Positions 1 to 64,000 of a stretch of DNA of 64,000 bases are shown here, piece after piece. The position numbers were made by a program, and so were the translations under genes. Under the pieces are notes generated by a model that was not told where the DNA came from, did not search any database, and saw nothing but the letters and a program-made list of their open reading frames with translations. Source of the DNA: Bacteroidales bacterium. Its GTDB lineage: Bacteria; Bacteroidota; Bacteroidia; Bacteroidales; JAADJA01. The stretch lies in the NCBI GenBank assembly GCA_030596605.1, contig JAUVJI010000003.1, positions 3,346 to 67,345 on the forward strand. The letters run 5' to 3'. Numbering within the stretch: position 1 is the stretch's first letter; every line of letters starts with the position of its first letter.

Positions 1-1
1 T

Positions 2-724
2 TATGCCTGGGCCATTGACTTTTTCGGCATCCAAAAAGGTGACTATTACAAAGTTATTTTTGAGGAGTTATTTGTTGAGGGTGAATGTATCGGTGTTGGA
101 AAAGTTTATGCAGCACTTTTTAATCATGCCGATTTTGATTTTTATGCTTTCTACTTTGTTCAGGACAGTATCGGAGATTATTTTGATGATGGGGCCAATA
201 GTATGAGAAGAACATTTTTAAAGGCACCGCTTAGGTTTAAAAGGATCAGTTCAAGGTTTTCTCATAGTCGCCTTCATCCAATACTTAAGGTCAGACGTCC
301 CCATCATGGAGTGGATTATGCGGCTGCCTACGGAACTCCCGTCCATGCGGTGGGTGAAGGTGTAGTGACATTTGCAGCACGGAAAGGCGCCAATGGAAAT
401 ATTGTAAAAATCAAGCATAACGGAACTTATACAACTGCATACCTTCATCTGTCAAAATTTGGAAAAGGTATTAAACAAGGCGCTCATGTTAAACAAGGCG
501 ATGTGATCGGTTATGTAGGCAGCACCGGAAGATCTACCGGACCCCATCTTGATTTCCGGTTTTACAGAAACGGAAAGGCCATTGATCCATTAAAAGTTAA
601 ATCCCCTCCAGCCAAACCAGTAGATACAGTAAATTTGGGTGAGTACTGGACAATCGTCGAGAAGTATCGGGAACAATTGGACAGTATCGCTGTTCAGGAA
701 ACTAAACCCGTAGCTAACTTATAA
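2..724 (+). CDS. M23 family metallopeptidase (MepM-like), 5'-truncated by the window edge
   Basis: Frame 2 is open from base 2 (YAWAIDFFGIQKGD...) into the 203..724 ORF; HHGVDYAA, YLHL and STGPHLDF M23 motifs. Confidence 0.9.
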   Translation, partial: YAWAIDFFGIQKGDYYKVIFEELFVEGECIGVGKVYAALFNHADFDFYAFYFVQDSIGDYFDDGANSMRRTFLKAPLRFKRISSRFSHSRLHPILKVRRPHHGVDYAAAYGTPVHAVGEGVVTFAARKGANGNIVKIKHNGTYTTAYLHLSKFGKGIKQGAHVKQGDVIGYVGSTGRSTGPHLDFRFYRNGKAIDPLKVKSPPAKPVDTVNLGEYWTIVEKYREQLDSIAVQETKPVANL

Positions 725-739
725 GAACATCCTTTAACA

Positions 740-3700
740 TTATTCAACTATCACCCTCACTCCTTCCGAGTGACTTGTGAACTCAGGCGCATACGTACAT
801 TGAATAGTTGTGATCCCATTTGAGAAGTCTCCTTTTTGGGAAACAATCAATGGGTATTCAAACACATAGGTTCCTTTTCGCAGGTAATCAAAAAAGAAAT
901 TGGTTGAAGCATCCAGGGTGCTTTCATAATATCCCAATCCACCCTGGTAGCGATAACCGGACAAAACATTAACAGGTTCAAAGGCCGAGGCCCGCATGTC
1001 TTTCATATGTACATATTCCATATCACGGTCAACCCGAAGTTCAATCCTGACTTTTATTTTATCTCCTATTTTAAGCTCCTGCTCATCTTCAACAGGTTCA
1101 ATGACAGGGCCGGCATCTGTATCTCTTTCAACAAATAACCTTTTTTGAAGTTTCAGCGGTGTTTCATGGGTTGTGATTTTATCAAGATTTTCAAAATACT
1201 GCCAGTAAACAGCGCCCCAGGCAATCCCTTCGTTTTTATTGGTAACAGTAATATTTCCCATTTCCGGTTCTATATCACTTCCTGCCCAGGAAGTTTTGAA
1301 ATATCCTGTTCCGGCTTCTACTTTTGTATCATCCCTTTTAAAAGGATCAATTTCTTCGGAACCAATCTTAATCTCTGCCAATTCATCATTAACAAGCCAA
1401 TCAGATCCTCTTAGTAATAGTGCATAAACAGCCTCTGCTGTGGCTTTTCCTGTTTTCCAGTTTTGTGTTTGTTTTTGTTTCAGCAACCATATTTTCATTT
1501 GCTCAACTGATTCTTTGTCATTCAAAACTTCGTTAAATGCTTCGATCAGTAAAGCCTGTGTTTCTATCGGAGCCTCGTACCAGTAAAAACCGCCCCGGTT
1601 ATCTCGCCAGTACATGCCCAATTCATCCGAATACAAAGCATACTCTTTAATTGAGGCCATAATTTCCGAAGGAATGGATTTCTCTCCAATCTCGTTCAAG
1701 GCCAGAGCAATCATACCTTTCAAATAAATACTATTTTCGGGCCAGTATTTTTTACCCTGTTCACGATAATAGTTGAAAGCATCAGCATAGTTTTTAGAAA
1801 TCTCCATTTCATCAAGAAAATAACTTCTAGCATATAAATATTGTATCTGAACCTGACTCAGATGATTGTCTTCCATATTTTCAGGATGACGTTCCAAAAG
1901 TTTCTCATAATCTTCTTTGATCCTCTGATCGAGATAACGAATAGCTTTTCTGAGCATGTCCTTTGTTTCACTGTTATCCCACGGATTTGCAACTCCCAAT
2001 TGTTTTAAATGACCAAAGCCTGTAACTATGTTTTGCGTGATGTGCCTGCTATCGGGCATACCTTTGAACCAGGGCCAACCCCCGTTTGGAGATTGTTTTT
2101 GCTTCAGCTTTCTTAATGACGAACTCAATTCATCCGACATTCTGTTCAGGTCGAACAACAAGGCCACCCTTTGCTTTCTCTCAGATTCATTTTTTGCATC
2201 CAGCACCCAGGGGGTTTCCTGCAGCAATAAGGATTTTAATTCTTCATTTTTTTCAAGGTTTGAGAGCAAGGCATCTGGTGAGAAATTTTTCCACACATCA
2301 AATACTTGTTTTATTTTCGGGCTTGAGCCAACGAGGTGGGATGCAATGCTATTGGAATAATACCTGTTGAAAACATTATCCGCTGATTCGTACTCCGATT
2401 CCATAATGTAAGGCAACGCCTGAACAGCATACCAGACAGGATTGGAAGAAAATTCCAAAGTGAGTTTATGATTTTTGATCGTGGATTTCCCTTTCCCTGA
2501 TTTCAGTAGTTTTTCAAATTTGAAGGATTTTGTCTCATTACCTTTAACAGGAAGTGGAAGTGACTCTGTAACCAGCATCCTGTTGCTCAAAACTGGAATA
2601 GGTTTCTCTTCACCATCTGAAAAAGTTCCTGCTTTGGCAATAATTTTATAGGTAATTACATCTGCAAAATCGGGAATGTTGATATTCCATTCAACCATAT
2701 CACTTTTTCCTTTTGCGACTTCAAATTCTCTGACAGCAATATCGCTGCATATTTGGTCAGTGATATCCTCCATCGTCCTCGTATCGAAAAATGTAATTTT
2801 TGCCTCTCCAGAAAGAGCATTTTCAGTTAGGTTTACAATTTTCGCCGTGAAAAAAATTTTATCGCCTTCCCTGAAAAATCGTGGTGGATTTGGCATGACC
2901 ATCAAATCCTTTTGCGTAACTATTTCTTTTTCGAACATGCCATATTCCAAATCTTTTGAATGTGCCAATCCCATTAGCTTCCATTTTGTGAGAGACTCAG
3001 GAATAGTAAATGAAATCTCAATATTTCCTGCTTCATTTGTGTGTAATGCAGGGTAAAAGAAAGCGGTTTCACGAAAATCGCGCCTTATCTGCAATCCGGT
3101 AAAATCCTCATCTTTTCCTAATTTCCCTCCACCTGTTGTAGCAGCCCAGGAAGATACTTCTTGGTCAGTATCTTCTTCTGCTTTATTATCATTTTCACCG
3201 GAAGCCTGTTCTTCCGCTTCCATATCAAGTCCCTGCCCGGGAAGGACTTGCTGATCGTACATCACATCACCGTCAGCGACTATGCCTTTCCTGTAACGTG
3301 GCCAGCCACCAAAATAATTAAACCCAAACCAGTTGAGCTGATCATAGTTTCGGAAAACAGATTGTACGGAGGTTCCTGTTTGTGGTAAATAAAAGTTACT
3401 TTGGTGCGAACCAAATGCAGACATAGAACTCCATGAATTGTGGCTGTAAATCTTATCGTACAAATGAAAATTCCATCGGTTTGATTTTAAAATATCAAGC
3501 GACGCATCGTACATGGAAGCCAGCAGTTCGGCAGCCACAAGGTCACCTTTTTTGCCTTTAATTTTTATCCTCCACTCTTCCTGTTGTCCGGGTATCAGTT
3601 TATCCCTGAAAGTAAGAAATTCAAATTCCAGTTCTTTATTGGCAAAAGAAACATGAACGTTAAAACTATTATTAAAACTCCTGCTATGCTTAACAAATAC

Positions 3701-6700
3701 AACATTCACCTTAAAGCCTCCCCGGTATTCTTCGAGGATGGGAATTTCAATTTTGCGTTGCTCATCCGAAAGTTTTAGCCACTGCCTGCTTATTGTTTTT
3801 TCTTTATACGTCACTTCATACAACACCCTCACATTTTTATCTTTTGTTCCAATTATAATAGCTGCATTTTCACCGGGCTCTCCCTTTTCCTTTAAAATAT
3901 GGAACCAATTGATCTCGTTGACCGGTGGCTTTTTGGCATCCTTTGAAAAGAGGGTAAAATATTTGGTCAATTCAACCTTTTCACCATAGCTGTCGGTTGT
4001 TTGAACATTAACAGCATAGCGGCCTGCCTTCCATTTAGCAGTTTCGGATAAAGTAATTATAGAATCTGATCCGGTATCGAAATCCAATGTTTCCACAACT
4101 GACTCTTCCTGCAGTTTATCCATTCTACCTTCATTGCCATACGCATCCAAAGGAAAATATTTTATATAATCTTCTTTTGAAATGATTTGAATATCTGGTA
4201 CGGAACCCCATTTTTTATCCCTCAATAATCGTTCAGGTTCCTTTAACTTCGTAAAAGTAATTTTTCCTTTTGCCAGTACAGGTTGCCCATTCCAATTTGC
4301 TGTAACTATTTTAATGTCTTTCAGGTCATTTTTTTCAATGGTTTCTTCAATTCCAAACTTGATACCCAAAGCTGTATATCCTACGCCAACTTCAGTTGTT
4401 GCGGATTGGGTTTCACCATTCATATCTGTTATATCGGCAAAGATTCTGTAAAAGAAAACCGGATTATATTTTGACGATACGGTGTGATCGGGAATGGCTT
4501 TGAATTCAATCGTAAATTCACCGTTTTCATTTGTATTTGTTGTGCCATTGATTATTTCCATGGTCGGTTGGCCCGGATAAATATCATATGCCCAATACCT
4601 GTATGGAAGACGTAAATGACGCAAAACCCTGAATTTTACCGATGCATTGTCGATATTGCTGCCGGCATAAGCTTTTGCATTTCCGGTGACCTGCACATTT
4701 TCGTTAAGCTTATAGCTTCCCTGTACAGGATTAAATACTACTTCAAATTTTGGCCGTTTGTATTCCTCGACTGAAATATTAATTGAACCGGTATTATTTC
4801 TAATGGTCATATTACCATTTAAAACCCCTTTGGGTGCAATGAATGATCCGTTGAAAGAACCGTATTCATTGGTTACCAGTTCGAATTCAGAAATTTTCTG
4901 ATAATTCACATTATAAAATTCAACGGTGGTTTTATAATCCTGTTTTATTTCATAATTATTTCCTAATTTATCAATGACAATCCCTTTAAAATAGATGGTT
5001 TGACCTGGGCGATAAATGGCCCTATCGGTGAATAACCAGGTTTTGGTTTGTTTTTTTTCTTCAGCGGGTGAATGAGCCGAATGGTAATACCTTTCGCCTG
5101 TAACAAGTTTCTCATTTCCTTTTGTGAATTCTATAAAAAAGGAATTGCGCCCGCTGTTTCCCTGTTGAGCCGGAATCTCAATAAAACCATCACCATCTGA
5201 AATAAAGCTATCTCCCTTTACATACTCGTATGAACGTGATTGATAATTATAGTTTTTGTAGAAAACCTGGGCCGTTACACCTTCCAAAGCAATGCCCGAA
5301 GTACGATCCATTACAAAAAATTTCTTTGTCCCACTTTTAGAATCCTGAGAAATGTAGCTGATATTGGAAACCCAAAATGTGGTTGAAGCAAAGTAGTTAC
5401 TATCGGTATTAAATTCCTGATCGTTACAAGCCAATAAAACAAAAAAGCCCAAAGGCAGTTCCGGTATTTTTATTTCTGTTGCATGTTTTTGAAAATCACC
5501 GTCACCGGGTAAATCAATATCCCAGGTTGTAAAAGCGGGCAATGAATTGTATTTATCCAATAGCTCCTTATTGATCCTGTAATTTTGTGTAATTTCCCTG
5601 TATTGGCCGTGTTCAAGATTGATTAACTTGAAAAAAACTTTTGGAGTGTTTCGAAATTCCAGAAATGAAAGTGATGGTTTTTGCGGAACATAAACACCTT
5701 CAACTTTCAATTGTAAATCCGGCTTTTCAATTTGTGAAAGCAACACCCGGCAATTTTGTGCTCCGTCAGATTCAGGGAAGCGTTTAATGGCTTCCTGGCA
5801 TTTTTCATAAGCTTTTTTGGTTTCCCATTTGTATTGATCTGAAATTAATAAGGGTTTGTATTGCCTTCCTTTATTTTGGTATGCTTTGGCAATTTCATAA
5901 CTTACTTCTGTTGATGAAGGATACGCCAAAATTCTATTTTCCATTTGCTCCAATCTGTTGAGATAAAGGCTGTCCTTAAGCGGCAGGATTGAATTTTGAT
6001 GAACAAATTTTAATCGTTTCAAATTTACATCTACCATAGCGGTTGGTTCTTCATCATTCAAATGAAAACCAATCAGATCCTGCAAAATCTGCATAGCGTA
6101 AAATTTCAGGGAAAGTGAATCGCGGGTTTCCAATTTTAACTTACTAAAAGTTAGTGCCTTTGAAAAATATTCTTCTTTATCCAATTCAAATTTGTAAACC
6201 GGTTGAATAATGGAAGATTCATCATTCATAAAAAAGTCTACTGCACGGTGAGCCAAAAAGTCGTACAAAGTTGGCCTGTATTTTTTCGATTCTTTGGTAG
6301 TTTCCAATATTACATCATAGGCTTTTAAATCTGTGATCTTTAACTCATCACTGTTTTCAAGTGAAGCCTGGTAATTATTAATTACTTCATTCAAAAGTGT
6401 CTTCAAGTCCCACGTACGAATATCTTCTTTTTCAATATTTACAGCCGTTGTCCTGTCAAGAAATTTGTACCTGTTGGCCTGGTAATAACGCCAGTAAATA
6501 TCGGCTGTTATTGAATGCAGAATTTGTTTAACAGGAGTTTCAGCTTTTGCTATTTGCAATTGCATATCCTGAATGATCTTCTCGATAAACTCTTCCTCAA
6601 AGTCAGATTTGAGTTTGATTTTGTATAATATGGCTTTTATGTATTGGGGATGATTATCTTCCTTTTGAGATTTGTCATAAATCGCATCAACCATGTTCAG

Positions 6701-6886
6701 GGCAGATTGTGGCAGACCTTTACTGACCAAAGAATCTACTTTTTTCCAATCCTGCTCATACGTATCGTAGTCAGGTGGGGGTATCATGGAGTTGGCAGAA
6801 TTACAGGAGGTATAAAATAATGTAAAACTGCTGGTAAATACTGCCAGTAAAACGATTCCGGCATAAACAAATATTTTTAGTTTCAT
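740..6886 (-). CDS. Bacterial alpha-2-macroglobulin family protein, probable lipoprotein
   Basis: 2048 aa; FTDRAIYRPGQ, VEEYKRPKFEV, RRDFRETAFF and C-terminal A2M motifs; hydrophobic leader ending near YTSC. Confidence 0.92.
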   Translation of the reverse strand: MKLKIFVYAGIVLLAVFTSSFTLFYTSCNSANSMIPPPDYDTYEQDWKKVDSLVSKGLPQSALNMVDAIYDKSQKEDNHPQYIKAILYKIKLKSDFEEEFIEKIIQDMQLQIAKAETPVKQILHSITADIYWRYYQANRYKFLDRTTAVNIEKEDIRTWDLKTLLNEVINNYQASLENSDELKITDLKAYDVILETTKESKKYRPTLYDFLAHRAVDFFMNDESSIIQPVYKFELDKEEYFSKALTFSKLKLETRDSLSLKFYAMQILQDLIGFHLNDEEPTAMVDVNLKRLKFVHQNSILPLKDSLYLNRLEQMENRILAYPSSTEVSYEIAKAYQNKGRQYKPLLISDQYKWETKKAYEKCQEAIKRFPESDGAQNCRVLLSQIEKPDLQLKVEGVYVPQKPSLSFLEFRNTPKVFFKLINLEHGQYREITQNYRINKELLDKYNSLPAFTTWDIDLPGDGDFQKHATEIKIPELPLGFFVLLACNDQEFNTDSNYFASTTFWVSNISYISQDSKSGTKKFFVMDRTSGIALEGVTAQVFYKNYNYQSRSYEYVKGDSFISDGDGFIEIPAQQGNSGRNSFFIEFTKGNEKLVTGERYYHSAHSPAEEKKQTKTWLFTDRAIYRPGQTIYFKGIVIDKLGNNYEIKQDYKTTVEFYNVNYQKISEFELVTNEYGSFNGSFIAPKGVLNGNMTIRNNTGSINISVEEYKRPKFEVVFNPVQGSYKLNENVQVTGNAKAYAGSNIDNASVKFRVLRHLRLPYRYWAYDIYPGQPTMEIINGTTNTNENGEFTIEFKAIPDHTVSSKYNPVFFYRIFADITDMNGETQSATTEVGVGYTALGIKFGIEETIEKNDLKDIKIVTANWNGQPVLAKGKITFTKLKEPERLLRDKKWGSVPDIQIISKEDYIKYFPLDAYGNEGRMDKLQEESVVETLDFDTGSDSIITLSETAKWKAGRYAVNVQTTDSYGEKVELTKYFTLFSKDAKKPPVNEINWFHILKEKGEPGENAAIIIGTKDKNVRVLYEVTYKEKTISRQWLKLSDEQRKIEIPILEEYRGGFKVNVVFVKHSRSFNNSFNVHVSFANKELEFEFLTFRDKLIPGQQEEWRIKIKGKKGDLVAAELLASMYDASLDILKSNRWNFHLYDKIYSHNSWSSMSAFGSHQSNFYLPQTGTSVQSVFRNYDQLNWFGFNYFGGWPRYRKGIVADGDVMYDQQVLPGQGLDMEAEEQASGENDNKAEEDTDQEVSSWAATTGGGKLGKDEDFTGLQIRRDFRETAFFYPALHTNEAGNIEISFTIPESLTKWKLMGLAHSKDLEYGMFEKEIVTQKDLMVMPNPPRFFREGDKIFFTAKIVNLTENALSGEAKITFFDTRTMEDITDQICSDIAVREFEVAKGKSDMVEWNINIPDFADVITYKIIAKAGTFSDGEEKPIPVLSNRMLVTESLPLPVKGNETKSFKFEKLLKSGKGKSTIKNHKLTLEFSSNPVWYAVQALPYIMESEYESADNVFNRYYSNSIASHLVGSSPKIKQVFDVWKNFSPDALLSNLEKNEELKSLLLQETPWVLDAKNESERKQRVALLFDLNRMSDELSSSLRKLKQKQSPNGGWPWFKGMPDSRHITQNIVTGFGHLKQLGVANPWDNSETKDMLRKAIRYLDQRIKEDYEKLLERHPENMEDNHLSQVQIQYLYARSYFLDEMEISKNYADAFNYYREQGKKYWPENSIYLKGMIALALNEIGEKSIPSEIMASIKEYALYSDELGMYWRDNRGGFYWYEAPIETQALLIEAFNEVLNDKESVEQMKIWLLKQKQTQNWKTGKATAEAVYALLLRGSDWLVNDELAEIKIGSEEIDPFKRDDTKVEAGTGYFKTSWAGSDIEPEMGNITVTNKNEGIAWGAVYWQYFENLDKITTHETPLKLQKRLFVERDTDAGPVIEPVEDEQELKIGDKIKVRIELRVDRDMEYVHMKDMRASAFEPVNVLSGYRYQGGLGYYESTLDASTNFFFDYLRKGTYVFEYPLIVSQKGDFSNGITTIQCTYAPEFTSHSEGVRVIVE

Positions 6887-7031
6887 TGTATTGATTGATA
6901 AGTTACAAATTGTGATTTCTTATATTGATGCAAAGGTCGGGATAATTCCACAAGAATTTAAACCAATATAATATTTACCTTAAATTATTTGTTTAATTTA
7001 AAATGGGTTTGGATTGTGTATTTTTGTTTTA

Positions 7032-7039
7032 TACCTTTG
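7032..7039 (+). promoter_or_regulatory. Bacteroidota -7 promoter element (TACCTTTG)
   Basis: Matches TAnnTTTG about 40 nt upstream of the ATG at 7079. Confidence 0.5.
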
Positions 7040-7078
7040 TAGAAAAGAGAGCTTTTATAAAGCATCAAGTATTTTGAT

Positions 7079-7243
7079 ATGACACAAATAACTTTAAACA
7101 TAAAGGACAGCAAAGTGGGATTTTTTTTGGAACTAATTAAAAATTTCGATTTTGTTAAAGTGGCTAATGTGGATTATACTGAACCAACAAAAGAAGCGAA
7201 AAAGCTTTTCCGTCATTTCCATTACCCGGATTATCTTTCCTGA
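7079..7243 (+). pseudogene. Truncated small antitoxin-like ORF (54 aa), absent from the ORF track
   Basis: MTQITLNIKDSKVGFFLELIKNFDFVKVANVDYTEPTKE resembles small Bacteroidota putative antitoxins; after EPTKE it runs into the antisense strand of a T9SS CTD fragment. Confidence 0.5.
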
Positions 7244-7351
7244 CATATCCTGTATCTCTATTGTCCCTGCCTGCTTTGTTTCCAGCTTGTATATCAATAT
7301 CACATAATCATCCGAAGGATTGGGATATACTTCCAGCAACTGCTGCTTCAA
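7200..7351 (-). pseudogene. Orphan, truncated T9SS C-terminal domain fragment
   Basis: LLEVYPNPSDDYVILIYKLET...IQDMSGK; 54/65 nt identical (7278-7342) to 9195-9259; lacks the GxY...K end of a CTD. Confidence 0.75.
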
Positions 7352-7372
7352 TGGTTTGTAATATATCGGGAA

Positions 7373-8953
7373 TTACTGTACAATAAATTTATTATGGCCT
7401 ACAATCTGTCCGTTAGTATAAACCAGCACAATATAGATTCCAGAATACCATCCTTGTACACTCACTTCACTCTTCCCTTGATATTGGTATACCCTTTCCT
7501 TAAAAACCAAATCCCCAAAAACATTAAAACACTTTAATTCCATGTTTTTGTGGTGCTCCATATTTTGAAACTTAAAAGTTATTTCATCTCCATTTACCGG
7601 ATTAGGAAAAGCTTTAATCCTTATAGTCTTTTTCTTTTTATTATAATCCTCAAACCACGGCACATCATCAATATTAGTTATAATGCTGCACCCTGCTAGG
7701 TCGATAACACCAGATTGTATGGGCAGTTCTGTGCATAGGCTGTCGTAATTGTAATTGCCGGGATAAATAGTATCATGCTCAAGGCTGTCGTTCACTTTGT
7801 ATAAATATACATCATAACTTAAATCGGGATAACGGTAGCTGGTTGCTATTACATATTTATTATCAAAGGTTTTGTATAGATGCGGTGAACCACTTGTTCC
7901 TGCTCTGATTACATAATTATACACATTCCCTATTGTATCAAAAACAATCTCACCCTGGGAATTACCTTCTTCGTCGTATAAAAATCCAGCAGTTGCAATG
8001 AATATACTATCATTTACCCGTTCAATTTCATAAAATGTTGATTCATTAACTTCAGGACCCAATTTGTCATTTGAGATTACCTGGTAACCTGTCTGCTCTC
8101 CTTCATCATTATAAAGCATAGCCCATGCATTCATATGGTTTCCTCCATACCTGTACCGCCCCACCCCCATAAACAAAGAACCATTTATTTGAATCGTTTC
8201 TAATGCTTTCCCTTTCATATTATCCATTAATCCAAACTCAAGCAACCAAATTTCTTTAAAATCGTTATCTATTCCTATAAACATCGGTCTTATTGAACTA
8301 GTTGTCGGATAATTCGGATGAGGGGAATATACATATCCGCTGATAATATAAATATCATCAAAAAACTGGATACGGCTGCCAAGGCGCATTTCAAAATCAG
8401 GATAATTATCACAGGAAGCATAAGATTTTTTCCACTTATACTCGCCATCAGGAGATATGCAAAAAAGGTATATCATATCATGTTGATCCTCATCTGGCAT
8501 ATTGGCTACGGCTAATAAATCACCATTTTCAAGCATTATGGCATCATAAAATGCTCCATCAACGTATTCTTCAAAGTATAAATGTTTACACCACTGCAAT
8601 TCTCCACAAGCATTAAGTTTTATTGCAAGGGGCCAAAAAGGCTCTATATACTGGTGCAAGGTGCCAAACAGGTATATGTTTCCCTGCTCATCATATACAG
8701 TTTTCTCTATAATTACCTGTTCAGGATAATTACCCAATACTTTATCCCATAATACAACCCCATTAATGTCAGTTTTAACCAACCATCCTAAATCATCATA
8801 TTGGGCAGGTATTAAATACCCATTGTCATAATACTCAATAACCCTTCTGCTATCTTCATAATGGTTTGGCTCACCTATTGTATGTTCCCATTTCTGTGAA
8901 AAAGCGGTTAATATTGCCAGGATTAGAACCGATACTAAAATTACTCTTTTCAT
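7373..8953 (-). CDS. T9SS-secreted repeat (probable beta-propeller) protein
   Basis: Signal peptide; W-x-K repeats (WDKVLG, WCKHL, WKKSY); CTD AFPNP...SGIYIV...KFIVQ. Confidence 0.85.
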   Translation of the reverse strand: MKRVILVSVLILAILTAFSQKWEHTIGEPNHYEDSRRVIEYYDNGYLIPAQYDDLGWLVKTDINGVVLWDKVLGNYPEQVIIEKTVYDEQGNIYLFGTLHQYIEPFWPLAIKLNACGELQWCKHLYFEEYVDGAFYDAIMLENGDLLAVANMPDEDQHDMIYLFCISPDGEYKWKKSYASCDNYPDFEMRLGSRIQFFDDIYIISGYVYSPHPNYPTTSSIRPMFIGIDNDFKEIWLLEFGLMDNMKGKALETIQINGSLFMGVGRYRYGGNHMNAWAMLYNDEGEQTGYQVISNDKLGPEVNESTFYEIERVNDSIFIATAGFLYDEEGNSQGEIVFDTIGNVYNYVIRAGTSGSPHLYKTFDNKYVIATSYRYPDLSYDVYLYKVNDSLEHDTIYPGNYNYDSLCTELPIQSGVIDLAGCSIITNIDDVPWFEDYNKKKKTIRIKAFPNPVNGDEITFKFQNMEHHKNMELKCFNVFGDLVFKERVYQYQGKSEVSVQGWYSGIYIVLVYTNGQIVGHNKFIVQ

Positions 8954-8969
8954 ATCAAATATTTTAAAA

Positions 8970-9002
8970 AAAAGCCTCCCGGATTTTAAACACAGGGAGA
9001 CT
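8970..9002 (-). terminator. Hairpin between the chassis gene and its partner gene
   Basis: GCCTCCC...GGGAGAC inverted repeat next to an A-run (U-tract on the minus strand). Confidence 0.5.
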
Positions 9003-9010
9003 GATAACGG

Positions 9011-12000
9011 TTATTTTACCAGTGTAAATTTAACACTTTCTATTGAATTTCCATTAATTAATAATGTTGCAATATACACGCCCGATTTCCAGTTTTCGGT
9101 TACTATCGTTATCTGGTCTTGTTTCCCGGTAGTTGTTAATGTATGGATTGTTTTACCTGTAACATCCTTGATTTGAATACTGAAATCTGCTTCTGTTTCC
9201 AGTTTGTATTCCAATATCACATAATCCTTAGATGGGTTGGGATATACTTCAAGCATTTGTGGCGGTTTGGTATTGACAAGATTATTGTATTCCTCTATTG
9301 CTTCTGATGACTTGTAGGGATCAGAAAACAGAATAGGTTCTTCGTACTCCAGTTCACCAATGGCCATCAGTATATTCCTTGCATAAGCCCTTGCAGGTAT
9401 TGTTCCTCCTGATGCCAGCGCTTGTAATTCTGTTAACTGGCTTGCCGTTAAGGAAGCAATGGTATTACCGTTTTCATACAAGTCTGAGAGCATGATATAA
9501 ATATCTAACATTTCGGTGTATCTCTGCTGCTCATCTTCATCAAGATTAAACAAGGCCGGAATGTTATTTATTATATTTTCTCCCAACTGGTACTCACCCT
9601 GTTCAAGGTATAACCAGGCAAGGCGGTAATTACTATTTAAAGTATTGTCTTCCTGGTACAGGGCCAGGATGCTGTCGGATGCTGCCTGATGTTCCAGTTG
9701 CTCATTGTAATAACGGATAATGTTGTTCATGGCTATTGCCTTTTCCAGTTTATATCCTGCCAGTTGCGCTTCCAGTTCCTGTTTCAGGTTTTGAATACTG
9801 CGGCCTGCCAGTATCTGGGCTTTCATATATTCGGGCATAGGATCGAAGCGTTCATCCAGTTTTTCGAGTAATACCAGTGATTTGGCCGTATGTGGGTTGG
9901 CTACCATTACATTACGTACCATTGCATTCGGAAGTACTGTTTCCTTTTCAATAGTGCTTTCTACTACAGTTTCCGACAAGTTTGGCGATTCGCTCATCAG
10001 TTCGTTATATACCTGCACTGTTTCGGGTGGGGTGCTGGTTTCAACTTCGGTATTTAATGCTTCGGTATCACCGCCGTCTATCATTGCTGTTAATATTGCT
10101 TCGGTGCTTTCGATCCCCGATTGGGCATCGCTCATTTTACCTCTTTCATCTTCTATACCGCCACCACCGCCGGGGTTGATTCCCGATTCGCAGGCCTCCT
10201 CAAGGCTCCACTCTAATGTTGTAGGTTTTCCATGCTTATCCACCGTAACATCAAATTGGGCATCCATAGGTTCGACATTATTATTGCTTGCATTAGTAGA
10301 GAAATAATAATCAATATAGTTAGCCGTATTGTCGATATCATCATAATCGGCAGCACTGGTTTCATAATAAAAAATATTGCCTGCCATGTCTTCGATGTTT
10401 AGTGTACCTTCTCCCTGGTTTCCTGCTATACCTGCATCACTATGTATTATTGGATGTTCCCAGATAATGGTTTCGTCCGCACCTGTATCATTATAGTCGT
10501 TACACTTGATTACTAATCCTTCTTTCGGACTTTTTCCGTTGCGGTTTTTCCCCTGTACCTTGATGGCTTCTTCTACATAGTTAAACTCATTCAGGTAGAT
10601 CTGGTTGGGATCCCTGCCCGATTCGTTGACTATGATACCGATGCCTATAGGGTCAGGTGGTTGAGTAATTGAAGGATCTTTTGAAACTCGTTATCTTCTA
10701 CCCAATAATCAGTGCATTCATCAAGATATAACCCATATCCATTACTGCCAACATCCAGATCAAACTGAAATAAATTTGATGTCACCCTGGGTGAGGTCAT
10801 GCCGCTAAGATAAACTCCTCTGTAATTGTTAATAAAATCAGTATGACGGATGTCAACTTTCCGGGTAGTTGTGGCAGCTGTGGCATATACACCGTATTCC
10901 AGGTTGATAAATTCGCCGTTATCCCATTCATCGCAATCGGAAGGCGTTCCCGAAACACAATCACCCTCAATAAATATGGTAGATTTTTCGCTTAATATCC
11001 CGGTATATTCGGGTTCAGAGGTTTTTTCATTTAAAAAATTACAGAAGGTAACATCCACTCCTGTCATATTTTCAACAACCATATAGTTTACAGGTTCTTC
11101 ATAACCGAAATAGCTATCGTCCAGTTTGAAAACACAATTGTTGAAGTAGCTAACACTGATGTGCGGGTAAGAATAAAATTGGATGGCTGTCTGGTTATTG
11201 ATGAACTGGGCATCGCTGGCCTGGATGATGCCACCGGTAAAACTATAGTTAGGCAGATTATCTTCAGGAGGTGGTACATACTCCATTTTGACAGCACGGA
11301 TCGCACAAATAGCATTCTTGATAGTGCTTTGATTTAAAGCTCCTGACTCTATCTCTACCCAACCCTGGTCAATTGGATTTTGCCCAGCTGTTGATGTACC
11401 CCATACTTCAATACCGGCCCACAATTCATTATCATTAACGCTGGTAAGCGTACATCCATCTAATTCAAGTTTTCCACCTCTTTCTAAAATTATTTTCCCA
11501 TTTTCTACAAAACCAACTGTTACCCCTTCAGAGATGGTTAAAGTACTTCCAGAACAAATTCTGATCTCATCAGCATAAGTTACATTTTCATCCCAGGTTA
11601 CGTGTGTATTATCACATATTTGTAATGATGTGGGCAAGGTAAATGTATCAAAATCATTTTTCCACGTACTAAGGCCATCATCATAATGATTTATTATGAT
11701 ATCCATAAAGTCATCTTCGATATTTATTTTTGCAAAATGATGAAAACTTTCAGCTTTTAATCCGCCGGAACCAGGAATATAGAGAGGTGCTCCACCTCCA
11801 CCTAATGTTAAATGATGAACGCCATTTACCAGCCAATGAGCATAATAGTGATAATGACCTGCAATAACTAATTGAACATTATATTGTTCACACATTGGTT
11901 GAATAATATTTTGTACATGCTCATTATTATCTTCCTCACCACTGTTGGAGTATCCTGGTGCATGAAAAAAAATTATTTTCCATTTTTTATCCGTAATTGT

Positions 12001-12885
12001 TAAGTCTGCATTTAACCAGTTTATTTGACCCTGACTTGGTTCCCAAAAGTCATCCATGATATACAAACAACAAACATGTACAGGACCATAATCGAAGGAA
12101 TAGAATGCTTCAACTGGGTCCCATATAGGGTGATCATAATAAGTATAACTATATGGCCAGTATTTTTCATATATTACACCAGCTTCTCCATAAGTTTCAT
12201 GGTTTCCATAAGTTCCCATAACAGGTAATTTTGTAAGCATTTCAACAGCATTAATATCATCAGCATTGAAATAACATAATTTCCATTCATCTTCAGAATC
12301 CAGTTTATTCCAGTCACCCGCATGTAATAAAAAGGTTTGGCTTGTTAAGTCTGAATTTATTTCTACATTTATTTGCTGGCAGACTTCATCATGAAAAAGT
12401 GATTCATAGGGAGGAGTACCATTTACTCCATTACCACGTGTATCACCATAAGCATAAAAGGTTAAATCAGTTGATGTTTCTAATGGTGGGGATATAAAAG
12501 AACTTTCAATTACCTCGAATTCTTCAGTATTATCAATTGGGGCAATAACTTTATAATAGTATTTTTCCTCTGGAATGAGGTTATTTATTAGAAATGAGAA
12601 TCTGTATTGAATATCACTTTCCTGAATCGGATCAACTGATTCACTACCTAATTCATAAATTACAGGGTCGTCCTCAATTCCCCATTCTATAGTACAGGTT
12701 TCTACACTGTTTAGCTGCCACATAATAACAATATCCCTTATTTCTGGGGTATATATTGTTTCTGTATTATCCAATTTATTTTGAAATAATAAATAGGGTT
12801 TCTTTCTGAAGGGTGATTCAGTTTGTGCTTTAAGAATTAATGGGATTGTAATAATCAAACTAATAACAATAATTATCTTTTTCAT
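9011..12885 (-). pseudogene. Metallophosphoesterase (purple acid phosphatase-like) + beta-helix + helical domain + T9SS CTD, split by one frameshift near 10680
   Basis: GDTR, HAGDW, GNHE, FFHAP and GHYH motifs; the -1 frame after DNEF reads KDPSITQPPDPIGIGIIVNESGRDPNQIY...KCND without a stop into the 9011..10387 ORF and aligns with the paralog at 12989..20110. Confidence 0.85.
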
Positions 12886-12939
12886 TTTTCTAATGTTTTT
12901 AATTTATTTACATACTGCACTATTTAATCTATAACATTA

Positions 12940-12974
12940 TCAAAAGTCCCTCATATTTGTAGAGGGACTTTTGA
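12940..12974. terminator. Perfect 13-bp inverted repeat (intrinsic terminator or processing hairpin)
   Basis: TCAAAAGTCCCTC-N9-GAGGGACTTTTGA. Confidence 0.7.
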
Positions 12975-12988
12975 ATTTGTGGATATTT

Positions 12989-15900
12989 TTATCTGATTGA
13001 TACTTTTTTACTTTCAATTGTTCTTCCGTTCACATACAGAGTTATTAGATAAACCCCAGCCTTCCAGTCTTTGGTATTGACCACCTTCTGGTCGCGGTTT
13101 ATTGAGCAAACTTCGGCGTAAACAGGTTTACCGGTAAGGTCTATAATACTCAACAGTATATCTCCAAAATATCCTTCTGTATTATAGTCCACTATAATGT
13201 AATCTTCTGCCGGATTTGGAAATACATTTAATACCTCCGGTTTATCATCAAAACCAAATGTCTCATTTTCTATCACCTCTGATGATTTCAATATGTCCGG
13301 CAAGATGATTGGCTCTTCATAATCCATCAAACCGGCGGCAATCAGAATATCACGGGCATAAGCTCCAGGAAACCAATCATCATGTTCGGCCAGTATTTCC
13401 AACTGGGAAGCCTGAACGCTGTCAACTAACAGTTCATTGCCTTCCAGTTGTTCAAGAATGTTATACAATGATAAATAATCCTGGTGAACGGCTTGTTGCG
13501 TATTTGTCAAATCAAAACCGGATGGAATATTGTTCAATACATTGTTCATAGCATTATAATCCTGTTTATTATAGTAGAAAAATGCCAGCCGGTATTTTGA
13601 AAACAGGTACGGGTCATCTGTGAGCAGCATTTCAAGGGTGTCGGATGATGGCTGCGGATCAATTGTATCCTTACGATAATACTGGTACAGGTTGTTAAAA
13701 TGTTCGCCACGCTTTTGTTTCCACATTGCCAGTTCCGCTTCAATGGCTTCTTTGGCACCTGTAATGTTCACACCCTGCAATACCTGGTCTTTCATCCATT
13801 GTGGCATGGGATCGAAACGTTCGTCAACAGCGCTCATTACTTCATTATCTTTTGCCGATTGGGGATTGGCAACCAGTACATTGCGTATCATTACATTGGG
13901 CAGTACATTTTCTTTGTAAATGGCTGTTTTCATAACCGTATCACTCAAGAAAGGTGATTGGTTCATCAAGTCCTGGTAAACCTCTCCAGCTTCTGGTGGG
14001 ACACTGAGCAAAACATCAAAGTTCATTTCCTCAGTATCTCCTCCATCAACTAAGGCTGCTAACTGTGCTTCTTTTTCACCTATTTCCGAATCTGATTCAG
14101 CCATCCCTTCACGGTCATCTTCGATGTGCCCGCTGTTGTCGTCAAGTTTTGATGGGCAAGCTCCCTCTTTGGTATATTCTGCATTTGGATTAGGAGATAT
14201 ATGCATAGTTTGAGTAGAATAAAAAGGATGAGGAATAACTTTTTCATTTGTTCCATTATCACCATGATACACATAATCAATAAATCCCATGCCGTCAGCA
14301 TTGTAATAATTAAACTCTAATCCGGGGAAATCCTGTGTAAAAGTATTTCCCGCAGGAAGGGTATCATGGTTGCCCTGAAAGCCTTGATGAAATGCAATAC
14401 CATGCTCACTTTCCAGCTTTCCGTTAACAACAATATCATTTATATTATTGGCAAAATCATTACATTTAATGCATAAGCCCAATTCGGTTTCATATCTGTT
14501 GTCGCCAAAGGCGAGAATGCCCTGTCTGAGGTTTTCGAGCATATTATTGTATATCTGATTCCAGTCATCGCCGGATTCGTTTACATATATTCCTATGCGA
14601 CCCAATTCAGATGGCGAAGGCCCTTTGAAAGTATTGGCCTCAATGTGGTAGCCTGTTGAAGTGTTCAGATAAAGCCCGTATTTTTCAATATCGTATTCAA
14701 GTGATACAGGCATATAAAATTCATTGGAAGTAACCCAGGCACCATCCATTCCGCTGATGTATATACCTCGCTGGCAATGATCAAATGTGTTATGTTGGAT
14801 ATCTACATATTCCCCTCCGCTTTTATCCATAGCATAGATACCATAGCTAAGGTTTACAAATGTACCGTTTTCCCATTCGGTACAAGGTTGTGAAATGCTG
14901 ATACATTTGCCTTTAATATTTACCTGCGACCGGTAGATGTAAATACCCCTCCCTTTAAAATCTATCCCTGTATTATTTCTGAAATCACAACCGATAATCT
15001 CCACATCCTGCATATCCCTGATTCGCACGAAATAACCTGGGTTTGCTATGTTAGAATAGCTTTCATCATAAATAAAATCACAACTTTCGATATGGATATG
15101 GCTGTTATATTTATATTTTCTAAAGTCAAGCGCTCTGTCGTTGTTGATAAATGTGGAGTTAAATGCATGTACAACACCCCCCTGAAAATAAACGGGCGGA
15201 ACAAGATCCTGGTCAAAATGGTGGTTGCGAACAGCTACATCGGCATGTTCGATCACGGTTTCGTTCAATATGGTAAGCAATCCCTGGTCGGCCTGGTTAG
15301 AAGAAGCGGGATCACCTCTTACTTCAATCCCTTCCCAATTACCGATGCAGGCTTTGGTAAGTTTACAACCATCCAGGACAAGTTCCCCTTCGGGCTTAAC
15401 AATGATCCTTGACCCTTCGGGTAAAGCCACATTGCCATAAATGGTAAGTTTCGCATTCGGCTCGACAATTAAATCGCTTTGAAGGATTTTATTTTCGGTC
15501 CATTCCACTACACCGGTAATGGTTTCGGGGTTTGATTGATGCGGGCAAAAATCACCATATACGCCGCTGTTGTACCGGTCGTGACGGTATTTGCCCCATT
15601 CTACTTTGTCGGCATCGCCTTCCGTATCCCAAACATGTACTTCTACACCGGAAGTTGCGATAATTTCATTTTTTCCGTCATTATCAATATCATCGATACA
15701 TGGTGTTGAAAAGATACCGTCTATCCTTAATGGCCAGCCCAATACTCTTTGCCCGTCGGTATCAAAACAATATATACCCTTTTTTGAGCCATTTGATGCA
15801 ATTATTATTTCAACATCGTCATCTTCATCAACATCAGCAATGAGTGGTGCAATAAATTTCGCCTCAAGTCCCTGCACGTATATCGGTTCTATAAAGTTTG

Positions 15901-18900
15901 ATCCGTTTTTTTCCCAAATATAAATATATTCATCACTGGCGATTAACACTTCTATATTACCATCACCGTTAATATCAGCCGCACTCGTAACAGGTAACCA
16001 TTGTTTACCGGGGTCACTATTTGTTAAACTGAAAGTATGATCGTCATATTCCCACCCTGAAATAAAATCTCCCTGATAGTTTAGTATGAATACTCTTCCC
16101 ACCGGATATCCAGGTACGTTTCTGCCTGATACACAAATTATTTCATCATAAGGATCATTGTTATAGATATCAGCTATCGTTACAGGGCTGTCCATCCTGT
16201 CGTATTCACCCGGTGCAGGCCCATTCTGATAAAACAATCCGTTCGTGCCTGTAATATAAGGGTCTCCATTTGATTTAAAAACATAAATTCCTGCATCACA
16301 ATCATCACTTGTGGCATAACCTATTATTATCTCTTTGTCTCCGGAATTGTTTATGTTTGCCGCAACAGGCATACTAAAACCAGAGGCATCAATATCAACC
16401 GGCCATTGTCCCGGATAATTCGAATAATCAGAACCGTTTAATACATACAAGGGCGCTCCCCATCTGGCTTTAACCATTATTTCTATACTTCCATTGTTAT
16501 CAATATCAGACAATACAGCACCTTTTACCTCTGGACCTCCCAATCCGTTTGACCACAAGAAATCGGGTTCACCGCTTTGGTCACTATCAACTGTGGAATG
16601 AATGAATATTTTTCGCTTGTCGTTTCCATCACTGTAATGGGTGGTGGTAATTATTTCAAATACATTGTCATTGTCTAGATCTCCAATAACCGGAGTAGCA
16701 CTCGAACCAGCCTCATCAAATTTATAAAATCCGCCATATTCAGTTGGGTTTTGATCAATATCATATATTTCTTCACCATCATGATAAAAGCCGAATATAC
16801 CACCCCTATCATAATCGAGTCCCGGACCTTCTGAAATTGTAAAATATATCTCTTTGTTTCCATCGGCATCAAAATCGGCCGTCATGGGTGAGCCTTCCGT
16901 TCTGCCGCCGAAATCATCTATACTTATTTCTTTATTTGGCCAATCAGCATGATATGGAAGTGATGTCCAGGTTTCTTCCGGTGCGGAAAGATTTCCCTCA
17001 ATACCTGAATGTGAAACACAGCTTACCTTGTAGTAATAAATGGTTCTTGGATTTAGCCCGTAATCGGTATAGCCTGAAAAACCGGTGATTATTTGTTGAT
17101 TAAGAGGGTCACCATAATCGCCGTCAATGGTATTGCAACGGTAAATATTGTAACCTTTTTCATCCAATACCGGGTCCCAAAACAATGTTATGGATTCATG
17201 TGTGCTTTCCCATAAAATTCCTGCTATATCATCCGGTTTATCAAAATCAATTGGAATTTCCCATTCTTTTCCGTAATTATCGGTTAAGGTAAGCAGCATT
17301 TCAATGGTTTCGCCGGCATAATCGCCGGTAACATCAAACTCAAAATAAGAAGGATTACTTTCGGATGTGTGTGAAGGTATATCCCCGAAAGGTTGAACAG
17401 GTTCACCTATATTCGCAACATAAGCAGATGTACTTGTAAGTTCTCCGGTAAGCCCGCTTGCCATGCCTGAACCACCATTATAAAATTCAAAGGTTATGGA
17501 TACTTCATCGTTTGCTTCTATTATTTCTGGATATTCGCCTGTAGATGTAAAAACATTGCTGATCAACTGCGGATCAGGTGCATGAATTTCGATGTATATT
17601 TCATCGGTATAGGTATTTTGTTGCCCGTCGGTTATGCTTAACTCAAAGGCAGCAAGGTACTGGTCGGGGGTTTCGGTGCTAATACTGATAACATAAGCTG
17701 TGGAACATGCTATCGTTGAAAGCGAAGTTATGTCATCAAAATCTGCACCTGATTCTATTACCGTAATGTAATTATTGGGAGGATCAGGTTCTATGTAGGT
17801 GAGTACAGCAGTACCACCTAACGCATTTGTAAGCCCGTTGTTGGTAAGCGAAACAACAAGTTCAGCTGTTTCGCCTGCATCAGCCAGGCCGTCAGCATTT
17901 CCGTTGCTTGGGGCTATGGCATCGTCATCAATAGTTACGTCCGAGACAAACAGGTGGATGCCGGGGTTGTAAAATACCGGAATGGAAGTTTCTACCGGCA
18001 GGTAGTTTTGGGCTGTTACTGTTACCATTATGTCATTTTGATTGTCTTCTGTATCGGGAGTACATTCCACATCTATGGTAACCGTGCCACCGGTGCCAGT
18101 TATGGTTTCTACGGCATAAATTTCGCCAGGGCGGTAAAGGCACACTTTTGCTTCTGTTCCTGTAGTTAGGATATCTATTTGCACCTGTATGGTTTGCTGG
18201 CCGGTATGTACACTGGTGGGAACGTTGACCAAAAGTGGATTTGGCAGGTCGGGGATCTCGGTCCATACGGGCATTTCAGGGTCGGAGGCAAGACTCAAGG
18301 CGAAAAACTGTAATCTTTTTTGACAAGCAGAAATAGATGAAGCATAAAAAAGAGTTTTTATATGATTGAAAGAATTACCAATTAAATGATCATCATTATA
18401 TATGTTTTGAATAAATGGTTTATTATATTCTCCAACCATACTTGTCCAACCAATGGATGTATTGGCAATAACCGAAACACCTCCATTCTCAGAATTTAAA
18501 TAATGCTCTGTTACAGTATTTTTATTCCAGGGCATGGTTGTGCAATGATTTGCCAGGTAAAGAATCTGGCTCCTGTCAGTATTTAAAAGTCCATCCATAT
18601 GAGTCCTGTTAAGTGACCCATTAGCTGCATCAAAACTTGTAGGCCCTCCGTGGCCCAAAGCACAAACCATATTGTATAAAGTATTTGTTGGCCCGGTACC
18701 GTTTAATTCATCCAAAACCTGCATGTTGGTTGCATTTGGGCTGTATAACTCTTCAAAGTTCATATATGCTGGGAATGCTGGTTTTAGTGTATAGCCAATA
18801 TTCCCCAGTGAAGAAAACAGCAAACAATTATTCTCATTACCCTGCGAGGTTTTTATATACTCGAAAAACTTGGTTTTAAACCTGTTCAACTCAATTAGTT

Positions 18901-20110
18901 CGTCATTTTCATCCAAATAATCCTCCACCGGTACACGGCCAATATATACTTCCGGCTCGCGGTCAACGTTATCAAGGTTTATGGTACTTGGATAAACTTC
19001 GTCAAAAGTCCCGTCATTCTGCCTGTCCCAGTTGGCTTCACCATAGGTGGCATCGCCATCGGCATTCCAGTTTCCGTCAAGACAGGCAAAATACATGTCG
19101 GCGGGAATGGTATGTCCGTTCGGGAAATCAATTATGTCACCATCATAAGGACCCATCCATGCAAATCGTATAGGTACCTGTTCGCTATCACCACCAAGCA
19201 TGTAATACAATGCCCCCCAGTTTTGGAAAGCGTCAATTATAAAGTTCCTGACTTTCTCGGCCTGGTCAACGCCCGGGTAATAACTGTAAATCCATTCAAC
19301 GGTACGTACTACTGCCGGTACCCCTTTCCTGATTTTCCAATCGGCTATCTCCTGAAATCCCTCTGCAAGCGTTTCGTTGGTTATAATTACGTATTCTACA
19401 GCCTGCCCGTTAAAGTTGGGAAATTCGTCGGGTGCAAAAGAAGCTCCTGAAAACTCATAGGTTTTTTGCACCTGGAAATAAGTTTCTACATCCGAAGGGT
19501 TTTCGGTATAAGCTTTAATTTCTTCTTTTAGTTTAAGAAAAGAGGTGTTCAGCATCCTGCAGGGTTTTACCGGTGTGTTGTCTTCATCGGCATATACCAA
19601 CTGGTATTCGAGATGGGTGGCAAGGTAAAGCTTTTGGGTAACCGGGTTGTAAGTAAGGGGATAATAAAGCACCCCTGCAATATGCACACCTGATTTAAAA
19701 CCGGCAGTGGGACTGTAAATGTACTCAACAGGGTACTGTTCATTTACATTGTAAATTGCCGGGTCAGGGTCAACAAAATCCGGTTCGGGTTCGCCGGGAA
19801 TTTGTCCGGGTTGTGTGGGCATAATGTTATATGTACCTGTAAGTTCCTGTTGCTGGATATTTAAAATTTCAATATCCACTACGCCCTTATCTTCGGGTAT
19901 GGCAATGTGAAGGTGTTTTACCGGCAAATAAGGTTTGCCCACATCGGTTTCCATATAACAACCATCAATGGTGGCCACGTCCCACCCTTCGGTTTGTTCA
20001 AAGTTTACATCGGCAGGGATAAAATCCACCTGCCCTGTGTACTGGGCGTAAAGCCCATGCAGCATCAGCATCATAATGCTTAAAACTGCCATAAATTTAA
20101 ACTTTTCCAT
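12989..20110 (-). CDS. Gingipain-like C25 cysteine peptidase with propeptide, Ig/FN3 domains, FG-GAP/VCBS repeats, beta-helix and T9SS CTD
   Basis: 2373 aa; WKIRKG, LGGD, DMYFACLDG, IGRVP, GHGG (His), NHCTT (Cys), SDPEM; ADFDADG/GDLDND/DIDNDG repeats; VFPNP...AGVYLI CTD. Confidence 0.9.
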   Translation of the reverse strand: MEKFKFMAVLSIMMLMLHGLYAQYTGQVDFIPADVNFEQTEGWDVATIDGCYMETDVGKPYLPVKHLHIAIPEDKGVVDIEILNIQQQELTGTYNIMPTQPGQIPGEPEPDFVDPDPAIYNVNEQYPVEYIYSPTAGFKSGVHIAGVLYYPLTYNPVTQKLYLATHLEYQLVYADEDNTPVKPCRMLNTSFLKLKEEIKAYTENPSDVETYFQVQKTYEFSGASFAPDEFPNFNGQAVEYVIITNETLAEGFQEIADWKIRKGVPAVVRTVEWIYSYYPGVDQAEKVRNFIIDAFQNWGALYYMLGGDSEQVPIRFAWMGPYDGDIIDFPNGHTIPADMYFACLDGNWNADGDATYGEANWDRQNDGTFDEVYPSTINLDNVDREPEVYIGRVPVEDYLDENDELIELNRFKTKFFEYIKTSQGNENNCLLFSSLGNIGYTLKPAFPAYMNFEELYSPNATNMQVLDELNGTGPTNTLYNMVCALGHGGPTSFDAANGSLNRTHMDGLLNTDRSQILYLANHCTTMPWNKNTVTEHYLNSENGGVSVIANTSIGWTSMVGEYNKPFIQNIYNDDHLIGNSFNHIKTLFYASSISACQKRLQFFALSLASDPEMPVWTEIPDLPNPLLVNVPTSVHTGQQTIQVQIDILTTGTEAKVCLYRPGEIYAVETITGTGGTVTIDVECTPDTEDNQNDIMVTVTAQNYLPVETSIPVFYNPGIHLFVSDVTIDDDAIAPSNGNADGLADAGETAELVVSLTNNGLTNALGGTAVLTYIEPDPPNNYITVIESGADFDDITSLSTIACSTAYVISISTETPDQYLAAFELSITDGQQNTYTDEIYIEIHAPDPQLISNVFTSTGEYPEIIEANDEVSITFEFYNGGSGMASGLTGELTSTSAYVANIGEPVQPFGDIPSHTSESNPSYFEFDVTGDYAGETIEMLLTLTDNYGKEWEIPIDFDKPDDIAGILWESTHESITLFWDPVLDEKGYNIYRCNTIDGDYGDPLNQQIITGFSGYTDYGLNPRTIYYYKVSCVSHSGIEGNLSAPEETWTSLPYHADWPNKEISIDDFGGRTEGSPMTADFDADGNKEIYFTISEGPGLDYDRGGIFGFYHDGEEIYDIDQNPTEYGGFYKFDEAGSSATPVIGDLDNDNVFEIITTTHYSDGNDKRKIFIHSTVDSDQSGEPDFLWSNGLGGPEVKGAVLSDIDNNGSIEIMVKARWGAPLYVLNGSDYSNYPGQWPVDIDASGFSMPVAANINNSGDKEIIIGYATSDDCDAGIYVFKSNGDPYITGTNGLFYQNGPAPGEYDRMDSPVTIADIYNNDPYDEIICVSGRNVPGYPVGRVFILNYQGDFISGWEYDDHTFSLTNSDPGKQWLPVTSAADINGDGNIEVLIASDEYIYIWEKNGSNFIEPIYVQGLEAKFIAPLIADVDEDDDVEIIIASNGSKKGIYCFDTDGQRVLGWPLRIDGIFSTPCIDDIDNDGKNEIIATSGVEVHVWDTEGDADKVEWGKYRHDRYNSGVYGDFCPHQSNPETITGVVEWTENKILQSDLIVEPNAKLTIYGNVALPEGSRIIVKPEGELVLDGCKLTKACIGNWEGIEVRGDPASSNQADQGLLTILNETVIEHADVAVRNHHFDQDLVPPVYFQGGVVHAFNSTFINNDRALDFRKYKYNSHIHIESCDFIYDESYSNIANPGYFVRIRDMQDVEIIGCDFRNNTGIDFKGRGIYIYRSQVNIKGKCISISQPCTEWENGTFVNLSYGIYAMDKSGGEYVDIQHNTFDHCQRGIYISGMDGAWVTSNEFYMPVSLEYDIEKYGLYLNTSTGYHIEANTFKGPSPSELGRIGIYVNESGDDWNQIYNNMLENLRQGILAFGDNRYETELGLCIKCNDFANNINDIVVNGKLESEHGIAFHQGFQGNHDTLPAGNTFTQDFPGLEFNYYNADGMGFIDYVYHGDNGTNEKVIPHPFYSTQTMHISPNPNAEYTKEGACPSKLDDNSGHIEDDREGMAESDSEIGEKEAQLAALVDGGDTEEMNFDVLLSVPPEAGEVYQDLMNQSPFLSDTVMKTAIYKENVLPNVMIRNVLVANPQSAKDNEVMSAVDERFDPMPQWMKDQVLQGVNITGAKEAIEAELAMWKQKRGEHFNNLYQYYRKDTIDPQPSSDTLEMLLTDDPYLFSKYRLAFFYYNKQDYNAMNNVLNNIPSGFDLTNTQQAVHQDYLSLYNILEQLEGNELLVDSVQASQLEILAEHDDWFPGAYARDILIAAGLMDYEEPIILPDILKSSEVIENETFGFDDKPEVLNVFPNPAEDYIIVDYNTEGYFGDILLSIIDLTGKPVYAEVCSINRDQKVVNTKDWKAGVYLITLYVNGRTIESKKVSIR

Positions 20111-20172
20111 AATTTTGTAAAGTTTTAGTGTTAATTAATTTATTTAATTGACTCGCAAGCGGGAGCATTTTC

Positions 20173-21696
20173 TTAGCGGTGAATGCCCCGCTTATTTATT
20201 ATTAGTTTTTCAGTAAAGTTTTCAATACTATTTCTTACTTCAACTATATATATTCCCTGTTCAAGACTGCTTATATCAACTTCATCCTTTTGTCCATATT
20301 TATTTAGGTAAACCGTTGAACTTATTATCTCTCTTCCTTTTATATCATAAATAGTAAGGTTTAAATTGCCTTTAAATCCTATGGCGGCTATGTTTATATT
20401 ATCTGTTGCCGGGTTTGGGTAAATATTGATTTCTTTTTTAATACCAGTTTGGACAATAATATTTGTACCGGTATCAATGGTTATATGTACCGGCCTGCGG
20501 TGCAGGTTTACAAAGTAGATTAGCGAATTATCGGCAGTGCATGTATAAACGCCGGTATCGGCATACGAAATATTTTCAAGAAATAATGTATCGGCTTCAA
20601 TGCTTTCAAGTATAAGTTCACCGTTCCTGTACCATTTATAATTAGTAAACTCACCTCCGGTGCCGGAGTAAATACTGTAGTTATTGCCCGGCACAAGTGC
20701 CGTATCAATTTCTTCAAGCATATCGTCCTGATAATAATAATCGAAAAAATAATATAAGCCCTGTAAATATGATAGGTAATGAGACTCAATGTGTTCGAAA
20801 GTGAGTTTGTTGCCTTCGATATTAAAAAAAGTTATAATCCAGTTATAGTTTACTGCAGGTAAAGATGTAAAGTTGTTATATGATAAGTTCAAACCGTCAA
20901 TAAGAAATGATAAGTTACCCCATGATTCAGGGACGGCTCCGGAAAATTGATTATGTGCCAAATTTATCTCGATGGACATTGTTTGAAAAAAAAGATTGCT
21001 TAAGTATTCCGGGACTTCGCTACTAAGTTGATTGTTGCCCAGGTTAAAAGTATAAAGGTCTTCAAAATAAGTAAGTTCTATAGGAATAGTACCTGTCAAC
21101 TGGTTATTATTTAACCGCAGTTCCCATAAATTAGCGCAGTTACCCAGTTCCGGTGGTATAGAGCCGGTGAGTTGGTTGTTATGCAGGTCAAGAAATATAA
21201 GGCTGTCAAGGTTGCCTATTTCTGGGGGGATGGGGCCGGTGAGGTTGTTTTGTGGTAAACTGAATTCAAATAAACTGGAACAATTCCCAATATTGTTGGG
21301 AATTATTCCAGTAAGGGAACAATTCCCAATACCAAACCATTTTAATGAAGTTATCTGGAATAAACTTTCGGGTAACTCACCTGATAATTCTTGATCATTT
21401 GACATACCTAAACTCACTAGTGCTGTGAGTTGCCCTAAGTCATTTGGTAAAGTTCCCGCTAAGTTGTTACTATTTATTATCAATTCAACTACTCTTTCCC
21501 CTTCCACCGTAATCCCATACCAAGTATTTACCGGCCCGGTAAGCCAGCCGGAGTTGTTGTTCCAGTTGAGGCCGCCGGTGCTGTTGTAAAAGGCTACGAG
21601 GGCGAGGGAGTCTTGTTGTAGTACCTGGGCAGGGGCGGGGTAAAAATTAAATATGGTAAACAAAATGCTGAGTGATATTATCTTTCCTGGTTTCAT
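20173..21696 (-). CDS. Plant-type leucine-rich repeat protein with Ig domain and T9SS CTD
   Basis: DSLALVAFYNSTGG cap; repeated LxLxNNQLTGxIPxE; DTGVYTC Ig motif; IYPNP...QGIYIV CTD; likely start ATG 21696. Confidence 0.9.
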   Translation of the reverse strand: MKPGKIISLSILFTIFNFYPAPAQVLQQDSLALVAFYNSTGGLNWNNNSGWLTGPVNTWYGITVEGERVVELIINSNNLAGTLPNDLGQLTALVSLGMSNDQELSGELPESLFQITSLKWFGIGNCSLTGIIPNNIGNCSSLFEFSLPQNNLTGPIPPEIGNLDSLIFLDLHNNQLTGSIPPELGNCANLWELRLNNNQLTGTIPIELTYFEDLYTFNLGNNQLSSEVPEYLSNLFFQTMSIEINLAHNQFSGAVPESWGNLSFLIDGLNLSYNNFTSLPAVNYNWIITFFNIEGNKLTFEHIESHYLSYLQGLYYFFDYYYQDDMLEEIDTALVPGNNYSIYSGTGGEFTNYKWYRNGELILESIEADTLFLENISYADTGVYTCTADNSLIYFVNLHRRPVHITIDTGTNIIVQTGIKKEINIYPNPATDNINIAAIGFKGNLNLTIYDIKGREIISSTVYLNKYGQKDEVDISSLEQGIYIVEVRNSIENFTEKLIINKRGIHR

Positions 21697-21843
21697 AATA
21701 AAATGCTTTTTCTGGTTAAGAGGCTTTGAAGATAATAATAAATTCATTTGGTTCGACAATAAATCAGTTAATACGGATAGTTATCGGGAGTTTTAAATCA
21801 TTTTTTTTGTTAATCCATATTTATTATAATAGGGAAAATCTAT

Positions 21844-21882
21844 TATTTCCGGTGCTGAGATAAGGGCCACGTACCGGAAATA
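21844..21882. promoter_or_regulatory. Hairpin upstream of the T9SS cargo cluster
   Basis: TATTTCCGGTGC-N15-GTACCGGAAATA inverted repeat. Confidence 0.5.
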
Positions 21883-21942
21883 TAAAATATCATATTCCGA
21901 AACTCTGCGAAAGAATTTTTACCTGAAAATGTCAATTGCTCA

Positions 21943-22581
21943 TTAAAAAATACCTCTTTCTAAAAAGTTTACAATTTTCCTGGCTTTTTCTTTACCAATC
22001 CCATCAACTTTAAGCAATTGCTTTTCGGTAGACCTGAAGACTTTCTTTAAAGAACCGAACTTCTGAAGCAAACGGTATGCAAGGGCAGGTCCGACCTGTG
22101 GAAGGCCCTGAAGCAAATATAATTGTTGATTTTTAGGTTTTTTGGGTTTATAACCTTTTCTGATATTAGGGATTCTATCATGAAGAAGTTGATTTCCGGC
22201 TGAAATTAATAAATCGGTCGTTTCATTTTTATCCTTTGAAAAAACAATCGGTATCTGCCATGCTGACGAAATTGACAACATTGCCCCCCTGATTGCTTCA
22301 CGGCTGATTTTGTGTTTTGTGGTATATGGATTTCCTTCAATAATAAGAAGGTGATAATAGGAATTCCTTTTCATTTTTCCACATTGGTAAAAAAGGCGCT
22401 TCGATATAATTGACTGAACAAAATCTTCAGCAGTTTTTCTTTCAACAAGAATTTGATCATTTACCAGGTAATCACCGGCAGAAAGATTTTCAAGTTTTGT
22501 TTCAGCTTTCCGGTTTAAAAGCATTGTCGGAATACCGGATTGAAATCCCCTGTAATCAGCTATAATACTGAGGTTGGTCAT
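21943..22581 (-). CDS. ERCC4/XPF-type nuclease with tandem helix-hairpin-helix
   Basis: GDY, VERKTxxDF, LIIEG; HhH motifs LPQVG and VDGIG. Confidence 0.85.
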   Translation of the reverse strand: MTNLSIIADYRGFQSGIPTMLLNRKAETKLENLSAGDYLVNDQILVERKTAEDFVQSIISKRLFYQCGKMKRNSYYHLLIIEGNPYTTKHKISREAIRGAMLSISSAWQIPIVFSKDKNETTDLLISAGNQLLHDRIPNIRKGYKPKKPKNQQLYLLQGLPQVGPALAYRLLQKFGSLKKVFRSTEKQLLKVDGIGKEKARKIVNFLERGIF

Positions 22582-22610
22582 ACATCAAAAATATCCATTT
22601 TTTTAATATC

Positions 22611-23471
22611 CTATTCATTTAATTCTATCAGCGAAGTCAATTCATTCGCAAGTCCTTCAAATTCCATGAGTTCGGCTTTTACATTACCAACAATAACAGC
22701 AGATTTCGCCAAAATTGGTATATGGTTTTTATCATCGGTTACCCAAAGGGTCATGGGATATTTTTTCGAAAAAACTTCACCCGAAGCCATTCCTGGTTTG
22801 AACCTGAGACAATTGAATTTACCCAGCTTAATATTTACGATCTCTTTTCCTTCATAAATAATAGCAGAGGTATAAACTGAATCGTCCAGAAAAAAGTCTA
22901 CGGGGAGAATATCTCCAATTTCGAGTGTGTCGGTATTAAAAGTACGGGCATAATAAATTGCAGAAATGACATCCTGTGTATATTCCGGAAGAGGGAGCGA
23001 ATCTGTCCGGGTAACAACATACTGTTTTTTTTGGTTGAAATAATATTCATCGTTTTTGCGGTAGCCCCCCTCCCTTGTTTTTCGAATGAAGCAGTGAGGT
23101 ACAAGCGATTCAACATCAACAAATGAATCAAACTCATCGCGAACCTTATAAAACCAGTTAAATAATCCTTTTGAATTCCCTTCCGCATCAATATGAAATA
23201 CCCTTCGACCATAAAATACCTCATCCGATTCCGTCACTTCCAAAAATCCAGTACCGGCAATAACTTTTCCTGTAAGCCATGCATCATAGTAAAACCTGTA
23301 TTGCAATCGTTCCCCGATTTGAAAAGCTTCATTTTTAATTTGTCGCCAGTTTTCCTGTGCATATCCGAAATGACCGACAAAAAGAAATATCAGGAATAAA
23401 AGAAATAGCTTATTCGATAACAGGCGATACAGCATATGCTTTAGTTTAAAACCTTGCCTTATTTTTCTCAA
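22611..23471 (-). CDS. DUF3108 family exported protein
   Basis: AFQIGERLQY, FYKVRD, WVTDDKNHIP; start may be ATG 23435. Confidence 0.8.
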   Translation of the reverse strand: MRKIRQGFKLKHMLYRLLSNKLFLLFLIFLFVGHFGYAQENWRQIKNEAFQIGERLQYRFYYDAWLTGKVIAGTGFLEVTESDEVFYGRRVFHIDAEGNSKGLFNWFYKVRDEFDSFVDVESLVPHCFIRKTREGGYRKNDEYYFNQKKQYVVTRTDSLPLPEYTQDVISAIYYARTFNTDTLEIGDILPVDFFLDDSVYTSAIIYEGKEIVNIKLGKFNCLRFKPGMASGEVFSKKYPMTLWVTDDKNHIPILAKSAVIVGNVKAELMEFEGLANELTSLIELNE

Positions 23472-23649
23472 ACCTTACTAATGTCCAGTCAGCTGCAAAT
23501 CAGGCACTATTCATCGTATTACTAAAAAGTTATAGCTTATGTACTATCAATATCTATGTGGCAAATTGCAGCTTATAGTCATCCGATGATTGGCTAAACC
23601 TTGCAACATTCTAAAGTTGACTTAGCATTAGGCTTAACCAAAACATAAA

Positions 23650-26436
23650 CTATGAAACAACAATATTTATTATTTTTTGGGGGACAATAATGACCTTTCT
23701 GATCTGCTTCCCTTCAACCCACCTTTCTCCGCGTTTATCCTTAATAACAAGTGACTCTATCTCCTCTTTTCCCATATCAACAGGAAGTTCTATTTTAAAA
23801 CGCATCTTACCGTTGAATGAAACCGGATATTCGAAGGTGTTTTCTTTGATGTATTCTTCATTGAATTCAGGAAAATCAGCATATGAGACACTGGGTTCGT
23901 TTCCCAGTACATGCCAAAGTTCTTCTGCTATATGCGGTGCATAGGAAGCGAAAAGAATCACTAATTTTTCGAGAATCTCATTTTTATGGCAATTCAGGTC
24001 AGTCAGCTCATTTGTACATATCATAAACTGGCTCACAGCTGTATTGAATGAAAAGCGCTCAATGTCATCCTGTACTTTTTTTATGGTCCGGTGCAGGACT
24101 TTTAATTCCTTGTCATTTGCTTTTTCTTCAGTAACAATTTTATTCCCTTTTTCATCATAAAACAAACGCCACAACTTTTTTATGAACCGGTACACACCTT
24201 CTATTCCTTTTGTATCCCAGGGTTTATGATTTTCAAGTGGGCCAAGGAACATTTCGTACAAGCGGAAGGTATCTGCGCCATAATGGTCGATCAATTCATC
24301 AGGATTTACAACATTATGTTTTGATTTGGACATTTTTTCAACTTCCCAGCCACAGATATATTTTCCATCCTCAAGAATAAACTCTGCATTTTTATATTCC
24401 GGTTGCCAATTTTTGAATTCTTCAATATCAAGAATGTCATTATCAACCATATTCACATCAACATGTAAGCGGGTTGTTTTATGCTCTTTTCTTAAATTGA
24501 AAGAAACAAACTTATTTGTGCCATTAACACGGTATACAAAATTTGAACGTCCCTGAATTTTCCCCTGATTGATCAGTTTTTTAAAGGGTTCTTCCTGGCA
24601 AACCAACCCAAGGTCGTACAAAAACATATTCCAGAAGCGGCTATAAATTAAATGGCCTGTTGCATGTTCATCACCGCCAAGGTAAAGATCAATATCGCGC
24701 CAGTATTCATTGGCCTCTTTTGAAAAATATGCTTTATCATTCCAGGGATCCATATAACGAAGATAATAACCGCTTGAGCCGGCAAAGCCGGGCATGGTAT
24801 TGGTTTCAAGCGGATAACCTTCTTTTGTTTCCCAATTTTTAGCACGGGCCAAAGGCGGTTCACCGGTTTCGGTTGGCAAATATTTATCAACTTCAGGCAA
24901 TTCCAGCGGAAGTTCCGATTCATCTAATGGATAGGGCATACCGTCTTTGTAATAAATTGGAAAAGGCTCTCCCCAATATCGCTGACGGCTGAAAATTGCA
25001 TCTCTTAATTTAAAATTCACCTGCCCAAATCCCAAGTCTTTATTTTCAAGATATTTTATTGTTGTCTTAATGGCATCCTGAACATCCAACCCATTGATCA
25101 TCCCTGAATTGATCATTTTCCCTTCTTTAGCATCATATGAATCCTCCCATGTTGCCGGATCTGTTGGTTCTTCACCATCATTTACCACAACTTGTATTAT
25201 TGGAATATCAAAATGATTGGCAAATGCAAAATCACGGCTATCGTGTCCCGGTACTGCCATGATTGCTCCTGTTCCATATCCAGCCAACACATAATCTGCA
25301 ATCCAAATAGGGATCTCCTTACCATTGACAGGGTTTATTCCATACGCACCGGTAAATTTTCCTGTAATGTTTTTTACTTCTGCCATTCGATCAACTTCTG
25401 AGCGGTTTTTTGCCATCTCAACATAATCCATCACCTCTTCTTTCCGATCAGATGTTGTAATCTTTTCGACCAATTCATGTTCCGGGGCCAACACCATGAA
25501 AGTAGCGCCCCACAAAGTATCAGGCCTTGTTGTAAAAATCTCTAGTTTTTCTTCAAATCCTTTAATATCGAAATATACAGCACCTCCCTCAGAGCGCCCG
25601 ATCCAATACCGTTGCATATCTTTTAATGACTCAAACCAATCTATATTATTAAGTCCATCCAAGAGTCGCTGGGCATAGGCAGTAATCCGCAACGACCATT
25701 GTTTCATTAATTTACGTTCAACCGGATGGCCGCCCCTTTCCGAAACACCATTTACAACTTCATCATTGGCAAGTACTGTTCCTAATGCAGAGCACCAATT
25801 AACCCATGTATCAGCCAGATAAGCCAGGCGATAATTCATCAAAATTTCCTGCTGTTCAACTTCCGATTTATTTTTCCAATCACTTTCAGTAAAAGGATCA
25901 ACAGGAGAACAAGCTGCATCTATATTACTATTTCCTTCTTTCTCAAAAATTTTAACCAGTTCATTAACCGGTTCGGCCTTTTGGGTTTTATTACTATACC
26001 AATGTTTAAAAAGCTGTATAAACGTCCACTGAGTCCATTTGTAGTAAAAAGGATCAGAAGTCCTGACCTCCCTGTCCCAATCATAAGAAAACCCGATTTT
26101 ATCCATTTGTTCCCTGTAGCGCTTTATGTTCTTTTCGGTAGTAACTGCAGGGTGGGTACCTGTTTGGATGGCATATTGTTCAGCAGGTAAACCATAAGCA
26201 TCATAGCCCATTGGATGAAGAACATTAAAGCCTTTTAGTCTTTTATATCTTGAATAAATATCAGATGCAATATATCCCAATGGATGGCCTACATGCAATC
26301 CTGCTCCTGAAGGATACGGAAACATATCCAACACATAATATTTAGGTTTATTATGGTCAATTTCGCATTTATAGATTTTATTGTCAGCCCAGTATTTCTG
26401 CCACTTTTTTTCTATGTCTCTGTGATTGTATTCCAT
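23650..26436 (-). CDS. leuS: Leucine--tRNA ligase
   Basis: [19 protein letters not shown] and FTTRPDT motifs. Confidence 0.97.
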
Positions 26437-26559
26437 TGGATGATATACGATTTATGAACAACGATTAAAAAAATTAAGGGGGCGAAATTATAAAAAACTA
26501 ATCTATCTAATAAGTTAAGAAAAAACAACTTATTAAGTAATATGAGAGAATTTGTAAAA

Positions 26560-27546
26560 TTAAAAATCAATTTCCTCTCCAAGGTAATCTGTAATGCTTT
26601 TATAGTTACTCTTATTCACTTTAAGACTATATGTTTCTTCAAGTTCGAGAACCCTATTTCTAACAGAGCGGTTTGAATTATAGTTATGGATAAAACTATA
26701 TTTTTCAAAATCTCGAATAGTATTAATATTCTTATTTATGAGTCCAAGATTTTTCATGTTTTCAGATTCAAAAGCAAAGCCCAAAAAGATTACACTACTT
26801 GATTCTTCTATTAAATTTCGGATTCTTTCAAGATTTTTATTATTATTTCTTCGTGTATCAAAAATTAACATAATCTTATCAATAGATTTCAAAATTAAAT
26901 CCATTAAAAGATCAAATGTTTTATCATCTTCAGAAAATGGTAGTTTTATTTGGGAATTATAATGACCATACTCAATATAATCTTTATCATTCTCTAACTT
27001 CAAATTATGGAGCTTACCATATACATGATAAATTGGCAGTTTATCATAAAAGTCACTAAAATTAAGTTCAGGATTCCTTTCAGAATAAATATTTAAAATT
27101 GTATTATAGAAAAAATGCTCTAAAGATCTATCATAATTGAAAGTAACAAAAGCAATCTTTTTACTTGGAAAGTTATTATAGAGCCTTGAATAAATTCTTT
27201 GTGAGATAAACTGATACCAATGAGGTTCATTTGTATTAAATAAATCTCTTAAGTTTTCCGACTTAATTACATAGAATAATGTTATTATTTTTCCAATCAA
27301 CTCATATTTTTCATATTGAAATACAAATTCATCTATAGAATTTAAGCCTGAATATTTTAATTCTTTCGCAAATTTTAAAAAGTCTTCTTTTAAACTAATT
27401 TTTTCTCCAATCCTCATTAACAATTGACATAATTCTGATTGGGTATTATTAATATCATTTATTGCGTTTTCGACGATTGTTCTACCCAAGGGAAAACCAA
27501 TATCTACATTTGATCCTGCACCAAGTATAAAGACTGTTTTTTCCAT
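26560..27546 (-). CDS. SIR2-like protein, very AT-rich
   Basis: FILGAGS...GFP, FVTFNYD, HVYGKL and IFLGFAF motifs of SIR2_2-type proteins. Confidence 0.7.
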   Translation of the reverse strand: MEKTVFILGAGSNVDIGFPLGRTIVENAINDINNTQSELCQLLMRIGEKISLKEDFLKFAKELKYSGLNSIDEFVFQYEKYELIGKIITLFYVIKSENLRDLFNTNEPHWYQFISQRIYSRLYNNFPSKKIAFVTFNYDRSLEHFFYNTILNIYSERNPELNFSDFYDKLPIYHVYGKLHNLKLENDKDYIEYGHYNSQIKLPFSEDDKTFDLLMDLILKSIDKIMLIFDTRRNNNKNLERIRNLIEESSSVIFLGFAFESENMKNLGLINKNINTIRDFEKYSFIHNYNSNRSVRNRVLELEETYSLKVNKSNYKSITDYLGEEIDF

Positions 27547-27559
27547 ACCAAATTATTTT

Positions 27560-29086
27560 CTACTTTTTGTGATTAAGTCTTTCAGTAACAATATTTGAAA
27601 TTTTATCAATCCCAATCCTATCCTGTTTCATAGTATCACGTTCACGGATAGTAACCGTATTATCTTCAGTCGTTTGATGATCCACCGTAATACAATAAGG
27701 CGTCCCGATAGCATCCTGTCGGCGGTAACGCTTGCCGATTGAGTCCTTCTCCTCATAAAAACACATATAATCGTTTTTCAAGGAATTAAAAATCTCAATT
27801 GCTTTTTCGGGCAACCCATCTTTTTTCACCAATGGTAAGATAGCTGCTTTAATGGGCGAAAGGAAAGGAGGTATTTTCATAACAACCCGTTCCGAGCCAT
27901 CTTCAAGTTTTTCTTCAGTGAAGGCATAGCTTAAAACAGCCAGAAAAGTCCTGTCGAGACCGAGGGAGGTTTCAACAACAAAAGGAACATAGCTGTCATT
28001 CAGTTCAGCATCGAAATACTGAATCTTTTTTCCTGAATATTCCTGGTGCGATTTCAAGTCAAAGTCTGTCCGGGAATGGATGCCTTCCAGTTCTTTAAAT
28101 CCTATGGGGAAGTAAAATTCTATATCAAAAGCAGCATTGGCATAATGAGCGAGTTTATCATGTTCATGAAAACGGTACTCGGTTTCAGGTATACCCATGT
28201 TCAGATGCCATTGCATCCGCTGTTCTTTCCAGTATTCAAACCATTTCAGTTCCTCACCGGGCCGTACAAAAAACTGCATTTCCATTTGTTCAAACTCACG
28301 CATCCTGAAAATAAACTGCCGGGCTACAATTTCGTTCCGAAAAGCCTTACCGATCTGTGCGATACCAAATGGAATTCTCATCCTTCCTGTCTTTTGGATG
28401 TTCAGGTAATTCACAAATATTCCTTGTGCTGTTTCGGGACGGAGATAAACTTTATTGGCCCCTTCACTCAGTGATCCCATCTCGGTCGAAAACATAAGAT
28501 TGAACTGGCGAACATCAGTCCAGTTTCGTGAACCTGACATTGGACATACAATCCCAAGGTCCTCTATCAAGGTTTTGATATCTTCCAAACGCTCCTCGTC
28601 CATTGCTGAATAAAGACGTTTTTTGATATCTTCAATTTTCTTTTTATTTTCCAATACCCTTGGGTTGGTTGCTAAAAACTGCTTTTCATCAAATGTTTCG
28701 CCAAATCTTTTAGCAGCTTTTGCAATCTCTTTTTGAATCTTGGCTTCAATTTTTACAATATAATCTTCCACCAAAACATCAGCCCTGTAACGTTTTTTCG
28801 AATCCTTATTATCGATCATGGGATCGTTAAAAGCATCCACATGGCCTGAAGCTTTCCAGGTAGTAGGATGCATGAAAATAGCGGCATCTAAACCTACAAT
28901 ATTTTCATGGTGTTGCACCATAGATCTCCACCAATAATTTTTGATGTTATTTTTTAACTCAACACCATACTGGCCGTAATCATAGGTCGCAGCCAGTCCA
29001 TCATAAATTTCACTCGACTGAAAAACAAACCCATACTCCTTGGCATGGGCTATGATCTTTTTGAATTTGTCCTCGTTGTTTGCCAT
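27560..29086 (-). CDS. glyQS: Glycine--tRNA ligase (alpha2 type)
   Basis: YLRPETAQGIF, FRNEI...FRMREFEQME and SIGKRYRRQD motifs. Confidence 0.96.
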   Translation of the reverse strand: MANNEDKFKKIIAHAKEYGFVFQSSEIYDGLAATYDYGQYGVELKNNIKNYWWRSMVQHHENIVGLDAAIFMHPTTWKASGHVDAFNDPMIDNKDSKKRYRADVLVEDYIVKIEAKIQKEIAKAAKRFGETFDEKQFLATNPRVLENKKKIEDIKKRLYSAMDEERLEDIKTLIEDLGIVCPMSGSRNWTDVRQFNLMFSTEMGSLSEGANKVYLRPETAQGIFVNYLNIQKTGRMRIPFGIAQIGKAFRNEIVARQFIFRMREFEQMEMQFFVRPGEELKWFEYWKEQRMQWHLNMGIPETEYRFHEHDKLAHYANAAFDIEFYFPIGFKELEGIHSRTDFDLKSHQEYSGKKIQYFDAELNDSYVPFVVETSLGLDRTFLAVLSYAFTEEKLEDGSERVVMKIPPFLSPIKAAILPLVKKDGLPEKAIEIFNSLKNDYMCFYEEKDSIGKRYRRQDAIGTPYCITVDHQTTEDNTVTIRERDTMKQDRIGIDKISNIVTERLNHKK

Positions 29087-29190
29087 GCTGCAAAAGTAGA
29101 ATAAAAAATATTTAATTGATTAGAATATGGATTGACTAAAATCACATAAATTAACGGAACATCCTCCCTTTGTCACGCTATTTTTGAAAT

Positions 29191-29400
29191 CTAGTTTGTA
29201 AAAAAATCAAGAACATTACCTAACTGGTTGCTCGGAGCTGCAAAAAATTCGGTGTATTTACATTGCGAACAGGTTACTGTAGTATATTTCTTGTTTTGAA
29301 TATTAAAAAGTTTTGTAGCAAAACTACCGGTCGCTCTCATTTGGCCGGTTTCAAAACTTTTATTTCCACATTTCGGGCAGGTGTATTTTAAATGTTGCAT
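29191..29400 (-). CDS. Small zinc-ribbon protein (DUF2082-like)
   Basis: CPKC...CSQCKYTEF; TAGCTTTG promoter upstream. Confidence 0.8.
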   Translation of the reverse strand: MQHLKYTCPKCGNKSFETGQMRATGSFATKLFNIQNKKYTTVTCSQCKYTEFFAAPSNQLGNVLDFFTN

Positions 29401-29462
29401 TTTGATAAATTTTCCGCAAAGCTAATCAATACTGAAAAAAACAACCAATTATGTAATATGGA

Positions 29463-30356
29463 TTAATCAGATATTTTATCCCTTAAAGATTTAAACCCCT
29501 TCCCTAAAATTTCATTGGCATTGATCACAGTCATAAAGGCATTGGGATCCGTATCATGAATATAATCTTGTAAAATAGCAAGCTCACGCCGATTCACGAC
29601 CGTGTAAATGATCGTTCTATCGTTTTCACTATACATTCCCTTACCCTGGATGAAAGTACCTCCTCTATTCAGATCATTAATAATTTTATCCCGAAGTTCC
29701 TTTGGTTTTTCGGTAATGATGAACAACGTTTTATCATAACTGATTCCCTGTAAAACGATATCTACGATACGACCGGTAATAAAAATTACGATCAGTGAGT
29801 ACAATGGTATTTTCCAATCTTGAAAAGCAATGAGGCCAACCAGGACAATCACAGAATCCACAGCTATCATTAATTGACCCAATGGTAAACTCGTGTATTT
29901 ACCAATCATCATTGCAACAATATCAGACCCCCCGGATGTTGCTTTCGACTTAAATATAAGACCCAGGCCTAAACCTATCATTACACCACCGAATATAGAT
30001 GACAACAAAGCATCATCTTCAACCAATGGCTGATCCCCCCAAAGGTATGTAAGGCCATCCATAAAAAATGCGGTCAATAAAAATCCAACAACCGTTTTAA
30101 CGCCAAACCTTGGTCCTAATATTTTTATACCTAAAATTGTCAGGGGAATATCAAAACAAAGGGCAACCAAACCAACTGGTGTACCCAAAATATGGTGTAG
30201 CACAATTGAAATTCCATATACACCTCCCGGAACAATTTTATAAGGGGTGATGAATAATACATACCCTGATGCCATGATAAAAGCACCAACCGCTATTAAA
30301 CTATAAGCTATAAACCACTTTTTAGAAAAAGGCTTCTCTTTAACTATAAATGACAT
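29463..30356 (-). CDS. YitT family membrane protein
   Basis: PGGVYGI, SGGSDI and C-terminal DPNAF motifs; multiple transmembrane segments. Confidence 0.9.
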   Translation of the reverse strand: MSFIVKEKPFSKKWFIAYSLIAVGAFIMASGYVLFITPYKIVPGGVYGISIVLHHILGTPVGLVALCFDIPLTILGIKILGPRFGVKTVVGFLLTAFFMDGLTYLWGDQPLVEDDALLSSIFGGVMIGLGLGLIFKSKATSGGSDIVAMMIGKYTSLPLGQLMIAVDSVIVLVGLIAFQDWKIPLYSLIVIFITGRIVDIVLQGISYDKTLFIITEKPKELRDKIINDLNRGGTFIQGKGMYSENDRTIIYTVVNRRELAILQDYIHDTDPNAFMTVINANEILGKGFKSLRDKISD

Positions 30357-30801
30357 AATATTAACATTTTATAATATTTAACAAAGCAAAAAAAGGCTGC
30401 AAAAGTAATTTTTTATTTTATCTGACAAATAAATTATTCAGATCATTGAAAAAAGATTTTTGAAACAATTTTATAATGCAAGTTGCTGTCCAGTACAAAT
30501 TGAATAGCAAAAGCAACTTTTTCAACAATTCAGTTGTCTACTCTTTTTGAAGCTGAGTTTATTAGATTTTTTTGTTAAAGACTAATAATCAATTTTTAAC
30601 GTTATTTGTTAAAATTACCTTGAAAAATAAACAAGGTAAGTTATTAACAAGTTGGTACGTTTAAGAACTATTATTGTGGAATTTAAATCTGAAAAACATG
30701 ATTGTCTTTTGAAAAAATTCGTCATTCTCAGTATTTACAGGTAATTTATAGCATTGTAATTTTCAGATTTAATTTTTTTTGTTATTTTAGCGGCCTTTTA
30801 T

Positions 30802-31773
30802 ATGGATTATATTCGAATGAAAATATTTATACGGGCAATCTACCTTGCTTTATTATTGCTTCCGGTATCGGTGCTACACGCCCAGCAAGAGCCACATTTT
30901 GTCCACAATATGTTTAATAACGTCTACTATAATCCCGGTTTTGTTGGTAGTGTTGGAGGTATTTGTGCAACAGGGCTTGCGCGTCAACAATGGTCAGGAT
31001 TTAGTGATGAGGACGGAAATAAGGTCGCCCCAAATACTTATTCTGTTAGTATTCACTCTCCCGTAAATATTTTACATGGAGGTGTGGGGCTTAATATTTA
31101 TTCTGACAAACTAGGATTTCAAAACGAAATCGGTGTCAAATTAATGTATGCTTTTAGGATAGACTTGGGAATGGGTAACCTGGGAATAGGTGCACAGTTC
31201 GATTTTATGAATAGCACTATGGATTGGAATACAATAATGAATCACCCGGCAACTGAACCCGACGATCTCTTAGATCAAAAATCAGGAGAAGAAAGTGACA
31301 TGGTTTTTGATTTTGGCCTGGGAATACAATATTTTGTACCCAATAAGTTTTATGTTGGAATATCATCAACAAGGATTTTGGAGTCCAAAAGCGACAAACT
31401 GCTGTATCAATATAAACGGCATTATTTCCTAACAGCAAACTATGAATTTTCATTTAGGAATAACCCGTCATACGTAATTGAGCCTTCGCTGTTTGTTAAA
31501 TCTGATGCCGTAAAAACAGAATTTGATTTGGCTTTACTTGTAAAATACAATAATAAAGTGTGGGGTGGCGTTAGTTATAGCACTCTTAGAGTTTTAGATC
31601 CTTTTTCAGTGTTGTTAGGTGTTAGCATAAAAGATATAAGAATTGGATACGCATATACAATCCCTACTTCAGCAATTGGCAGTAGTGGAAGTCATGAAGT
31701 CATGGTAGGATATTGTTTTAAAATTAACCTTGATAAAGGAAGAAGAAGTTACAGAAATACCAGGTTCTTATAA
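30802..31773 (+). CDS. porP: PorP/SprF family T9SS outer-membrane protein
   Basis: AQQEPHF...NPGFVG, RQQW and GSHEV motifs; directly upstream of gldK; likely start 30817. Confidence 0.9.
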   Translation: MDYIRMKIFIRAIYLALLLLPVSVLHAQQEPHFVHNMFNNVYYNPGFVGSVGGICATGLARQQWSGFSDEDGNKVAPNTYSVSIHSPVNILHGGVGLNIYSDKLGFQNEIGVKLMYAFRIDLGMGNLGIGAQFDFMNSTMDWNTIMNHPATEPDDLLDQKSGEESDMVFDFGLGIQYFVPNKFYVGISSTRILESKSDKLLYQYKRHYFLTANYEFSFRNNPSYVIEPSLFVKSDAVKTEFDLALLVKYNNKVWGGVSYSTLRVLDPFSVLLGVSIKDIRIGYAYTIPTSAIGSSGSHEVMVGYCFKINLDKGRRSYRNTRFL

Positions 31774-31855
31774 AAAAATGAAACTTTATACATTAATATA
31801 AAGTAAAAAAATTGTTATAAACTTAGGTTATTAAGAATAAAATCAGCTTTTAACT

Positions 31856-33220
31856 ATGAAAAAAGTTCTTTTATATCTGGCCGCTTTAGTAATTTTAGGT
31901 AGCTGTGGCAGTTCGGGAAATGGTGAGCTTGTTGGTGTGCAGAGTAGAAAACCATTTTACCAACCTACCCCTTATGGAATGGCATATATTCCATTAGGTA
32001 GTTATACAATGGGTGTTGGTGATGAAGATGCTGCTTATGCGCAAATTCACCAGCCCAAAACAGTAACCATTTCTGCTTTCTACATGGATGAAACAGAAAT
32101 TACAAACAATGAATACCGGCAGTTTGTGAACTGGGTAAGGGATTCAATAGCCCGGGTACTTTTAGGTGACATTTTACCTGAAGATTACCTCATTGAGGAG
32201 GACAGGAAAACAGGTGAAATGTTCGATCCGCCCTTCTTAAACTGGAGCACAAGAATTGACTGGGAGGGCGAAGAAGAAAAAGAGGTGCTTGAAGAGCTAT
32301 TTCTTTCTGAAAATGAAAGGTATTTCAGGAAGAAAGAAATTGACACCCGTAAACTTAATTATGAATATTACTGGGTTGATTTAAAAGCAGCTTCCAGAAA
32401 AGATCATACACAAGATGGTAATCATGAAGCGGCCTCTTTGGCAAACCGCCCACAGGGTTTACAAGACAGATCAGTTTATGTTAGAAAAGAGTTTATCAAT
32501 GTCTATCCCGATACGCTGGTATGGCTATTCGATTACTCATACTCTTTTAATGAACCTTTAACTCAAAAATATTTTTGGCATCCTGCATACGATCATTATC
32601 CTGTAGTTGGTGTAAACTGGCGCCAGGCAAAAGCATTTTGTGTTTGGAGAACACAGCTGAAAAACACTTATCTCGCCCAGAAAAACGGACAGTCAAACAT
32701 ACACGACTATCGTTTACCTACCGAAGCTGAGTGGGAATGGGCTGCAAGAGGCGGACATGACTTTAATCCATATCCCTGGGGAGGGCCTTATACAAGAAAT
32801 GACAAGGGTTGTTTCCTTGGAAATTACAAACCTTTAAGGGGAAATTATACTGACGATGGTGGATCAACACCAATAATCGTAGCTCACTATCCTCCTAATG
32901 ACTGGGGTTTGTATGATATGGCCGGTAATGTTTCAGAATGGACATCCGATGCATTTGATGAATCTTCATATAATTTTACCTGGGACCTTAATCCGCATTA
33001 CCAGTATAATGCTGATGAGAATGATCCTCCGGTACTGAAAAGAAAGGTTATCAGAGGTGGATCATGGAAAGACGTTGGTCACTTTTTACAGGTAGCCACC
33101 CGTTCATACGAATACCAGGATACTGCAAAAGCATATATTGGATTTAGGTGTGTCGAAACTTTCCTTGGAAGGCAAAAAGACGATAATCCTGCAAAAGCCT
33201 CGCATATTTATAAAAGATAA
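31856..33220 (+). CDS. gldK: T9SS/gliding lipoprotein GldK/PorK
   Basis: Lipobox LGSC; DETEITNNEYRQF, YPVVGV, LPTEAEWE and DMAGNV motifs; operon order. Confidence 0.93.
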   Translation: MKKVLLYLAALVILGSCGSSGNGELVGVQSRKPFYQPTPYGMAYIPLGSYTMGVGDEDAAYAQIHQPKTVTISAFYMDETEITNNEYRQFVNWVRDSIARVLLGDILPEDYLIEEDRKTGEMFDPPFLNWSTRIDWEGEEEKEVLEELFLSENERYFRKKEIDTRKLNYEYYWVDLKAASRKDHTQDGNHEAASLANRPQGLQDRSVYVRKEFINVYPDTLVWLFDYSYSFNEPLTQKYFWHPAYDHYPVVGVNWRQAKAFCVWRTQLKNTYLAQKNGQSNIHDYRLPTEAEWEWAARGGHDFNPYPWGGPYTRNDKGCFLGNYKPLRGNYTDDGGSTPIIVAHYPPNDWGLYDMAGNVSEWTSDAFDESSYNFTWDLNPHYQYNADENDPPVLKRKVIRGGSWKDVGHFLQVATRSYEYQDTAKAYIGFRCVETFLGRQKDDNPAKASHIYKR

Positions 33221-33274
33221 TACCAATCGAACTAAATAAAGTGTAAATCATTAATCAAATTTGTAAAATTAATC

Positions 33275-34459
33275 ATGGGATTAAGCAACATTGTTAAAAG
33301 TAGAGGATTTAGAAACTTCATGGCCAAGTTGTATGGAATTGGCGCAGCAGTTGTTATTTTGGGAGCCTTATTTAAAATTAACCACTATCAGGGTGCTGAT
33401 ATTATGCTGATTATGGGGTTGGGTACGGAAGCTATTATTTTCTTCTTTTCAGCTTTTGAACCGCCTCATGTTGAGCCGGATTGGAGTTTGATTTATCCTG
33501 AACTTGCAGGTATGTACCACGGTGTATCATCCGAAATTGAGAGTGGTGATATCAAGTCAGAGGGTTTAACAGAGGATCTGGACAGGATGCTTGCGGATGC
33601 TAAGATCGGGCCGGAATTGATAGAAAGCCTCGGGCAGGGTCTTAGAAGTTTGAGTGATAATACGAACAAATTAAGTGATGTTTCAAATGCAACCATTGCA
33701 ACCAACGAGTTCACAGAAAAAGTGAAAGGTGCATCAGAATCTGTTGGGTCTTTGGCAGCTTCTTATGACAAGCAGGCTGAAACCATAAATAAAGATATTA
33801 ATGTATCTGAAGAATATTTGACTTCAATGAAAAATGCTTCGACTTCAGCTTCAAGTCTCTCTGATATCTATGCCAAAGCATCTGAGTCATTGAAAAACGA
33901 TCTGGGTGCAACAGAAGGTTTTGCAGAGAGCATTAAAGCTGCAACCCAATCAGCAGAGGAACTTACTCGGAATTATAATAAATCTGCTGAAGTGCTGTCA
34001 AAATCTGCAGAGGCGCTCGATTTTACCTCCTTTAAGGAGAATAATTACGGTGAGCAATTGAATAAAATTTCCCAAAATCTTGCTTCATTAAATGCAGTAT
34101 ACGAAACGCAATTGCAGAACTCGAAAGAACAATCAGCCTCCTCCAATAAATTACAGGAAGTTTTAGAGAGATTTGTTAACAATCTAAATGGTTCTATTGA
34201 TAATACATCGAAATACCAGGAAAATATGACGGCACTGAACAATGTATTTCAAAATCAATTACAAAGTACTTCTGATCAGGTTGAAACTTCAGGAAAACTA
34301 AAAAACACTTTAGACCAGTTCCTGAATAAATTAAATGATTCAGCTGATAAAACGATTAAATATAACGAAGAGTTAGACAATCTTTCGAAGAAAGTAGCTG
34401 CCCTCAATACAGTTTATGGCAATATGCTTTCAGCAATGAATGTTAAGTCAGATAGTTAA
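33275..34459 (+). CDS. gldL: T9SS motor protein GldL/PorL with an elongated cytoplasmic coiled coil
   Basis: YGIGAAVVILGALFKI, TEAIIFFFSAFEP and LNTVYGNMLSAM motifs. Confidence 0.93.
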   Translation: MGLSNIVKSRGFRNFMAKLYGIGAAVVILGALFKINHYQGADIMLIMGLGTEAIIFFFSAFEPPHVEPDWSLIYPELAGMYHGVSSEIESGDIKSEGLTEDLDRMLADAKIGPELIESLGQGLRSLSDNTNKLSDVSNATIATNEFTEKVKGASESVGSLAASYDKQAETINKDINVSEEYLTSMKNASTSASSLSDIYAKASESLKNDLGATEGFAESIKAATQSAEELTRNYNKSAEVLSKSAEALDFTSFKENNYGEQLNKISQNLASLNAVYETQLQNSKEQSASSNKLQEVLERFVNNLNGSIDNTSKYQENMTALNNVFQNQLQSTSDQVETSGKLKNTLDQFLNKLNDSADKTIKYNEELDNLSKKVAALNTVYGNMLSAMNVKSDS

Positions 34460-34506
34460 CAGGAATAATTAGCCGAAAAATCAAAAAATAAAAAGAGGAA
34501 TTATAG

Positions 34507-36105
34507 ATGGCTGGATATAAGGAAACCCCACGGCAGAAGATGATAGCCATGATGTACCTGGTACTGACTGCTCTGCTTGCCCTTAATGTTTCGCGTGAGA
34601 TCTTAAGCGCTTTTCTTATCGTGAACGAAAGTATGGAAATCACAAATAAACAGTTTTCCGCTAAGGTTAATGAGATTTATGCTGATTTTGAAAAACAATA
34701 TACTATTAATCCTAATAAAGTAGGAGAATATTGGAATAAAGCAAAAGAGGCGAAAAATATATCAACAAACTTAGTAAATTATCTTGATGACTTGAAAGCT
34801 CAGGTAATATCCCAAACTGAAGGTATCACATTAGAAGAGGCGGATACTATAAACTTGGCAATGGTTAAAAAGAAAGATAATTTTGATGATCCGACAAATT
34901 TTTTCGTAGGTACAGATACGAAAAGAGGCGAAGCCGTTGCTCTGTTGGATAGTATAACCTTGTTCAAAGATAACTTATTAAGCCTCATTAGTGAAGAAGA
35001 CAGAGAAGGTTTTGATTTGGGCTTAAAAACAGATAGTGATTATAAAAATGCGGATGGTAAATCAGAATCCTGGGCAATGCATCATTTTTACCATACTATT
35101 CTCGCTGCTGATATTACTATCCTTAACAAATTTATAGCAGAAACCTACAATGCCGAAGCAAACGTTGTAAACTATTTATATTCTTCTATTTCTGAAGAAG
35201 ATTTTAAGTTTGATGAAGTTAATGCAAAGGTAATTCCGAATAGTAATTATATTTTCCAGGGGGAAGAATATAGGGCTGAAATTCTTGTTGCGGCTTTCGA
35301 TACAAAACAAAACCCTGAAATCTACATTCTTGAAGGCGCTGATACTTTACCGGGATCAATGATTGATAGGGCAAAAAGAATTGAAGGCAAGGAAGGAATA
35401 GTAGAGCTTATACTGCCTGCCAGCTCAGAAGGCACAAAAAAATACGCCGGTATTATCAGGATGAAAACCCCATGGGGAGCTACTCACGACTACCATTTCA
35501 AACATGAATATCTTGTTGCCAAACCTTCAGCTACTGTTTCTGCTGATAAAATGAATGTATTTTACAGGGGAGTTGATAACCCAGTATCTATTTCTGCATC
35601 AGGTAAAGCTGATGCTCAATTAAAGCCCAAAATTACGGCTGGACGTTTGAGCAGATCTAAAGGTGGATGGGTTGTAAACAATCTACCTGGTGAAGCCTAT
35701 GAAACAACAATCAGTATTTATGCCGAAGATAATGGGGGGCAGAAAAAGATGGGAGAGCAGTTGTTCAGGGTAAAAAGGTTGCCCGACCCGATTGCAAAAG
35801 TAATCGGTTCGACTGACGGAAAAATTTCAATGAGAAAAATGCTGGCAAATCCATTTTTATTATGTCAGTTGCCCGAATGGGTAGATTTTGAATACGATTT
35901 TAAAGTGACATCATTTACCATGTTTATCCCTAAGGGCGGTGGATATTTTGTTACTGAAAAAGCTGAAAGCCAATTATACACTAATAAAATGAAAAACCAG
36001 ATACAATCTTTAAAAAAGAATGATGTGATTGTATTTCGTGATATAAAAGTAAGAGGACCGGAGGGGCCTCGTAAAATTGAATCAATTAATATTACAATAA
36101 ACTAA
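34507..36105 (+). CDS. gldM: T9SS motor protein GldM/PorM
   Basis: PRQKMIAMMYLVLTALLALNVS and KMNVFYRGVDNP motifs. Confidence 0.94.
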   Translation: MAGYKETPRQKMIAMMYLVLTALLALNVSREILSAFLIVNESMEITNKQFSAKVNEIYADFEKQYTINPNKVGEYWNKAKEAKNISTNLVNYLDDLKAQVISQTEGITLEEADTINLAMVKKKDNFDDPTNFFVGTDTKRGEAVALLDSITLFKDNLLSLISEEDREGFDLGLKTDSDYKNADGKSESWAMHHFYHTILAADITILNKFIAETYNAEANVVNYLYSSISEEDFKFDEVNAKVIPNSNYIFQGEEYRAEILVAAFDTKQNPEIYILEGADTLPGSMIDRAKRIEGKEGIVELILPASSEGTKKYAGIIRMKTPWGATHDYHFKHEYLVAKPSATVSADKMNVFYRGVDNPVSISASGKADAQLKPKITAGRLSRSKGGWVVNNLPGEAYETTISIYAEDNGGQKKMGEQLFRVKRLPDPIAKVIGSTDGKISMRKMLANPFLLCQLPEWVDFEYDFKVTSFTMFIPKGGGYFVTEKAESQLYTNKMKNQIQSLKKNDVIVFRDIKVRGPEGPRKIESINITIN

Positions 36106-36117
36106 TTGGAGGTTTTT

Positions 36118-36972
36118 ATGAAAACTACAATAAGTATAATAATATTGGTGGGAATGATCATAGGAATCAATTCCACATCCGTAGCTCAGATTCTGGATAG
36201 TCCGCGCGATGGTGTTTTTGATGAAATCCACTTGCAGAATAAAAAACCTATTCCGTATTACCCGGTTAGGGAAGCAGATGTAATATGGAAAAAAAGGATT
36301 TGGAGGATCATGGATCTCCGTCAGAAAATGAACCATCCTTTTTATTATCCGGAGACACCTCAGAAAGGCTGGAAAAATTTTATGACCGTAATAATGGACG
36401 CCATCAGGGAAGGGACAATAACTGCTTACGATCCTTCAAAAGATGACCAATTCCTTGTTCCGTTAACCTATCAGGAAATTGAAAAAAAATTCACCCGTAC
36501 TGATACTGTACCCATTGTTGACCCAAATAATCCGCAAAGAATTTTAAGATATGAGGTCGTAAAAGAGGATTTTGACCCATCTGAAGTACAACGGATCAAA
36601 TTAAAAGAAGACTGGTTTTTCGACAAGCAGCGTTCGGTTATGGATGTGAGGGTTTTGGGTATTTGCCCGGTTAGAAACCTGTATGATGATGATGGAAATT
36701 ATTTTGGTCTGGAAGAAATGTTTTGGATTTATTATCCCGAAGCAAGGCCGGTATTTGCGCAGTCCATTGTATTTAACAGGAGCAACAGCGCTGAAGAAAG
36801 AACTTACGATGAACTGTTCTGGAAGAGAATGTTTGGAAGCTACGTATATAAAGAAGAGAATGTTTACAATAGGGAAATAACCGATTATGCATCCGGAATG
36901 GATGCCCTGCTGGAAGCAGAGAGGATCAAGAACGAGCTTTTCGAATTTGAACATGAACTTTGGGAATTCTAA
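36118..36972 (+). CDS. gldN: T9SS protein GldN/PorN
   Basis: VREADVIW, KEDWFFDK and FEFEHELWEF motifs; ATG at 36118. Confidence 0.93.
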   Translation: MKTTISIIILVGMIIGINSTSVAQILDSPRDGVFDEIHLQNKKPIPYYPVREADVIWKKRIWRIMDLRQKMNHPFYYPETPQKGWKNFMTVIMDAIREGTITAYDPSKDDQFLVPLTYQEIEKKFTRTDTVPIVDPNNPQRILRYEVVKEDFDPSEVQRIKLKEDWFFDKQRSVMDVRVLGICPVRNLYDDDGNYFGLEEMFWIYYPEARPVFAQSIVFNRSNSAEERTYDELFWKRMFGSYVYKEENVYNREITDYASGMDALLEAERIKNELFEFEHELWEF

Positions 36973-36991
36973 ATTTGAAAAAGATATATAC

Positions 36992-37022
36992 AAACTCCTC
37001 CAATCCGGGGGAGTTTTTTTTT
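36992..37022 (+). terminator. Intrinsic terminator of the gld operon
   Basis: AAACTCCTC...GGGGAGTTT followed by a long T-tract. Confidence 0.8.
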
Positions 37023-37071
37023 GCCTGGATTGATACTAATTCTATAATTTTGTTGAAACCGTTTTTTTTGC

Positions 37072-39180
37072 ATGAAAACTTTTGATATTCTTGATACACC
37101 TATTGAATACCTCAAAGGGGTTGGGCCTAAACGGGCAGAGGTGCTGAAAAAAGAATTAAATGTTTTCACCTTCAACCATCTTCTGAATTATTTCCCTTTC
37201 CGCTATGTCGACAGAAGTAAATTCTATAAAATCAATGATATCCAAAGTGATGTTGCTTATATTCAGATTACCGGTAAAATAATTTCCATTCAAAAATTGG
37301 GAAAGCCAAGATCGGAACGCCTTGTTGCCCTATTCCAGGATGACACAGGAACGATAGAGCTGGTTTGGTTTAAAGGTGTAAAATGGATGATCAACAAGCT
37401 TACCGCAAACCAAGAGTATGTTGTTTTTGGAAAACCGGCCTGGTTTAATGGAAAATATAATATTCCTCATCCGGAGATCGAAGCTGTTTCAGAGCAGAAA
37501 ATAAACCTTGGAGAAAAGTTGCAGCCATTTTATCCTTCTACTGAAAAATTGAAATCCAGAGGGCTGGACAGCAAAGGAATCAGTAAGTTAACCAGAACGT
37601 TAATAGCTCAGGTTAAAGATGCTATAAAAGAAACGCTATCGGATCAAATCCTGAACAAACTAAAATTGACCCCAAGAGATGAAGCTTTGTTGAATATTCA
37701 CTATCCGAAAGACCAAAAAATATTAGACAAAGTAAGGGCCCGGTTAATATTTGAGGAATTGTTCTTTATTCAATTGAATTTGCTTAAGCTAAAACTCCTT
37801 CGAATAGAAAAAATCAGAGGGCATAAATTTCCAGTCGTTGGTGATTATTTGAATAATTTTTTCCACCACAAACTTCCTTTTGAATTGACCAATGCACAAA
37901 AAAAGGTGGTAAAAGAAATTCGCACAGATATTGGTTCCGGAAAACAAATGAACCGGTTGTTGCAGGGTGATGTTGGAAGCGGTAAAACACTTGTGGCTTT
38001 GATGTCGATGCTGATTGCGCTGGATAATAATTTTCAGGCGTGTTTAATGGCGCCAACAGAAATTCTTGCCAAACAACATTTTGAGTCAGTTACGAAAATG
38101 TTATCCGGACTTGGGATTAATACCAGATTGCTGACAGGCTCAACCAAAGCAAAAGAAAGAAAAGAAATACATGCTGAGTTGAAAGATGGAAGCCTGCAAA
38201 TTCTCATCGGCACACATGCACTAATTGAAGATACAGTTGTATTTAATAATCTTGGGTTGGTAGTAATTGATGAGCAGCATCGGTTCGGTGTTGCCCAAAG
38301 AGCACGGTTATGGAAGAAGAATATTATTCCTCCCCATATTTTGGTAATGACCGCAACACCTATCCCCCGAACATTGGCCATGACTTTGTATGGTGATTTG
38401 GATGTATCTGTTATTGATGAATTACCACCTGGCAGAAAGCAGATCAAAACAGCACAATATTTCGACAAAGACCGCTTAAAGGTATTTGGTTTCCTTAAAA
38501 AGCAAATTAAACACGGCAAGCAGGTTTATATCGTTTATCCGCTAATCCAGGAATCGGAAAAGCTGGATTTAAAAGACCTGATGGATGGATATGAAAGCAT
38601 TACACGAGCCTTTCCTTTGCCGGAATATGCCGTGAGCATGGTACATGGGAAAATGACCACAAAAGACAAGGATTATGAAATGGGCCGTTTTATAAAAGGA
38701 GAAACACAGATCATGGTGGCTACAACCGTTATCGAGGTGGGAGTTGACATTCCAAATGCATCTGTAATGGTTATTGAAAATGCCGAACGCTTTGGTTTAT
38801 CTCAATTGCACCAGTTAAGAGGCCGGGTTGGCCGGGGCGCTGATCAATCATTTTGTATTTTGATGGCAAAAGACAAACTAACCAACGAAGGGAGAAAACG
38901 AATACATACGATGGTCAAAACCACTGACGGATTTGAAATTGCTGAAGTAGATTTAAAACTTCGGGGACCCGGCGATTTGCAAGGAACACAACAAAGCGGA
39001 ATTCTTGATCTAAAAATTGCCGATATCATCAAAGATGAAAAAATACTAAAATACGGAAGAAACCTGGCCATTGAAATCCTGAATGAAGATCCTCACCTGG
39101 AGCTTGCGAAAAATCGGACTGTTGCCCAACACTTGAGATATCTGTCTAAAAACAAACCAAACTGGAGTTTGATTAGTTAA
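37072..39180 (+). CDS. recG: ATP-dependent DNA helicase RecG
   Basis: QGDVGSGKT, DEQHRFGV, TATPIPRT and QLRGRVGRG motifs. Confidence 0.97.
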   Translation: MKTFDILDTPIEYLKGVGPKRAEVLKKELNVFTFNHLLNYFPFRYVDRSKFYKINDIQSDVAYIQITGKIISIQKLGKPRSERLVALFQDDTGTIELVWFKGVKWMINKLTANQEYVVFGKPAWFNGKYNIPHPEIEAVSEQKINLGEKLQPFYPSTEKLKSRGLDSKGISKLTRTLIAQVKDAIKETLSDQILNKLKLTPRDEALLNIHYPKDQKILDKVRARLIFEELFFIQLNLLKLKLLRIEKIRGHKFPVVGDYLNNFFHHKLPFELTNAQKKVVKEIRTDIGSGKQMNRLLQGDVGSGKTLVALMSMLIALDNNFQACLMAPTEILAKQHFESVTKMLSGLGINTRLLTGSTKAKERKEIHAELKDGSLQILIGTHALIEDTVVFNNLGLVVIDEQHRFGVAQRARLWKKNIIPPHILVMTATPIPRTLAMTLYGDLDVSVIDELPPGRKQIKTAQYFDKDRLKVFGFLKKQIKHGKQVYIVYPLIQESEKLDLKDLMDGYESITRAFPLPEYAVSMVHGKMTTKDKDYEMGRFIKGETQIMVATTVIEVGVDIPNASVMVIENAERFGLSQLHQLRGRVGRGADQSFCILMAKDKLTNEGRKRIHTMVKTTDGFEIAEVDLKLRGPGDLQGTQQSGILDLKIADIIKDEKILKYGRNLAIEILNEDPHLELAKNRTVAQHLRYLSKNKPNWSLIS

Positions 39181-39191
39181 TAATTCTTATC

Positions 39192-40790
39192 TTATTTTTG
39201 TATCACAACCTTTCCACTATAAACCATTCCCTCAACTTCCAGGTTGTAAAAATAAATCCCATTCCTCATGCCCCTCAAATCAAAAACTGTTTTTTCTTCA
39301 ATTATCTGCTTCCTTAACACCTTCCTCCCAAAAACATCCATTATTCGAATTTCCCTTGTCTCCCTGACTTCAAACATCGAACCTCGAACTTCGAACTCAA
39401 AGACTACATAATCCTTTGCAGGATTTGGATAAACCTTTAATCCACTTTTTCCTATATTTTGATTAATTACATTCGTACTCGTATCTTCTATCTCAAACAC
39501 CCAAAAATCCTTATCTCCATGAGGCGTACACTGTACATCATAAGAAGGCCCCCAATCTGTTTGTGCGGCAATTACAAAATTGTTGTCGCTCTTTTTTACT
39601 ACACCGAAATATAGCCCTTCATTACCTTCTCCTCCAATACATTGTTGGGTTAATAATTCTCCATCACTATTTAATTTTATCATCCAAATATCATGGTCAT
39701 ATTCGCTTAATGAATGATTTCCTGATACATCTCCATTGTTCGATCGAGTAACACAAAAAGAAACGAACTCACCAGAAGTAAGTTGATTAATATTATCTAA
39801 AGTTTCCCAATTTGATCCTCCAAGTGCATTTTGCCATATAATATTGCCATAAAAATCTAATTTAACTATCCATACATCACTTTCTCCATGCCAACCGGAA
39901 ACATCCCCATCATTTGAACTTGTATAAGCACCAAATATATAACCGTCACCTACTTCAAGCAATGTAACAATCCCGTCATGATCACTACCACCATAGCAAT
40001 GTTGCCACTCAATATTCCTATCAGCATCAAGTTTAGTTAATACTGCTTCGGCCATATAACTGTGTGGCTCGCAGGTGATATTACCTCCTTCGCCGAGCAT
40101 GGAGTTGCTGGATGCAAGGTAACCTCCATCAGAAGTTTGCATTACCGCCTGGCCTTTATCAATCCAGTCTGTTCCAATGGTAAAGTCCCATTCCAATTCC
40201 CCTTCGCTATTTAGTTTTATCATCCAGGTGTCGGCGCCCCCATAGTTTATGCTCACATCCCCATCGTTGGAGTATGTCCAGCCTAATGCTACAACTCCCC
40301 CGTCCAGGGTAGATGAACCTGTCCATAAAACGTCAGATTCATTTCCTCCAATAATTTTATCCCAGATAATATTACCATCTAAATCAATTTTTAATATCCA
40401 ATGATCCCATGAATCGGTGTATGGATCATAACTTACATCACCATCCGAAGAATTAGAGGCTCCAAGAATATAATAATTTCCATTATTATCAGGTATTATA
40501 CGTCTAAAGTTATCTCCTTTAGTTCCCCCATAAGTTTTCTCCCATAAAATATTCCCGGTGCTATCAGTTTTTATTATCCACCCATCTGAGCCACCATTAT
40601 TAAATGAAATATCCCCATCATTTGATTCTGTCCATCCAACAATTAAGTATCCACCGGTAACTTCAATAATGTCATAAGCATTGTCTTGTTCACTCCCCCC
40701 ATAGCATTGTTGCCATGTAATTTCCATATTTTGACTGTAAACCGATACCTGAAACAAAACAGTTATTAATAAACAAATTATTAATTTCAT
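39192..40790 (-). CDS. T9SS-secreted repeat (beta-propeller-like) protein
   Basis: Repeated WQQCYGGS/WEKTYGG...SNDGDVS units; VYPNP...NGIYFY CTD. Confidence 0.88.
   Translation of the reverse strand: MKLIICLLITVLFQVSVYSQNMEITWQQCYGGSEQDNAYDIIEVTGGYLIVGWTESNDGDISFNNGGSDGWIIKTDSTGNILWEKTYGGTKGDNFRRIIPDNNGNYYILGASNSSDGDVSYDPYTDSWDHWILKIDLDGNIIWDKIIGGNESDVLWTGSSTLDGGVVALGWTYSNDGDVSINYGGADTWMIKLNSEGELEWDFTIGTDWIDKGQAVMQTSDGGYLASSNSMLGEGGNITCEPHSYMAEAVLTKLDADRNIEWQHCYGGSDHDGIVTLLEVGDGYIFGAYTSSNDGDVSGWHGESDVWIVKLDFYGNIIWQNALGGSNWETLDNINQLTSGEFVSFCVTRSNNGDVSGNHSLSEYDHDIWMIKLNSDGELLTQQCIGGEGNEGLYFGVVKKSDNNFVIAAQTDWGPSYDVQCTPHGDKDFWVFEIEDTSTNVINQNIGKSGLKVYPNPAKDYVVFEFEVRGSMFEVRETREIRIMDVFGRKVLRKQIIEEKTVFDLRGMRNGIYFYNLEVEGMVYSGKVVIQK
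39369..39396. repeat. Four degenerate heptamer repeats inside the CTD coding sequence
   Basis: TTCAAAC ATCGAAC CTCGAAC TTCGAAC. Confidence 0.7.
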
Positions 40791-40804
40791 ATTTCAATAT
40801 ATTT

Positions 40805-40841
40805 AAAAAGCACTATGCCAAATTAATGACATAGTGCTTTT
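40805..40841. terminator. Hairpin between the S8 chassis gene and its partner
   Basis: AAAAGCACTATG...CATAGTGCTTTT. Confidence 0.75.
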
Positions 40842-40845
40842 ATTA

Positions 40846-43800
40846 TTATTTACTAATGACCAATTTTCCACTCTTATTAAAACCAGATATATTTAAAGTA
40901 TAGAAATAAACACCGGATTTAATCTTCCTGGTATCCCAGATTTTCTGCCCTTGTTTACCGGTAATGGTAAATGCAGCAACTAACTTACCTGATACATCAC
41001 TGATCTTGATCACAGCCTCTGAACCACTATTAGGTAAAATATAGTTAAATGCTGCCCAATCTTTTGCAGGGTTTGGTTCAACAGCAATTTCTATATTATA
41101 CATTTTTTCAAAAGCATTTGGATTGAAACTACTACTGCTCTTATAACCTGAAGTATCAGCATTAATACAATCACAATAATGGTATCCATAAGCAAATTCA
41201 AGTATCCCTTTTGCCTGTGTTCCTGCTGTTCCATTGCTGTTTTCAGCAATTAATACAAGGTTATTTACCTCTATGCTGTTAAGGTCAAAAATAGTCCTTC
41301 CTTCATTTGCAAGGGTAATTTGCAAATTCAGCATTTCGGTATAATAGTTATGTTCAGTTATCTCATCATCTTTATAAGCGTACAGAGTGGGCATCATATT
41401 AACCAAAGACATAGCATTCAAAGTGTTTCCTTCCTGCATATAGGATGCTATTATTTGCTCGTCTGTACGTTTACCGCCTATATTGTCCAACCAGTTTCGC
41501 AATTCAACATAATCAGTAATTGTATCATTTAATATACTCCTTATTATGTCGTGTGCCGCCCTGGTTTTTAATTGATTGTAATGAGCCATTTGCCGGTGTA
41601 ATACTGTTTTGTAAGTAGTACCTGTTGAAACCTGCCTCAATATATCAATCATATACCCAGGTAATGGGTTCTCCTTATCTTCAAGGTATTTTATCAACTC
41701 TTCTTTTTTCAACTCATCGGGGTTGGCCGCCATTATCTCAAAGATTATGCTTTCGGGCAGTACTTCGGTTTTATCGGCTGCCGCTTTTAAAACATCCATC
41801 GAAAGGTGTGGTGACTTTCCAAGTAGTTCTGCACGCAGTTCCCAAGTGTCATCAGGCCATGCAGTTTCTACTTCTGCAATAGTTGCTTCGGTGTTACCAC
41901 CGTCTTTCAGGTTATCGTATAAAGCTTTTACATTATTATAGCCTGTAAGATTTGTAACAAACTCCTGTTCGGCTTGCTGCTTTTCTTCAGGCGAAAGCAC
42001 CATTCCTCTGCCGGAGCCTCCGCTTCCGCCACCTCCGTAATGCGACGTACATTCGTTTTGTATGCCTACAACTTCTTCACGGGTTATCCGGTTAACTTCA
42101 TCAGGATAATACACCGTATTTGTGTTTCCCTGGGTAGGGGCATAATAGTAATAACCTATCCAGTCATTGTAATCCCAGTTGTTAAAATTATAATTGGCAT
42201 TTGCCGAAAAAGTATTGCCTGCGGGCATTTCAACAGAACCTATGGGATCCTGTATGCCATCATCCTGATTAGGGACATCTTCAACCGTAAAATCTTCCCA
42301 ATTTCCTGTATTCTCGTTGCAGTAATAGGCGAGGCCTTCCCAGGTGTGATTCCAATACCAATTCTTCCCCACCGCATAATTACCATAGCTCAAACCATCA
42401 AAGTAGTTTTTATACACTTCGTCGGTGGCCTGGGTTTCGGCAATGTGGATGCCAATATAATTCCCTAATGGTGCTCCTGTTGCTTTGTAAAATTTATTCT
42501 CCTCAATAGCAAAACCGGTGCAGTACTCCAGGTGTATTCCATACGAACCTTCCTCCTTACCTTCCCCTTCGCATTGTCCCGGCTCGTCAGCGTTTTCGCC
42601 TATATAAAAATCGCTGAACAGTATAGTGGCATTGTTAACCAATTTCAGTTTTACACCATAAGTATTATCGTAAAATTCGGCATTGTCAACTGTTATAGTG
42701 TAGGTTCCTGCCGAGTTTAAGTTTATGGCTTTCGTAAAATTGGTAAATTTGTTTAGGTCTAAATATTCCTCAGGACAGGGGGATTGGTGCGACCGGCATA
42801 TGGCTTCTACTTTAAAACCGGAGCCCCAGGCATTAATTCCATGTCCTGCAGGGGTTTCTGACTTATTATTAATGAAAGTACAACCCTCAATATTTACACC
42901 ATTTACACCAAGCATATAAATGTTGGAATACCACCAGCCACCTGCTATGTAATCTCCATTCATTTCAAAATGGCAGTTTTTTAAGTAACTCACATTGGGG
43001 GCATAGTTTATTCTTAAAGTGCATGTTAATGGATCTTCAGTTAGATCAGGATAAAAATTCCGGTAAGTCCAGAATACAACAGATTTCCTGTTATTCGTAA
43101 AATATGCGCTTGGGTTATACCTGTCACCATTATCAGGAACCTCTATAATACCACCTGTCTGATTATAACTTTCACCGTTTCTGGCAGCTAGAAGCACTCC
43201 TATCTCTGCATTCTCAATAGTACCGCTATTCAGGATTCTTATTTTCCCCTGTTGCTGTTGCCCATCACATTTAAACTGGCTGTAATTTTTATCTCCCCAA
43301 ACCTCAACACCCGGCCACAGCACATTATCATAGCCACAGCATTTCAGGTTGGTAAGCAGTCCGCCATCAATTTCCAATTCGGCACCCGGCTCAATAATCA
43401 GCACAGCTTCAGGCCCGAATTGTATTTCGGAAGTAATGATAAGTTTTGCCCCGCTGTTCACAATAACAGGGTTGATAAAACTTTTCGGCTCGCTCCATGT
43501 TGTAATGCTCACAATCTCCTCGTCAAACTCAATATACTCCCATGCCATACAAACGGCTTTGTATGTATTCAGCCTTCCATAGCCTACATATTGATTAAAA
43601 CCAAAATAATCATATACATAGGGATCATTGGGATCGTTTTCGTGTACTTTATCAGCTGATTCATGCAATATATCCCTGATTTCTTCATTTGTAAGATCAG
43701 GATTAACCGAAAGCATCAGCCCTATTGTAGCCGACACCATGGCAGAGGCTGCCGATGTCAAGCCCTCTGGTATCATTTCATAAGTGGCCGAATTATAAGG

Positions 43801-45075
43801 AGGTTCGGGATAATCGGGAATAATTCCAAGAATATTCTCCCCCGGAGCAGCAATATCCAGACCGCTTCCATAATTTGATTTAAACATCTTATAGTCATCC
43901 ATATCTGTTGTTCCAACAGCAAAAACATTGTCCCATCTGGCAGGATAACTTACAATATCATTTCCGCCTTCTTCTTTATTACCTGCTGCGGCAACAAAGA
44001 AAATGTCATTGAAAATATAGGCCTCATCAATCATTAATTTCAGATCAGTTGAATTGAATGTTTCAAAAGCCATTTGAATAACACTCACCTCTTTTGTATA
44101 ACCGTCATGTAATATACAATATTGAATTGCACGTTCAAGACTTTCGGTTGTTATACCGAAATTTTCAAAAACACTCGCTCCGGTGTATAGCAATGATACC
44201 CCTTTGTTTCCCCATCCGCCGGCAATACCGGCAATGTCGGTTCCGTTGTTGGTTTTGGCGCCTATTATTCCTGCTATAAATGTACCGTGTTTCCACAGCT
44301 TATCCGCAAAATCACCATAATAAGGTTCAGGATAATAAGTATAAAGTGCATCACGATCATATTCCCTTGTATCGTTGTTTAATGGTTCTGGACAATTTAC
44401 TACCTTTACTGCAAATCCTTTCCAATCATCAACATAAATATAATCTGGATCTGGATTTGGATCATCATCATCTTTTTCACCGCTACATGGATCAAATTGG
44501 TCTGTCCAATCATTTTCTGCTTCATTTAAATAATTATTTTCATATCCGTCGTTCCCAGGCCCAAGATCACCGTGTTCCCAGTCAAAACCGCTGTCAACGA
44601 TTCCTATTATTACATCTTCGTTCCCGGTTGTGATATTCCATGCTTGTGTAGCTTTTATGGTATCTAAGTACCATTGCTGGTAAAATTCAACATCATTGGG
44701 AGTAATGGGATCGCAGGTTAACTTAACTTCATAATTTAATTCAAGTACCTCGATATTCGGTTCGTTCTCCAGGTTTGTGCACATGGCAATAAAACCAAGC
44801 CCTGATATGTAATTATACGAAATAAACCCGGTAATAAACTCATGTTTTCGAACAAGGCTATGCGTATTTTCGATTGAAGTGATAACACTACTTTCGGTTC
44901 CTTCAACATATTTGATTATAAATGTAGAGGTATCAATCCTGAAAGTGTCGCTTAGATATATTTTAAAATATATCCCGTTATCATAATGGATTTCGTGGTT
45001 GCCGATGTTGTAAACTGCACCGGAAACATGAACAATTAGAACAAATGCTATAAATGAAACTATAAGTTTTTTCAT
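40846..45075 (-). CDS. S8 subtilisin-like peptidase + beta-helix + helical domain + T9SS CTD
   Basis: VDSG (Asp), HGT (His), AAAGN, GLTSAA (Ser); VEPNP...SGVYFY CTD; likely ATG 45075. Confidence 0.9.
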   Translation of the reverse strand: MKKLIVSFIAFVLIVHVSGAVYNIGNHEIHYDNGIYFKIYLSDTFRIDTSTFIIKYVEGTESSVITSIENTHSLVRKHEFITGFISYNYISGLGFIAMCTNLENEPNIEVLELNYEVKLTCDPITPNDVEFYQQWYLDTIKATQAWNITTGNEDVIIGIVDSGFDWEHGDLGPGNDGYENNYLNEAENDWTDQFDPCSGEKDDDDPNPDPDYIYVDDWKGFAVKVVNCPEPLNNDTREYDRDALYTYYPEPYYGDFADKLWKHGTFIAGIIGAKTNNGTDIAGIAGGWGNKGVSLLYTGASVFENFGITTESLERAIQYCILHDGYTKEVSVIQMAFETFNSTDLKLMIDEAYIFNDIFFVAAAGNKEEGGNDIVSYPARWDNVFAVGTTDMDDYKMFKSNYGSGLDIAAPGENILGIIPDYPEPPYNSATYEMIPEGLTSAASAMVSATIGLMLSVNPDLTNEEIRDILHESADKVHENDPNDPYVYDYFGFNQYVGYGRLNTYKAVCMAWEYIEFDEEIVSITTWSEPKSFINPVIVNSGAKLIITSEIQFGPEAVLIIEPGAELEIDGGLLTNLKCCGYDNVLWPGVEVWGDKNYSQFKCDGQQQQGKIRILNSGTIENAEIGVLLAARNGESYNQTGGIIEVPDNGDRYNPSAYFTNNRKSVVFWTYRNFYPDLTEDPLTCTLRINYAPNVSYLKNCHFEMNGDYIAGGWWYSNIYMLGVNGVNIEGCTFINNKSETPAGHGINAWGSGFKVEAICRSHQSPCPEEYLDLNKFTNFTKAINLNSAGTYTITVDNAEFYDNTYGVKLKLVNNATILFSDFYIGENADEPGQCEGEGKEEGSYGIHLEYCTGFAIEENKFYKATGAPLGNYIGIHIAETQATDEVYKNYFDGLSYGNYAVGKNWYWNHTWEGLAYYCNENTGNWEDFTVEDVPNQDDGIQDPIGSVEMPAGNTFSANANYNFNNWDYNDWIGYYYYAPTQGNTNTVYYPDEVNRITREEVVGIQNECTSHYGGGGSGGSGRGMVLSPEEKQQAEQEFVTNLTGYNNVKALYDNLKDGGNTEATIAEVETAWPDDTWELRAELLGKSPHLSMDVLKAAADKTEVLPESIIFEIMAANPDELKKEELIKYLEDKENPLPGYMIDILRQVSTGTTYKTVLHRQMAHYNQLKTRAAHDIIRSILNDTITDYVELRNWLDNIGGKRTDEQIIASYMQEGNTLNAMSLVNMMPTLYAYKDDEITEHNYYTEMLNLQITLANEGRTIFDLNSIEVNNLVLIAENSNGTAGTQAKGILEFAYGYHYCDCINADTSGYKSSSSFNPNAFEKMYNIEIAVEPNPAKDWAAFNYILPNSGSEAVIKISDVSGKLVAAFTITGKQGQKIWDTRKIKSGVYFYTLNISGFNKSGKLVISK

Positions 45076-45189
45076 ATTCAAGAATTTTTAAAGTTAAACA
45101 ATTTTTTTTTATTTTCATGGCAGGATTTCAGGAATCCACTCTAAGGTGGTAATGAAGAATTAATATAAGGTTATTTATCGTATAATTTT

Positions 45190-45261
45190 TTATATCTTTG
45201 CTGGCACACCTCCTTTCTTGTTAAATTTTATTTCAGGTCGAAATGAATTAATATCTTTCAT
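45190..45261 (-). other. Candidate 23-aa upstream ORF MKDINSFRPEIKFNKKGGVPAKI in a structured leader
   Basis: ATG 45261 to TAA 45190; contains AAAGGAGGTG, complementary to ACCTCC just upstream of its start. Confidence 0.35.
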
Positions 45262-45612
45262 GAGGGGAGGTTTTTTTATTATCAATATAATAACACCACT
45301 TCCAATCATAAAATTCTTTGTTTGAGTTTGAGCTAATCTGTCTTCTGCTTATACTGTTTGGGCTAACTCAAATAATTAATGAAAATAAAAGTAAGAAAAT
45401 TAAGGTCGTTTGTCAAGTTAATTTTTAAAAAAGTCAGAAAACGTTTTTTTTTTTTTGATTGTAAATATTTGATATAATTGATTTTAGTGTGCTATTTGGA
45501 TTGATAATAAATTAAAACAGGTTCATTAAATATGTAGATATCCAAATGCTATTATTAACCAATTATTCATCATAAAATCTTACTTTTGCAAATTCTTAAA
45601 TACTGATCATCA

Positions 45613-48081
45613 ATGAAAATCTCTTACAATTGGCTTAAACAATATCTTGATTTTGACTTGTCACCTGAGGAGCTATCGGAATTGCTTACAGATTGCGGAT
45701 TGGAAGTGGAAGGACTGGATAAATGGCAATCAATAAAAGGGGGACTACAGGGGGTTGTAATTGGTGAAGTGAAAACCTGTGAAAAACATCCTGATGCAGA
45801 TAAATTAAGTGTAACAACTGTTGATATTGGAGGTGATCACCTATTGCCTATTGTGTGCGGGGCGCCCAATGTGGCTGCCGGACAAAAAGTCGTGGTTGCT
45901 ACCATTGGGACTAAATTATACACCGGTGATGAAGTATTTGAGATTAAAAAAGCAAAGTTAAGAGGTGAACCTTCGGAAGGAATGATCTGTGCTGAGGATG
46001 AACTGGGACTGGGAACTTCACATGAAGGAATTATGGTTCTAAAGCCTAAAGTTAAAACAGGAACACCGGCAAAAGACTATTTTAAAATTGAAGATGATTT
46101 CGTTTTTGAAATCGGCCTTACCCCAAATCGTACAGATGCCATGTCGCACATTGGTGTTGCCAGGGACATAAAGGCTGTTTTGGATAACCGGGATTTCGTC
46201 CAAAATAAAAAAGCAAAACGAGATCTTAGTTTACCTGAAGTTGACAAATTCAGAACTGAAAATACGAAACTGGATATTGAGGTAATTGTTGAAGACATTG
46301 ATGCATGTCCACGCTATACAGGTGTTACCATTCAAGGACTTGAGGTTAAGGAATCACCTGAATGGTTGAAGAACAGGTTAAATGCGATTGACCTTCGGCC
46401 TATTAATAATATTGTCGATATAACGAATTATGTTCTTCACGAAACCGGGCAACCATTGCATGCATTTGATGCGGACGAGATTACAGGAGAAAAAGTGATC
46501 GTGAAAAAGCTACCAAAAGGTTCAAAATTTTTCACCCTGGATGAAGAGGAAAGAGAACTTACCGGCGAAGACTTAATGATTTGCAACACAAAAGATGGGA
46601 TGTGTATTGGGGGTGTTTTTGGTGGCATTAAGTCAGGAGTCACGGAAAAAACAAAAAACATTTTCCTGGAGAGCGCTTATTTCGATCCTGTTCATATTCG
46701 AAAATCATCTAAGCATCATGATCTTCAAACGGATGCCTCATTTCGGTTTGAACGTGGCGTTGATCCGGATATGACTTTATTTGCACTTAAAAGAGCCACT
46801 ATGCTTATAAAGGAAATTGCAGGGGGGGCGATTTCTTCAGAGATCAAAGATGTTTATCCAAATCCAATGGATAAAGTGGAAGTTACAGTTTCATGGAAAA
46901 ACATAGACCGCCTGATTGGAAAAACAATCGGGCAGGATGTTATTAAAAATATCCTCAACTCTTTGGAATTTGAAATTTTAAGAGAGGATAATAATGGGAT
47001 GAAACTCAAGGTTCCATTTTACAGGACTGATGTAATCAGGGAGGCTGACGTTATTGAAGAAATTCTCAGGGTTTATGGGTATAACAACGTTGAAATCCCC
47101 TCTAAGCAAAATTCATCCATTGCACACTCTATCAAGCCTGACCGGGAAAAGCTATTAGAAATCATTATGAATTACCTCAGTAGCAATGGTTTTTCCGAAA
47201 TAATGAATAATTCACTGACAAAATCGGCTTACTACGAAAACAACAAAGGTTTTGAAAAAGATAATTGCGTCAATATCCTTAATCCGTTAAGCCGTGATTT
47301 GAATGTTATGCGTCAGACGCTTCTTTTTGGGGTCCTTGAAACCATTGTCTATAACATTAACAGAAAAAATTACGATCAGAAGTTTTTTGAGTATGGTAAT
47401 ACTTACACTTTAGCTGATAAGTCATCAGACGATGTAACCAAAAAGTATCATGAGGTTAACAGGCTTGCAATGTTTGTTACCGGACGAAAGGAAAAAGAAT
47501 CATGGTTTACTGAAGACAAACAAGTTGATATTAACTATTTGAAAGCTTTATCTTTTAACCTGCTCCAAAGGTTAGGTATTGACATTGACAAGCTTAATAC
47601 AAACAATACAAGCAAGCAGTATTTCATTGAAGGAATACAGTTTCTTCATGGGAAAAACAGTTTATTAGAAATAGGTGAAATATCAAGTCAGCTATTGAAG
47701 GAGTTTGATATTGATCAAAAAGTATATTTCACGGAATATAATTGGGATGCTCTAATAGAAATGACAAATAGCGACAATATCCGTTATAAGGCTATTCCGA
47801 AATTCCCTGAAGTACGAAGGGATCTGGCGCTACTCATTGGCACAGCAGTAACCTTTGCTGAAATAGAAAAACTGGCTTTTCAAACGGAAAATAAGCTATT
47901 AAAAAAGGTTAACCTTTTCGATGTTTATGAAGGAAAAAATATCGAAGCCGGTAAAAAATCATATGCTGTAAGCTTTATATTGCAGGATGAAGAAAAAACC
48001 CTGAATGATAAGGTCATCGATAAAATAATGAACAAGTTGATGAACACTTATCAGAAAGAGATAAATGCGATTATTAGATAA
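45613..48081 (+). CDS. pheT: Phenylalanine--tRNA ligase beta subunit
   Basis: MKISYNWL, CGAPNV, LTPNR, RFERG and FDVYEG motifs; TACTTTTG promoter near 45581. Confidence 0.97.
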   Translation: MKISYNWLKQYLDFDLSPEELSELLTDCGLEVEGLDKWQSIKGGLQGVVIGEVKTCEKHPDADKLSVTTVDIGGDHLLPIVCGAPNVAAGQKVVVATIGTKLYTGDEVFEIKKAKLRGEPSEGMICAEDELGLGTSHEGIMVLKPKVKTGTPAKDYFKIEDDFVFEIGLTPNRTDAMSHIGVARDIKAVLDNRDFVQNKKAKRDLSLPEVDKFRTENTKLDIEVIVEDIDACPRYTGVTIQGLEVKESPEWLKNRLNAIDLRPINNIVDITNYVLHETGQPLHAFDADEITGEKVIVKKLPKGSKFFTLDEEERELTGEDLMICNTKDGMCIGGVFGGIKSGVTEKTKNIFLESAYFDPVHIRKSSKHHDLQTDASFRFERGVDPDMTLFALKRATMLIKEIAGGAISSEIKDVYPNPMDKVEVTVSWKNIDRLIGKTIGQDVIKNILNSLEFEILREDNNGMKLKVPFYRTDVIREADVIEEILRVYGYNNVEIPSKQNSSIAHSIKPDREKLLEIIMNYLSSNGFSEIMNNSLTKSAYYENNKGFEKDNCVNILNPLSRDLNVMRQTLLFGVLETIVYNINRKNYDQKFFEYGNTYTLADKSSDDVTKKYHEVNRLAMFVTGRKEKESWFTEDKQVDINYLKALSFNLLQRLGIDIDKLNTNNTSKQYFIEGIQFLHGKNSLLEIGEISSQLLKEFDIDQKVYFTEYNWDALIEMTNSDNIRYKAIPKFPEVRRDLALLIGTAVTFAEIEKLAFQTENKLLKKVNLFDVYEGKNIEAGKKSYAVSFILQDEEKTLNDKVIDKIMNKLMNTYQKEINAIIR

Positions 48082-48098
48082 TTCGAATTTTTTATCAA

Positions 48099-48842
48099 GT
48101 GAAAACCGGTAATCTGATAAATATCATTAAAAAAATAGTACTGATTTTAAGAAAACTTTTAAAGTACTTCATTTTTATAGTAGGAATCATAGCTATTATC
48201 GTATTTATTTTGAGTTTTACAAGCCTGCCTTTTTGGGGTTATTACTGGTTGGGAACTTCTGCCCTGACTGATGAGCATTCACCAGAACATATTATTGTTA
48301 TGGGCGGTAGTGCAATGCCAGGGAAATCAGGACTTATGCGAACATTCTACGCTGCCGAAATTGCTGAAAAATATCCAGAGGTCAATATCATCATAGCATT
48401 GCCCGGAGATATAAAGGATGATAAAAGCTCTCTGAACCTGATGAAAAAGGAATTGGTAATACGTGACATTCCTTCTCATAGAATAGCTTTTGAAAATATA
48501 GGAAAAAACACGAGGTTTCAGGTTTTGGAAATCAAAAAAATAATTCCGGATAATCAGGCACATATTATCATTGTAACATCTCCGGAACATATGCGTAGAG
48601 CAATTTTAGCTTTTAAAAAGGTGGGATATCAAAATGTTGGCGGATTACCTGCATTTGAAGATGTTCATGATTTTGACCTTGTTTTTGAAGATAAAGACCT
48701 GGGAGGGAAAAATAAATTTTTACCGGAAATTGGAGATAACATTAAGATCAGGTACCAGTTCTGGAAGCACCTTGAATATGAAATAATTTTTACCAGAGAA
48801 ATAATTGCCCTTGGTTATTATAGATTGAAGGGCTGGATATAA
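48099..48842 (+). CDS. YdcF/DUF218 (ElyC/SanA-like) membrane-anchored protein
   Basis: N-terminal TM; IIVMGG, ENIGKNT and VTSPEHMRRA motifs. Confidence 0.85.
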   Translation: MKTGNLINIIKKIVLILRKLLKYFIFIVGIIAIIVFILSFTSLPFWGYYWLGTSALTDEHSPEHIIVMGGSAMPGKSGLMRTFYAAEIAEKYPEVNIIIALPGDIKDDKSSLNLMKKELVIRDIPSHRIAFENIGKNTRFQVLEIKKIIPDNQAHIIIVTSPEHMRRAILAFKKVGYQNVGGLPAFEDVHDFDLVFEDKDLGGKNKFLPEIGDNIKIRYQFWKHLEYEIIFTREIIALGYYRLKGWI

Positions 48843-48876
48843 ACCAAATAATTAGAACATATAAAATTTATAGATT

Positions 48877-50523
48877 ATGGAAAGTAAAGACAGACAGTTT
48901 GCTGTAACTCCTCAGGGAGAATCATTTCCACTCCCTTTTAAAGAAGAATACGATGGAGAATATCTCAGGATGGAGAAACTGGCAAAAGAAGCCAGGGCAG
49001 AGGGTAAAGAGATAGTCGTTGTTATGGGACTGGGGTTTGTTGGTGTTGTAATGGCTGCAATAGTAGCTGACACAAAAGATGAAAATGGAAATTATTCAAA
49101 ATTCGTTATTGGATATCAACGTCCAAGTGTCAGAAGTTTTTGGAAAATACCGCTGGTAAATCGTGGCGAATCCCCGGTGAAAGCTGAAGATCCTGAAGTT
49201 GATGAACTGATCACAAGAACTACCACAGAAGCGAAAACATTTGTCGCTACTTTCAACAGTGATTGTTTAAAACTGGCTGATGTAGTAGTAGTAGATGTTC
49301 AATGTGATTATGCCAAGCAAGACCTTGGAGATATGCGGACAGGCGAAACCGACATGGCAGCACTGGAAGCATCCATGAGAACAATAGGTGAAACCATTCC
49401 CCCTCACGCATTGGTTTTAATTGAAACCACAGTTGCTCCCGGTACCACTGAATTTGTAGCATGGCCAATTCTGAAAAAAGCATTTGCAAATCGGGGACTG
49501 AAAGAAACACCATTACTTTCACATAGTTTTGAGCGCGTTATGCCGGGTAAGGAATATGTTTCCTCTATCCGTGATTTCTGGCGCGTTTGCTCAGGATGTG
49601 ACAAAGAAGCAAGGGATAAGGTGGAAAAATTTCTGCACGAAGTATTGAATACCAAGGAATTCCCACTGACAGTTATGGACAGGCCAATTGAGTCGGAAAC
49701 AACCAAGATCGTTGAAAACTCATACCGTGCAACTACCCTTGCATTCTTGAACGAATGGAGCCTCTTTTCCGAGCGCAATGGTGTTGACCTGATCAAAGTG
49801 ATGAATGCAATAAAAATGCGCCCGACACACAGCAATATGATTTTCCCGGGACCCGGCATCGGTGGTTATTGTTTGCCAAAAGACGGTGGTTTGGGATATT
49901 GGGCGTATCGTCATATACTGGGATTTGAAGATGGTGATGAAGTATTTAAAATTACCCCAACTGCAATAGATATAAATGACACCAGGGGTTTGCATGTTGC
50001 TGAACTAACACGGGATGCCCTTAGAAATATGGGAAGATACATTGCCGGTTCCGAAGTTCTTATTGCCGGAGCAAGCTATCGGCAGGATGTGGGTGATACA
50101 CGTTACAGCGGAAGCGAATTGGTGGTTCGAAAATTAACTGAAATGGGAGCGGATATGAGAGTTCATGATCCTTATGTTGATCATTGGTATGAATTCGAAA
50201 CACAAGATGAAAGCCCGGAAGAATCCTGGGCGAGATTCTTCCGTAACCAGGATCAGTTAACAGAAACTGTGGTTGAAAAAGACCTGCCAAAAGCGCTTAA
50301 AGGCGTTGAAGCATTGATCCTTGCCGTTCCACATAAGCAATACCTGGAGTTGAAACCTGAAGATATCGTAAAATGGGCCGGTGGACCTATAGCTATTGTT
50401 GATGCATTTGGAATTTTGTCCGATGACAAGATCAGAAAGTATTTTGAATTAGGTTGTGAAGTAAAAGCATTGGGACGCGGACATATTCAGCGGATTAAAA
50501 AGGAGATAAAGAATAATAAATAG
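48877..50523 (+). CDS. UDP-glucose/GDP-mannose dehydrogenase family protein
   Basis: GLGFVG, ETTVAPGTT, KIVENSYR and GIGGYCLPKD motifs. Confidence 0.9.
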   Translation: MESKDRQFAVTPQGESFPLPFKEEYDGEYLRMEKLAKEARAEGKEIVVVMGLGFVGVVMAAIVADTKDENGNYSKFVIGYQRPSVRSFWKIPLVNRGESPVKAEDPEVDELITRTTTEAKTFVATFNSDCLKLADVVVVDVQCDYAKQDLGDMRTGETDMAALEASMRTIGETIPPHALVLIETTVAPGTTEFVAWPILKKAFANRGLKETPLLSHSFERVMPGKEYVSSIRDFWRVCSGCDKEARDKVEKFLHEVLNTKEFPLTVMDRPIESETTKIVENSYRATTLAFLNEWSLFSERNGVDLIKVMNAIKMRPTHSNMIFPGPGIGGYCLPKDGGLGYWAYRHILGFEDGDEVFKITPTAIDINDTRGLHVAELTRDALRNMGRYIAGSEVLIAGASYRQDVGDTRYSGSELVVRKLTEMGADMRVHDPYVDHWYEFETQDESPEESWARFFRNQDQLTETVVEKDLPKALKGVEALILAVPHKQYLELKPEDIVKWAGGPIAIVDAFGILSDDKIRKYFELGCEVKALGRGHIQRIKKEIKNNK

Positions 50524-50530
50524 ATTACTG

Positions 50531-50586
50531 ATATTCGTCCGACCACTGCGCGTAAGGCAAGCGTTCAGGCAGTGGTCAGACGAATA
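50531..50586. repeat. 56-bp palindromic element, copy 1
   Basis: ATATTCGTCCGACCACTGCGCGTAAGGCAAGCGTTCAGGCAGTGGTCAGACGAATA; 17-bp arms with one mismatch. Confidence 0.92.
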
Positions 50587-50590
50587 AGGA

Positions 50591-51859
50591 TTATTTGACT
50601 ACAATAGCTTTTTTAACCAAAAGGCTATTGCCAGAAACCAATTTATAAAAGTAAATCCCATTGGGTACTTTTTGTCCGGCATCATCATCACCGTACCATT
50701 TAATATCGTATTTCCCGGAAACAAAAGACTGATTATTGATTAATGTCTTTACCCTGTTACCTTTGGAATCAATTACAACCATCGACATTGTTGAAATAGC
50801 TTTCTTCAGCTCAAATTCAATCGTTGTAAAATTTTCGAATGGATTGGGATAACAGTTATTTAAAAAAAGGTGTTGTGAGGTTGTGGGTAAAATATCAGTT
50901 TCTTCTTCATTTATTCCGGTAAGTAAAGTATCTCCACGCGGATTCACTACACCATCAATCATGTAAAACTTTTGTTCAAACTCAAAAGTAGATATAGTGT
51001 TGCATATTTCATCACCAATGGTATCAATTGGAAATCCTAATGTAGTATCTGCAAAAATTGAACCTACTCCCAAATAACAATTATCTAAAAAGCCCCCAAA
51101 TAGGACAACTATGTCATAATCACAAGGTCCACCGAAAAAACCTCCAACACTATTTAATATATTACACCCAAAAACTAAAGGGGAAGGGTAATTTTCAGTA
51201 TCCTGAAAAAATGACCAAACGTTACACCATATTGCTATTCCCCTGAAAAAATTCTTAAATGTGCAATAACTCACTATTGGGTAGCTTTGGCCTTTTATTC
51301 CAATAGCAGAACATCCTCCTTCTTCAGCATTTGTACCCATATACATAATTGTACAATGATCAATAATTGGTGAAGCATTCTCACAAAAAATAGCTGTTTC
51401 TTTGTCATCGTCAATATGTGTTGCTGCTCGTATAGTGCAATATTTAAGAATACTTTCTCCATTTTTCGAAGCATTAATAAATTCAATTCCATTCCACCAA
51501 TGTCCGCTGCCAGCAGTAAAGGTTGCTTCAGGATCACCTAAATGAATGGGTTCTTCGACAGTACCAGCAGCTAAAATACATCCGTAAATTATCATCCCCC
51601 GTTTTATTGTATAAGGCGATATATAACTAATAAACAAAACAGTTTCACCTGGTAAAATCCTTAATGTGTCATTTTCCAAAATGGTAATATCGCAATCCAC
51701 TTCATACATTTGGTCAACCGTATTATAGTTTATATCATCGCTTAACAGGCAAAGCGTATCCATCGTATAGCACACCCCTTCATTGGAGGATGTCCAGGCG
51801 GAGAGGTTTTGAATTGAAAACAACAGAACCAATAATATTGAAAGGAGAAAAGACTTCAT
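50591..51859 (-). CDS. Secreted parallel beta-helix protein with FlgD-Ig/T9SS-type C-terminal domain
   Basis: Signal peptide; WNGIEF and SPIIDHCTI beta-helix motifs; CYPNPF...KWYGDDDAGQKVPNGIYFYKL. Confidence 0.85.
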   Translation of the reverse strand: MKSFLLSILLVLLFSIQNLSAWTSSNEGVCYTMDTLCLLSDDINYNTVDQMYEVDCDITILENDTLRILPGETVLFISYISPYTIKRGMIIYGCILAAGTVEEPIHLGDPEATFTAGSGHWWNGIEFINASKNGESILKYCTIRAATHIDDDKETAIFCENASPIIDHCTIMYMGTNAEEGGCSAIGIKGQSYPIVSYCTFKNFFRGIAIWCNVWSFFQDTENYPSPLVFGCNILNSVGGFFGGPCDYDIVVLFGGFLDNCYLGVGSIFADTTLGFPIDTIGDEICNTISTFEFEQKFYMIDGVVNPRGDTLLTGINEEETDILPTTSQHLFLNNCYPNPFENFTTIEFELKKAISTMSMVVIDSKGNRVKTLINNQSFVSGKYDIKWYGDDDAGQKVPNGIYFYKLVSGNSLLVKKAIVVK

Positions 51860-51909
51860 CGTCTTGCAAATTATATTGAAGTTAAAATTACAACTTTTTC
51901 ATGAATTGA

Positions 51910-51965
51910 ATATTCGTCCGACCACTGTGCATAAGGCAGGCGCACTGGCAGTGGTCAGACGAATA
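51910..51965. repeat. 56-bp palindromic element, copy 2 (direct repeat of copy 1)
   Basis: ATATTCGTCCGACCACTGTGCATAAGGCAGGCGCACTGGCAGTGGTCAGACGAATA; 50/56 identical to copy 1. Confidence 0.92.
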
Positions 51966-52058
51966 GATACCATTTAAAATCATTACTGTTTTAACAATAA
52001 ATAAGACATTTTTGCAGTTTTTTTGAGTAATTTTGCATTATAACTGACAATTTGATAC

Positions 52059-53288
52059 ATGGATGTTCAGGCGATAAAACTACGGTTTGGTATTATAGGA
52101 ACTTCTCCTTTATTAGACAGGGCGATTGATATTGCACGACAGGTGGCCCCCACTGACCTTACAGTATTGATTACAGGGGCAAGTGGGGTTGGAAAAGAAG
52201 CGTTTCCAAAAATCATACACCAGCTTAGTTCAAGAAAGCATGGACCATATATTGCTGTAAACTGTGGCGCTATCCCTGAAGGGACAATTGATTCAGAATT
52301 ATTCGGACATGAGAAAGGATCTTTCACCGGCGCCCATGATGCAAGAAAAGGATACTTTGAAGTTGTAAACACAGGTACCATTTTTTTGGATGAAATAGCT
52401 GAACTCCCGCTGTCAACTCAAGTAAGGTTACTTCGTGTTTTGGAATCAGGAGAATTTCTGAAAGTAGGTTCTTCTAAAGTAATTAAAACCGATGTAAGAG
52501 TAGTAGCAGCAACCAATATGGATATTCTTGAGGCAATTAGTAATGGAAAGTTCAGGGAAGATCTTTACTATCGCTTAAATACGGTTCCTATAATAGTGCC
52601 GGCACTAAAAGAAAGAAAAGAAGACATTCACCTTCTTTTCAGAAAATTTGCCACTGATTTTGCTGAAAAATACAGGATGCCGGCTCTTCAACTTGACCAA
52701 GGGGCCATTAAAATTCTTGTTAATTACAGATGGCAGGGAAATGTCAGACAATTAAAAAATATTACAGAACAAATATCAATAATTGAGAAAACCAGGGAAA
52801 TAAATGCCCAGACACTTTCAAAATATCTTCCACGAAGTCATAACAGGGATCTTCCGGTCTTATATCGTCGAGATGAAGAAAGAAAAGAAATATCGGAGCG
52901 TGACTTGCTTTACAAGGTATTGTTCGATATGAAAAAAGACATTAACGATCTAAAGGGGGTGGTTGGTGAAATACTTCAAAATGAAGATGCCACCAAAGAC
53001 ATTCAGCAAAACAATGCTCAATTGATAAAAAAACTTTATCAAAATATTGAGTCAACTGAAGAACAAGCAGATGACATTCATATCCATTATCCTCAGGATG
53101 TCCACATTGATGAACCCATACAGGAATCAGAGGTGATTGAGGAATCTCTTTCAATACAGGAGAAAGAGGTTGACCTTATAAGAAAAGCGCTGACCAAACA
53201 TAATGGTAAACGAAAAAATGCAGCCAGGGAGCTGGGAATATCAGAACGTACACTTTATCGAAAAATTAAGGAACACCATATCATTTAA
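52059..53288 (+). CDS. Sigma54-dependent Fis-family transcriptional activator without a receiver domain
   Basis: GASGVGKE, ELFGHEKGSFTGA, FLDEI and FREDLYYRL motifs; C-terminal HTH. Confidence 0.92.
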   Translation: MDVQAIKLRFGIIGTSPLLDRAIDIARQVAPTDLTVLITGASGVGKEAFPKIIHQLSSRKHGPYIAVNCGAIPEGTIDSELFGHEKGSFTGAHDARKGYFEVVNTGTIFLDEIAELPLSTQVRLLRVLESGEFLKVGSSKVIKTDVRVVAATNMDILEAISNGKFREDLYYRLNTVPIIVPALKERKEDIHLLFRKFATDFAEKYRMPALQLDQGAIKILVNYRWQGNVRQLKNITEQISIIEKTREINAQTLSKYLPRSHNRDLPVLYRRDEERKEISERDLLYKVLFDMKKDINDLKGVVGEILQNEDATKDIQQNNAQLIKKLYQNIESTEEQADDIHIHYPQDVHIDEPIQESEVIEESLSIQEKEVDLIRKALTKHNGKRKNAARELGISERTLYRKIKEHHII

Positions 53289-53309
53289 TCTATTCGGTTA
53301 GTTCAGAAG

Positions 53310-53822
53310 ATGATTATTAAACACATTAAAATACTGTCCTTAACCATGGTCATTATATTTTTACATGGATGTAAAATGAACTATTCGTTTACGGGGGCTT
53401 CTATTCCACCTGATGTAAAAACGATCAACATCATGTATTTTCCAAATAATGCTTCTCTTGTAGCGCCCACACTTAGCCAAAAATTAACTGATGGGATGAG
53501 GGACAAGTTCACTTCTGAAACAAGTCTGGATTTGGTTAATGAGGGAGGCGACCTTATTTTGGAAGGATCTATTACACGATACCGGACATCACCAGTAGCA
53601 ATTCAGGGAGATGACCAAGCAGCATTAAACAGGCTTACCATTACCATTGAGGTAACTTATACAAATACCTTTGAAGAAAATATGAGTTTTGAATCATCCT
53701 TTTCAAGGTATGCCGATTATTCGAGCAGTGATAATCTGAACGATATACAGGAAGGACTGATTGAAGAAATAAATGTGATGTTAATAGAAGATGTCTTTAA
53801 CAAAGCTGTTGTGAATTGGTAA
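53310..53822 (+). CDS. lptE: LptE family lipoprotein
   Basis: LHGC lipobox; YSFTGASI and NRLTITI motifs; typical Bacteroidota context. Confidence 0.8.
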   Translation: MIIKHIKILSLTMVIIFLHGCKMNYSFTGASIPPDVKTINIMYFPNNASLVAPTLSQKLTDGMRDKFTSETSLDLVNEGGDLILEGSITRYRTSPVAIQGDDQAALNRLTITIEVTYTNTFEENMSFESSFSRYADYSSSDNLNDIQEGLIEEINVMLIEDVFNKAVVNW

Positions 53823-53845
53823 TATATGATAAATGGAATCTGAAC

Positions 53846-54700
53846 ATGAATCGTCAACAATTTATCAGTTATATCAAATCACCTGAAAAATTAAACGAGG
53901 AATCTGCTGTAAAGCTTGATGAGCTTGTAAAGGAATACCCTTATTGCCAAACTGCTGATATTTTGTTTGCACTAAATCTTTACAAAGAGAATCATATCAA
54001 ATTTAATGATCAGTTAAAAATTGCTTCAGCTTATGCTTCCGACAGAAAAATATTAAAACGATTGGTAAATTCTATTCGTGAAATAGATCAGCCTGATATA
54101 CATCCCAAAAAACCAACAACAAAAATCTTATCTGAAGCAAAGTCTTACGTAACTGAAAAACAGATTGAAGCTGACAAAACAGACATTTCCGAATTGATCA
54201 ACCTTTTGACACAGGAAGTTAATTTGATACAAATAAAATCTTCCGGAGAATTATCCAATCAAGAAACGGAAGAACTAAATAATCTAATTGATAAGTTAAC
54301 TTCCTTGCTTGATCAGGTTTACAGCTCTCCCGAATCAGAAATCAATGAAAAACTAACCTTTTCAAGTTCTGTTAGTGAATACAGTTTCGACCACCTTGAG
54401 GTTTTGCCGGAAAAGGAATCAAATAAATTGACTAAAAATAAGCTCATTGATAAATTCATTCGGGAAGAGCCTAAAATTGCACCTGTATCCAAATCTTCTT
54501 TTTTTGATCCGGTTGACTTTGCCAAACAAAGCCTGATTGACAACGACACTGTTGTTTCAGAGACACTTGCAGAGATATATTATAGCCAGGGTAACCTTTC
54601 TAAGGCCTTTAAAATATACAAAAAATTAAGTTTGGAAAATCCGGAAAAAAGCAGTTATTTTGCAGCCCAAATTGAAAAAATCCGGAAGGAGATCAAATAA
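53846..54700 (+). CDS. Conserved hypothetical protein with a C-terminal TPR-like helix pair
   Basis: YPYCQ, LIDKFI and SETLAEIY...PEKSSYFA motifs; sits between lptE and secG. Confidence 0.75.
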   Translation: MNRQQFISYIKSPEKLNEESAVKLDELVKEYPYCQTADILFALNLYKENHIKFNDQLKIASAYASDRKILKRLVNSIREIDQPDIHPKKPTTKILSEAKSYVTEKQIEADKTDISELINLLTQEVNLIQIKSSGELSNQETEELNNLIDKLTSLLDQVYSSPESEINEKLTFSSSVSEYSFDHLEVLPEKESNKLTKNKLIDKFIREEPKIAPVSKSSFFDPVDFAKQSLIDNDTVVSETLAEIYYSQGNLSKAFKIYKKLSLENPEKSSYFAAQIEKIRKEIK

Positions 54701-54729
54701 ACTGATTACGAATATAAAAGAATAACAGA

Positions 54730-55071
54730 ATGTATACAGTAATAGCAATATTAATTATAGTAATTTGTATTTTATTGACTTTGATCGTACTGGTTCAAAG
54801 TTCGAAGGGTGGTGGACTGGCCTCCAATTTTTCATCTTCCAACCAATTTATGGGCGTTAGAAAAACAGCTGACTTTCTTGAAAAGTCAACCTGGACACTG
54901 GCCATTGCCCTTTTAGCTTTCAGCCTGTTTTCAATCTTTATTATACCTCGTGGTACAAATGTGCAGGCAGGAGACAGTGAGTTGCAAGAATTATTTCAGG
55001 ATTTACCGGAAAGTCAGCCAATTGAAAATTTTGCACCTCCTCCGGGTGATGACCAAACTCCGGAAGAATAA
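54730..55071 (+). CDS. secG: Preprotein translocase subunit SecG
   Basis: VLVQSSKGGGL and FLEKSTW motifs; two TM segments. Confidence 0.92.
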   Translation: MYTVIAILIIVICILLTLIVLVQSSKGGGLASNFSSSNQFMGVRKTADFLEKSTWTLAIALLAFSLFSIFIIPRGTNVQAGDSELQELFQDLPESQPIENFAPPPGDDQTPEE

Positions 55072-55094
55072 TAGAAAAATATAATTTATTAAGT

Positions 55095-55132
55095 AAAAAT
55101 GTCAGAATGTCACTACGTTCTGACATTTTTTT
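55095..55132. terminator. Inverted repeat after secG (terminator and/or operator)
   Basis: AAAAATGTCAGAA...TTCTGACATTTTT. Confidence 0.7.
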
Positions 55133-55291
55133 ATTTAACACAATTAGAACCTCATTTTTAATCTGATCGGTTTAAGATTAATGTTAATCCTCACATAACC
55201 CTTTATTCACAACCGTTTCTAATTTTTTCCTGTAATCCTCATAAAAGTAATAGCTGCTTTCAAAAAATCATCCTTGTAATTGAAAAATAAT

Positions 55292-55308
55292 TTGGCACAA
55301 ATTATGTC
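55292..55308 (+). promoter_or_regulatory. Candidate sigma54 -24/-12 promoter for groES
   Basis: TTGGCACAAATTATGTC = GG-N10-GT, one mismatch to GG-N10-GC. Confidence 0.45.
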
Positions 55309-55363
55309 AGAGGCGATCTTACAAAATAGATAATTGTACAAATAAATTTAAAACCACAATATT

Positions 55364-57315
<1,952 letters not shown>

Positions 57316-57340
57316 TAATGATATATCATCCTAATAGATT

Positions 57341-57375
57341 AAACCCTGACAAGTTCACTTCGTCAGGGTTTTTTT
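57341..57375 (+). terminator. Intrinsic terminator of groESL
   Basis: AAACCCTGAC...GTCAGGGTTT plus T-tract. Confidence 0.85.
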
Positions 57376-57429
57376 ATTTTTGCAGGTAAGATTTATAAAA
57401 ATTATCCGTTATAAAACAAACTAATAATT

Positions 57430-57972
57430 ATGAAATTCGGTTTAATAATATTTGCAATTAGTCTTTTATTAGGTTTATTTTCTCCTCAATTAATGGCTCA
57501 AGATTTAAACTCAAAATACCCGGTTGATGAAGAAACCGGACTAATAACTTACAAGGAAGTTGTACAAGAAGAGGGCAACAAGGAGGATTATTTTAACCGG
57601 GCTATTGGCTGGATAAATGAATTTTATAAGAATCCTGTTGATGTTACAAAAGTTCGTGACCCACAAAGTGGAATTATTAAAGGACTTCACCGGTTTAAGA
57701 TAAAAGATACAAACGAAGAAGGCCTCCAAACCGATGCCGGAGTTGTCCAATACCGGTTCTTGCTCGAATTTAAAGAAGGAAGGTACAGATATACCCTTAC
57801 AGAGTTTGTTCTTCGGCAATCCTCGAAAATACCAACAGAAAAGTGGCTTAACGAAAACAATCCACAATCAAAAAGTTACCTGAAACAACTGGACAAATTT
57901 GTTCAAACCTGGATTATAAGCCTCAAAGAAGGCATGAAACCCAAGGTTGAAAAGAATGACGACGACTGGTAG
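57430..57972 (+). CDS. Exported DUF4468-like protein
   Basis: Signal peptide; YKEVV, FKEGRYRY and C-terminal DDW. Confidence 0.7.
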   Translation: MKFGLIIFAISLLLGLFSPQLMAQDLNSKYPVDEETGLITYKEVVQEEGNKEDYFNRAIGWINEFYKNPVDVTKVRDPQSGIIKGLHRFKIKDTNEEGLQTDAGVVQYRFLLEFKEGRYRYTLTEFVLRQSSKIPTEKWLNENNPQSKSYLKQLDKFVQTWIISLKEGMKPKVEKNDDDW

Positions 57973-57979
57973 GGGTTTA

Positions 57980-58007
57980 GTTGAAAGTTAAAAATTGAAG
58001 GTTCAAA
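57980..58007. repeat. Four degenerate heptamer repeats
   Basis: GTTGAAA GTTAAAA ATTGAAG GTTCAAA. Confidence 0.45.
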
Positions 58008-58159
58008 GTTATTCCAAAAAGATACCTGCCGGAAAAATTGTAAAAATCTGCAACAGCCTTCATTTAATAGCATGATTTAAATCTGGTAGATATTATTGAG
58101 GTTGTACAACGAATTTTAATTACTTTTGAGTAATTAATTCTTATCCTACAACCACAAAT

Positions 58160-61100
58160 ATGCGAAACATCTATTTAAAATGGTTTATAACACCAGCTAT
58201 TACTGCAATAATTATATGCATTGCTAACTCTGTATTTGCCAATATAACAAAAGAACAGGCAATTATTAAAATTTTGACAATTACTCATGCTAACTCAGCA
58301 ATAGTTGATATTTATGTAGCAAATGAAGAATATAAAAAAAATAGTTATGTAAAATTGATTGACAGAAAAAGAATTAAATGCCCCTACTCCGGGAACTGGG
58401 TTTTCTTTATAGACGAAAATCCCTTTTCAGGCTGGTATCACGATTGTAGAATTATTTTTGTCAGCTCTGAAAATGGTGAGTTAACCACCTACAGTGAAAA
58501 AGTTTTTCCTTCCAGACTAAAAACAGATTTTAAATTAATATCTGCTGCACCAAGGCCAACACCTCCTGATTTACCGGGAAACGTTTCAAATACACCATCT
58601 ACCGGCATAATGAGTAACTATAATTATGCGATGATCGTTTGTGCACTAGATGAGCAAACTTACTGGAATGATGTTTCCCTTATTTATAACACTTTAATCA
58701 GTGAGTACAATTATAACAAGCAAAATATTTTTGTTCATTATAATTGGAATGGATCAAGTTCCCTGCCGAATGGAAATGATCTGGATGGAAATGACGTTCC
58801 CTCTAATGATATAAAGTATGATGCTACCTGGAACAGGGTATTAAAAACACTTAAAAATTTATCCGGGCAGTTAAGTAATGATCCTGAAGTTCCGCAACTG
58901 GAGCCGGGAGACCAGTTAGCAATATTTTTTACCGGTACTCCGGTTTCAAAAGCCCTTTCCAAAACAATGGTAGGACTTTGGAGTGTAAGACGTAGAGAGG
59001 CTTATATTCAAACCCAGGAAATTGATGCTACAGCACAAATTGTTGATGATATTGAATGCTCGCAAATGACAATTATGCTTGCTGTAAATTATGCATCACA
59101 GATGGCCGATAAATTTCAAGGATCAAATGCTAAGTGTAAAAACAGATATGTTTTTCACAATACAGGATCATCTGATCTTTCACACAAAGAATTATGGATT
59201 ACAGGTGGAAATTATACTGAATTTGTTTTTTACTGGGTCTCTTCTGCCAGGGGATCATATCCCAATCCCAAGCTAAATGAACCATGGAAAGAATGGATTG
59301 TTACAGGGACGTTTCCCTTTAGGACAATAACTGGTTTTAATACCCACCCCGAAGATTACGTACCTGATACTAATAAAGATGGATTCCTGCAAATGGCGGA
59401 AACTTTTTCTTATGCAAGTAATATGGACTCATGGTGTAACAATGGATTTTATTTTAACCAATACCATTCAAATCAGGGCTCTGAATCTCCAGGCGCGATG
59501 AACCTTTTTCCTTTTACAGAAGATATTGTAACCCTTGCAGGTTTAAGCGGACAGATTGACCAGTCGCAAATAATTCCTGCCAGAAACTATATTATTGCTG
59601 ACAAACTAATTATTGCAAAGGATGTTACATTAGCGTTAAATGAAAACAGCCAAATATTTCTTCACAGGAATTTAAACCGAAATTCAAATGGTTATGCATA
59701 TATTTACTGTGAGGAAAAAAGCAACTTACAACTTGGCAACAAGACAGTTGTTATAAATAATAATGAAGCATTTAACTCGGCATATGTGGAATTCCAAGGA
59801 GACAAAATTATAATAGGAGACCAAGTAGAATTTGTTAAGGTAGATTTATATGCTGCTCCTGCTTTGGGTAACTTAGAATTAAATATGTGCCGCTTCAATT
59901 CCTGCCTGTTAAACTCTTATAAATGTAACGTTGAGATTATTAACTGCGGATTTGACAAAGTTTTTCAATATCATTCTTCTAAGAATTTAAAAATTGAAGG
60001 ATCAAACTTTTACAAAAGCAGCGCATGGTTATTAGGATCCGAACAGGATTCATACTTTGTAAAAGTTAATAATTGCACCTTTGATGGAATTTGCCCTTTC
60101 CTTAACTGGAACATTCCTTTGAATATCCATTATTATGGAAGTTTTGACATCTCGGAAAACATCCTGCAAAGCAATGATTATGGTATTTCCATGAACTATA
60201 CCGGATGGGGGGATTCCATACATCAAATTACAGACAATGATGTTTTTAACCAGAATAAAAGAGGGTTGGTATTTTACTTATCACGTGCAGACATCTCAGG
60301 AAATAATATTCACAACAACGGTTGGTCAGGGCTGGCATTTAATAATAATTGCAATTTGATTTTGGAAGGTAACCGTAACGCGCTATCAGTTAATCAAACA
60401 CAACGGATCATGGACAACGACAGGTACGAACTTTATACTGATGAAAGCAGTTTCCCGGTTATTATGAGTTGGAATGCTTTTGTTGATAGTGATAATTCGA
60501 TTTACGAACTTATTTATTGTGTGAACTCTACCGGTGTTACCAAAGATGTAAGATATAATTATTGGAACGGAAATTTTGATCCCCATGTTGATTTTTATCC
60601 TCCGGATGAATATATTTACCTACCTGTCTTTAACCTTGGAGATAAAGAAGAAGAAATTGATGAAGCAACTTCAATGTATCTAAATGGAAGAGAGTTGATA
60701 ACTCAAAAGAAATATATCCTTGCAAAGGCGGAATTCAGAAACCTTATCAGACTATATCCAAATTCAAAATTTGCTTCAGCTGCTATAAAAGAACTATTTG
60801 TAGTTGAGAAATCTTCAACCAATAATTATATATTCCTAAAGCATTACTATACAACAGATGGTATTGTTCAGGGAAACCCTGAACTTAAAAAGACCGGGGA
60901 ATTTTTTGCTAACCGCTGTGACGTGAAATTGGGAAAATGGACAAATGCCATTAATTGGTATGAAAACATTATTCAAAATCCCTCTTCTGAATCTGATTCA
61001 ATATACGCCATTATCGATTTAGGATTTGTATATTTAATGAAAGATCGGTATGAAGATCCAACAGTGATCAGTCCTGGATTACCCCAATATAAGCCAAGAT

Positions 61101-61174
61101 CATTTATTGATCATGTGGATCATAGTTTATATTTGCAATCAATTTTACAGGAAAATAAAATTAACGAACCGTAA
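58160..61174 (+). CDS. Secreted protein with a degenerate clan CD (C13-like) domain, beta-helix and TPR; no CTD
   Basis: Signal peptide; WVFFIDENP...WYHDCR, YWNDVSLIYNTL; NosD-like repeats; TPR AINWYE. Confidence 0.7.
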   Translation: MRNIYLKWFITPAITAIIICIANSVFANITKEQAIIKILTITHANSAIVDIYVANEEYKKNSYVKLIDRKRIKCPYSGNWVFFIDENPFSGWYHDCRIIFVSSENGELTTYSEKVFPSRLKTDFKLISAAPRPTPPDLPGNVSNTPSTGIMSNYNYAMIVCALDEQTYWNDVSLIYNTLISEYNYNKQNIFVHYNWNGSSSLPNGNDLDGNDVPSNDIKYDATWNRVLKTLKNLSGQLSNDPEVPQLEPGDQLAIFFTGTPVSKALSKTMVGLWSVRRREAYIQTQEIDATAQIVDDIECSQMTIMLAVNYASQMADKFQGSNAKCKNRYVFHNTGSSDLSHKELWITGGNYTEFVFYWVSSARGSYPNPKLNEPWKEWIVTGTFPFRTITGFNTHPEDYVPDTNKDGFLQMAETFSYASNMDSWCNNGFYFNQYHSNQGSESPGAMNLFPFTEDIVTLAGLSGQIDQSQIIPARNYIIADKLIIAKDVTLALNENSQIFLHRNLNRNSNGYAYIYCEEKSNLQLGNKTVVINNNEAFNSAYVEFQGDKIIIGDQVEFVKVDLYAAPALGNLELNMCRFNSCLLNSYKCNVEIINCGFDKVFQYHSSKNLKIEGSNFYKSSAWLLGSEQDSYFVKVNNCTFDGICPFLNWNIPLNIHYYGSFDISENILQSNDYGISMNYTGWGDSIHQITDNDVFNQNKRGLVFYLSRADISGNNIHNNGWSGLAFNNNCNLILEGNRNALSVNQTQRIMDNDRYELYTDESSFPVIMSWNAFVDSDNSIYELIYCVNSTGVTKDVRYNYWNGNFDPHVDFYPPDEYIYLPVFNLGDKEEEIDEATSMYLNGRELITQKKYILAKAEFRNLIRLYPNSKFASAAIKELFVVEKSSTNNYIFLKHYYTTDGIVQGNPELKKTGEFFANRCDVKLGKWTNAINWYENIIQNPSSESDSIYAIIDLGFVYLMKDRYEDPTVISPGLPQYKPRSFIDHVDHSLYLQSILQENKINEP

Positions 61175-61238
61175 TTCACAAAGGTTTTACAAGTAAAAGA
61201 GTTCCAAAATTTTGGAGATCTTATTAAACATGCTACTT

Positions 61239-64000: not shown

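Follow-up and report, generated by a model that had tools for sequence, protein, structure and literature searches.

Three probable members of a large, unnamed T9SS cargo family with exchangeable enzyme heads and a beta-propeller partner

The window, i.e., the whole stretch of DNA analysed here, comprises 64,000 nucleotides from a Bacteroidales bacterium. Three of its genes end in a common region, called the chassis in the following, and at each of the two loci formed by these genes a smaller gene for a partner protein lies at the downstream end. The relevant features are:

7373-8953, minus strand: gene of partner pA, 526 aa, with signal peptide, seven-bladed beta-propeller, Cys-containing linker and T9SS CTD
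about 7376-7609, minus strand: CTD of pA (Pfam Por_Secre_tail, 5.3e-09)
8954-9010, minus strand: intergenic spacer from the MPE chassis gene to pA, with an 8-bp GC-rich stem, then U8; terminator-like, weak
9011-10690, minus strand: 3' frame of the MPE-headed gene, with the last beta-helix coils, the helical DGGDTE domain and the CTD
about 9014-9247, minus strand: CTD of the MPE gene (Pfam Por_Secre_tail, 1.1e-11)
10679-10682, minus strand: A4 run, as read in the sequence, with the frame change in the MPE gene
10645-12885, minus strand: 5' frame of the MPE-headed gene, which encodes a signal peptide, the metallophosphoesterase head and the initial two thirds of the beta-helix
about 11601 and lower positions, minus strand: beta-helix part of the MPE 5' frame
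12886-12988, minus strand: intergenic spacer from the C25 gene to the MPE gene; 13-bp stem-loop, then a U-rich tract
12989-20110, minus strand: C25-headed chassis gene, 2373 aa, with C25 propeptide and peptidase, FG-GAP region, beta-helix, helical domain and CTD (Pfam, AF2)
14174-15526, 13337-14125 and about 12992-13225, minus strand: beta-helix, helical domain and CTD, respectively, of the C25 gene
30802-36972, plus strand: core T9SS operon porP-porK-porL-porM-porN (NCBIfam)
39192-40790, minus strand: gene of partner pB, 532 aa, beta-propeller and CTD of a second subfamily (Por_Secre_tail, 1.6e-10)
40791-40845, minus strand: intergenic spacer from the S8 chassis gene to pB, with a perfect 15-bp stem, then U5
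40846-45081, minus strand: S8-headed chassis gene, 1411 aa from a TTG start (ATG at 45075), with subtilase head
41077-43521 and about 40849-41076, minus strand: chassis and CTD (Por_Secre_tail, 5.6e-08), respectively, of the S8 gene

The C25 gene lacks a partner; what follows it is the MPE gene. Hairpins had been read in the spacers, and two of them are convincing on RNA folding against shuffles: the 15-bp stem (40781-40855 folded, -21 kcal/mol, z -5.98) and the 13-bp one (12876-12998, -25.6 kcal/mol, z -4.96, equalled by 0 of 200 shuffles). The one before pA is weak (8944-9020, 8 bp, -15.2 kcal/mol, z -1.67). Because of the strong stem-loops and U-rich tracts between the genes, chassis and partner may lack co-transcription.

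The MPE gene had been taken for a single open frame, 9011-12885. In the window it is split into two overlapping frames, 10645-12885 and 9011-10690 (559 aa from stop to stop), which break at the A4 run. The contigs of three out of four public runs (X1, X3 and X8) have A5 at this place, a T being inserted behind 10678, and the extra base puts both halves into one frame; the fourth run (X2) is identical to the window. Metagenome runs labelled as cold seep and as sediment contain the window stretch.

The chassis is a region of about 770 aa, followed by a T9SS CTD, that is common to the three window genes and to a fourth one elsewhere in the genome. The C25 protein from aa 1529 to its end aligns over 918 columns with the S8 protein, beginning at aa 521 of the latter (25% identity, E 6e-54). 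With the C25 chassis, the 3' frame of the MPE gene shares 39% identity (E 5e-106) and aa 429-735 of its 5' frame share 35% (E 1e-44). The heads in front are unrelated: Pfam reports Peptidase_C25 (1.1e-34) plus FG-GAP, Peptidase_S8 (3.6e-34) and Metallophos (1.9e-11), respectively. These alignments and heads confirm what the sequence-only reading had seen, a shared C-terminal region behind different enzymes. The ordered motifs that it had listed also recur as consensus of the whole family in alignments of 32 and 50 sequences: GG.L..DGG, W.GIEVWG, QG, GGI, F.NN, KCNDF, AGN.F and CPS in the first part, DGGDTE, SPYLSDTV, VLPNAMIRDV.VANP, PMPDYM and YARN.L.A in the second, then the CTD.

The family is very large. 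At E<=1e-3 the chassis matches 4277 cluster representatives; at E<=1e-30 the number of matching 50%-identity clusters is 1370. The latter stem mostly from Bacteroidales MAGs; the family is one of mainly Bacteroidales-type bacteria. In all 150 matches listed, the chassis is C-terminal, behind 0-1578 aa. That it lies outside the characterised families is borne out by searches of Pfam, NCBIfam, a PDB sequence profile, Foldseek and the ESM Atlas. Pfam and NCBIfam gave only sub-threshold or marginal beta-helix matches (NosD, Beta_helix): the MPE copy scores 20.1 bits against NosD (PF05048, cut-off 23.6), the fourth copy 26.1 bits against Beta_helix (PF13229, cut-off 25.9), and the C25 and S8 copies show no Pfam beta-helix match. 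The PDB profile search returned CTDs only and the ESM Atlas nothing but clusters of 'hypothetical protein'. The helical domain starting with DGG(D/N)TE, which the sequence-only reading could not name, finds no relative in Pfam, NCBIfam or PDB.

The predicted fold agrees with the proposed beta-helix/helical stalk. The AF2 model of aa 1529-2295 of the C25 protein (pLDDT 85.5, pTM 0.85) displays a right-handed beta-helix with regular three-strand coils in its residues 1-451 and helices in 468-730. The former thus comprises about 450 aa, the latter is a TPR-like alpha-solenoid of about 270 aa that begins at DGGDTE. The best Foldseek matches to the chassis are all beta-helix proteins (probability about 1.0, E>1e-3); for the helical part Foldseek yielded nothing convincing.

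The heads are swapped on the common chassis. They were surveyed by precomputed Pfam annotation in 56 plus 79 relatives, of which 128 retain most of the chassis and were counted. Most are peptidases (C1, C25, S8, M43, C10); metallophosphoesterase, glycosidase-like, sortilin/BNR and MAM heads also occur, and the fourth chassis gene has a head with a weak GH5-like match. In numbers, C1 accounts for 35 relatives, a head without Pfam match for 32, C25 for 18, sortilin for 9 and S8 for 8; another 14 carry the label 'headless', seven of which are N-truncated fragments and not truly headless. On the chassis tree the head label changes 48 times (124 labelled rows). With well-defined labels only, 27 changes are found on 83 rows, where the minimum would be 6 and the shuffled mean is 43.6. 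Some pairs of proteins have heads that are 70% identical on chassis of 37% identity; in other pairs it is the reverse. That heads and chassis have had different histories, as had been supposed, is thus evident from tree and pairwise identities alike.

Both downstream proteins do exist and have CTDs by Pfam. Their supposed likeness to each other is weak, and they represent two subfamilies: BLASTP aligns pA and pB at E 7e-6 only. An hhalign comparison of pB with the pA-family profile (probability 99.9, E 8e-32, 19% identity) nevertheless places them in one propeller superfamily. The AF2 model of pA is all-beta (pLDDT 92.7) and matches the CylK propeller (Foldseek E 1.7e-13; sequence profile of the partner family versus CylK, E 2e-16), and the partner also matches the PLL/PHL lectins (Foldseek E about 5e-8). 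The Cys-containing linker of pA reads YNYDSLC...GC, with the family consensus YTYDSLC...DC. The partner of the fourth chassis gene shares 34% identity with pA. Por_Secre_tail is present in every one of the 50 partner relatives scanned. The repeat families SBBP and DUF5122 are found in only 2 and 5 of the 50, respectively, always weakly, and we do not assign the partner to either. In its own genome the pA type has only two strong copies, both adjoining chassis genes; pB-type propellers have many paralogues away from such genes.

That the partner accompanies the chassis elsewhere holds true. In other genomes it lies within 1 kb downstream of 62 of 68 assessable chassis genes, with a median gap of 56 nt, and is missing at 6. 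In the divergent S8-type clade a pB-type partner follows directly in 8 of 12 loci and 2 have none. In an order-wide sample, 19 of 21 genomes holding the partner also contain the chassis. The adjacency, at a gap of about 56 nt, persists down to about 25% identity, the partner subfamily (pA or pB) tracks its own chassis clade, and headless genes (L010, L014, L015, L023, L035, L049 and L082) each have a partner. Chassis and partner co-diverge with a Mantel r of 0.84, which is matched by none of 2000 permutations; a correlation of this kind is expected from linkage alone. Three findings had been named beforehand as speaking against the proposal: a chassis belonging to a known family, no co-occurrence with the partner, and congruent trees of head and chassis. 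None of them emerged.

As to export, the CTDs of the three chassis genes and of both partners score 33.4-45.2 bits with Pfam (cut-off 27) and also surpass the TIGR04183 cut-off of 23. Judged by these domains, chassis proteins and partners are type-A T9SS cargo (PF18962/TIGR04183), export itself being predicted; surface display of the chassis proteins we infer. The T9SS operon that had been noted between the two loci is real, with PorP (1.1e-57), PorK (GldK, 6e-177), PorL (GldL, 2.9e-70), PorM (GldM, 8e-103) and PorN (GldN, 3.5e-74) all above the curated NCBIfam cut-offs. Its place there does not recur in related loci: none of the 79 examined contains any of porP/K/L/M/N. The operon is the export machinery for the CTD proteins of the window and is mere context.

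Chassis and partner are predicted to bind physically. For the intact pair of the window's own genome, complex models reached ipSAE values of 0.68, 0.72 and 0.76 versus 0.01 for the best control, with contacts agreeing by at least 81% between runs and a partner pLDDT of at least 86. In calibration, 58 of 80 solved complexes attained this mark, as did 2 of 110 mismatched pairs; with user alignments, as used here, these rates hold only roughly. In the model, one face of the propeller rests against the final beta-helix coils, where the beta-helix meets the helical domain; the beta-helix was cut at residue 200, which exposes an artificial end, and the head was left out. At the predicted interface, alignment columns vary more than elsewhere in each protein (entropy 2.8 versus 1.95 and 3.16 versus 2.17), the comparison set including buried core residues. 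Such variability fits co-evolution specific to each pair and is not what marks a conserved interface. Of the roles considered for the partner, that of an adaptor or cap agrees with the complex model. Inhibitor is unlikely, because the partner tracks the chassis clade and not the head, and accompanies headless chassis genes.

Most likely, though with considerable doubt left, the three window genes, along with the fourth one elsewhere in the genome, belong to a very large, unnamed T9SS cargo family in which chassis and propeller form the core unit and the heads are exchangeable. Each member consists of a Sec signal, an optional N-terminal head, the chassis of about 770 aa, taken as a non-catalytic stalk, and the CTD. 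The propeller, with its own CTD, would be exported separately and join the chassis in a core unit of two subunits; T9SS would export both by way of their CTDs, and retention at the cell surface is probable. The heads would be accessory modules, exchanged many times by recombination. The whole may serve to present hydrolases for foraging on proteins or polymers, and the free face of the propeller could bind a ligand or glycan. A bolder version likens the pair to cohesin and dockerin. Several orthogonal stalk/propeller pairs per genome, with variable, co-evolving interfaces that prevent cross-assembly, would be exported as separate halves and self-assemble outside the cell into enzyme-bearing complexes, and head-stalk recombination would plug any hydrolase into an anchored, ligand-binding platform. 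We regard this docking scheme as tentative and, on balance, doubtful.

Somewhat less probable still is that the two proteins are linked yet never form a stable complex. The propeller would then be an independent lectin or adhesin, exported by T9SS and co-located and co-inherited with the chassis for belonging to the same regulon and the same task. Terminator-like hairpins between the genes, the variable positions of the predicted interface, pB-type propellers at many other sites of the genome and the 6 chassis genes of 68 without partner would all suit this idea, as would the fact that 7 of 44 blindly picked neighbours pass the complex-prediction test. It does not easily explain, however, the gulf between an ipSAE of 0.72 and the best control, the recurring contacts, the fact that all strong pA-type copies in the own genome adjoin chassis genes, the match of partner subfamily to chassis clade, and a short gap kept through such divergence.

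That the chassis itself is an enzyme, i.e., a beta-helix polysaccharide lyase, hydrolase or epimerase, appears quite improbable. The headed proteins would be bifunctional, the headless forms glycan-active and the propeller a carbohydrate-binding subunit. Its nearest folds are indeed AlgG epimerase, HK620 and other tailspike glycanases, GH28, polysaccharide lyases and NosD; the partner resembles the seven-bladed lectins PLL and PHL; and headless pairs of chassis and partner are common, so that the chassis would act on its own. The PDB matches, however, have TM-scores of 0.16-0.30 (normalised to the query) besides their E>1e-3, and the Pfam beta-helix matches lie at or below threshold. The invariant columns of the beta-helix in 32 sequences comprise Gly, Phe, Asn, Cys, Gln, Ala, Leu, Tyr and Pro only; no His, Lys, Arg or Glu is invariant in 32 or 50 rows, and a single Asp is nearly invariant in the former (D364) and invariant in the latter (D371). 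Apart from this Asp, the conserved acidic or basic groove residues of a glycan-active beta-helix enzyme are missing from both alignments. The conserved Gly, Asn, Phe and Cys are consistent with the structural stacks typical of the fold. Since the PDB matches are so poor in E-value and TM-score, it is conservation alone that argues for a non-catalytic chassis.

A polymorphic toxin, with the heads as weapons and the downstream gene as immunity protein or inhibitor, is hardly credible: a variable, recombining module, a conserved delivery region and a small downstream gene do recall that layout, but the heads are ordinary secreted hydrolases, the predicted contact is on the chassis (in a model without head), and the downstream protein varies with the chassis clade rather than the head type, goes along with headless genes and, because of its CTD and a signal peptide apparent by eye, would be exported, not kept in the cell.

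T9SS cargo proteins are usually considered singly, each as an enzyme plus CTD. Here an unnamed region of about 770 aa, common to at least 1370 sequence clusters, bears a large part of the peptidases that uncultured anaerobic Bacteroidales secrete. If the partner binds, two new protein families would merit Pfam/NCBIfam models, and we would face the first case of an obligate two-subunit T9SS cargo. It would explain the shuffling of extracellular hydrolases in the carrier bacteria, offer a natural modular surface-display scaffold for Bacteroidota and improve the annotation of thousands of proteins now called 'hypothetical' or 'T9SS type A sorting domain-containing'. The docking scheme, if true, would mean that T9SS cargo is organised on a principle not described before, and would provide a natural display scaffold in two parts.

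The gingipains RgpA and Kgp of Porphyromonas gingivalis combine a C25 head with C-terminal non-catalytic adhesin domains and a CTD. The chassis proteins share with them the N-terminal peptidase head (C25 plus propeptide in one window gene), the large non-catalytic C-terminal region, the type-A CTD and T9SS. Unlike in the gingipains, this region is a beta-helix plus alpha-solenoid in which Pfam reports no haemagglutinin or cleaved-adhesin domains; it bears many unrelated heads, and a dedicated propeller partner gene comes next. The SPATEs, type V autotransporters, carry a protease head on a right-handed beta-helix stalk with a C-terminal beta-barrel. Common to both are the N-terminal enzyme head, the long right-handed beta-helix, the C-terminal secretion determinant and varied heads on a common stalk, whereas the chassis proteins have a T9SS CTD and, in addition, a helical domain and a partner subunit. 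Pfam and NCBIfam detect no autotransporter barrel in the chassis proteins, which we do not count as type V, and no sequence relation to SPATEs was found by Pfam, NCBIfam or PDB profile. The partner has the fold of the CylK C-terminal propeller and of Photorhabdus PLL/PHL (PDB 7ron, 5mxg and others); it is only 8-13% identical to CylK/PLL/PHL and lacks the N-terminal domain and catalytic role of CylK.

'Ca. Paraporphyromonas polyenzymogenes' is described as having multi-modular T9SS CAZymes, in which several catalytic and CBM modules follow one another (PMC5831590). These, too, are large modular CTD hydrolases of uncultured Bacteroidales with unannotated 'hyp.' regions; the main text of PMC5831590 mentions no beta-helix, propeller, common chassis or partner gene. 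PorZ, finally, is portrayed as a T9SS component with beta-propeller domains and a CTD that forms a surface complex with the CTD protein PorU (PMC8545088, PMC5121618). The partner resembles it as a CTD-bearing beta-propeller of predicted T9SS export. The two are set apart: PorZ is single-copy machinery, whereas the partner is multi-copy, adjoins cargo genes and has one CylK/SBBP-like propeller.

The best-supported picture of these genes is that of a two-subunit T9SS cargo unit with swapped heads. One subunit is the chassis protein, i.e., a variable N-terminal head on a conserved region of about 770 residues, after which comes a C-terminal T9SS sorting domain (CTD); the other is a propeller protein encoded next to it. 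A non-catalytic stalk of beta-helix and alpha-solenoid would dock its cognate propeller, and enzyme heads would have been swapped repeatedly onto this stalk. The minus strand of the window carries every gene in question:

12989-20110, minus strand: C25-headed chassis protein, 2373 aa; C25 propeptide, C25 peptidase (1.1e-34), FG-GAP repeats and CTD by Pfam
10645-12885, minus strand: 5' frame of the metallophosphoesterase (MPE) gene, 746 aa; Metallophos 1.9e-11
9011-10690, minus strand: 3' frame of the MPE gene, a 559-aa stop-to-stop frame with the CTD
7373-8953, minus strand: 526-aa partner, 3' of the MPE gene
40846-45081, minus strand: S8-headed chassis protein, 1411 aa; S8 subtilase (3.6e-34) and CTD by Pfam
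39192-40790, minus strand: 532-aa partner, 3' of the S8 gene

That the three chassis proteins have their C-terminal region in common, as the sequence-only reading had stated, is borne out by pairwise alignment. The C25 protein from residue 1529 to its end aligns with the S8 protein from residue 521 (918 columns, of which 25% are identical; E 6e-54); its chassis is 39% identical to the 3' half of the MPE product (E 5e-106) and 35% to the 5' half (E 1e-44). In both family alignments, one of 32 sequences and one of 50, the ordered motifs reported for the region reappear as the consensus. A fourth copy of 1417 aa, on a different contig of the same genome, has a head with weak, sub-threshold GH5/apiosidase-like matches. 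Directly upstream of its gene lies an ORF of 187 aa (L007:6230-6793, plus strand) with a signal-like N-terminus and without Pfam match.

The stretch 9011-12885 had been taken for a single gene. As it stands in the window, it comprises two overlapping frames, with the shift at a run of four A (10679-10682). Contigs from four public sequencing runs were compared over positions 10300-11000: three of them (X1, X3 and X8, from three studies) have one extra base in this run, which brings both halves into one frame, and the fourth (X2) is identical to the window there. These in-frame contigs and an unbroken relative of 1252 aa (P0158) that shares the metallophosphoesterase head mean that the break is no evidence for a long-dead gene. 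It reflects either a mistake in assembly or variation in homopolymer length; a real A4/A5 polymorphism could turn the gene off and on.

AlphaFold2, supplied with a 32-row alignment, yields a confident chassis model (pLDDT 85.5, pTM 0.85). The right-handed beta-helix spans residues 1-451 and an all-helical domain residues 468-730; the first helix of the latter stops at the DGGDTE motif (494-499), and a disordered linker leads on to the CTD. The sequence-only reading had not recognised the helical domain as a named family, and the searches agree. Pfam and NCBIfam, applied to chassis and partners, recognise heads, CTDs and, marginally, the beta-helix, and leave the helical part blank; its best Foldseek match is a TPR domain at E 0.4, and the ESM Atlas offers unnamed clusters only. 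For the chassis, Foldseek matches in the PDB and viral libraries are confined to beta-helix proteins of a generic kind (AlgG, tailspikes, NosD, GH28, lyases), the PDB matches all having E>1e-3 and low TM-scores. A profile search of PDB sequences matched the CTD only; a stretch of acetyl-CoA carboxylase (E~0.5) was dismissed as chance.

Could the beta-helix itself be an enzyme? Full conservation in the 32- and 50-row alignments is seen at positions of Gly, Asn, Phe, Cys, Gln, Tyr and Pro, and a single Asp never varies in the larger alignment and hardly varies in the smaller. An N-x-F motif is present in every coil. Judged by its pattern, this motif is taken to be a structural ladder, not an active site. 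From this conservation, the beta-helix is read as a probable stalk rather than an enzyme.

The family is large. When 1.84 billion cluster representatives were searched exhaustively with HMMER, 4277 matched at E<=1e-3, of which 1370 remain at the stricter limit of E<=1e-30. In each of the 150 matches listed, the chassis is located C-terminally, with 0 to 1578 residues in front of it. At E<=1e-20 it occurs in 38 of 201 sampled genomes of the window's order, often in several copies per genome, and in 3 of 401 of a phylum-wide sample, the window's own genome included; the latter sample holds few genomes from this order and shows little beyond rarity outside it. Relatives with precomputed Pfam domains (56 and 79 from two word-index searches) are named in their sources only as 'hypothetical protein', as 'T9SS type A sorting domain-containing protein' or after the head. 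Chassis relatives include some that bear the labels Lentimicrobium sp. and Draconibacterium.

Heads of 128 relatives holding most of the chassis
C1 peptidase: 35
Head without Pfam match: 32
C25 peptidase: 18
Scored 'headless': 14 (7 N-truncated fragments, 7 truly headless)
Sortilin/BNR: 9
S8 peptidase: 8
M43: 3
MAM only: 3
FG-GAP only: 3
Metallophos: 1
Reprolysin: 1
C10: 1

Head labels were placed on a FastTree chassis tree of 131 rows, 7 N-truncated rows carrying no label. They change 48 times, the minimum being 12 and the shuffled mean 76.4. With well-defined labels only (83 rows, 7 labels), there are 27 changes (minimum 6, shuffled mean 43.6), a value that 0 of 300 shuffles reached. Since the changes lie above the minimum and below the shuffled mean, heads are inherited more often than not, yet have been replaced many times; the idea of enzyme heads exchanged on a common chassis thus stands. 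With starred support, the window C25 chassis groups, in a clade of 12 rows, with proteins that bear S8, MAM and FG-GAP heads, and the sister of the window S8 chassis bears a C25 head. The placement of five rows with long-branch warnings (P0263, P0187, P0194, P0190, P0259) was not relied on. Also inside one head type, the histories of head and chassis differ. Head identities from global MAFFT alignment of multi-domain heads may be too low where lengths differ, and we rely only on pairs with the head much more alike than the chassis, such as the window C25 protein and its relative P0209 (heads 70%, chassis 37%). The chassis of two other relatives, P0211 and P0219, are 88% identical and their heads, with the same caveat, 36%.

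The partner is modelled with confidence as an all-beta protein (pLDDT 92.7), a seven-bladed propeller closest to the CylK propeller and Photorhabdus lectins, after which come a conserved linker with Cys and a CTD. The propeller is without a Pfam model, and its relatives, at least 225, are all unnamed.

Its linkage to the chassis, proposed from two loci, extends to other genomes. Their 79 loci contain 82 chassis 3' ends, of which 14 with <1400 nt downstream were set aside; in 62 of the remaining 68, a gene homologous to that of the 526-aa partner or of its paralogue in the window's genome starts within 1 kb downstream on the same strand, at a median gap of 56 nt. Unrelated genes follow in the other six (L012, L017, L040, L065, L074, L075). 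The window's genome has only two strong copies of the 526-aa type, both adjoining chassis genes, and the chassis is present in 19 of 21 partner-holding genomes of the order sample. Some chassis genes precede two or three tandem partner genes (L081, L085, L077, L055 and G094:C35:19210-26376; in the last, three at 21888-23156, 23501-24766 and 25111-26376).

The 532-aa partner is distant from the 526-aa one (BLASTP E 7e-6; hhalign E 8e-32, 19% identity) and has many paralogues elsewhere in its own genome. In a divergent, S8-type chassis clade, 8 of 12 loci carry an orthologue of it immediately 3' of the chassis gene, and partner type therefore tracks chassis clade. Two further loci have, downstream of the divergent chassis gene, a third kind of CTD protein of ~490 aa (L126:1467-2924, minus strand; L128:2813-4315, plus strand); its N-terminal hydrophobic stretch reads as a signal peptide, after which it begins QAFSLDTTF or QEFSIDTTF, and outside the CTD it matches the partner profile weakly. 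The remaining two are without such a partner. In 49 cognate pairs, the distances among chassis are correlated with those among partners (Mantel r 0.84; 0 of 2000 permutations match), which is consistent with co-evolution yet inseparable from linkage, since linkage alone predicts it.

Do the two proteins bind each other? The intact pair of the window's genome, i.e., the fourth chassis gene (L007:6819-11072) and its propeller (L007:11141-12769), was modelled with chassis-fragment residues 200-755, the beta-helix being cut to meet the size limit, propeller residues 24-462 and a 50-row alignment each. The ipSAE values were 0.68, 0.72 and 0.76, and three controls scored 0.01 at best. In calibration, 58 of the 80 solved complexes attained this mark, as did 2 of the 110 mismatched pairs; with user alignments, these counts are only rough. 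At least 81% of contacts were common to the runs, and partner pLDDT was at least 86. Loops of all blades on one propeller face are predicted to contact the last beta-helix coils (366-461) and two helical-domain spots (494/497 and 596-607). Interface conservation, considered as support for binding, went the opposite way and counts against it: in both proteins, variability is higher in the contact columns than in the others. This fits pair-specific interfaces and is not independent support.

The partner had also been proposed as an inhibitor. An inhibitor or immunity role is unlikely, because the partner is predicted to be exported, its type goes with the chassis and not with the head, and it also adjoins headless chassis genes. 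The CTDs, together with the head types, suggest surface display and foraging as putative roles. The suspected hairpin between chassis and partner genes is real insofar as stem-loops, then U-rich tracts, occur at the end of each gene, two of them stable and the one at 8944-9020, next to the 526-aa partner gene, weak (8-bp stem, z -1.7); transcription of the two may thus be attenuated or separate.

Other genes of the window touch this subject:

740-6886, minus strand: alpha-2-macroglobulin, 2048 aa (MG2, A2M_BRD, A2M, bMG10), directly downstream of the partner gene and beside the peptidase-rich locus
20173-21759, minus strand: LRR + Ig + CTD protein, 528 aa, another T9SS cargo, just upstream of the C25 gene
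30802-36972: porP/K/L/M/N, a complete core T9SS operon

The T9SS operon does lie between the two loci, as had been read. Neither it nor the alpha-2-macroglobulin was found in any of the 79 related loci, and their closeness to the chassis genes in the window does not belong to the system; the LRR protein, likewise rejected as a conserved neighbour, has a homologue in one of the 79 (L083). The window's lowest-GC stretch (0.309 at 26001-28000) holds a 328-aa ORF without Pfam match (26560-27546, minus strand), the two neighbours of which resemble, by eye only, aminoacyl-tRNA synthetase genes. A 212-aa ERCC4 + helix-hairpin-helix nuclease (21943-22581, minus strand) and then a DUF3108 protein (22611-23471) are apparently unrelated to the chassis system.

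A full-text search of the literature, to which supplementary domain maps do not belong, returned no description of the chassis or of the chassis-partner pair. The nearest paper, which in its main text mentions neither beta-helix nor propeller, deals with multi-modular T9SS CAZymes (PMC5831590).

Follow-up and report, generated by a model that had tools for sequence, protein, structure and literature searches.

The locus described here raises the question of why two direct copies of a GC-rich hairpin enclose exactly one gene, and whether such a pair bounds a gene cassette or belongs to a dispersed repeat family. The window, that is, the whole analysed stretch of 64,000 nucleotides, stems from contig C3 of an uncultured Bacteroidales genome (GCA_030596605.1, here G000). 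Re-reading of the sequence bears out the layout which the original prediction had described: two hairpins of 56 nt in the same orientation, 1379 nt apart from start to start, with one open reading frame only between them. The arms TATTCGTCCGACCACTG / CAGTGGTCAGACGAATA are the same in copies A and B and contain one C.A mismatch, and all six differences are central. Copy A lies 4 nt past the stop codon of the enclosed gene (the cargo gene) and copy B 50 nt beyond its ATG. Copy A also begins 7 nt past the stop codon of the left neighbour, so that it is sited where the dehydrogenase gene and the cargo gene converge with their 3′ ends.

Table 1. Features of the focal locus (positions are those of the window)
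Feature	Position	Strand	Description
Left neighbour	48877..50523	+	548-aa UDP-glucose/GDP-mannose dehydrogenase family protein
REP hairpin copy A	50531..50586	+	51-nt core 50534-50584 plus TA-type flanks
Cargo gene between hairpins	50591..51859	-	422 aa, secreted T9SS protein, C-terminal sorting domain
REP hairpin copy B	51910..51965	+	50 nt upstream of cargo ATG, 93 nt upstream of sigma-54 activator ATG
Right neighbour	52059..53288	+	409-aa sigma-54-dependent activator

As DNA, both copies fold on either strand with -15.5 to -17.8 kcal/mol (z -4.9 to -6.2), and the arm has four matches in the window where 0.09 are expected by chance. The region 48000-54000 gave no family match in Rfam, and a consensus terminator scan calls neither copy, as both are without a T-tract. 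The domain search places Por_Secre_tail at residues 337-420 of the cargo protein and also finds FlgD_ig. The gene is one of five paralogs in the genome; the others are on C42 (two), C161 and C120 and have 57-72% identity. It had been called AT-rich, but it is not unusually so: its GC content is 34.8% and that of the genome 35.6%, and there is a contrast only with the hairpins at 53.6%. The proposed inner stem does form in copies A and B, but it is no feature of the family, with 67% of the cells paired in the alignment described below and a covariation no better than that of shuffles (118 of 500 attain the observed score).

The source genome contains 17 full copies of the hairpin and two short forms (31 nt with a 4-nt loop), distributed over 12 contigs. 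All 19 lie between genes, 14 of them at most 52 nt from a stop codon. We aligned 43 hairpin copies, copy A among them. In this alignment 92% of the outer-stem cells are paired; the stem comprises 14-15 bp around an asymmetric centre of about 21 nt, the arms being invariant and the centre variable. In 36 of the 43 copies columns 7 and 46 do not pair and mostly hold A.A or C.A. The consensus ends read TA-TTCGTC ... GACGAA-T, with the tetranucleotide CGTC 2 nt inside the hairpin end and GTAG at neither foot. Of 17 copies, 14 have TA on the 5′ side and 7 have it on both. The original prediction had seen no target-site duplication, but these flanks could extend the palindrome or be a TA duplication; the junctions of occupied and empty sites are too diverged to align. 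All seven pairs of neighbouring copies on the same contig are direct, with a spacing of at least 160 bp, and none of these neighbours forms the inverted doublet known as REPIN. Even the closest two copies in G000 differ at four positions or more. Copies A and B are six positions apart, and each is four positions away from a copy on C81.

Seven of the 28 other species of the genus carry the hairpin family. With the exact-arm pattern it was detected in 6 of 24 other species of the genus and in one of the four remaining members, and in none of 16 genomes of other families. Elsewhere, in about 185,000 species genomes, the pattern occurs in just one Hymenobacter MAG and one short contig. Orthologous sites are polymorphic for the hairpin with no gene cargo involved: between the hydrolase and TatC genes G000 and G023 have it but G003, G018 and G006 do not, and downstream of ndk it is found in G000 only. 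The family is thus dispersed, intergenic, mostly just 3′ of genes, patchy among species and polymorphic at orthologous sites. Identical copies occur at unlinked loci in G006, and judged by its sequences the family appears to have been recently active in this species.

The nature of the hairpin becomes apparent in two relatives. Open reading frames on G018 contig C77 and G042 contig C514 match the model NF047646 REP_Tyr_transpos (E = 2.7e-13 and 1.4e-13); these matches reach 50 bits, which is under the curated NCBIfam cut-off of 80, and Pfam Y1_Tnp matches with an E of 0.027 only. Both proteins have the invariant motifs N-H-x-H and Y-I-H-x-N-P, and their sole PDB match is the E. coli TnpA_REP (4ER8). 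Arrays of the focal hairpin stand upstream and downstream of these RAYT-like genes and in addition in frame after the HUH motif. In G018 the arrays run head-to-tail and the insert after HUH is 16 aa longer than in G042; the reading frames remain open. A RAYT flanked by the same repeat, which is what defines a REPtron, is found at these two loci and not in the G000 assembly. Of the 26 RAYT-like loci examined, no more than two have the hairpin.

In the G000 assembly, which is 87.7% complete, we found no RAYT flanked by the focal hairpin. Its 13 REP_Tyr_transpos matches are all on contigs without a match to the hairpin arm, and the best homolog of the G018 RAYT has 37-46% identity in the N-terminus only. 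Three G000 genes were considered as partner and rejected: the RAYT on C88 is flanked by different 23-nt palindromes, the sole two copies in the genome, around the one on C84 we found no inverted repeats, and nothing related was found near the one on C168. Likewise, G006 and G023, despite many hairpin copies, some of them identical, yielded no close homolog of the G018 RAYT. The prediction that no recombinase is encoded in the window holds for the families searched, since Phage_integrase, Y1_Tnp and REP_Tyr_transpos have no match on C3.

We suggest, with a probability of roughly 0.8, that hairpins A and B belong to a low-copy REP family of a RAYT (TnpA_REP, HUH/Y1 transposase) system in this uncultured Bacteroidales genus, because arrays of the hairpin flank a RAYT gene and sit in frame inside it in two relatives. 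The original prediction had named a REP-like unit served in trans by a RAYT as its alternative, and it is this alternative which is borne out by the hairpin that flanks and invades the RAYT genes of G018 and G042. On this reading the hairpins, as dispersed REP copies on either side of a variable secreted-protein gene, are a known kind of element and not a new cassette system.

The family shares several properties with the REPs and BIMEs of E. coli as they are described in PMC3333891 and PMC8266576: its members are extragenic GC-rich hairpins, dispersed and mostly 3′ of genes. It also has a conserved unpaired stem position, which in E. coli REPs is needed for cleavage (Corneloup 2021, PMC8266576). 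As in the E. coli REPtrons, the transposase gene is flanked by its own repeats, here in the relatives; unlike these, the host is an uncultured Bacteroidales and the G000 assembly has no cognate RAYT. The copies are single hairpins and not inverted doublets, and the 14-15-bp stem with its 21-nt asymmetric centre differs from the 20-40-nt palindrome described for the E. coli REP. Further differences are the lack of a GTAG tag and the number of copies, which is 17-19 instead of hundreds and thus far under that of typical REP families; both sit uneasily with an assignment to REPs. A low abundance of the flanking repeat is common to the focal family and RAYT groups 4 and 5 (Bertels 2017). According to Quentin et al. 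(2018, PMC6006769), these groups correspond to RAYT subclasses 2.4 (group 4) and 2.6 (group 5), for which Bacteroidetes, as here, are a main host, and a REP in frame inside the RAYT, between HuH and Y, is a trait of subclass 2.4. The HUH motif of the G018 and G042 proteins, NHFH, fits NH[IFV]H of subclass 2.4, but their Y motif YIHQNP fits YIH[QN]NP of subclass 2.6 and not YIxNNP of 2.4; on these motifs we assign the proteins to neither subclass. Di Nocera et al. (2013, PMC3733652) describe CGTC-tagged REPs with 8-9-bp stems and 4-5-nt loops, reported without a dedicated transposase. Like these, the focal hairpins have CGTC near one end, occur in Bacteroidetes and lie mostly downstream of coding regions; in contrast, both stem and centre are far longer here, and the repeat flanks a RAYT.

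How then did the cargo gene come to lie between two copies? The ortholog of the dehydrogenase gene was found in 27 of the 28 other species of the genus, and in 12 relatives it directly adjoins the sigma-54 activator gene, the upstream region of which (about 51990-52058) is conserved. Among the genomes examined, copy A is present at this site in G000 only. Copy B has orthologs with the same right flank in G002 (two differences) and, in degenerate form, in G003, and it is therefore older than the presence of the cargo gene in the G000 lineage. The cargo gene was not found in G002, G003 or G023. In G003 the site consists of the dehydrogenase gene, a single hairpin and the regulator gene. In G023 the same slot holds a different T9SS gene between two near-identical copies of an unrelated repeat of about 190 bp, for which Rfam gave only a sub-threshold chance match to a Streptococcus sRNA; G006 has a single copy of this repeat and no gene. 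The gap between the dehydrogenase and sigma-54 activator genes is a variable slot across the genus. In relatives without the REP hairpin, by our reading of the site, an ordinary hairpin and then a T-tract follow the dehydrogenase gene. Copy A occupies the site of this ordinary hairpin and T-tract and is probably the common 3′-end hairpin of both convergent transcripts, although the consensus terminator scan lends such a role no support.

We propose that the hairpin copies spread through the action of a RAYT, which would cleave hairpin DNA in single-stranded form and transfer the strand. According to the published model, a new REP forms some way off from a resident one and may enclose genes (Ton-Hoang 2012, PMC3333891), and copy A may have arisen in this way near the resident copy B. 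By another route, incoming REP-bearing DNA could have recombined with copy B. By both routes the cargo gene would end up flanked by two direct copies. In G000 the family seems to be inactive now, as no cognate RAYT was found there and no two copies are fewer than four positions apart.

It could be argued that the two direct REPs and the gene between them act as a cassette. If a RAYT cut both hairpins at the same position, or if homologous recombination took place between them, a circle made up of one hairpin and the gene would be freed, and this circle could re-enter at any resident REP. This reading draws on the arrangement of the family. Among 15 occupied intergenic regions there are three single-gene brackets, whereas at least three were obtained in none of 20,000 random placements; most occupied regions belong to no bracket. 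Bracket partners are always direct, in keeping with the co-orientation of same-contig neighbours noted above, and they resemble each other more than random pairs do (P = 0.0055). This clustering exceeds what random REP insertion predicts and counts against our preferred reading. The bracket excess agrees with the published notion of RAYTs which place new REPs close to resident ones and can capture genes, and the sequestration of whole genes by REP units has also been proposed (Ton-Hoang 2012, PMC3333891). On contig C127 of G006, two hairpins with one difference surround a PLP-decarboxylase gene, the G016 homolog of which has no hairpins nearby. The G003 site with one hairpin and no gene, and the ~190-bp repeat of G023 and G006, also favour the cassette reading.

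Several observations speak against such a unit. Copies A and B are not mutual closest relatives, both being nearer to the C81 copy. The four paralogs of the cargo gene, and its homologs in five other species, are not on hairpin-bearing G000 contigs, and no bracketed gene was seen at two different hairpin-bearing loci. The C48 region is the only bracket region in which indel borders could be mapped; between G000 and G002 these borders fall outside the hairpins, at distances of 73 nt and 31 nt, and a segmental duplication that included the 3′ end of a paralog gave rise to hairpin b. A single hairpin on contig C40 of G002 at first sight resembled a chimera of the left half of copy c and the right half of copy b; in the full alignment it is the ortholog of copy a, with 81% identity through both flanks. 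The C27 slot of G006 is vacant and lacks any hairpin. Logan contigs (and not raw reads) of the runs X1-X4, compared over 48500-53500 for circle junctions and deletion alleles, speak neither for nor against the unit. Contigs of X1 bridge the dehydrogenase gene, hairpin A and the 3′ end of the cargo gene as well as hairpin B and the regulator, and none of the contigs, which drop rare variants, contains a joint skipping or circularising the 1379-bp unit. The bracket statistics do not show that the cargo gene moves as a unit, and in our view a cassette bounded by two REPs is unlikely. It is equally doubtful, if not slightly more so, that direct REP pairs in general mark single-gene units which RAYT or hairpin recombination moves into and out of intergenic slots. 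The original prediction had been pitted against a high-copy dispersed REP that has no preference for bracketing genes and leaves no single-hairpin site in relatives without the gene. The hairpin is indeed a dispersed REP, but the brackets exceed chance and G003 has such a site; recombination or local seeding of REPs may therefore take place at the hairpins.

In integron cassettes a promoter-proximal gene is bounded by folded imperfect palindromes (attC), and the empty form retains one site. In IS200/IS605 elements such as IS608, two direct subterminal hairpins bound a segment which a Y1 HUH enzyme excises as a single-stranded circle. The focal locus resembles IS608 in its two direct hairpins. 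Unlike IS608, it has no transposase between A and B, its hairpins are the same element and not distinct left and right ends, and no conserved target tetranucleotide was identified for them. The original prediction favoured the comparison with integrons, that is, a cassette with a new attC-like site class and its own site-specific (tyrosine) recombinase. In its favour are the hairpin-gene-hairpin geometry, the single-hairpin site in G003, the folding of both strands and the conserved extrahelical or mismatched position. However, the repeat is dispersed and most copies are solitary, and bracketed genes have either orientation relative to the hairpin; there is no IntI, no array and one bracketed gene only. 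The four Phage_integrase (PF00589) matches of the genome lie on the hairpin-free contigs C42, C167, C176 and C76 and none on C3. As the original prediction had correctly noted, neither copy has the R/L core boxes (RYYYAAC/GTTRRRY). The paralogs of the cargo gene are on contigs without an arm match, the C48 indel borders do not coincide with hairpins, and in two relatives there is a physical link between the family and a RAYT. Thus, we regard an integron-like cassette as very improbable. No more credible is a TA-targeting MITE moved by an IS630/mariner-type DDE transposase unrelated to RAYTs: the terminal inverted repeats of 15-17 nt and the frequent TA flanks would agree with it, but the flanks may simply prolong the palindrome, no empty site aligns well enough to show a duplication, invariant arms with a variable asymmetric centre fit a hairpin recognised by a protein, and the hairpin goes together with a RAYT gene, into which it is inserted in frame as described for REPs in the literature.

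In summary, we add a defined REP family together with its RAYT for an uncultured genus of marine-sediment Bacteroidales, where such systems are little described, and the published arrangement of a REP in frame within a RAYT is now seen in two more species. Of more use is a quantitative lead: brackets of single accessory genes are far above chance, direct, and formed by partners that are alike. From the comparison of genomes, this excess supports the so far hypothetical view that a RAYT works some way off from a resident REP and may enclose genes. If the cassette reading were true, the focal locus would represent an occupied slot, the G003 locus an emptied one, and accessory genes such as the T9SS cargo, Fic and decarboxylase genes would be shuffled by means of REPs among the species of the genus.

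The structure described in the original prediction is real: two 56-nt hairpins, A and B, have the same orientation, start 1379 bp apart and enclose exactly one open reading frame. Their arms are identical and the 6 differences between them all lie in the centre. Four arm matches are found in the window, against a chance expectation of 0.09. A ends 4 nt before the stop codon of the enclosed 422-aa gene, and its start follows the stop of a plus-strand 548-aa gene by 7 nt; the start of B is 50 nt past the ATG of the enclosed gene. Judged from its position alone, A is today probably a 3′-end hairpin shared by two convergent genes; a terminator scan called neither A nor B, and an Rfam search of the hairpin region returned no family. 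Logan contigs of three sequencing runs (X2, X3, X4) start or end at most 14 nt from the left edge of A (window 50517-50530), perhaps because depth is low there or because of the hairpin itself.

The enclosed gene codes for a protein with a T9SS C-terminal sorting domain and is flanked by the genes of a UDP-glucose/GDP-mannose-dehydrogenase-family protein and a sigma-54 activator. It had been called AT-rich. Its GC content of 34.8% is, however, that of the genome (35.6%), and the gene is therefore not compositionally foreign. Homologs occur in five other species and four paralogs in the source genome itself (57-72% identity), on contigs where the fuzzy arm search of the genome found no match. 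Two of these paralogs (72% and 57% identity) stand in tandem at G000:C42:13992-16303; the others are on C161 and C120.

Coordinates of the hairpins, the genes they enclose and related elements (G000, source genome; other G numbers, species of the same genus; L numbers, extracted loci)
Feature	Location	Strand	Description
Hairpin A	window 50531-50586		56 nt, GC-rich palindrome, same orientation as B
Hairpin B	window 51910-51965		56 nt, GC-rich palindrome, same orientation as A
Bracketed gene	window 50591-51859	minus	422 aa; sole ORF between A and B
C27 bracket	G000:C27		encloses gene of a 958-aa T9SS protein
C48 bracket	G000:C48		encloses gene of a 290-aa Fic protein, between hairpins b and c
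Short forms	G000:C192:11919-11949; G000:C214:12599-12629		31 nt, same arms, loop only 4 nt
G018 RAYT locus	L092 4262-5300 (G018:C77)		REP units in frame just after HUH motif
G042 RAYT locus	L098 1340-2300 (G042:C514)		REP units in frame just after HUH motif
C88 RAYT	G000:C88:9890-10366		flanked by own 23-nt palindromes (9771-9793, 10528-10550)
Repeat X in G023	L096 about 2640-2830 and 4440-4640 (G023:C7)		~190 bp, made of three hairpins
Hymenobacter sites	L168 4237-4294; L185 4562-4616; L172 549-605		arm core within longer palindrome

The window corresponds to G000:C3:3346-67345 in the source genome (4.34 Mb, 218 contigs, 87.7% complete), where a fuzzy search with the 15-nt arm gave 78 matches. 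There are 17 full-length hairpins with paired arms on 10 contigs and two short forms on two further contigs; the latter may have arisen by loss of the centre or represent a minimal form. All 19 copies are intergenic relative to ORFs of at least 100 aa: 14 follow a stop codon by no more than 52 nt, two are 86-198 nt from one and three, among them B, occupy divergent promoter regions. Copies that follow a single gene end are oriented opposite to that gene in seven of eight cases, and the neighbouring copies on every multi-copy contig are co-oriented (7/7 pairs). An alignment of 43 copies from 8 genomes reveals nearly invariant arms of 14-15 nt; the centre between them, about 21 nt long, is asymmetric and variable. 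One stem position is unpaired in 36 copies. A and B fold strongly as DNA on either strand (-15.5 to -17.8 kcal/mol, z -4.9 to -6.2). The inner stem of the original prediction does not hold as a family feature, as it is paired in only 67% of the alignment cells, against 92% for the outer stem, and its covariation is no better than in shuffles.

Are the copies that enclose a gene placed by chance? Our own map comprises 3192 ORFs and 2059 intergenic regions with a minimum length of 40 nt. Leaving aside the C133 copy, which sits at a contig end, 15 of these regions hold hairpins, and three adjacent pairs form single-gene brackets, on C3 (the contig of the window), C27 and C48. Among 20,000 random placements none gave three or more brackets, 0.15% gave two and 6% gave one. 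The bracket partners differ at 6, 6 and 10 positions, compared with a median of 12 for random pairs (P=0.0055). Further brackets occur in G006, around a PLP decarboxylase gene (C127, two copies with 1 difference) and around a 163-aa ORF (C11), and on G018:C210 three copies lie within 4 kb. Single-gene bracketing of accessory genes is thus non-random, and we regard it as a modest lead. The family is dispersed, as expected of a repetitive extragenic palindrome (REP), but not indifferent to bracketing.

The hairpin is tied to a REP-associated tyrosine transposase (RAYT) in two relatives. On G018:C77 at least four hairpin units stand in tandem directly upstream of a 246-aa ORF, further units follow from 3 nt past its stop and three units lie in frame inside it. 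The ortholog on G042:C514 is 89% identical with the same layout; in both species head-to-tail arrays repeating every ~45 nt stand on both sides and the frame is open, the insert being 16 aa longer in G018. With NCBIfam NF047646 REP_Tyr_transpos the two ORFs give E-values of 2.7e-13 and 1.4e-13. Their scores of 50 bits fall short of the curated threshold (80), and the insert splits the match; against Pfam Y1_Tnp the E-value is only 0.027. In an alignment with hairpin-free homologs and two own-genome RAYTs, N-H-x-H and Y-I-H-x-N-P are invariant and the insert follows right after HUH. The sole PDB match is E. coli TnpA_REP (4ER8). These two loci are the only ones carrying the hairpin among 26 RAYT-like loci examined across the genus. 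REPs within tnpA_REP between HuH and Y, with the frame kept, are called unique to subclass 2.4 in the passages of Quentin et al. (2018, PMC6006769) on that subclass, and the in-frame units of G018 and G042 resemble them. In contrast, the Y motif YIHQNP fits Bacteroidetes subclass 2.6 as given there, and we therefore assign the candidate RAYT to no subclass. The 17-19 copies in the source genome recall the low flanking-repeat counts that Bertels et al. (2017) note for group 4 RAYTs.

In the source genome itself the link is missing. None of its 13 REP_Tyr_transpos matches, three of them above cut-off (C84, C88, C168), is on a contig with an arm match, and the best homolog of the G018 protein has 37-46% identity in the N-terminus only. 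The palindromes around the C88 RAYT are different from the hairpin and have only these two copies in the genome; by eye, G006 and G023 seem to have similar ones in the gap downstream of PurM. In G000 the family therefore looks orphaned or fossil: no RAYT match was found on a contig with the hairpin, and any two copies differ at 4 or more of 51 positions (median 12), whereas G006 has unlinked loci whose copies are identical. Alternatively, the RAYT of the family may sit in the unassembled 12% of G000.

The exact-arm pattern is present in 6 of 24 other same-genus species and in one of the four remaining members (7/28); 16 genomes belonging to other families of this order lack it. In a scan of about 185,000 species, one genome each, the only other holders were a short contig labelled Planctomycetaceae, whose hairpin is a typical family member, and one Hymenobacter MAG, from a different order of Bacteroidota. 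At the three Hymenobacter sites the 14-nt arm core TTCGTCNGACCACT is embedded in a longer perfect palindrome that has outer arms and whose centre is unrelated; no RAYT is found within the 8-kb loci. The arm core may be a shared protein-recognition core.

The dehydrogenase ortholog is present in 27 of 28 other species. In 12 of them the sigma-54 gene adjoins it directly, across gaps of about 100-440 bp that lack a hairpin of the family and usually hold an ordinary hairpin followed by a T-tract. G003 has the predicted single-hairpin site: dehydrogenase, one degenerate hairpin whose right flank matches that of B, regulator. In G002 the dehydrogenase is 99% identical, B is kept with 2 differences and the contig reaches 16 nt into the bracket interior, where 15 of the 16 positions match G000; thus G002 probably has the same arrangement, at which its contigs break. 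In G023 another T9SS gene occupies the slot, on the opposite strand and followed by a truncated hairpin. This gene is bracketed by two near-identical direct copies of the unrelated repeat X, which is not a known Rfam family and occurs once, without a gene, in the G006 gap (L037, G006:C82). Other genes occupy the slot in G008, G009/G041 and G016/G007. Small palindromic or repeat-like inserts are also seen in the gaps of G014 (L028), G019 (L045) and G012 (L052), so the gap collects small elements generally. The contents of the slot thus vary; A is specific to G000 among readable genomes, and B is older than the bracketed gene in the G000 lineage.

The best-supported reading is a REP family whose copies were spread by a RAYT that uses single-stranded hairpin DNA as its substrate, a step that the known biochemistry of these enzymes would suggest (Ton-Hoang 2012, PMC3333891; Corneloup 2021, PMC8266576). 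Ton-Hoang (2012) proposes that a RAYT cutting some distance away from a resident REP would put new REPs close to it and that whole genes could be sequestered in this way. A gene would then be enclosed without having to be mobile, and the observed clustering, direct orientation and partner similarity are predictions of this model. Homologous (Campbell-type) recombination at resident repeats would produce the same pattern and would also account for the repeat-X bracket in G023. Movement of the gene between two hairpins as a unit fares worse: A and B each differ from the C81 copy at 4 positions but from one another at 6, the C27 slot of G006 is empty without a hairpin, the borders of the extra 7.1 kb that G000 has relative to G002 at C48 lie 73 nt and 31 nt beyond the hairpins, hairpin b there derives from a segmental duplication with the 3′ end of a paralog, and at housekeeping sites (hydrolase|TatC, downstream of ndk) hairpins come and go with the genes unchanged.

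The C48 cluster (G000:C48:10702-23412, L085) consists of secreted-protein genes; its paralogous pair (1148 aa, 837 aa) has a common C-terminal region and a duplicated 3′ flank and hairpin, and hairpins a and b are each followed, after about 110 nt, by a further repeat of 45-58 nt. Directly downstream of ndk, G000 has a hairpin copy, and G003:C18 (L206 about 3925-3965) and G018:C96 (L209 about 118620-118700) have short tandem repeats.

A new integron-like cassette system is not supported, given the dispersed family and its tie to a RAYT in G018 and G042. The hairpin arrays that flank and enter this gene instead support the REP-like alternative of the original prediction. The structure is a member of the known REP/RAYT kind, and its non-random bracketing of accessory genes is worth following up.
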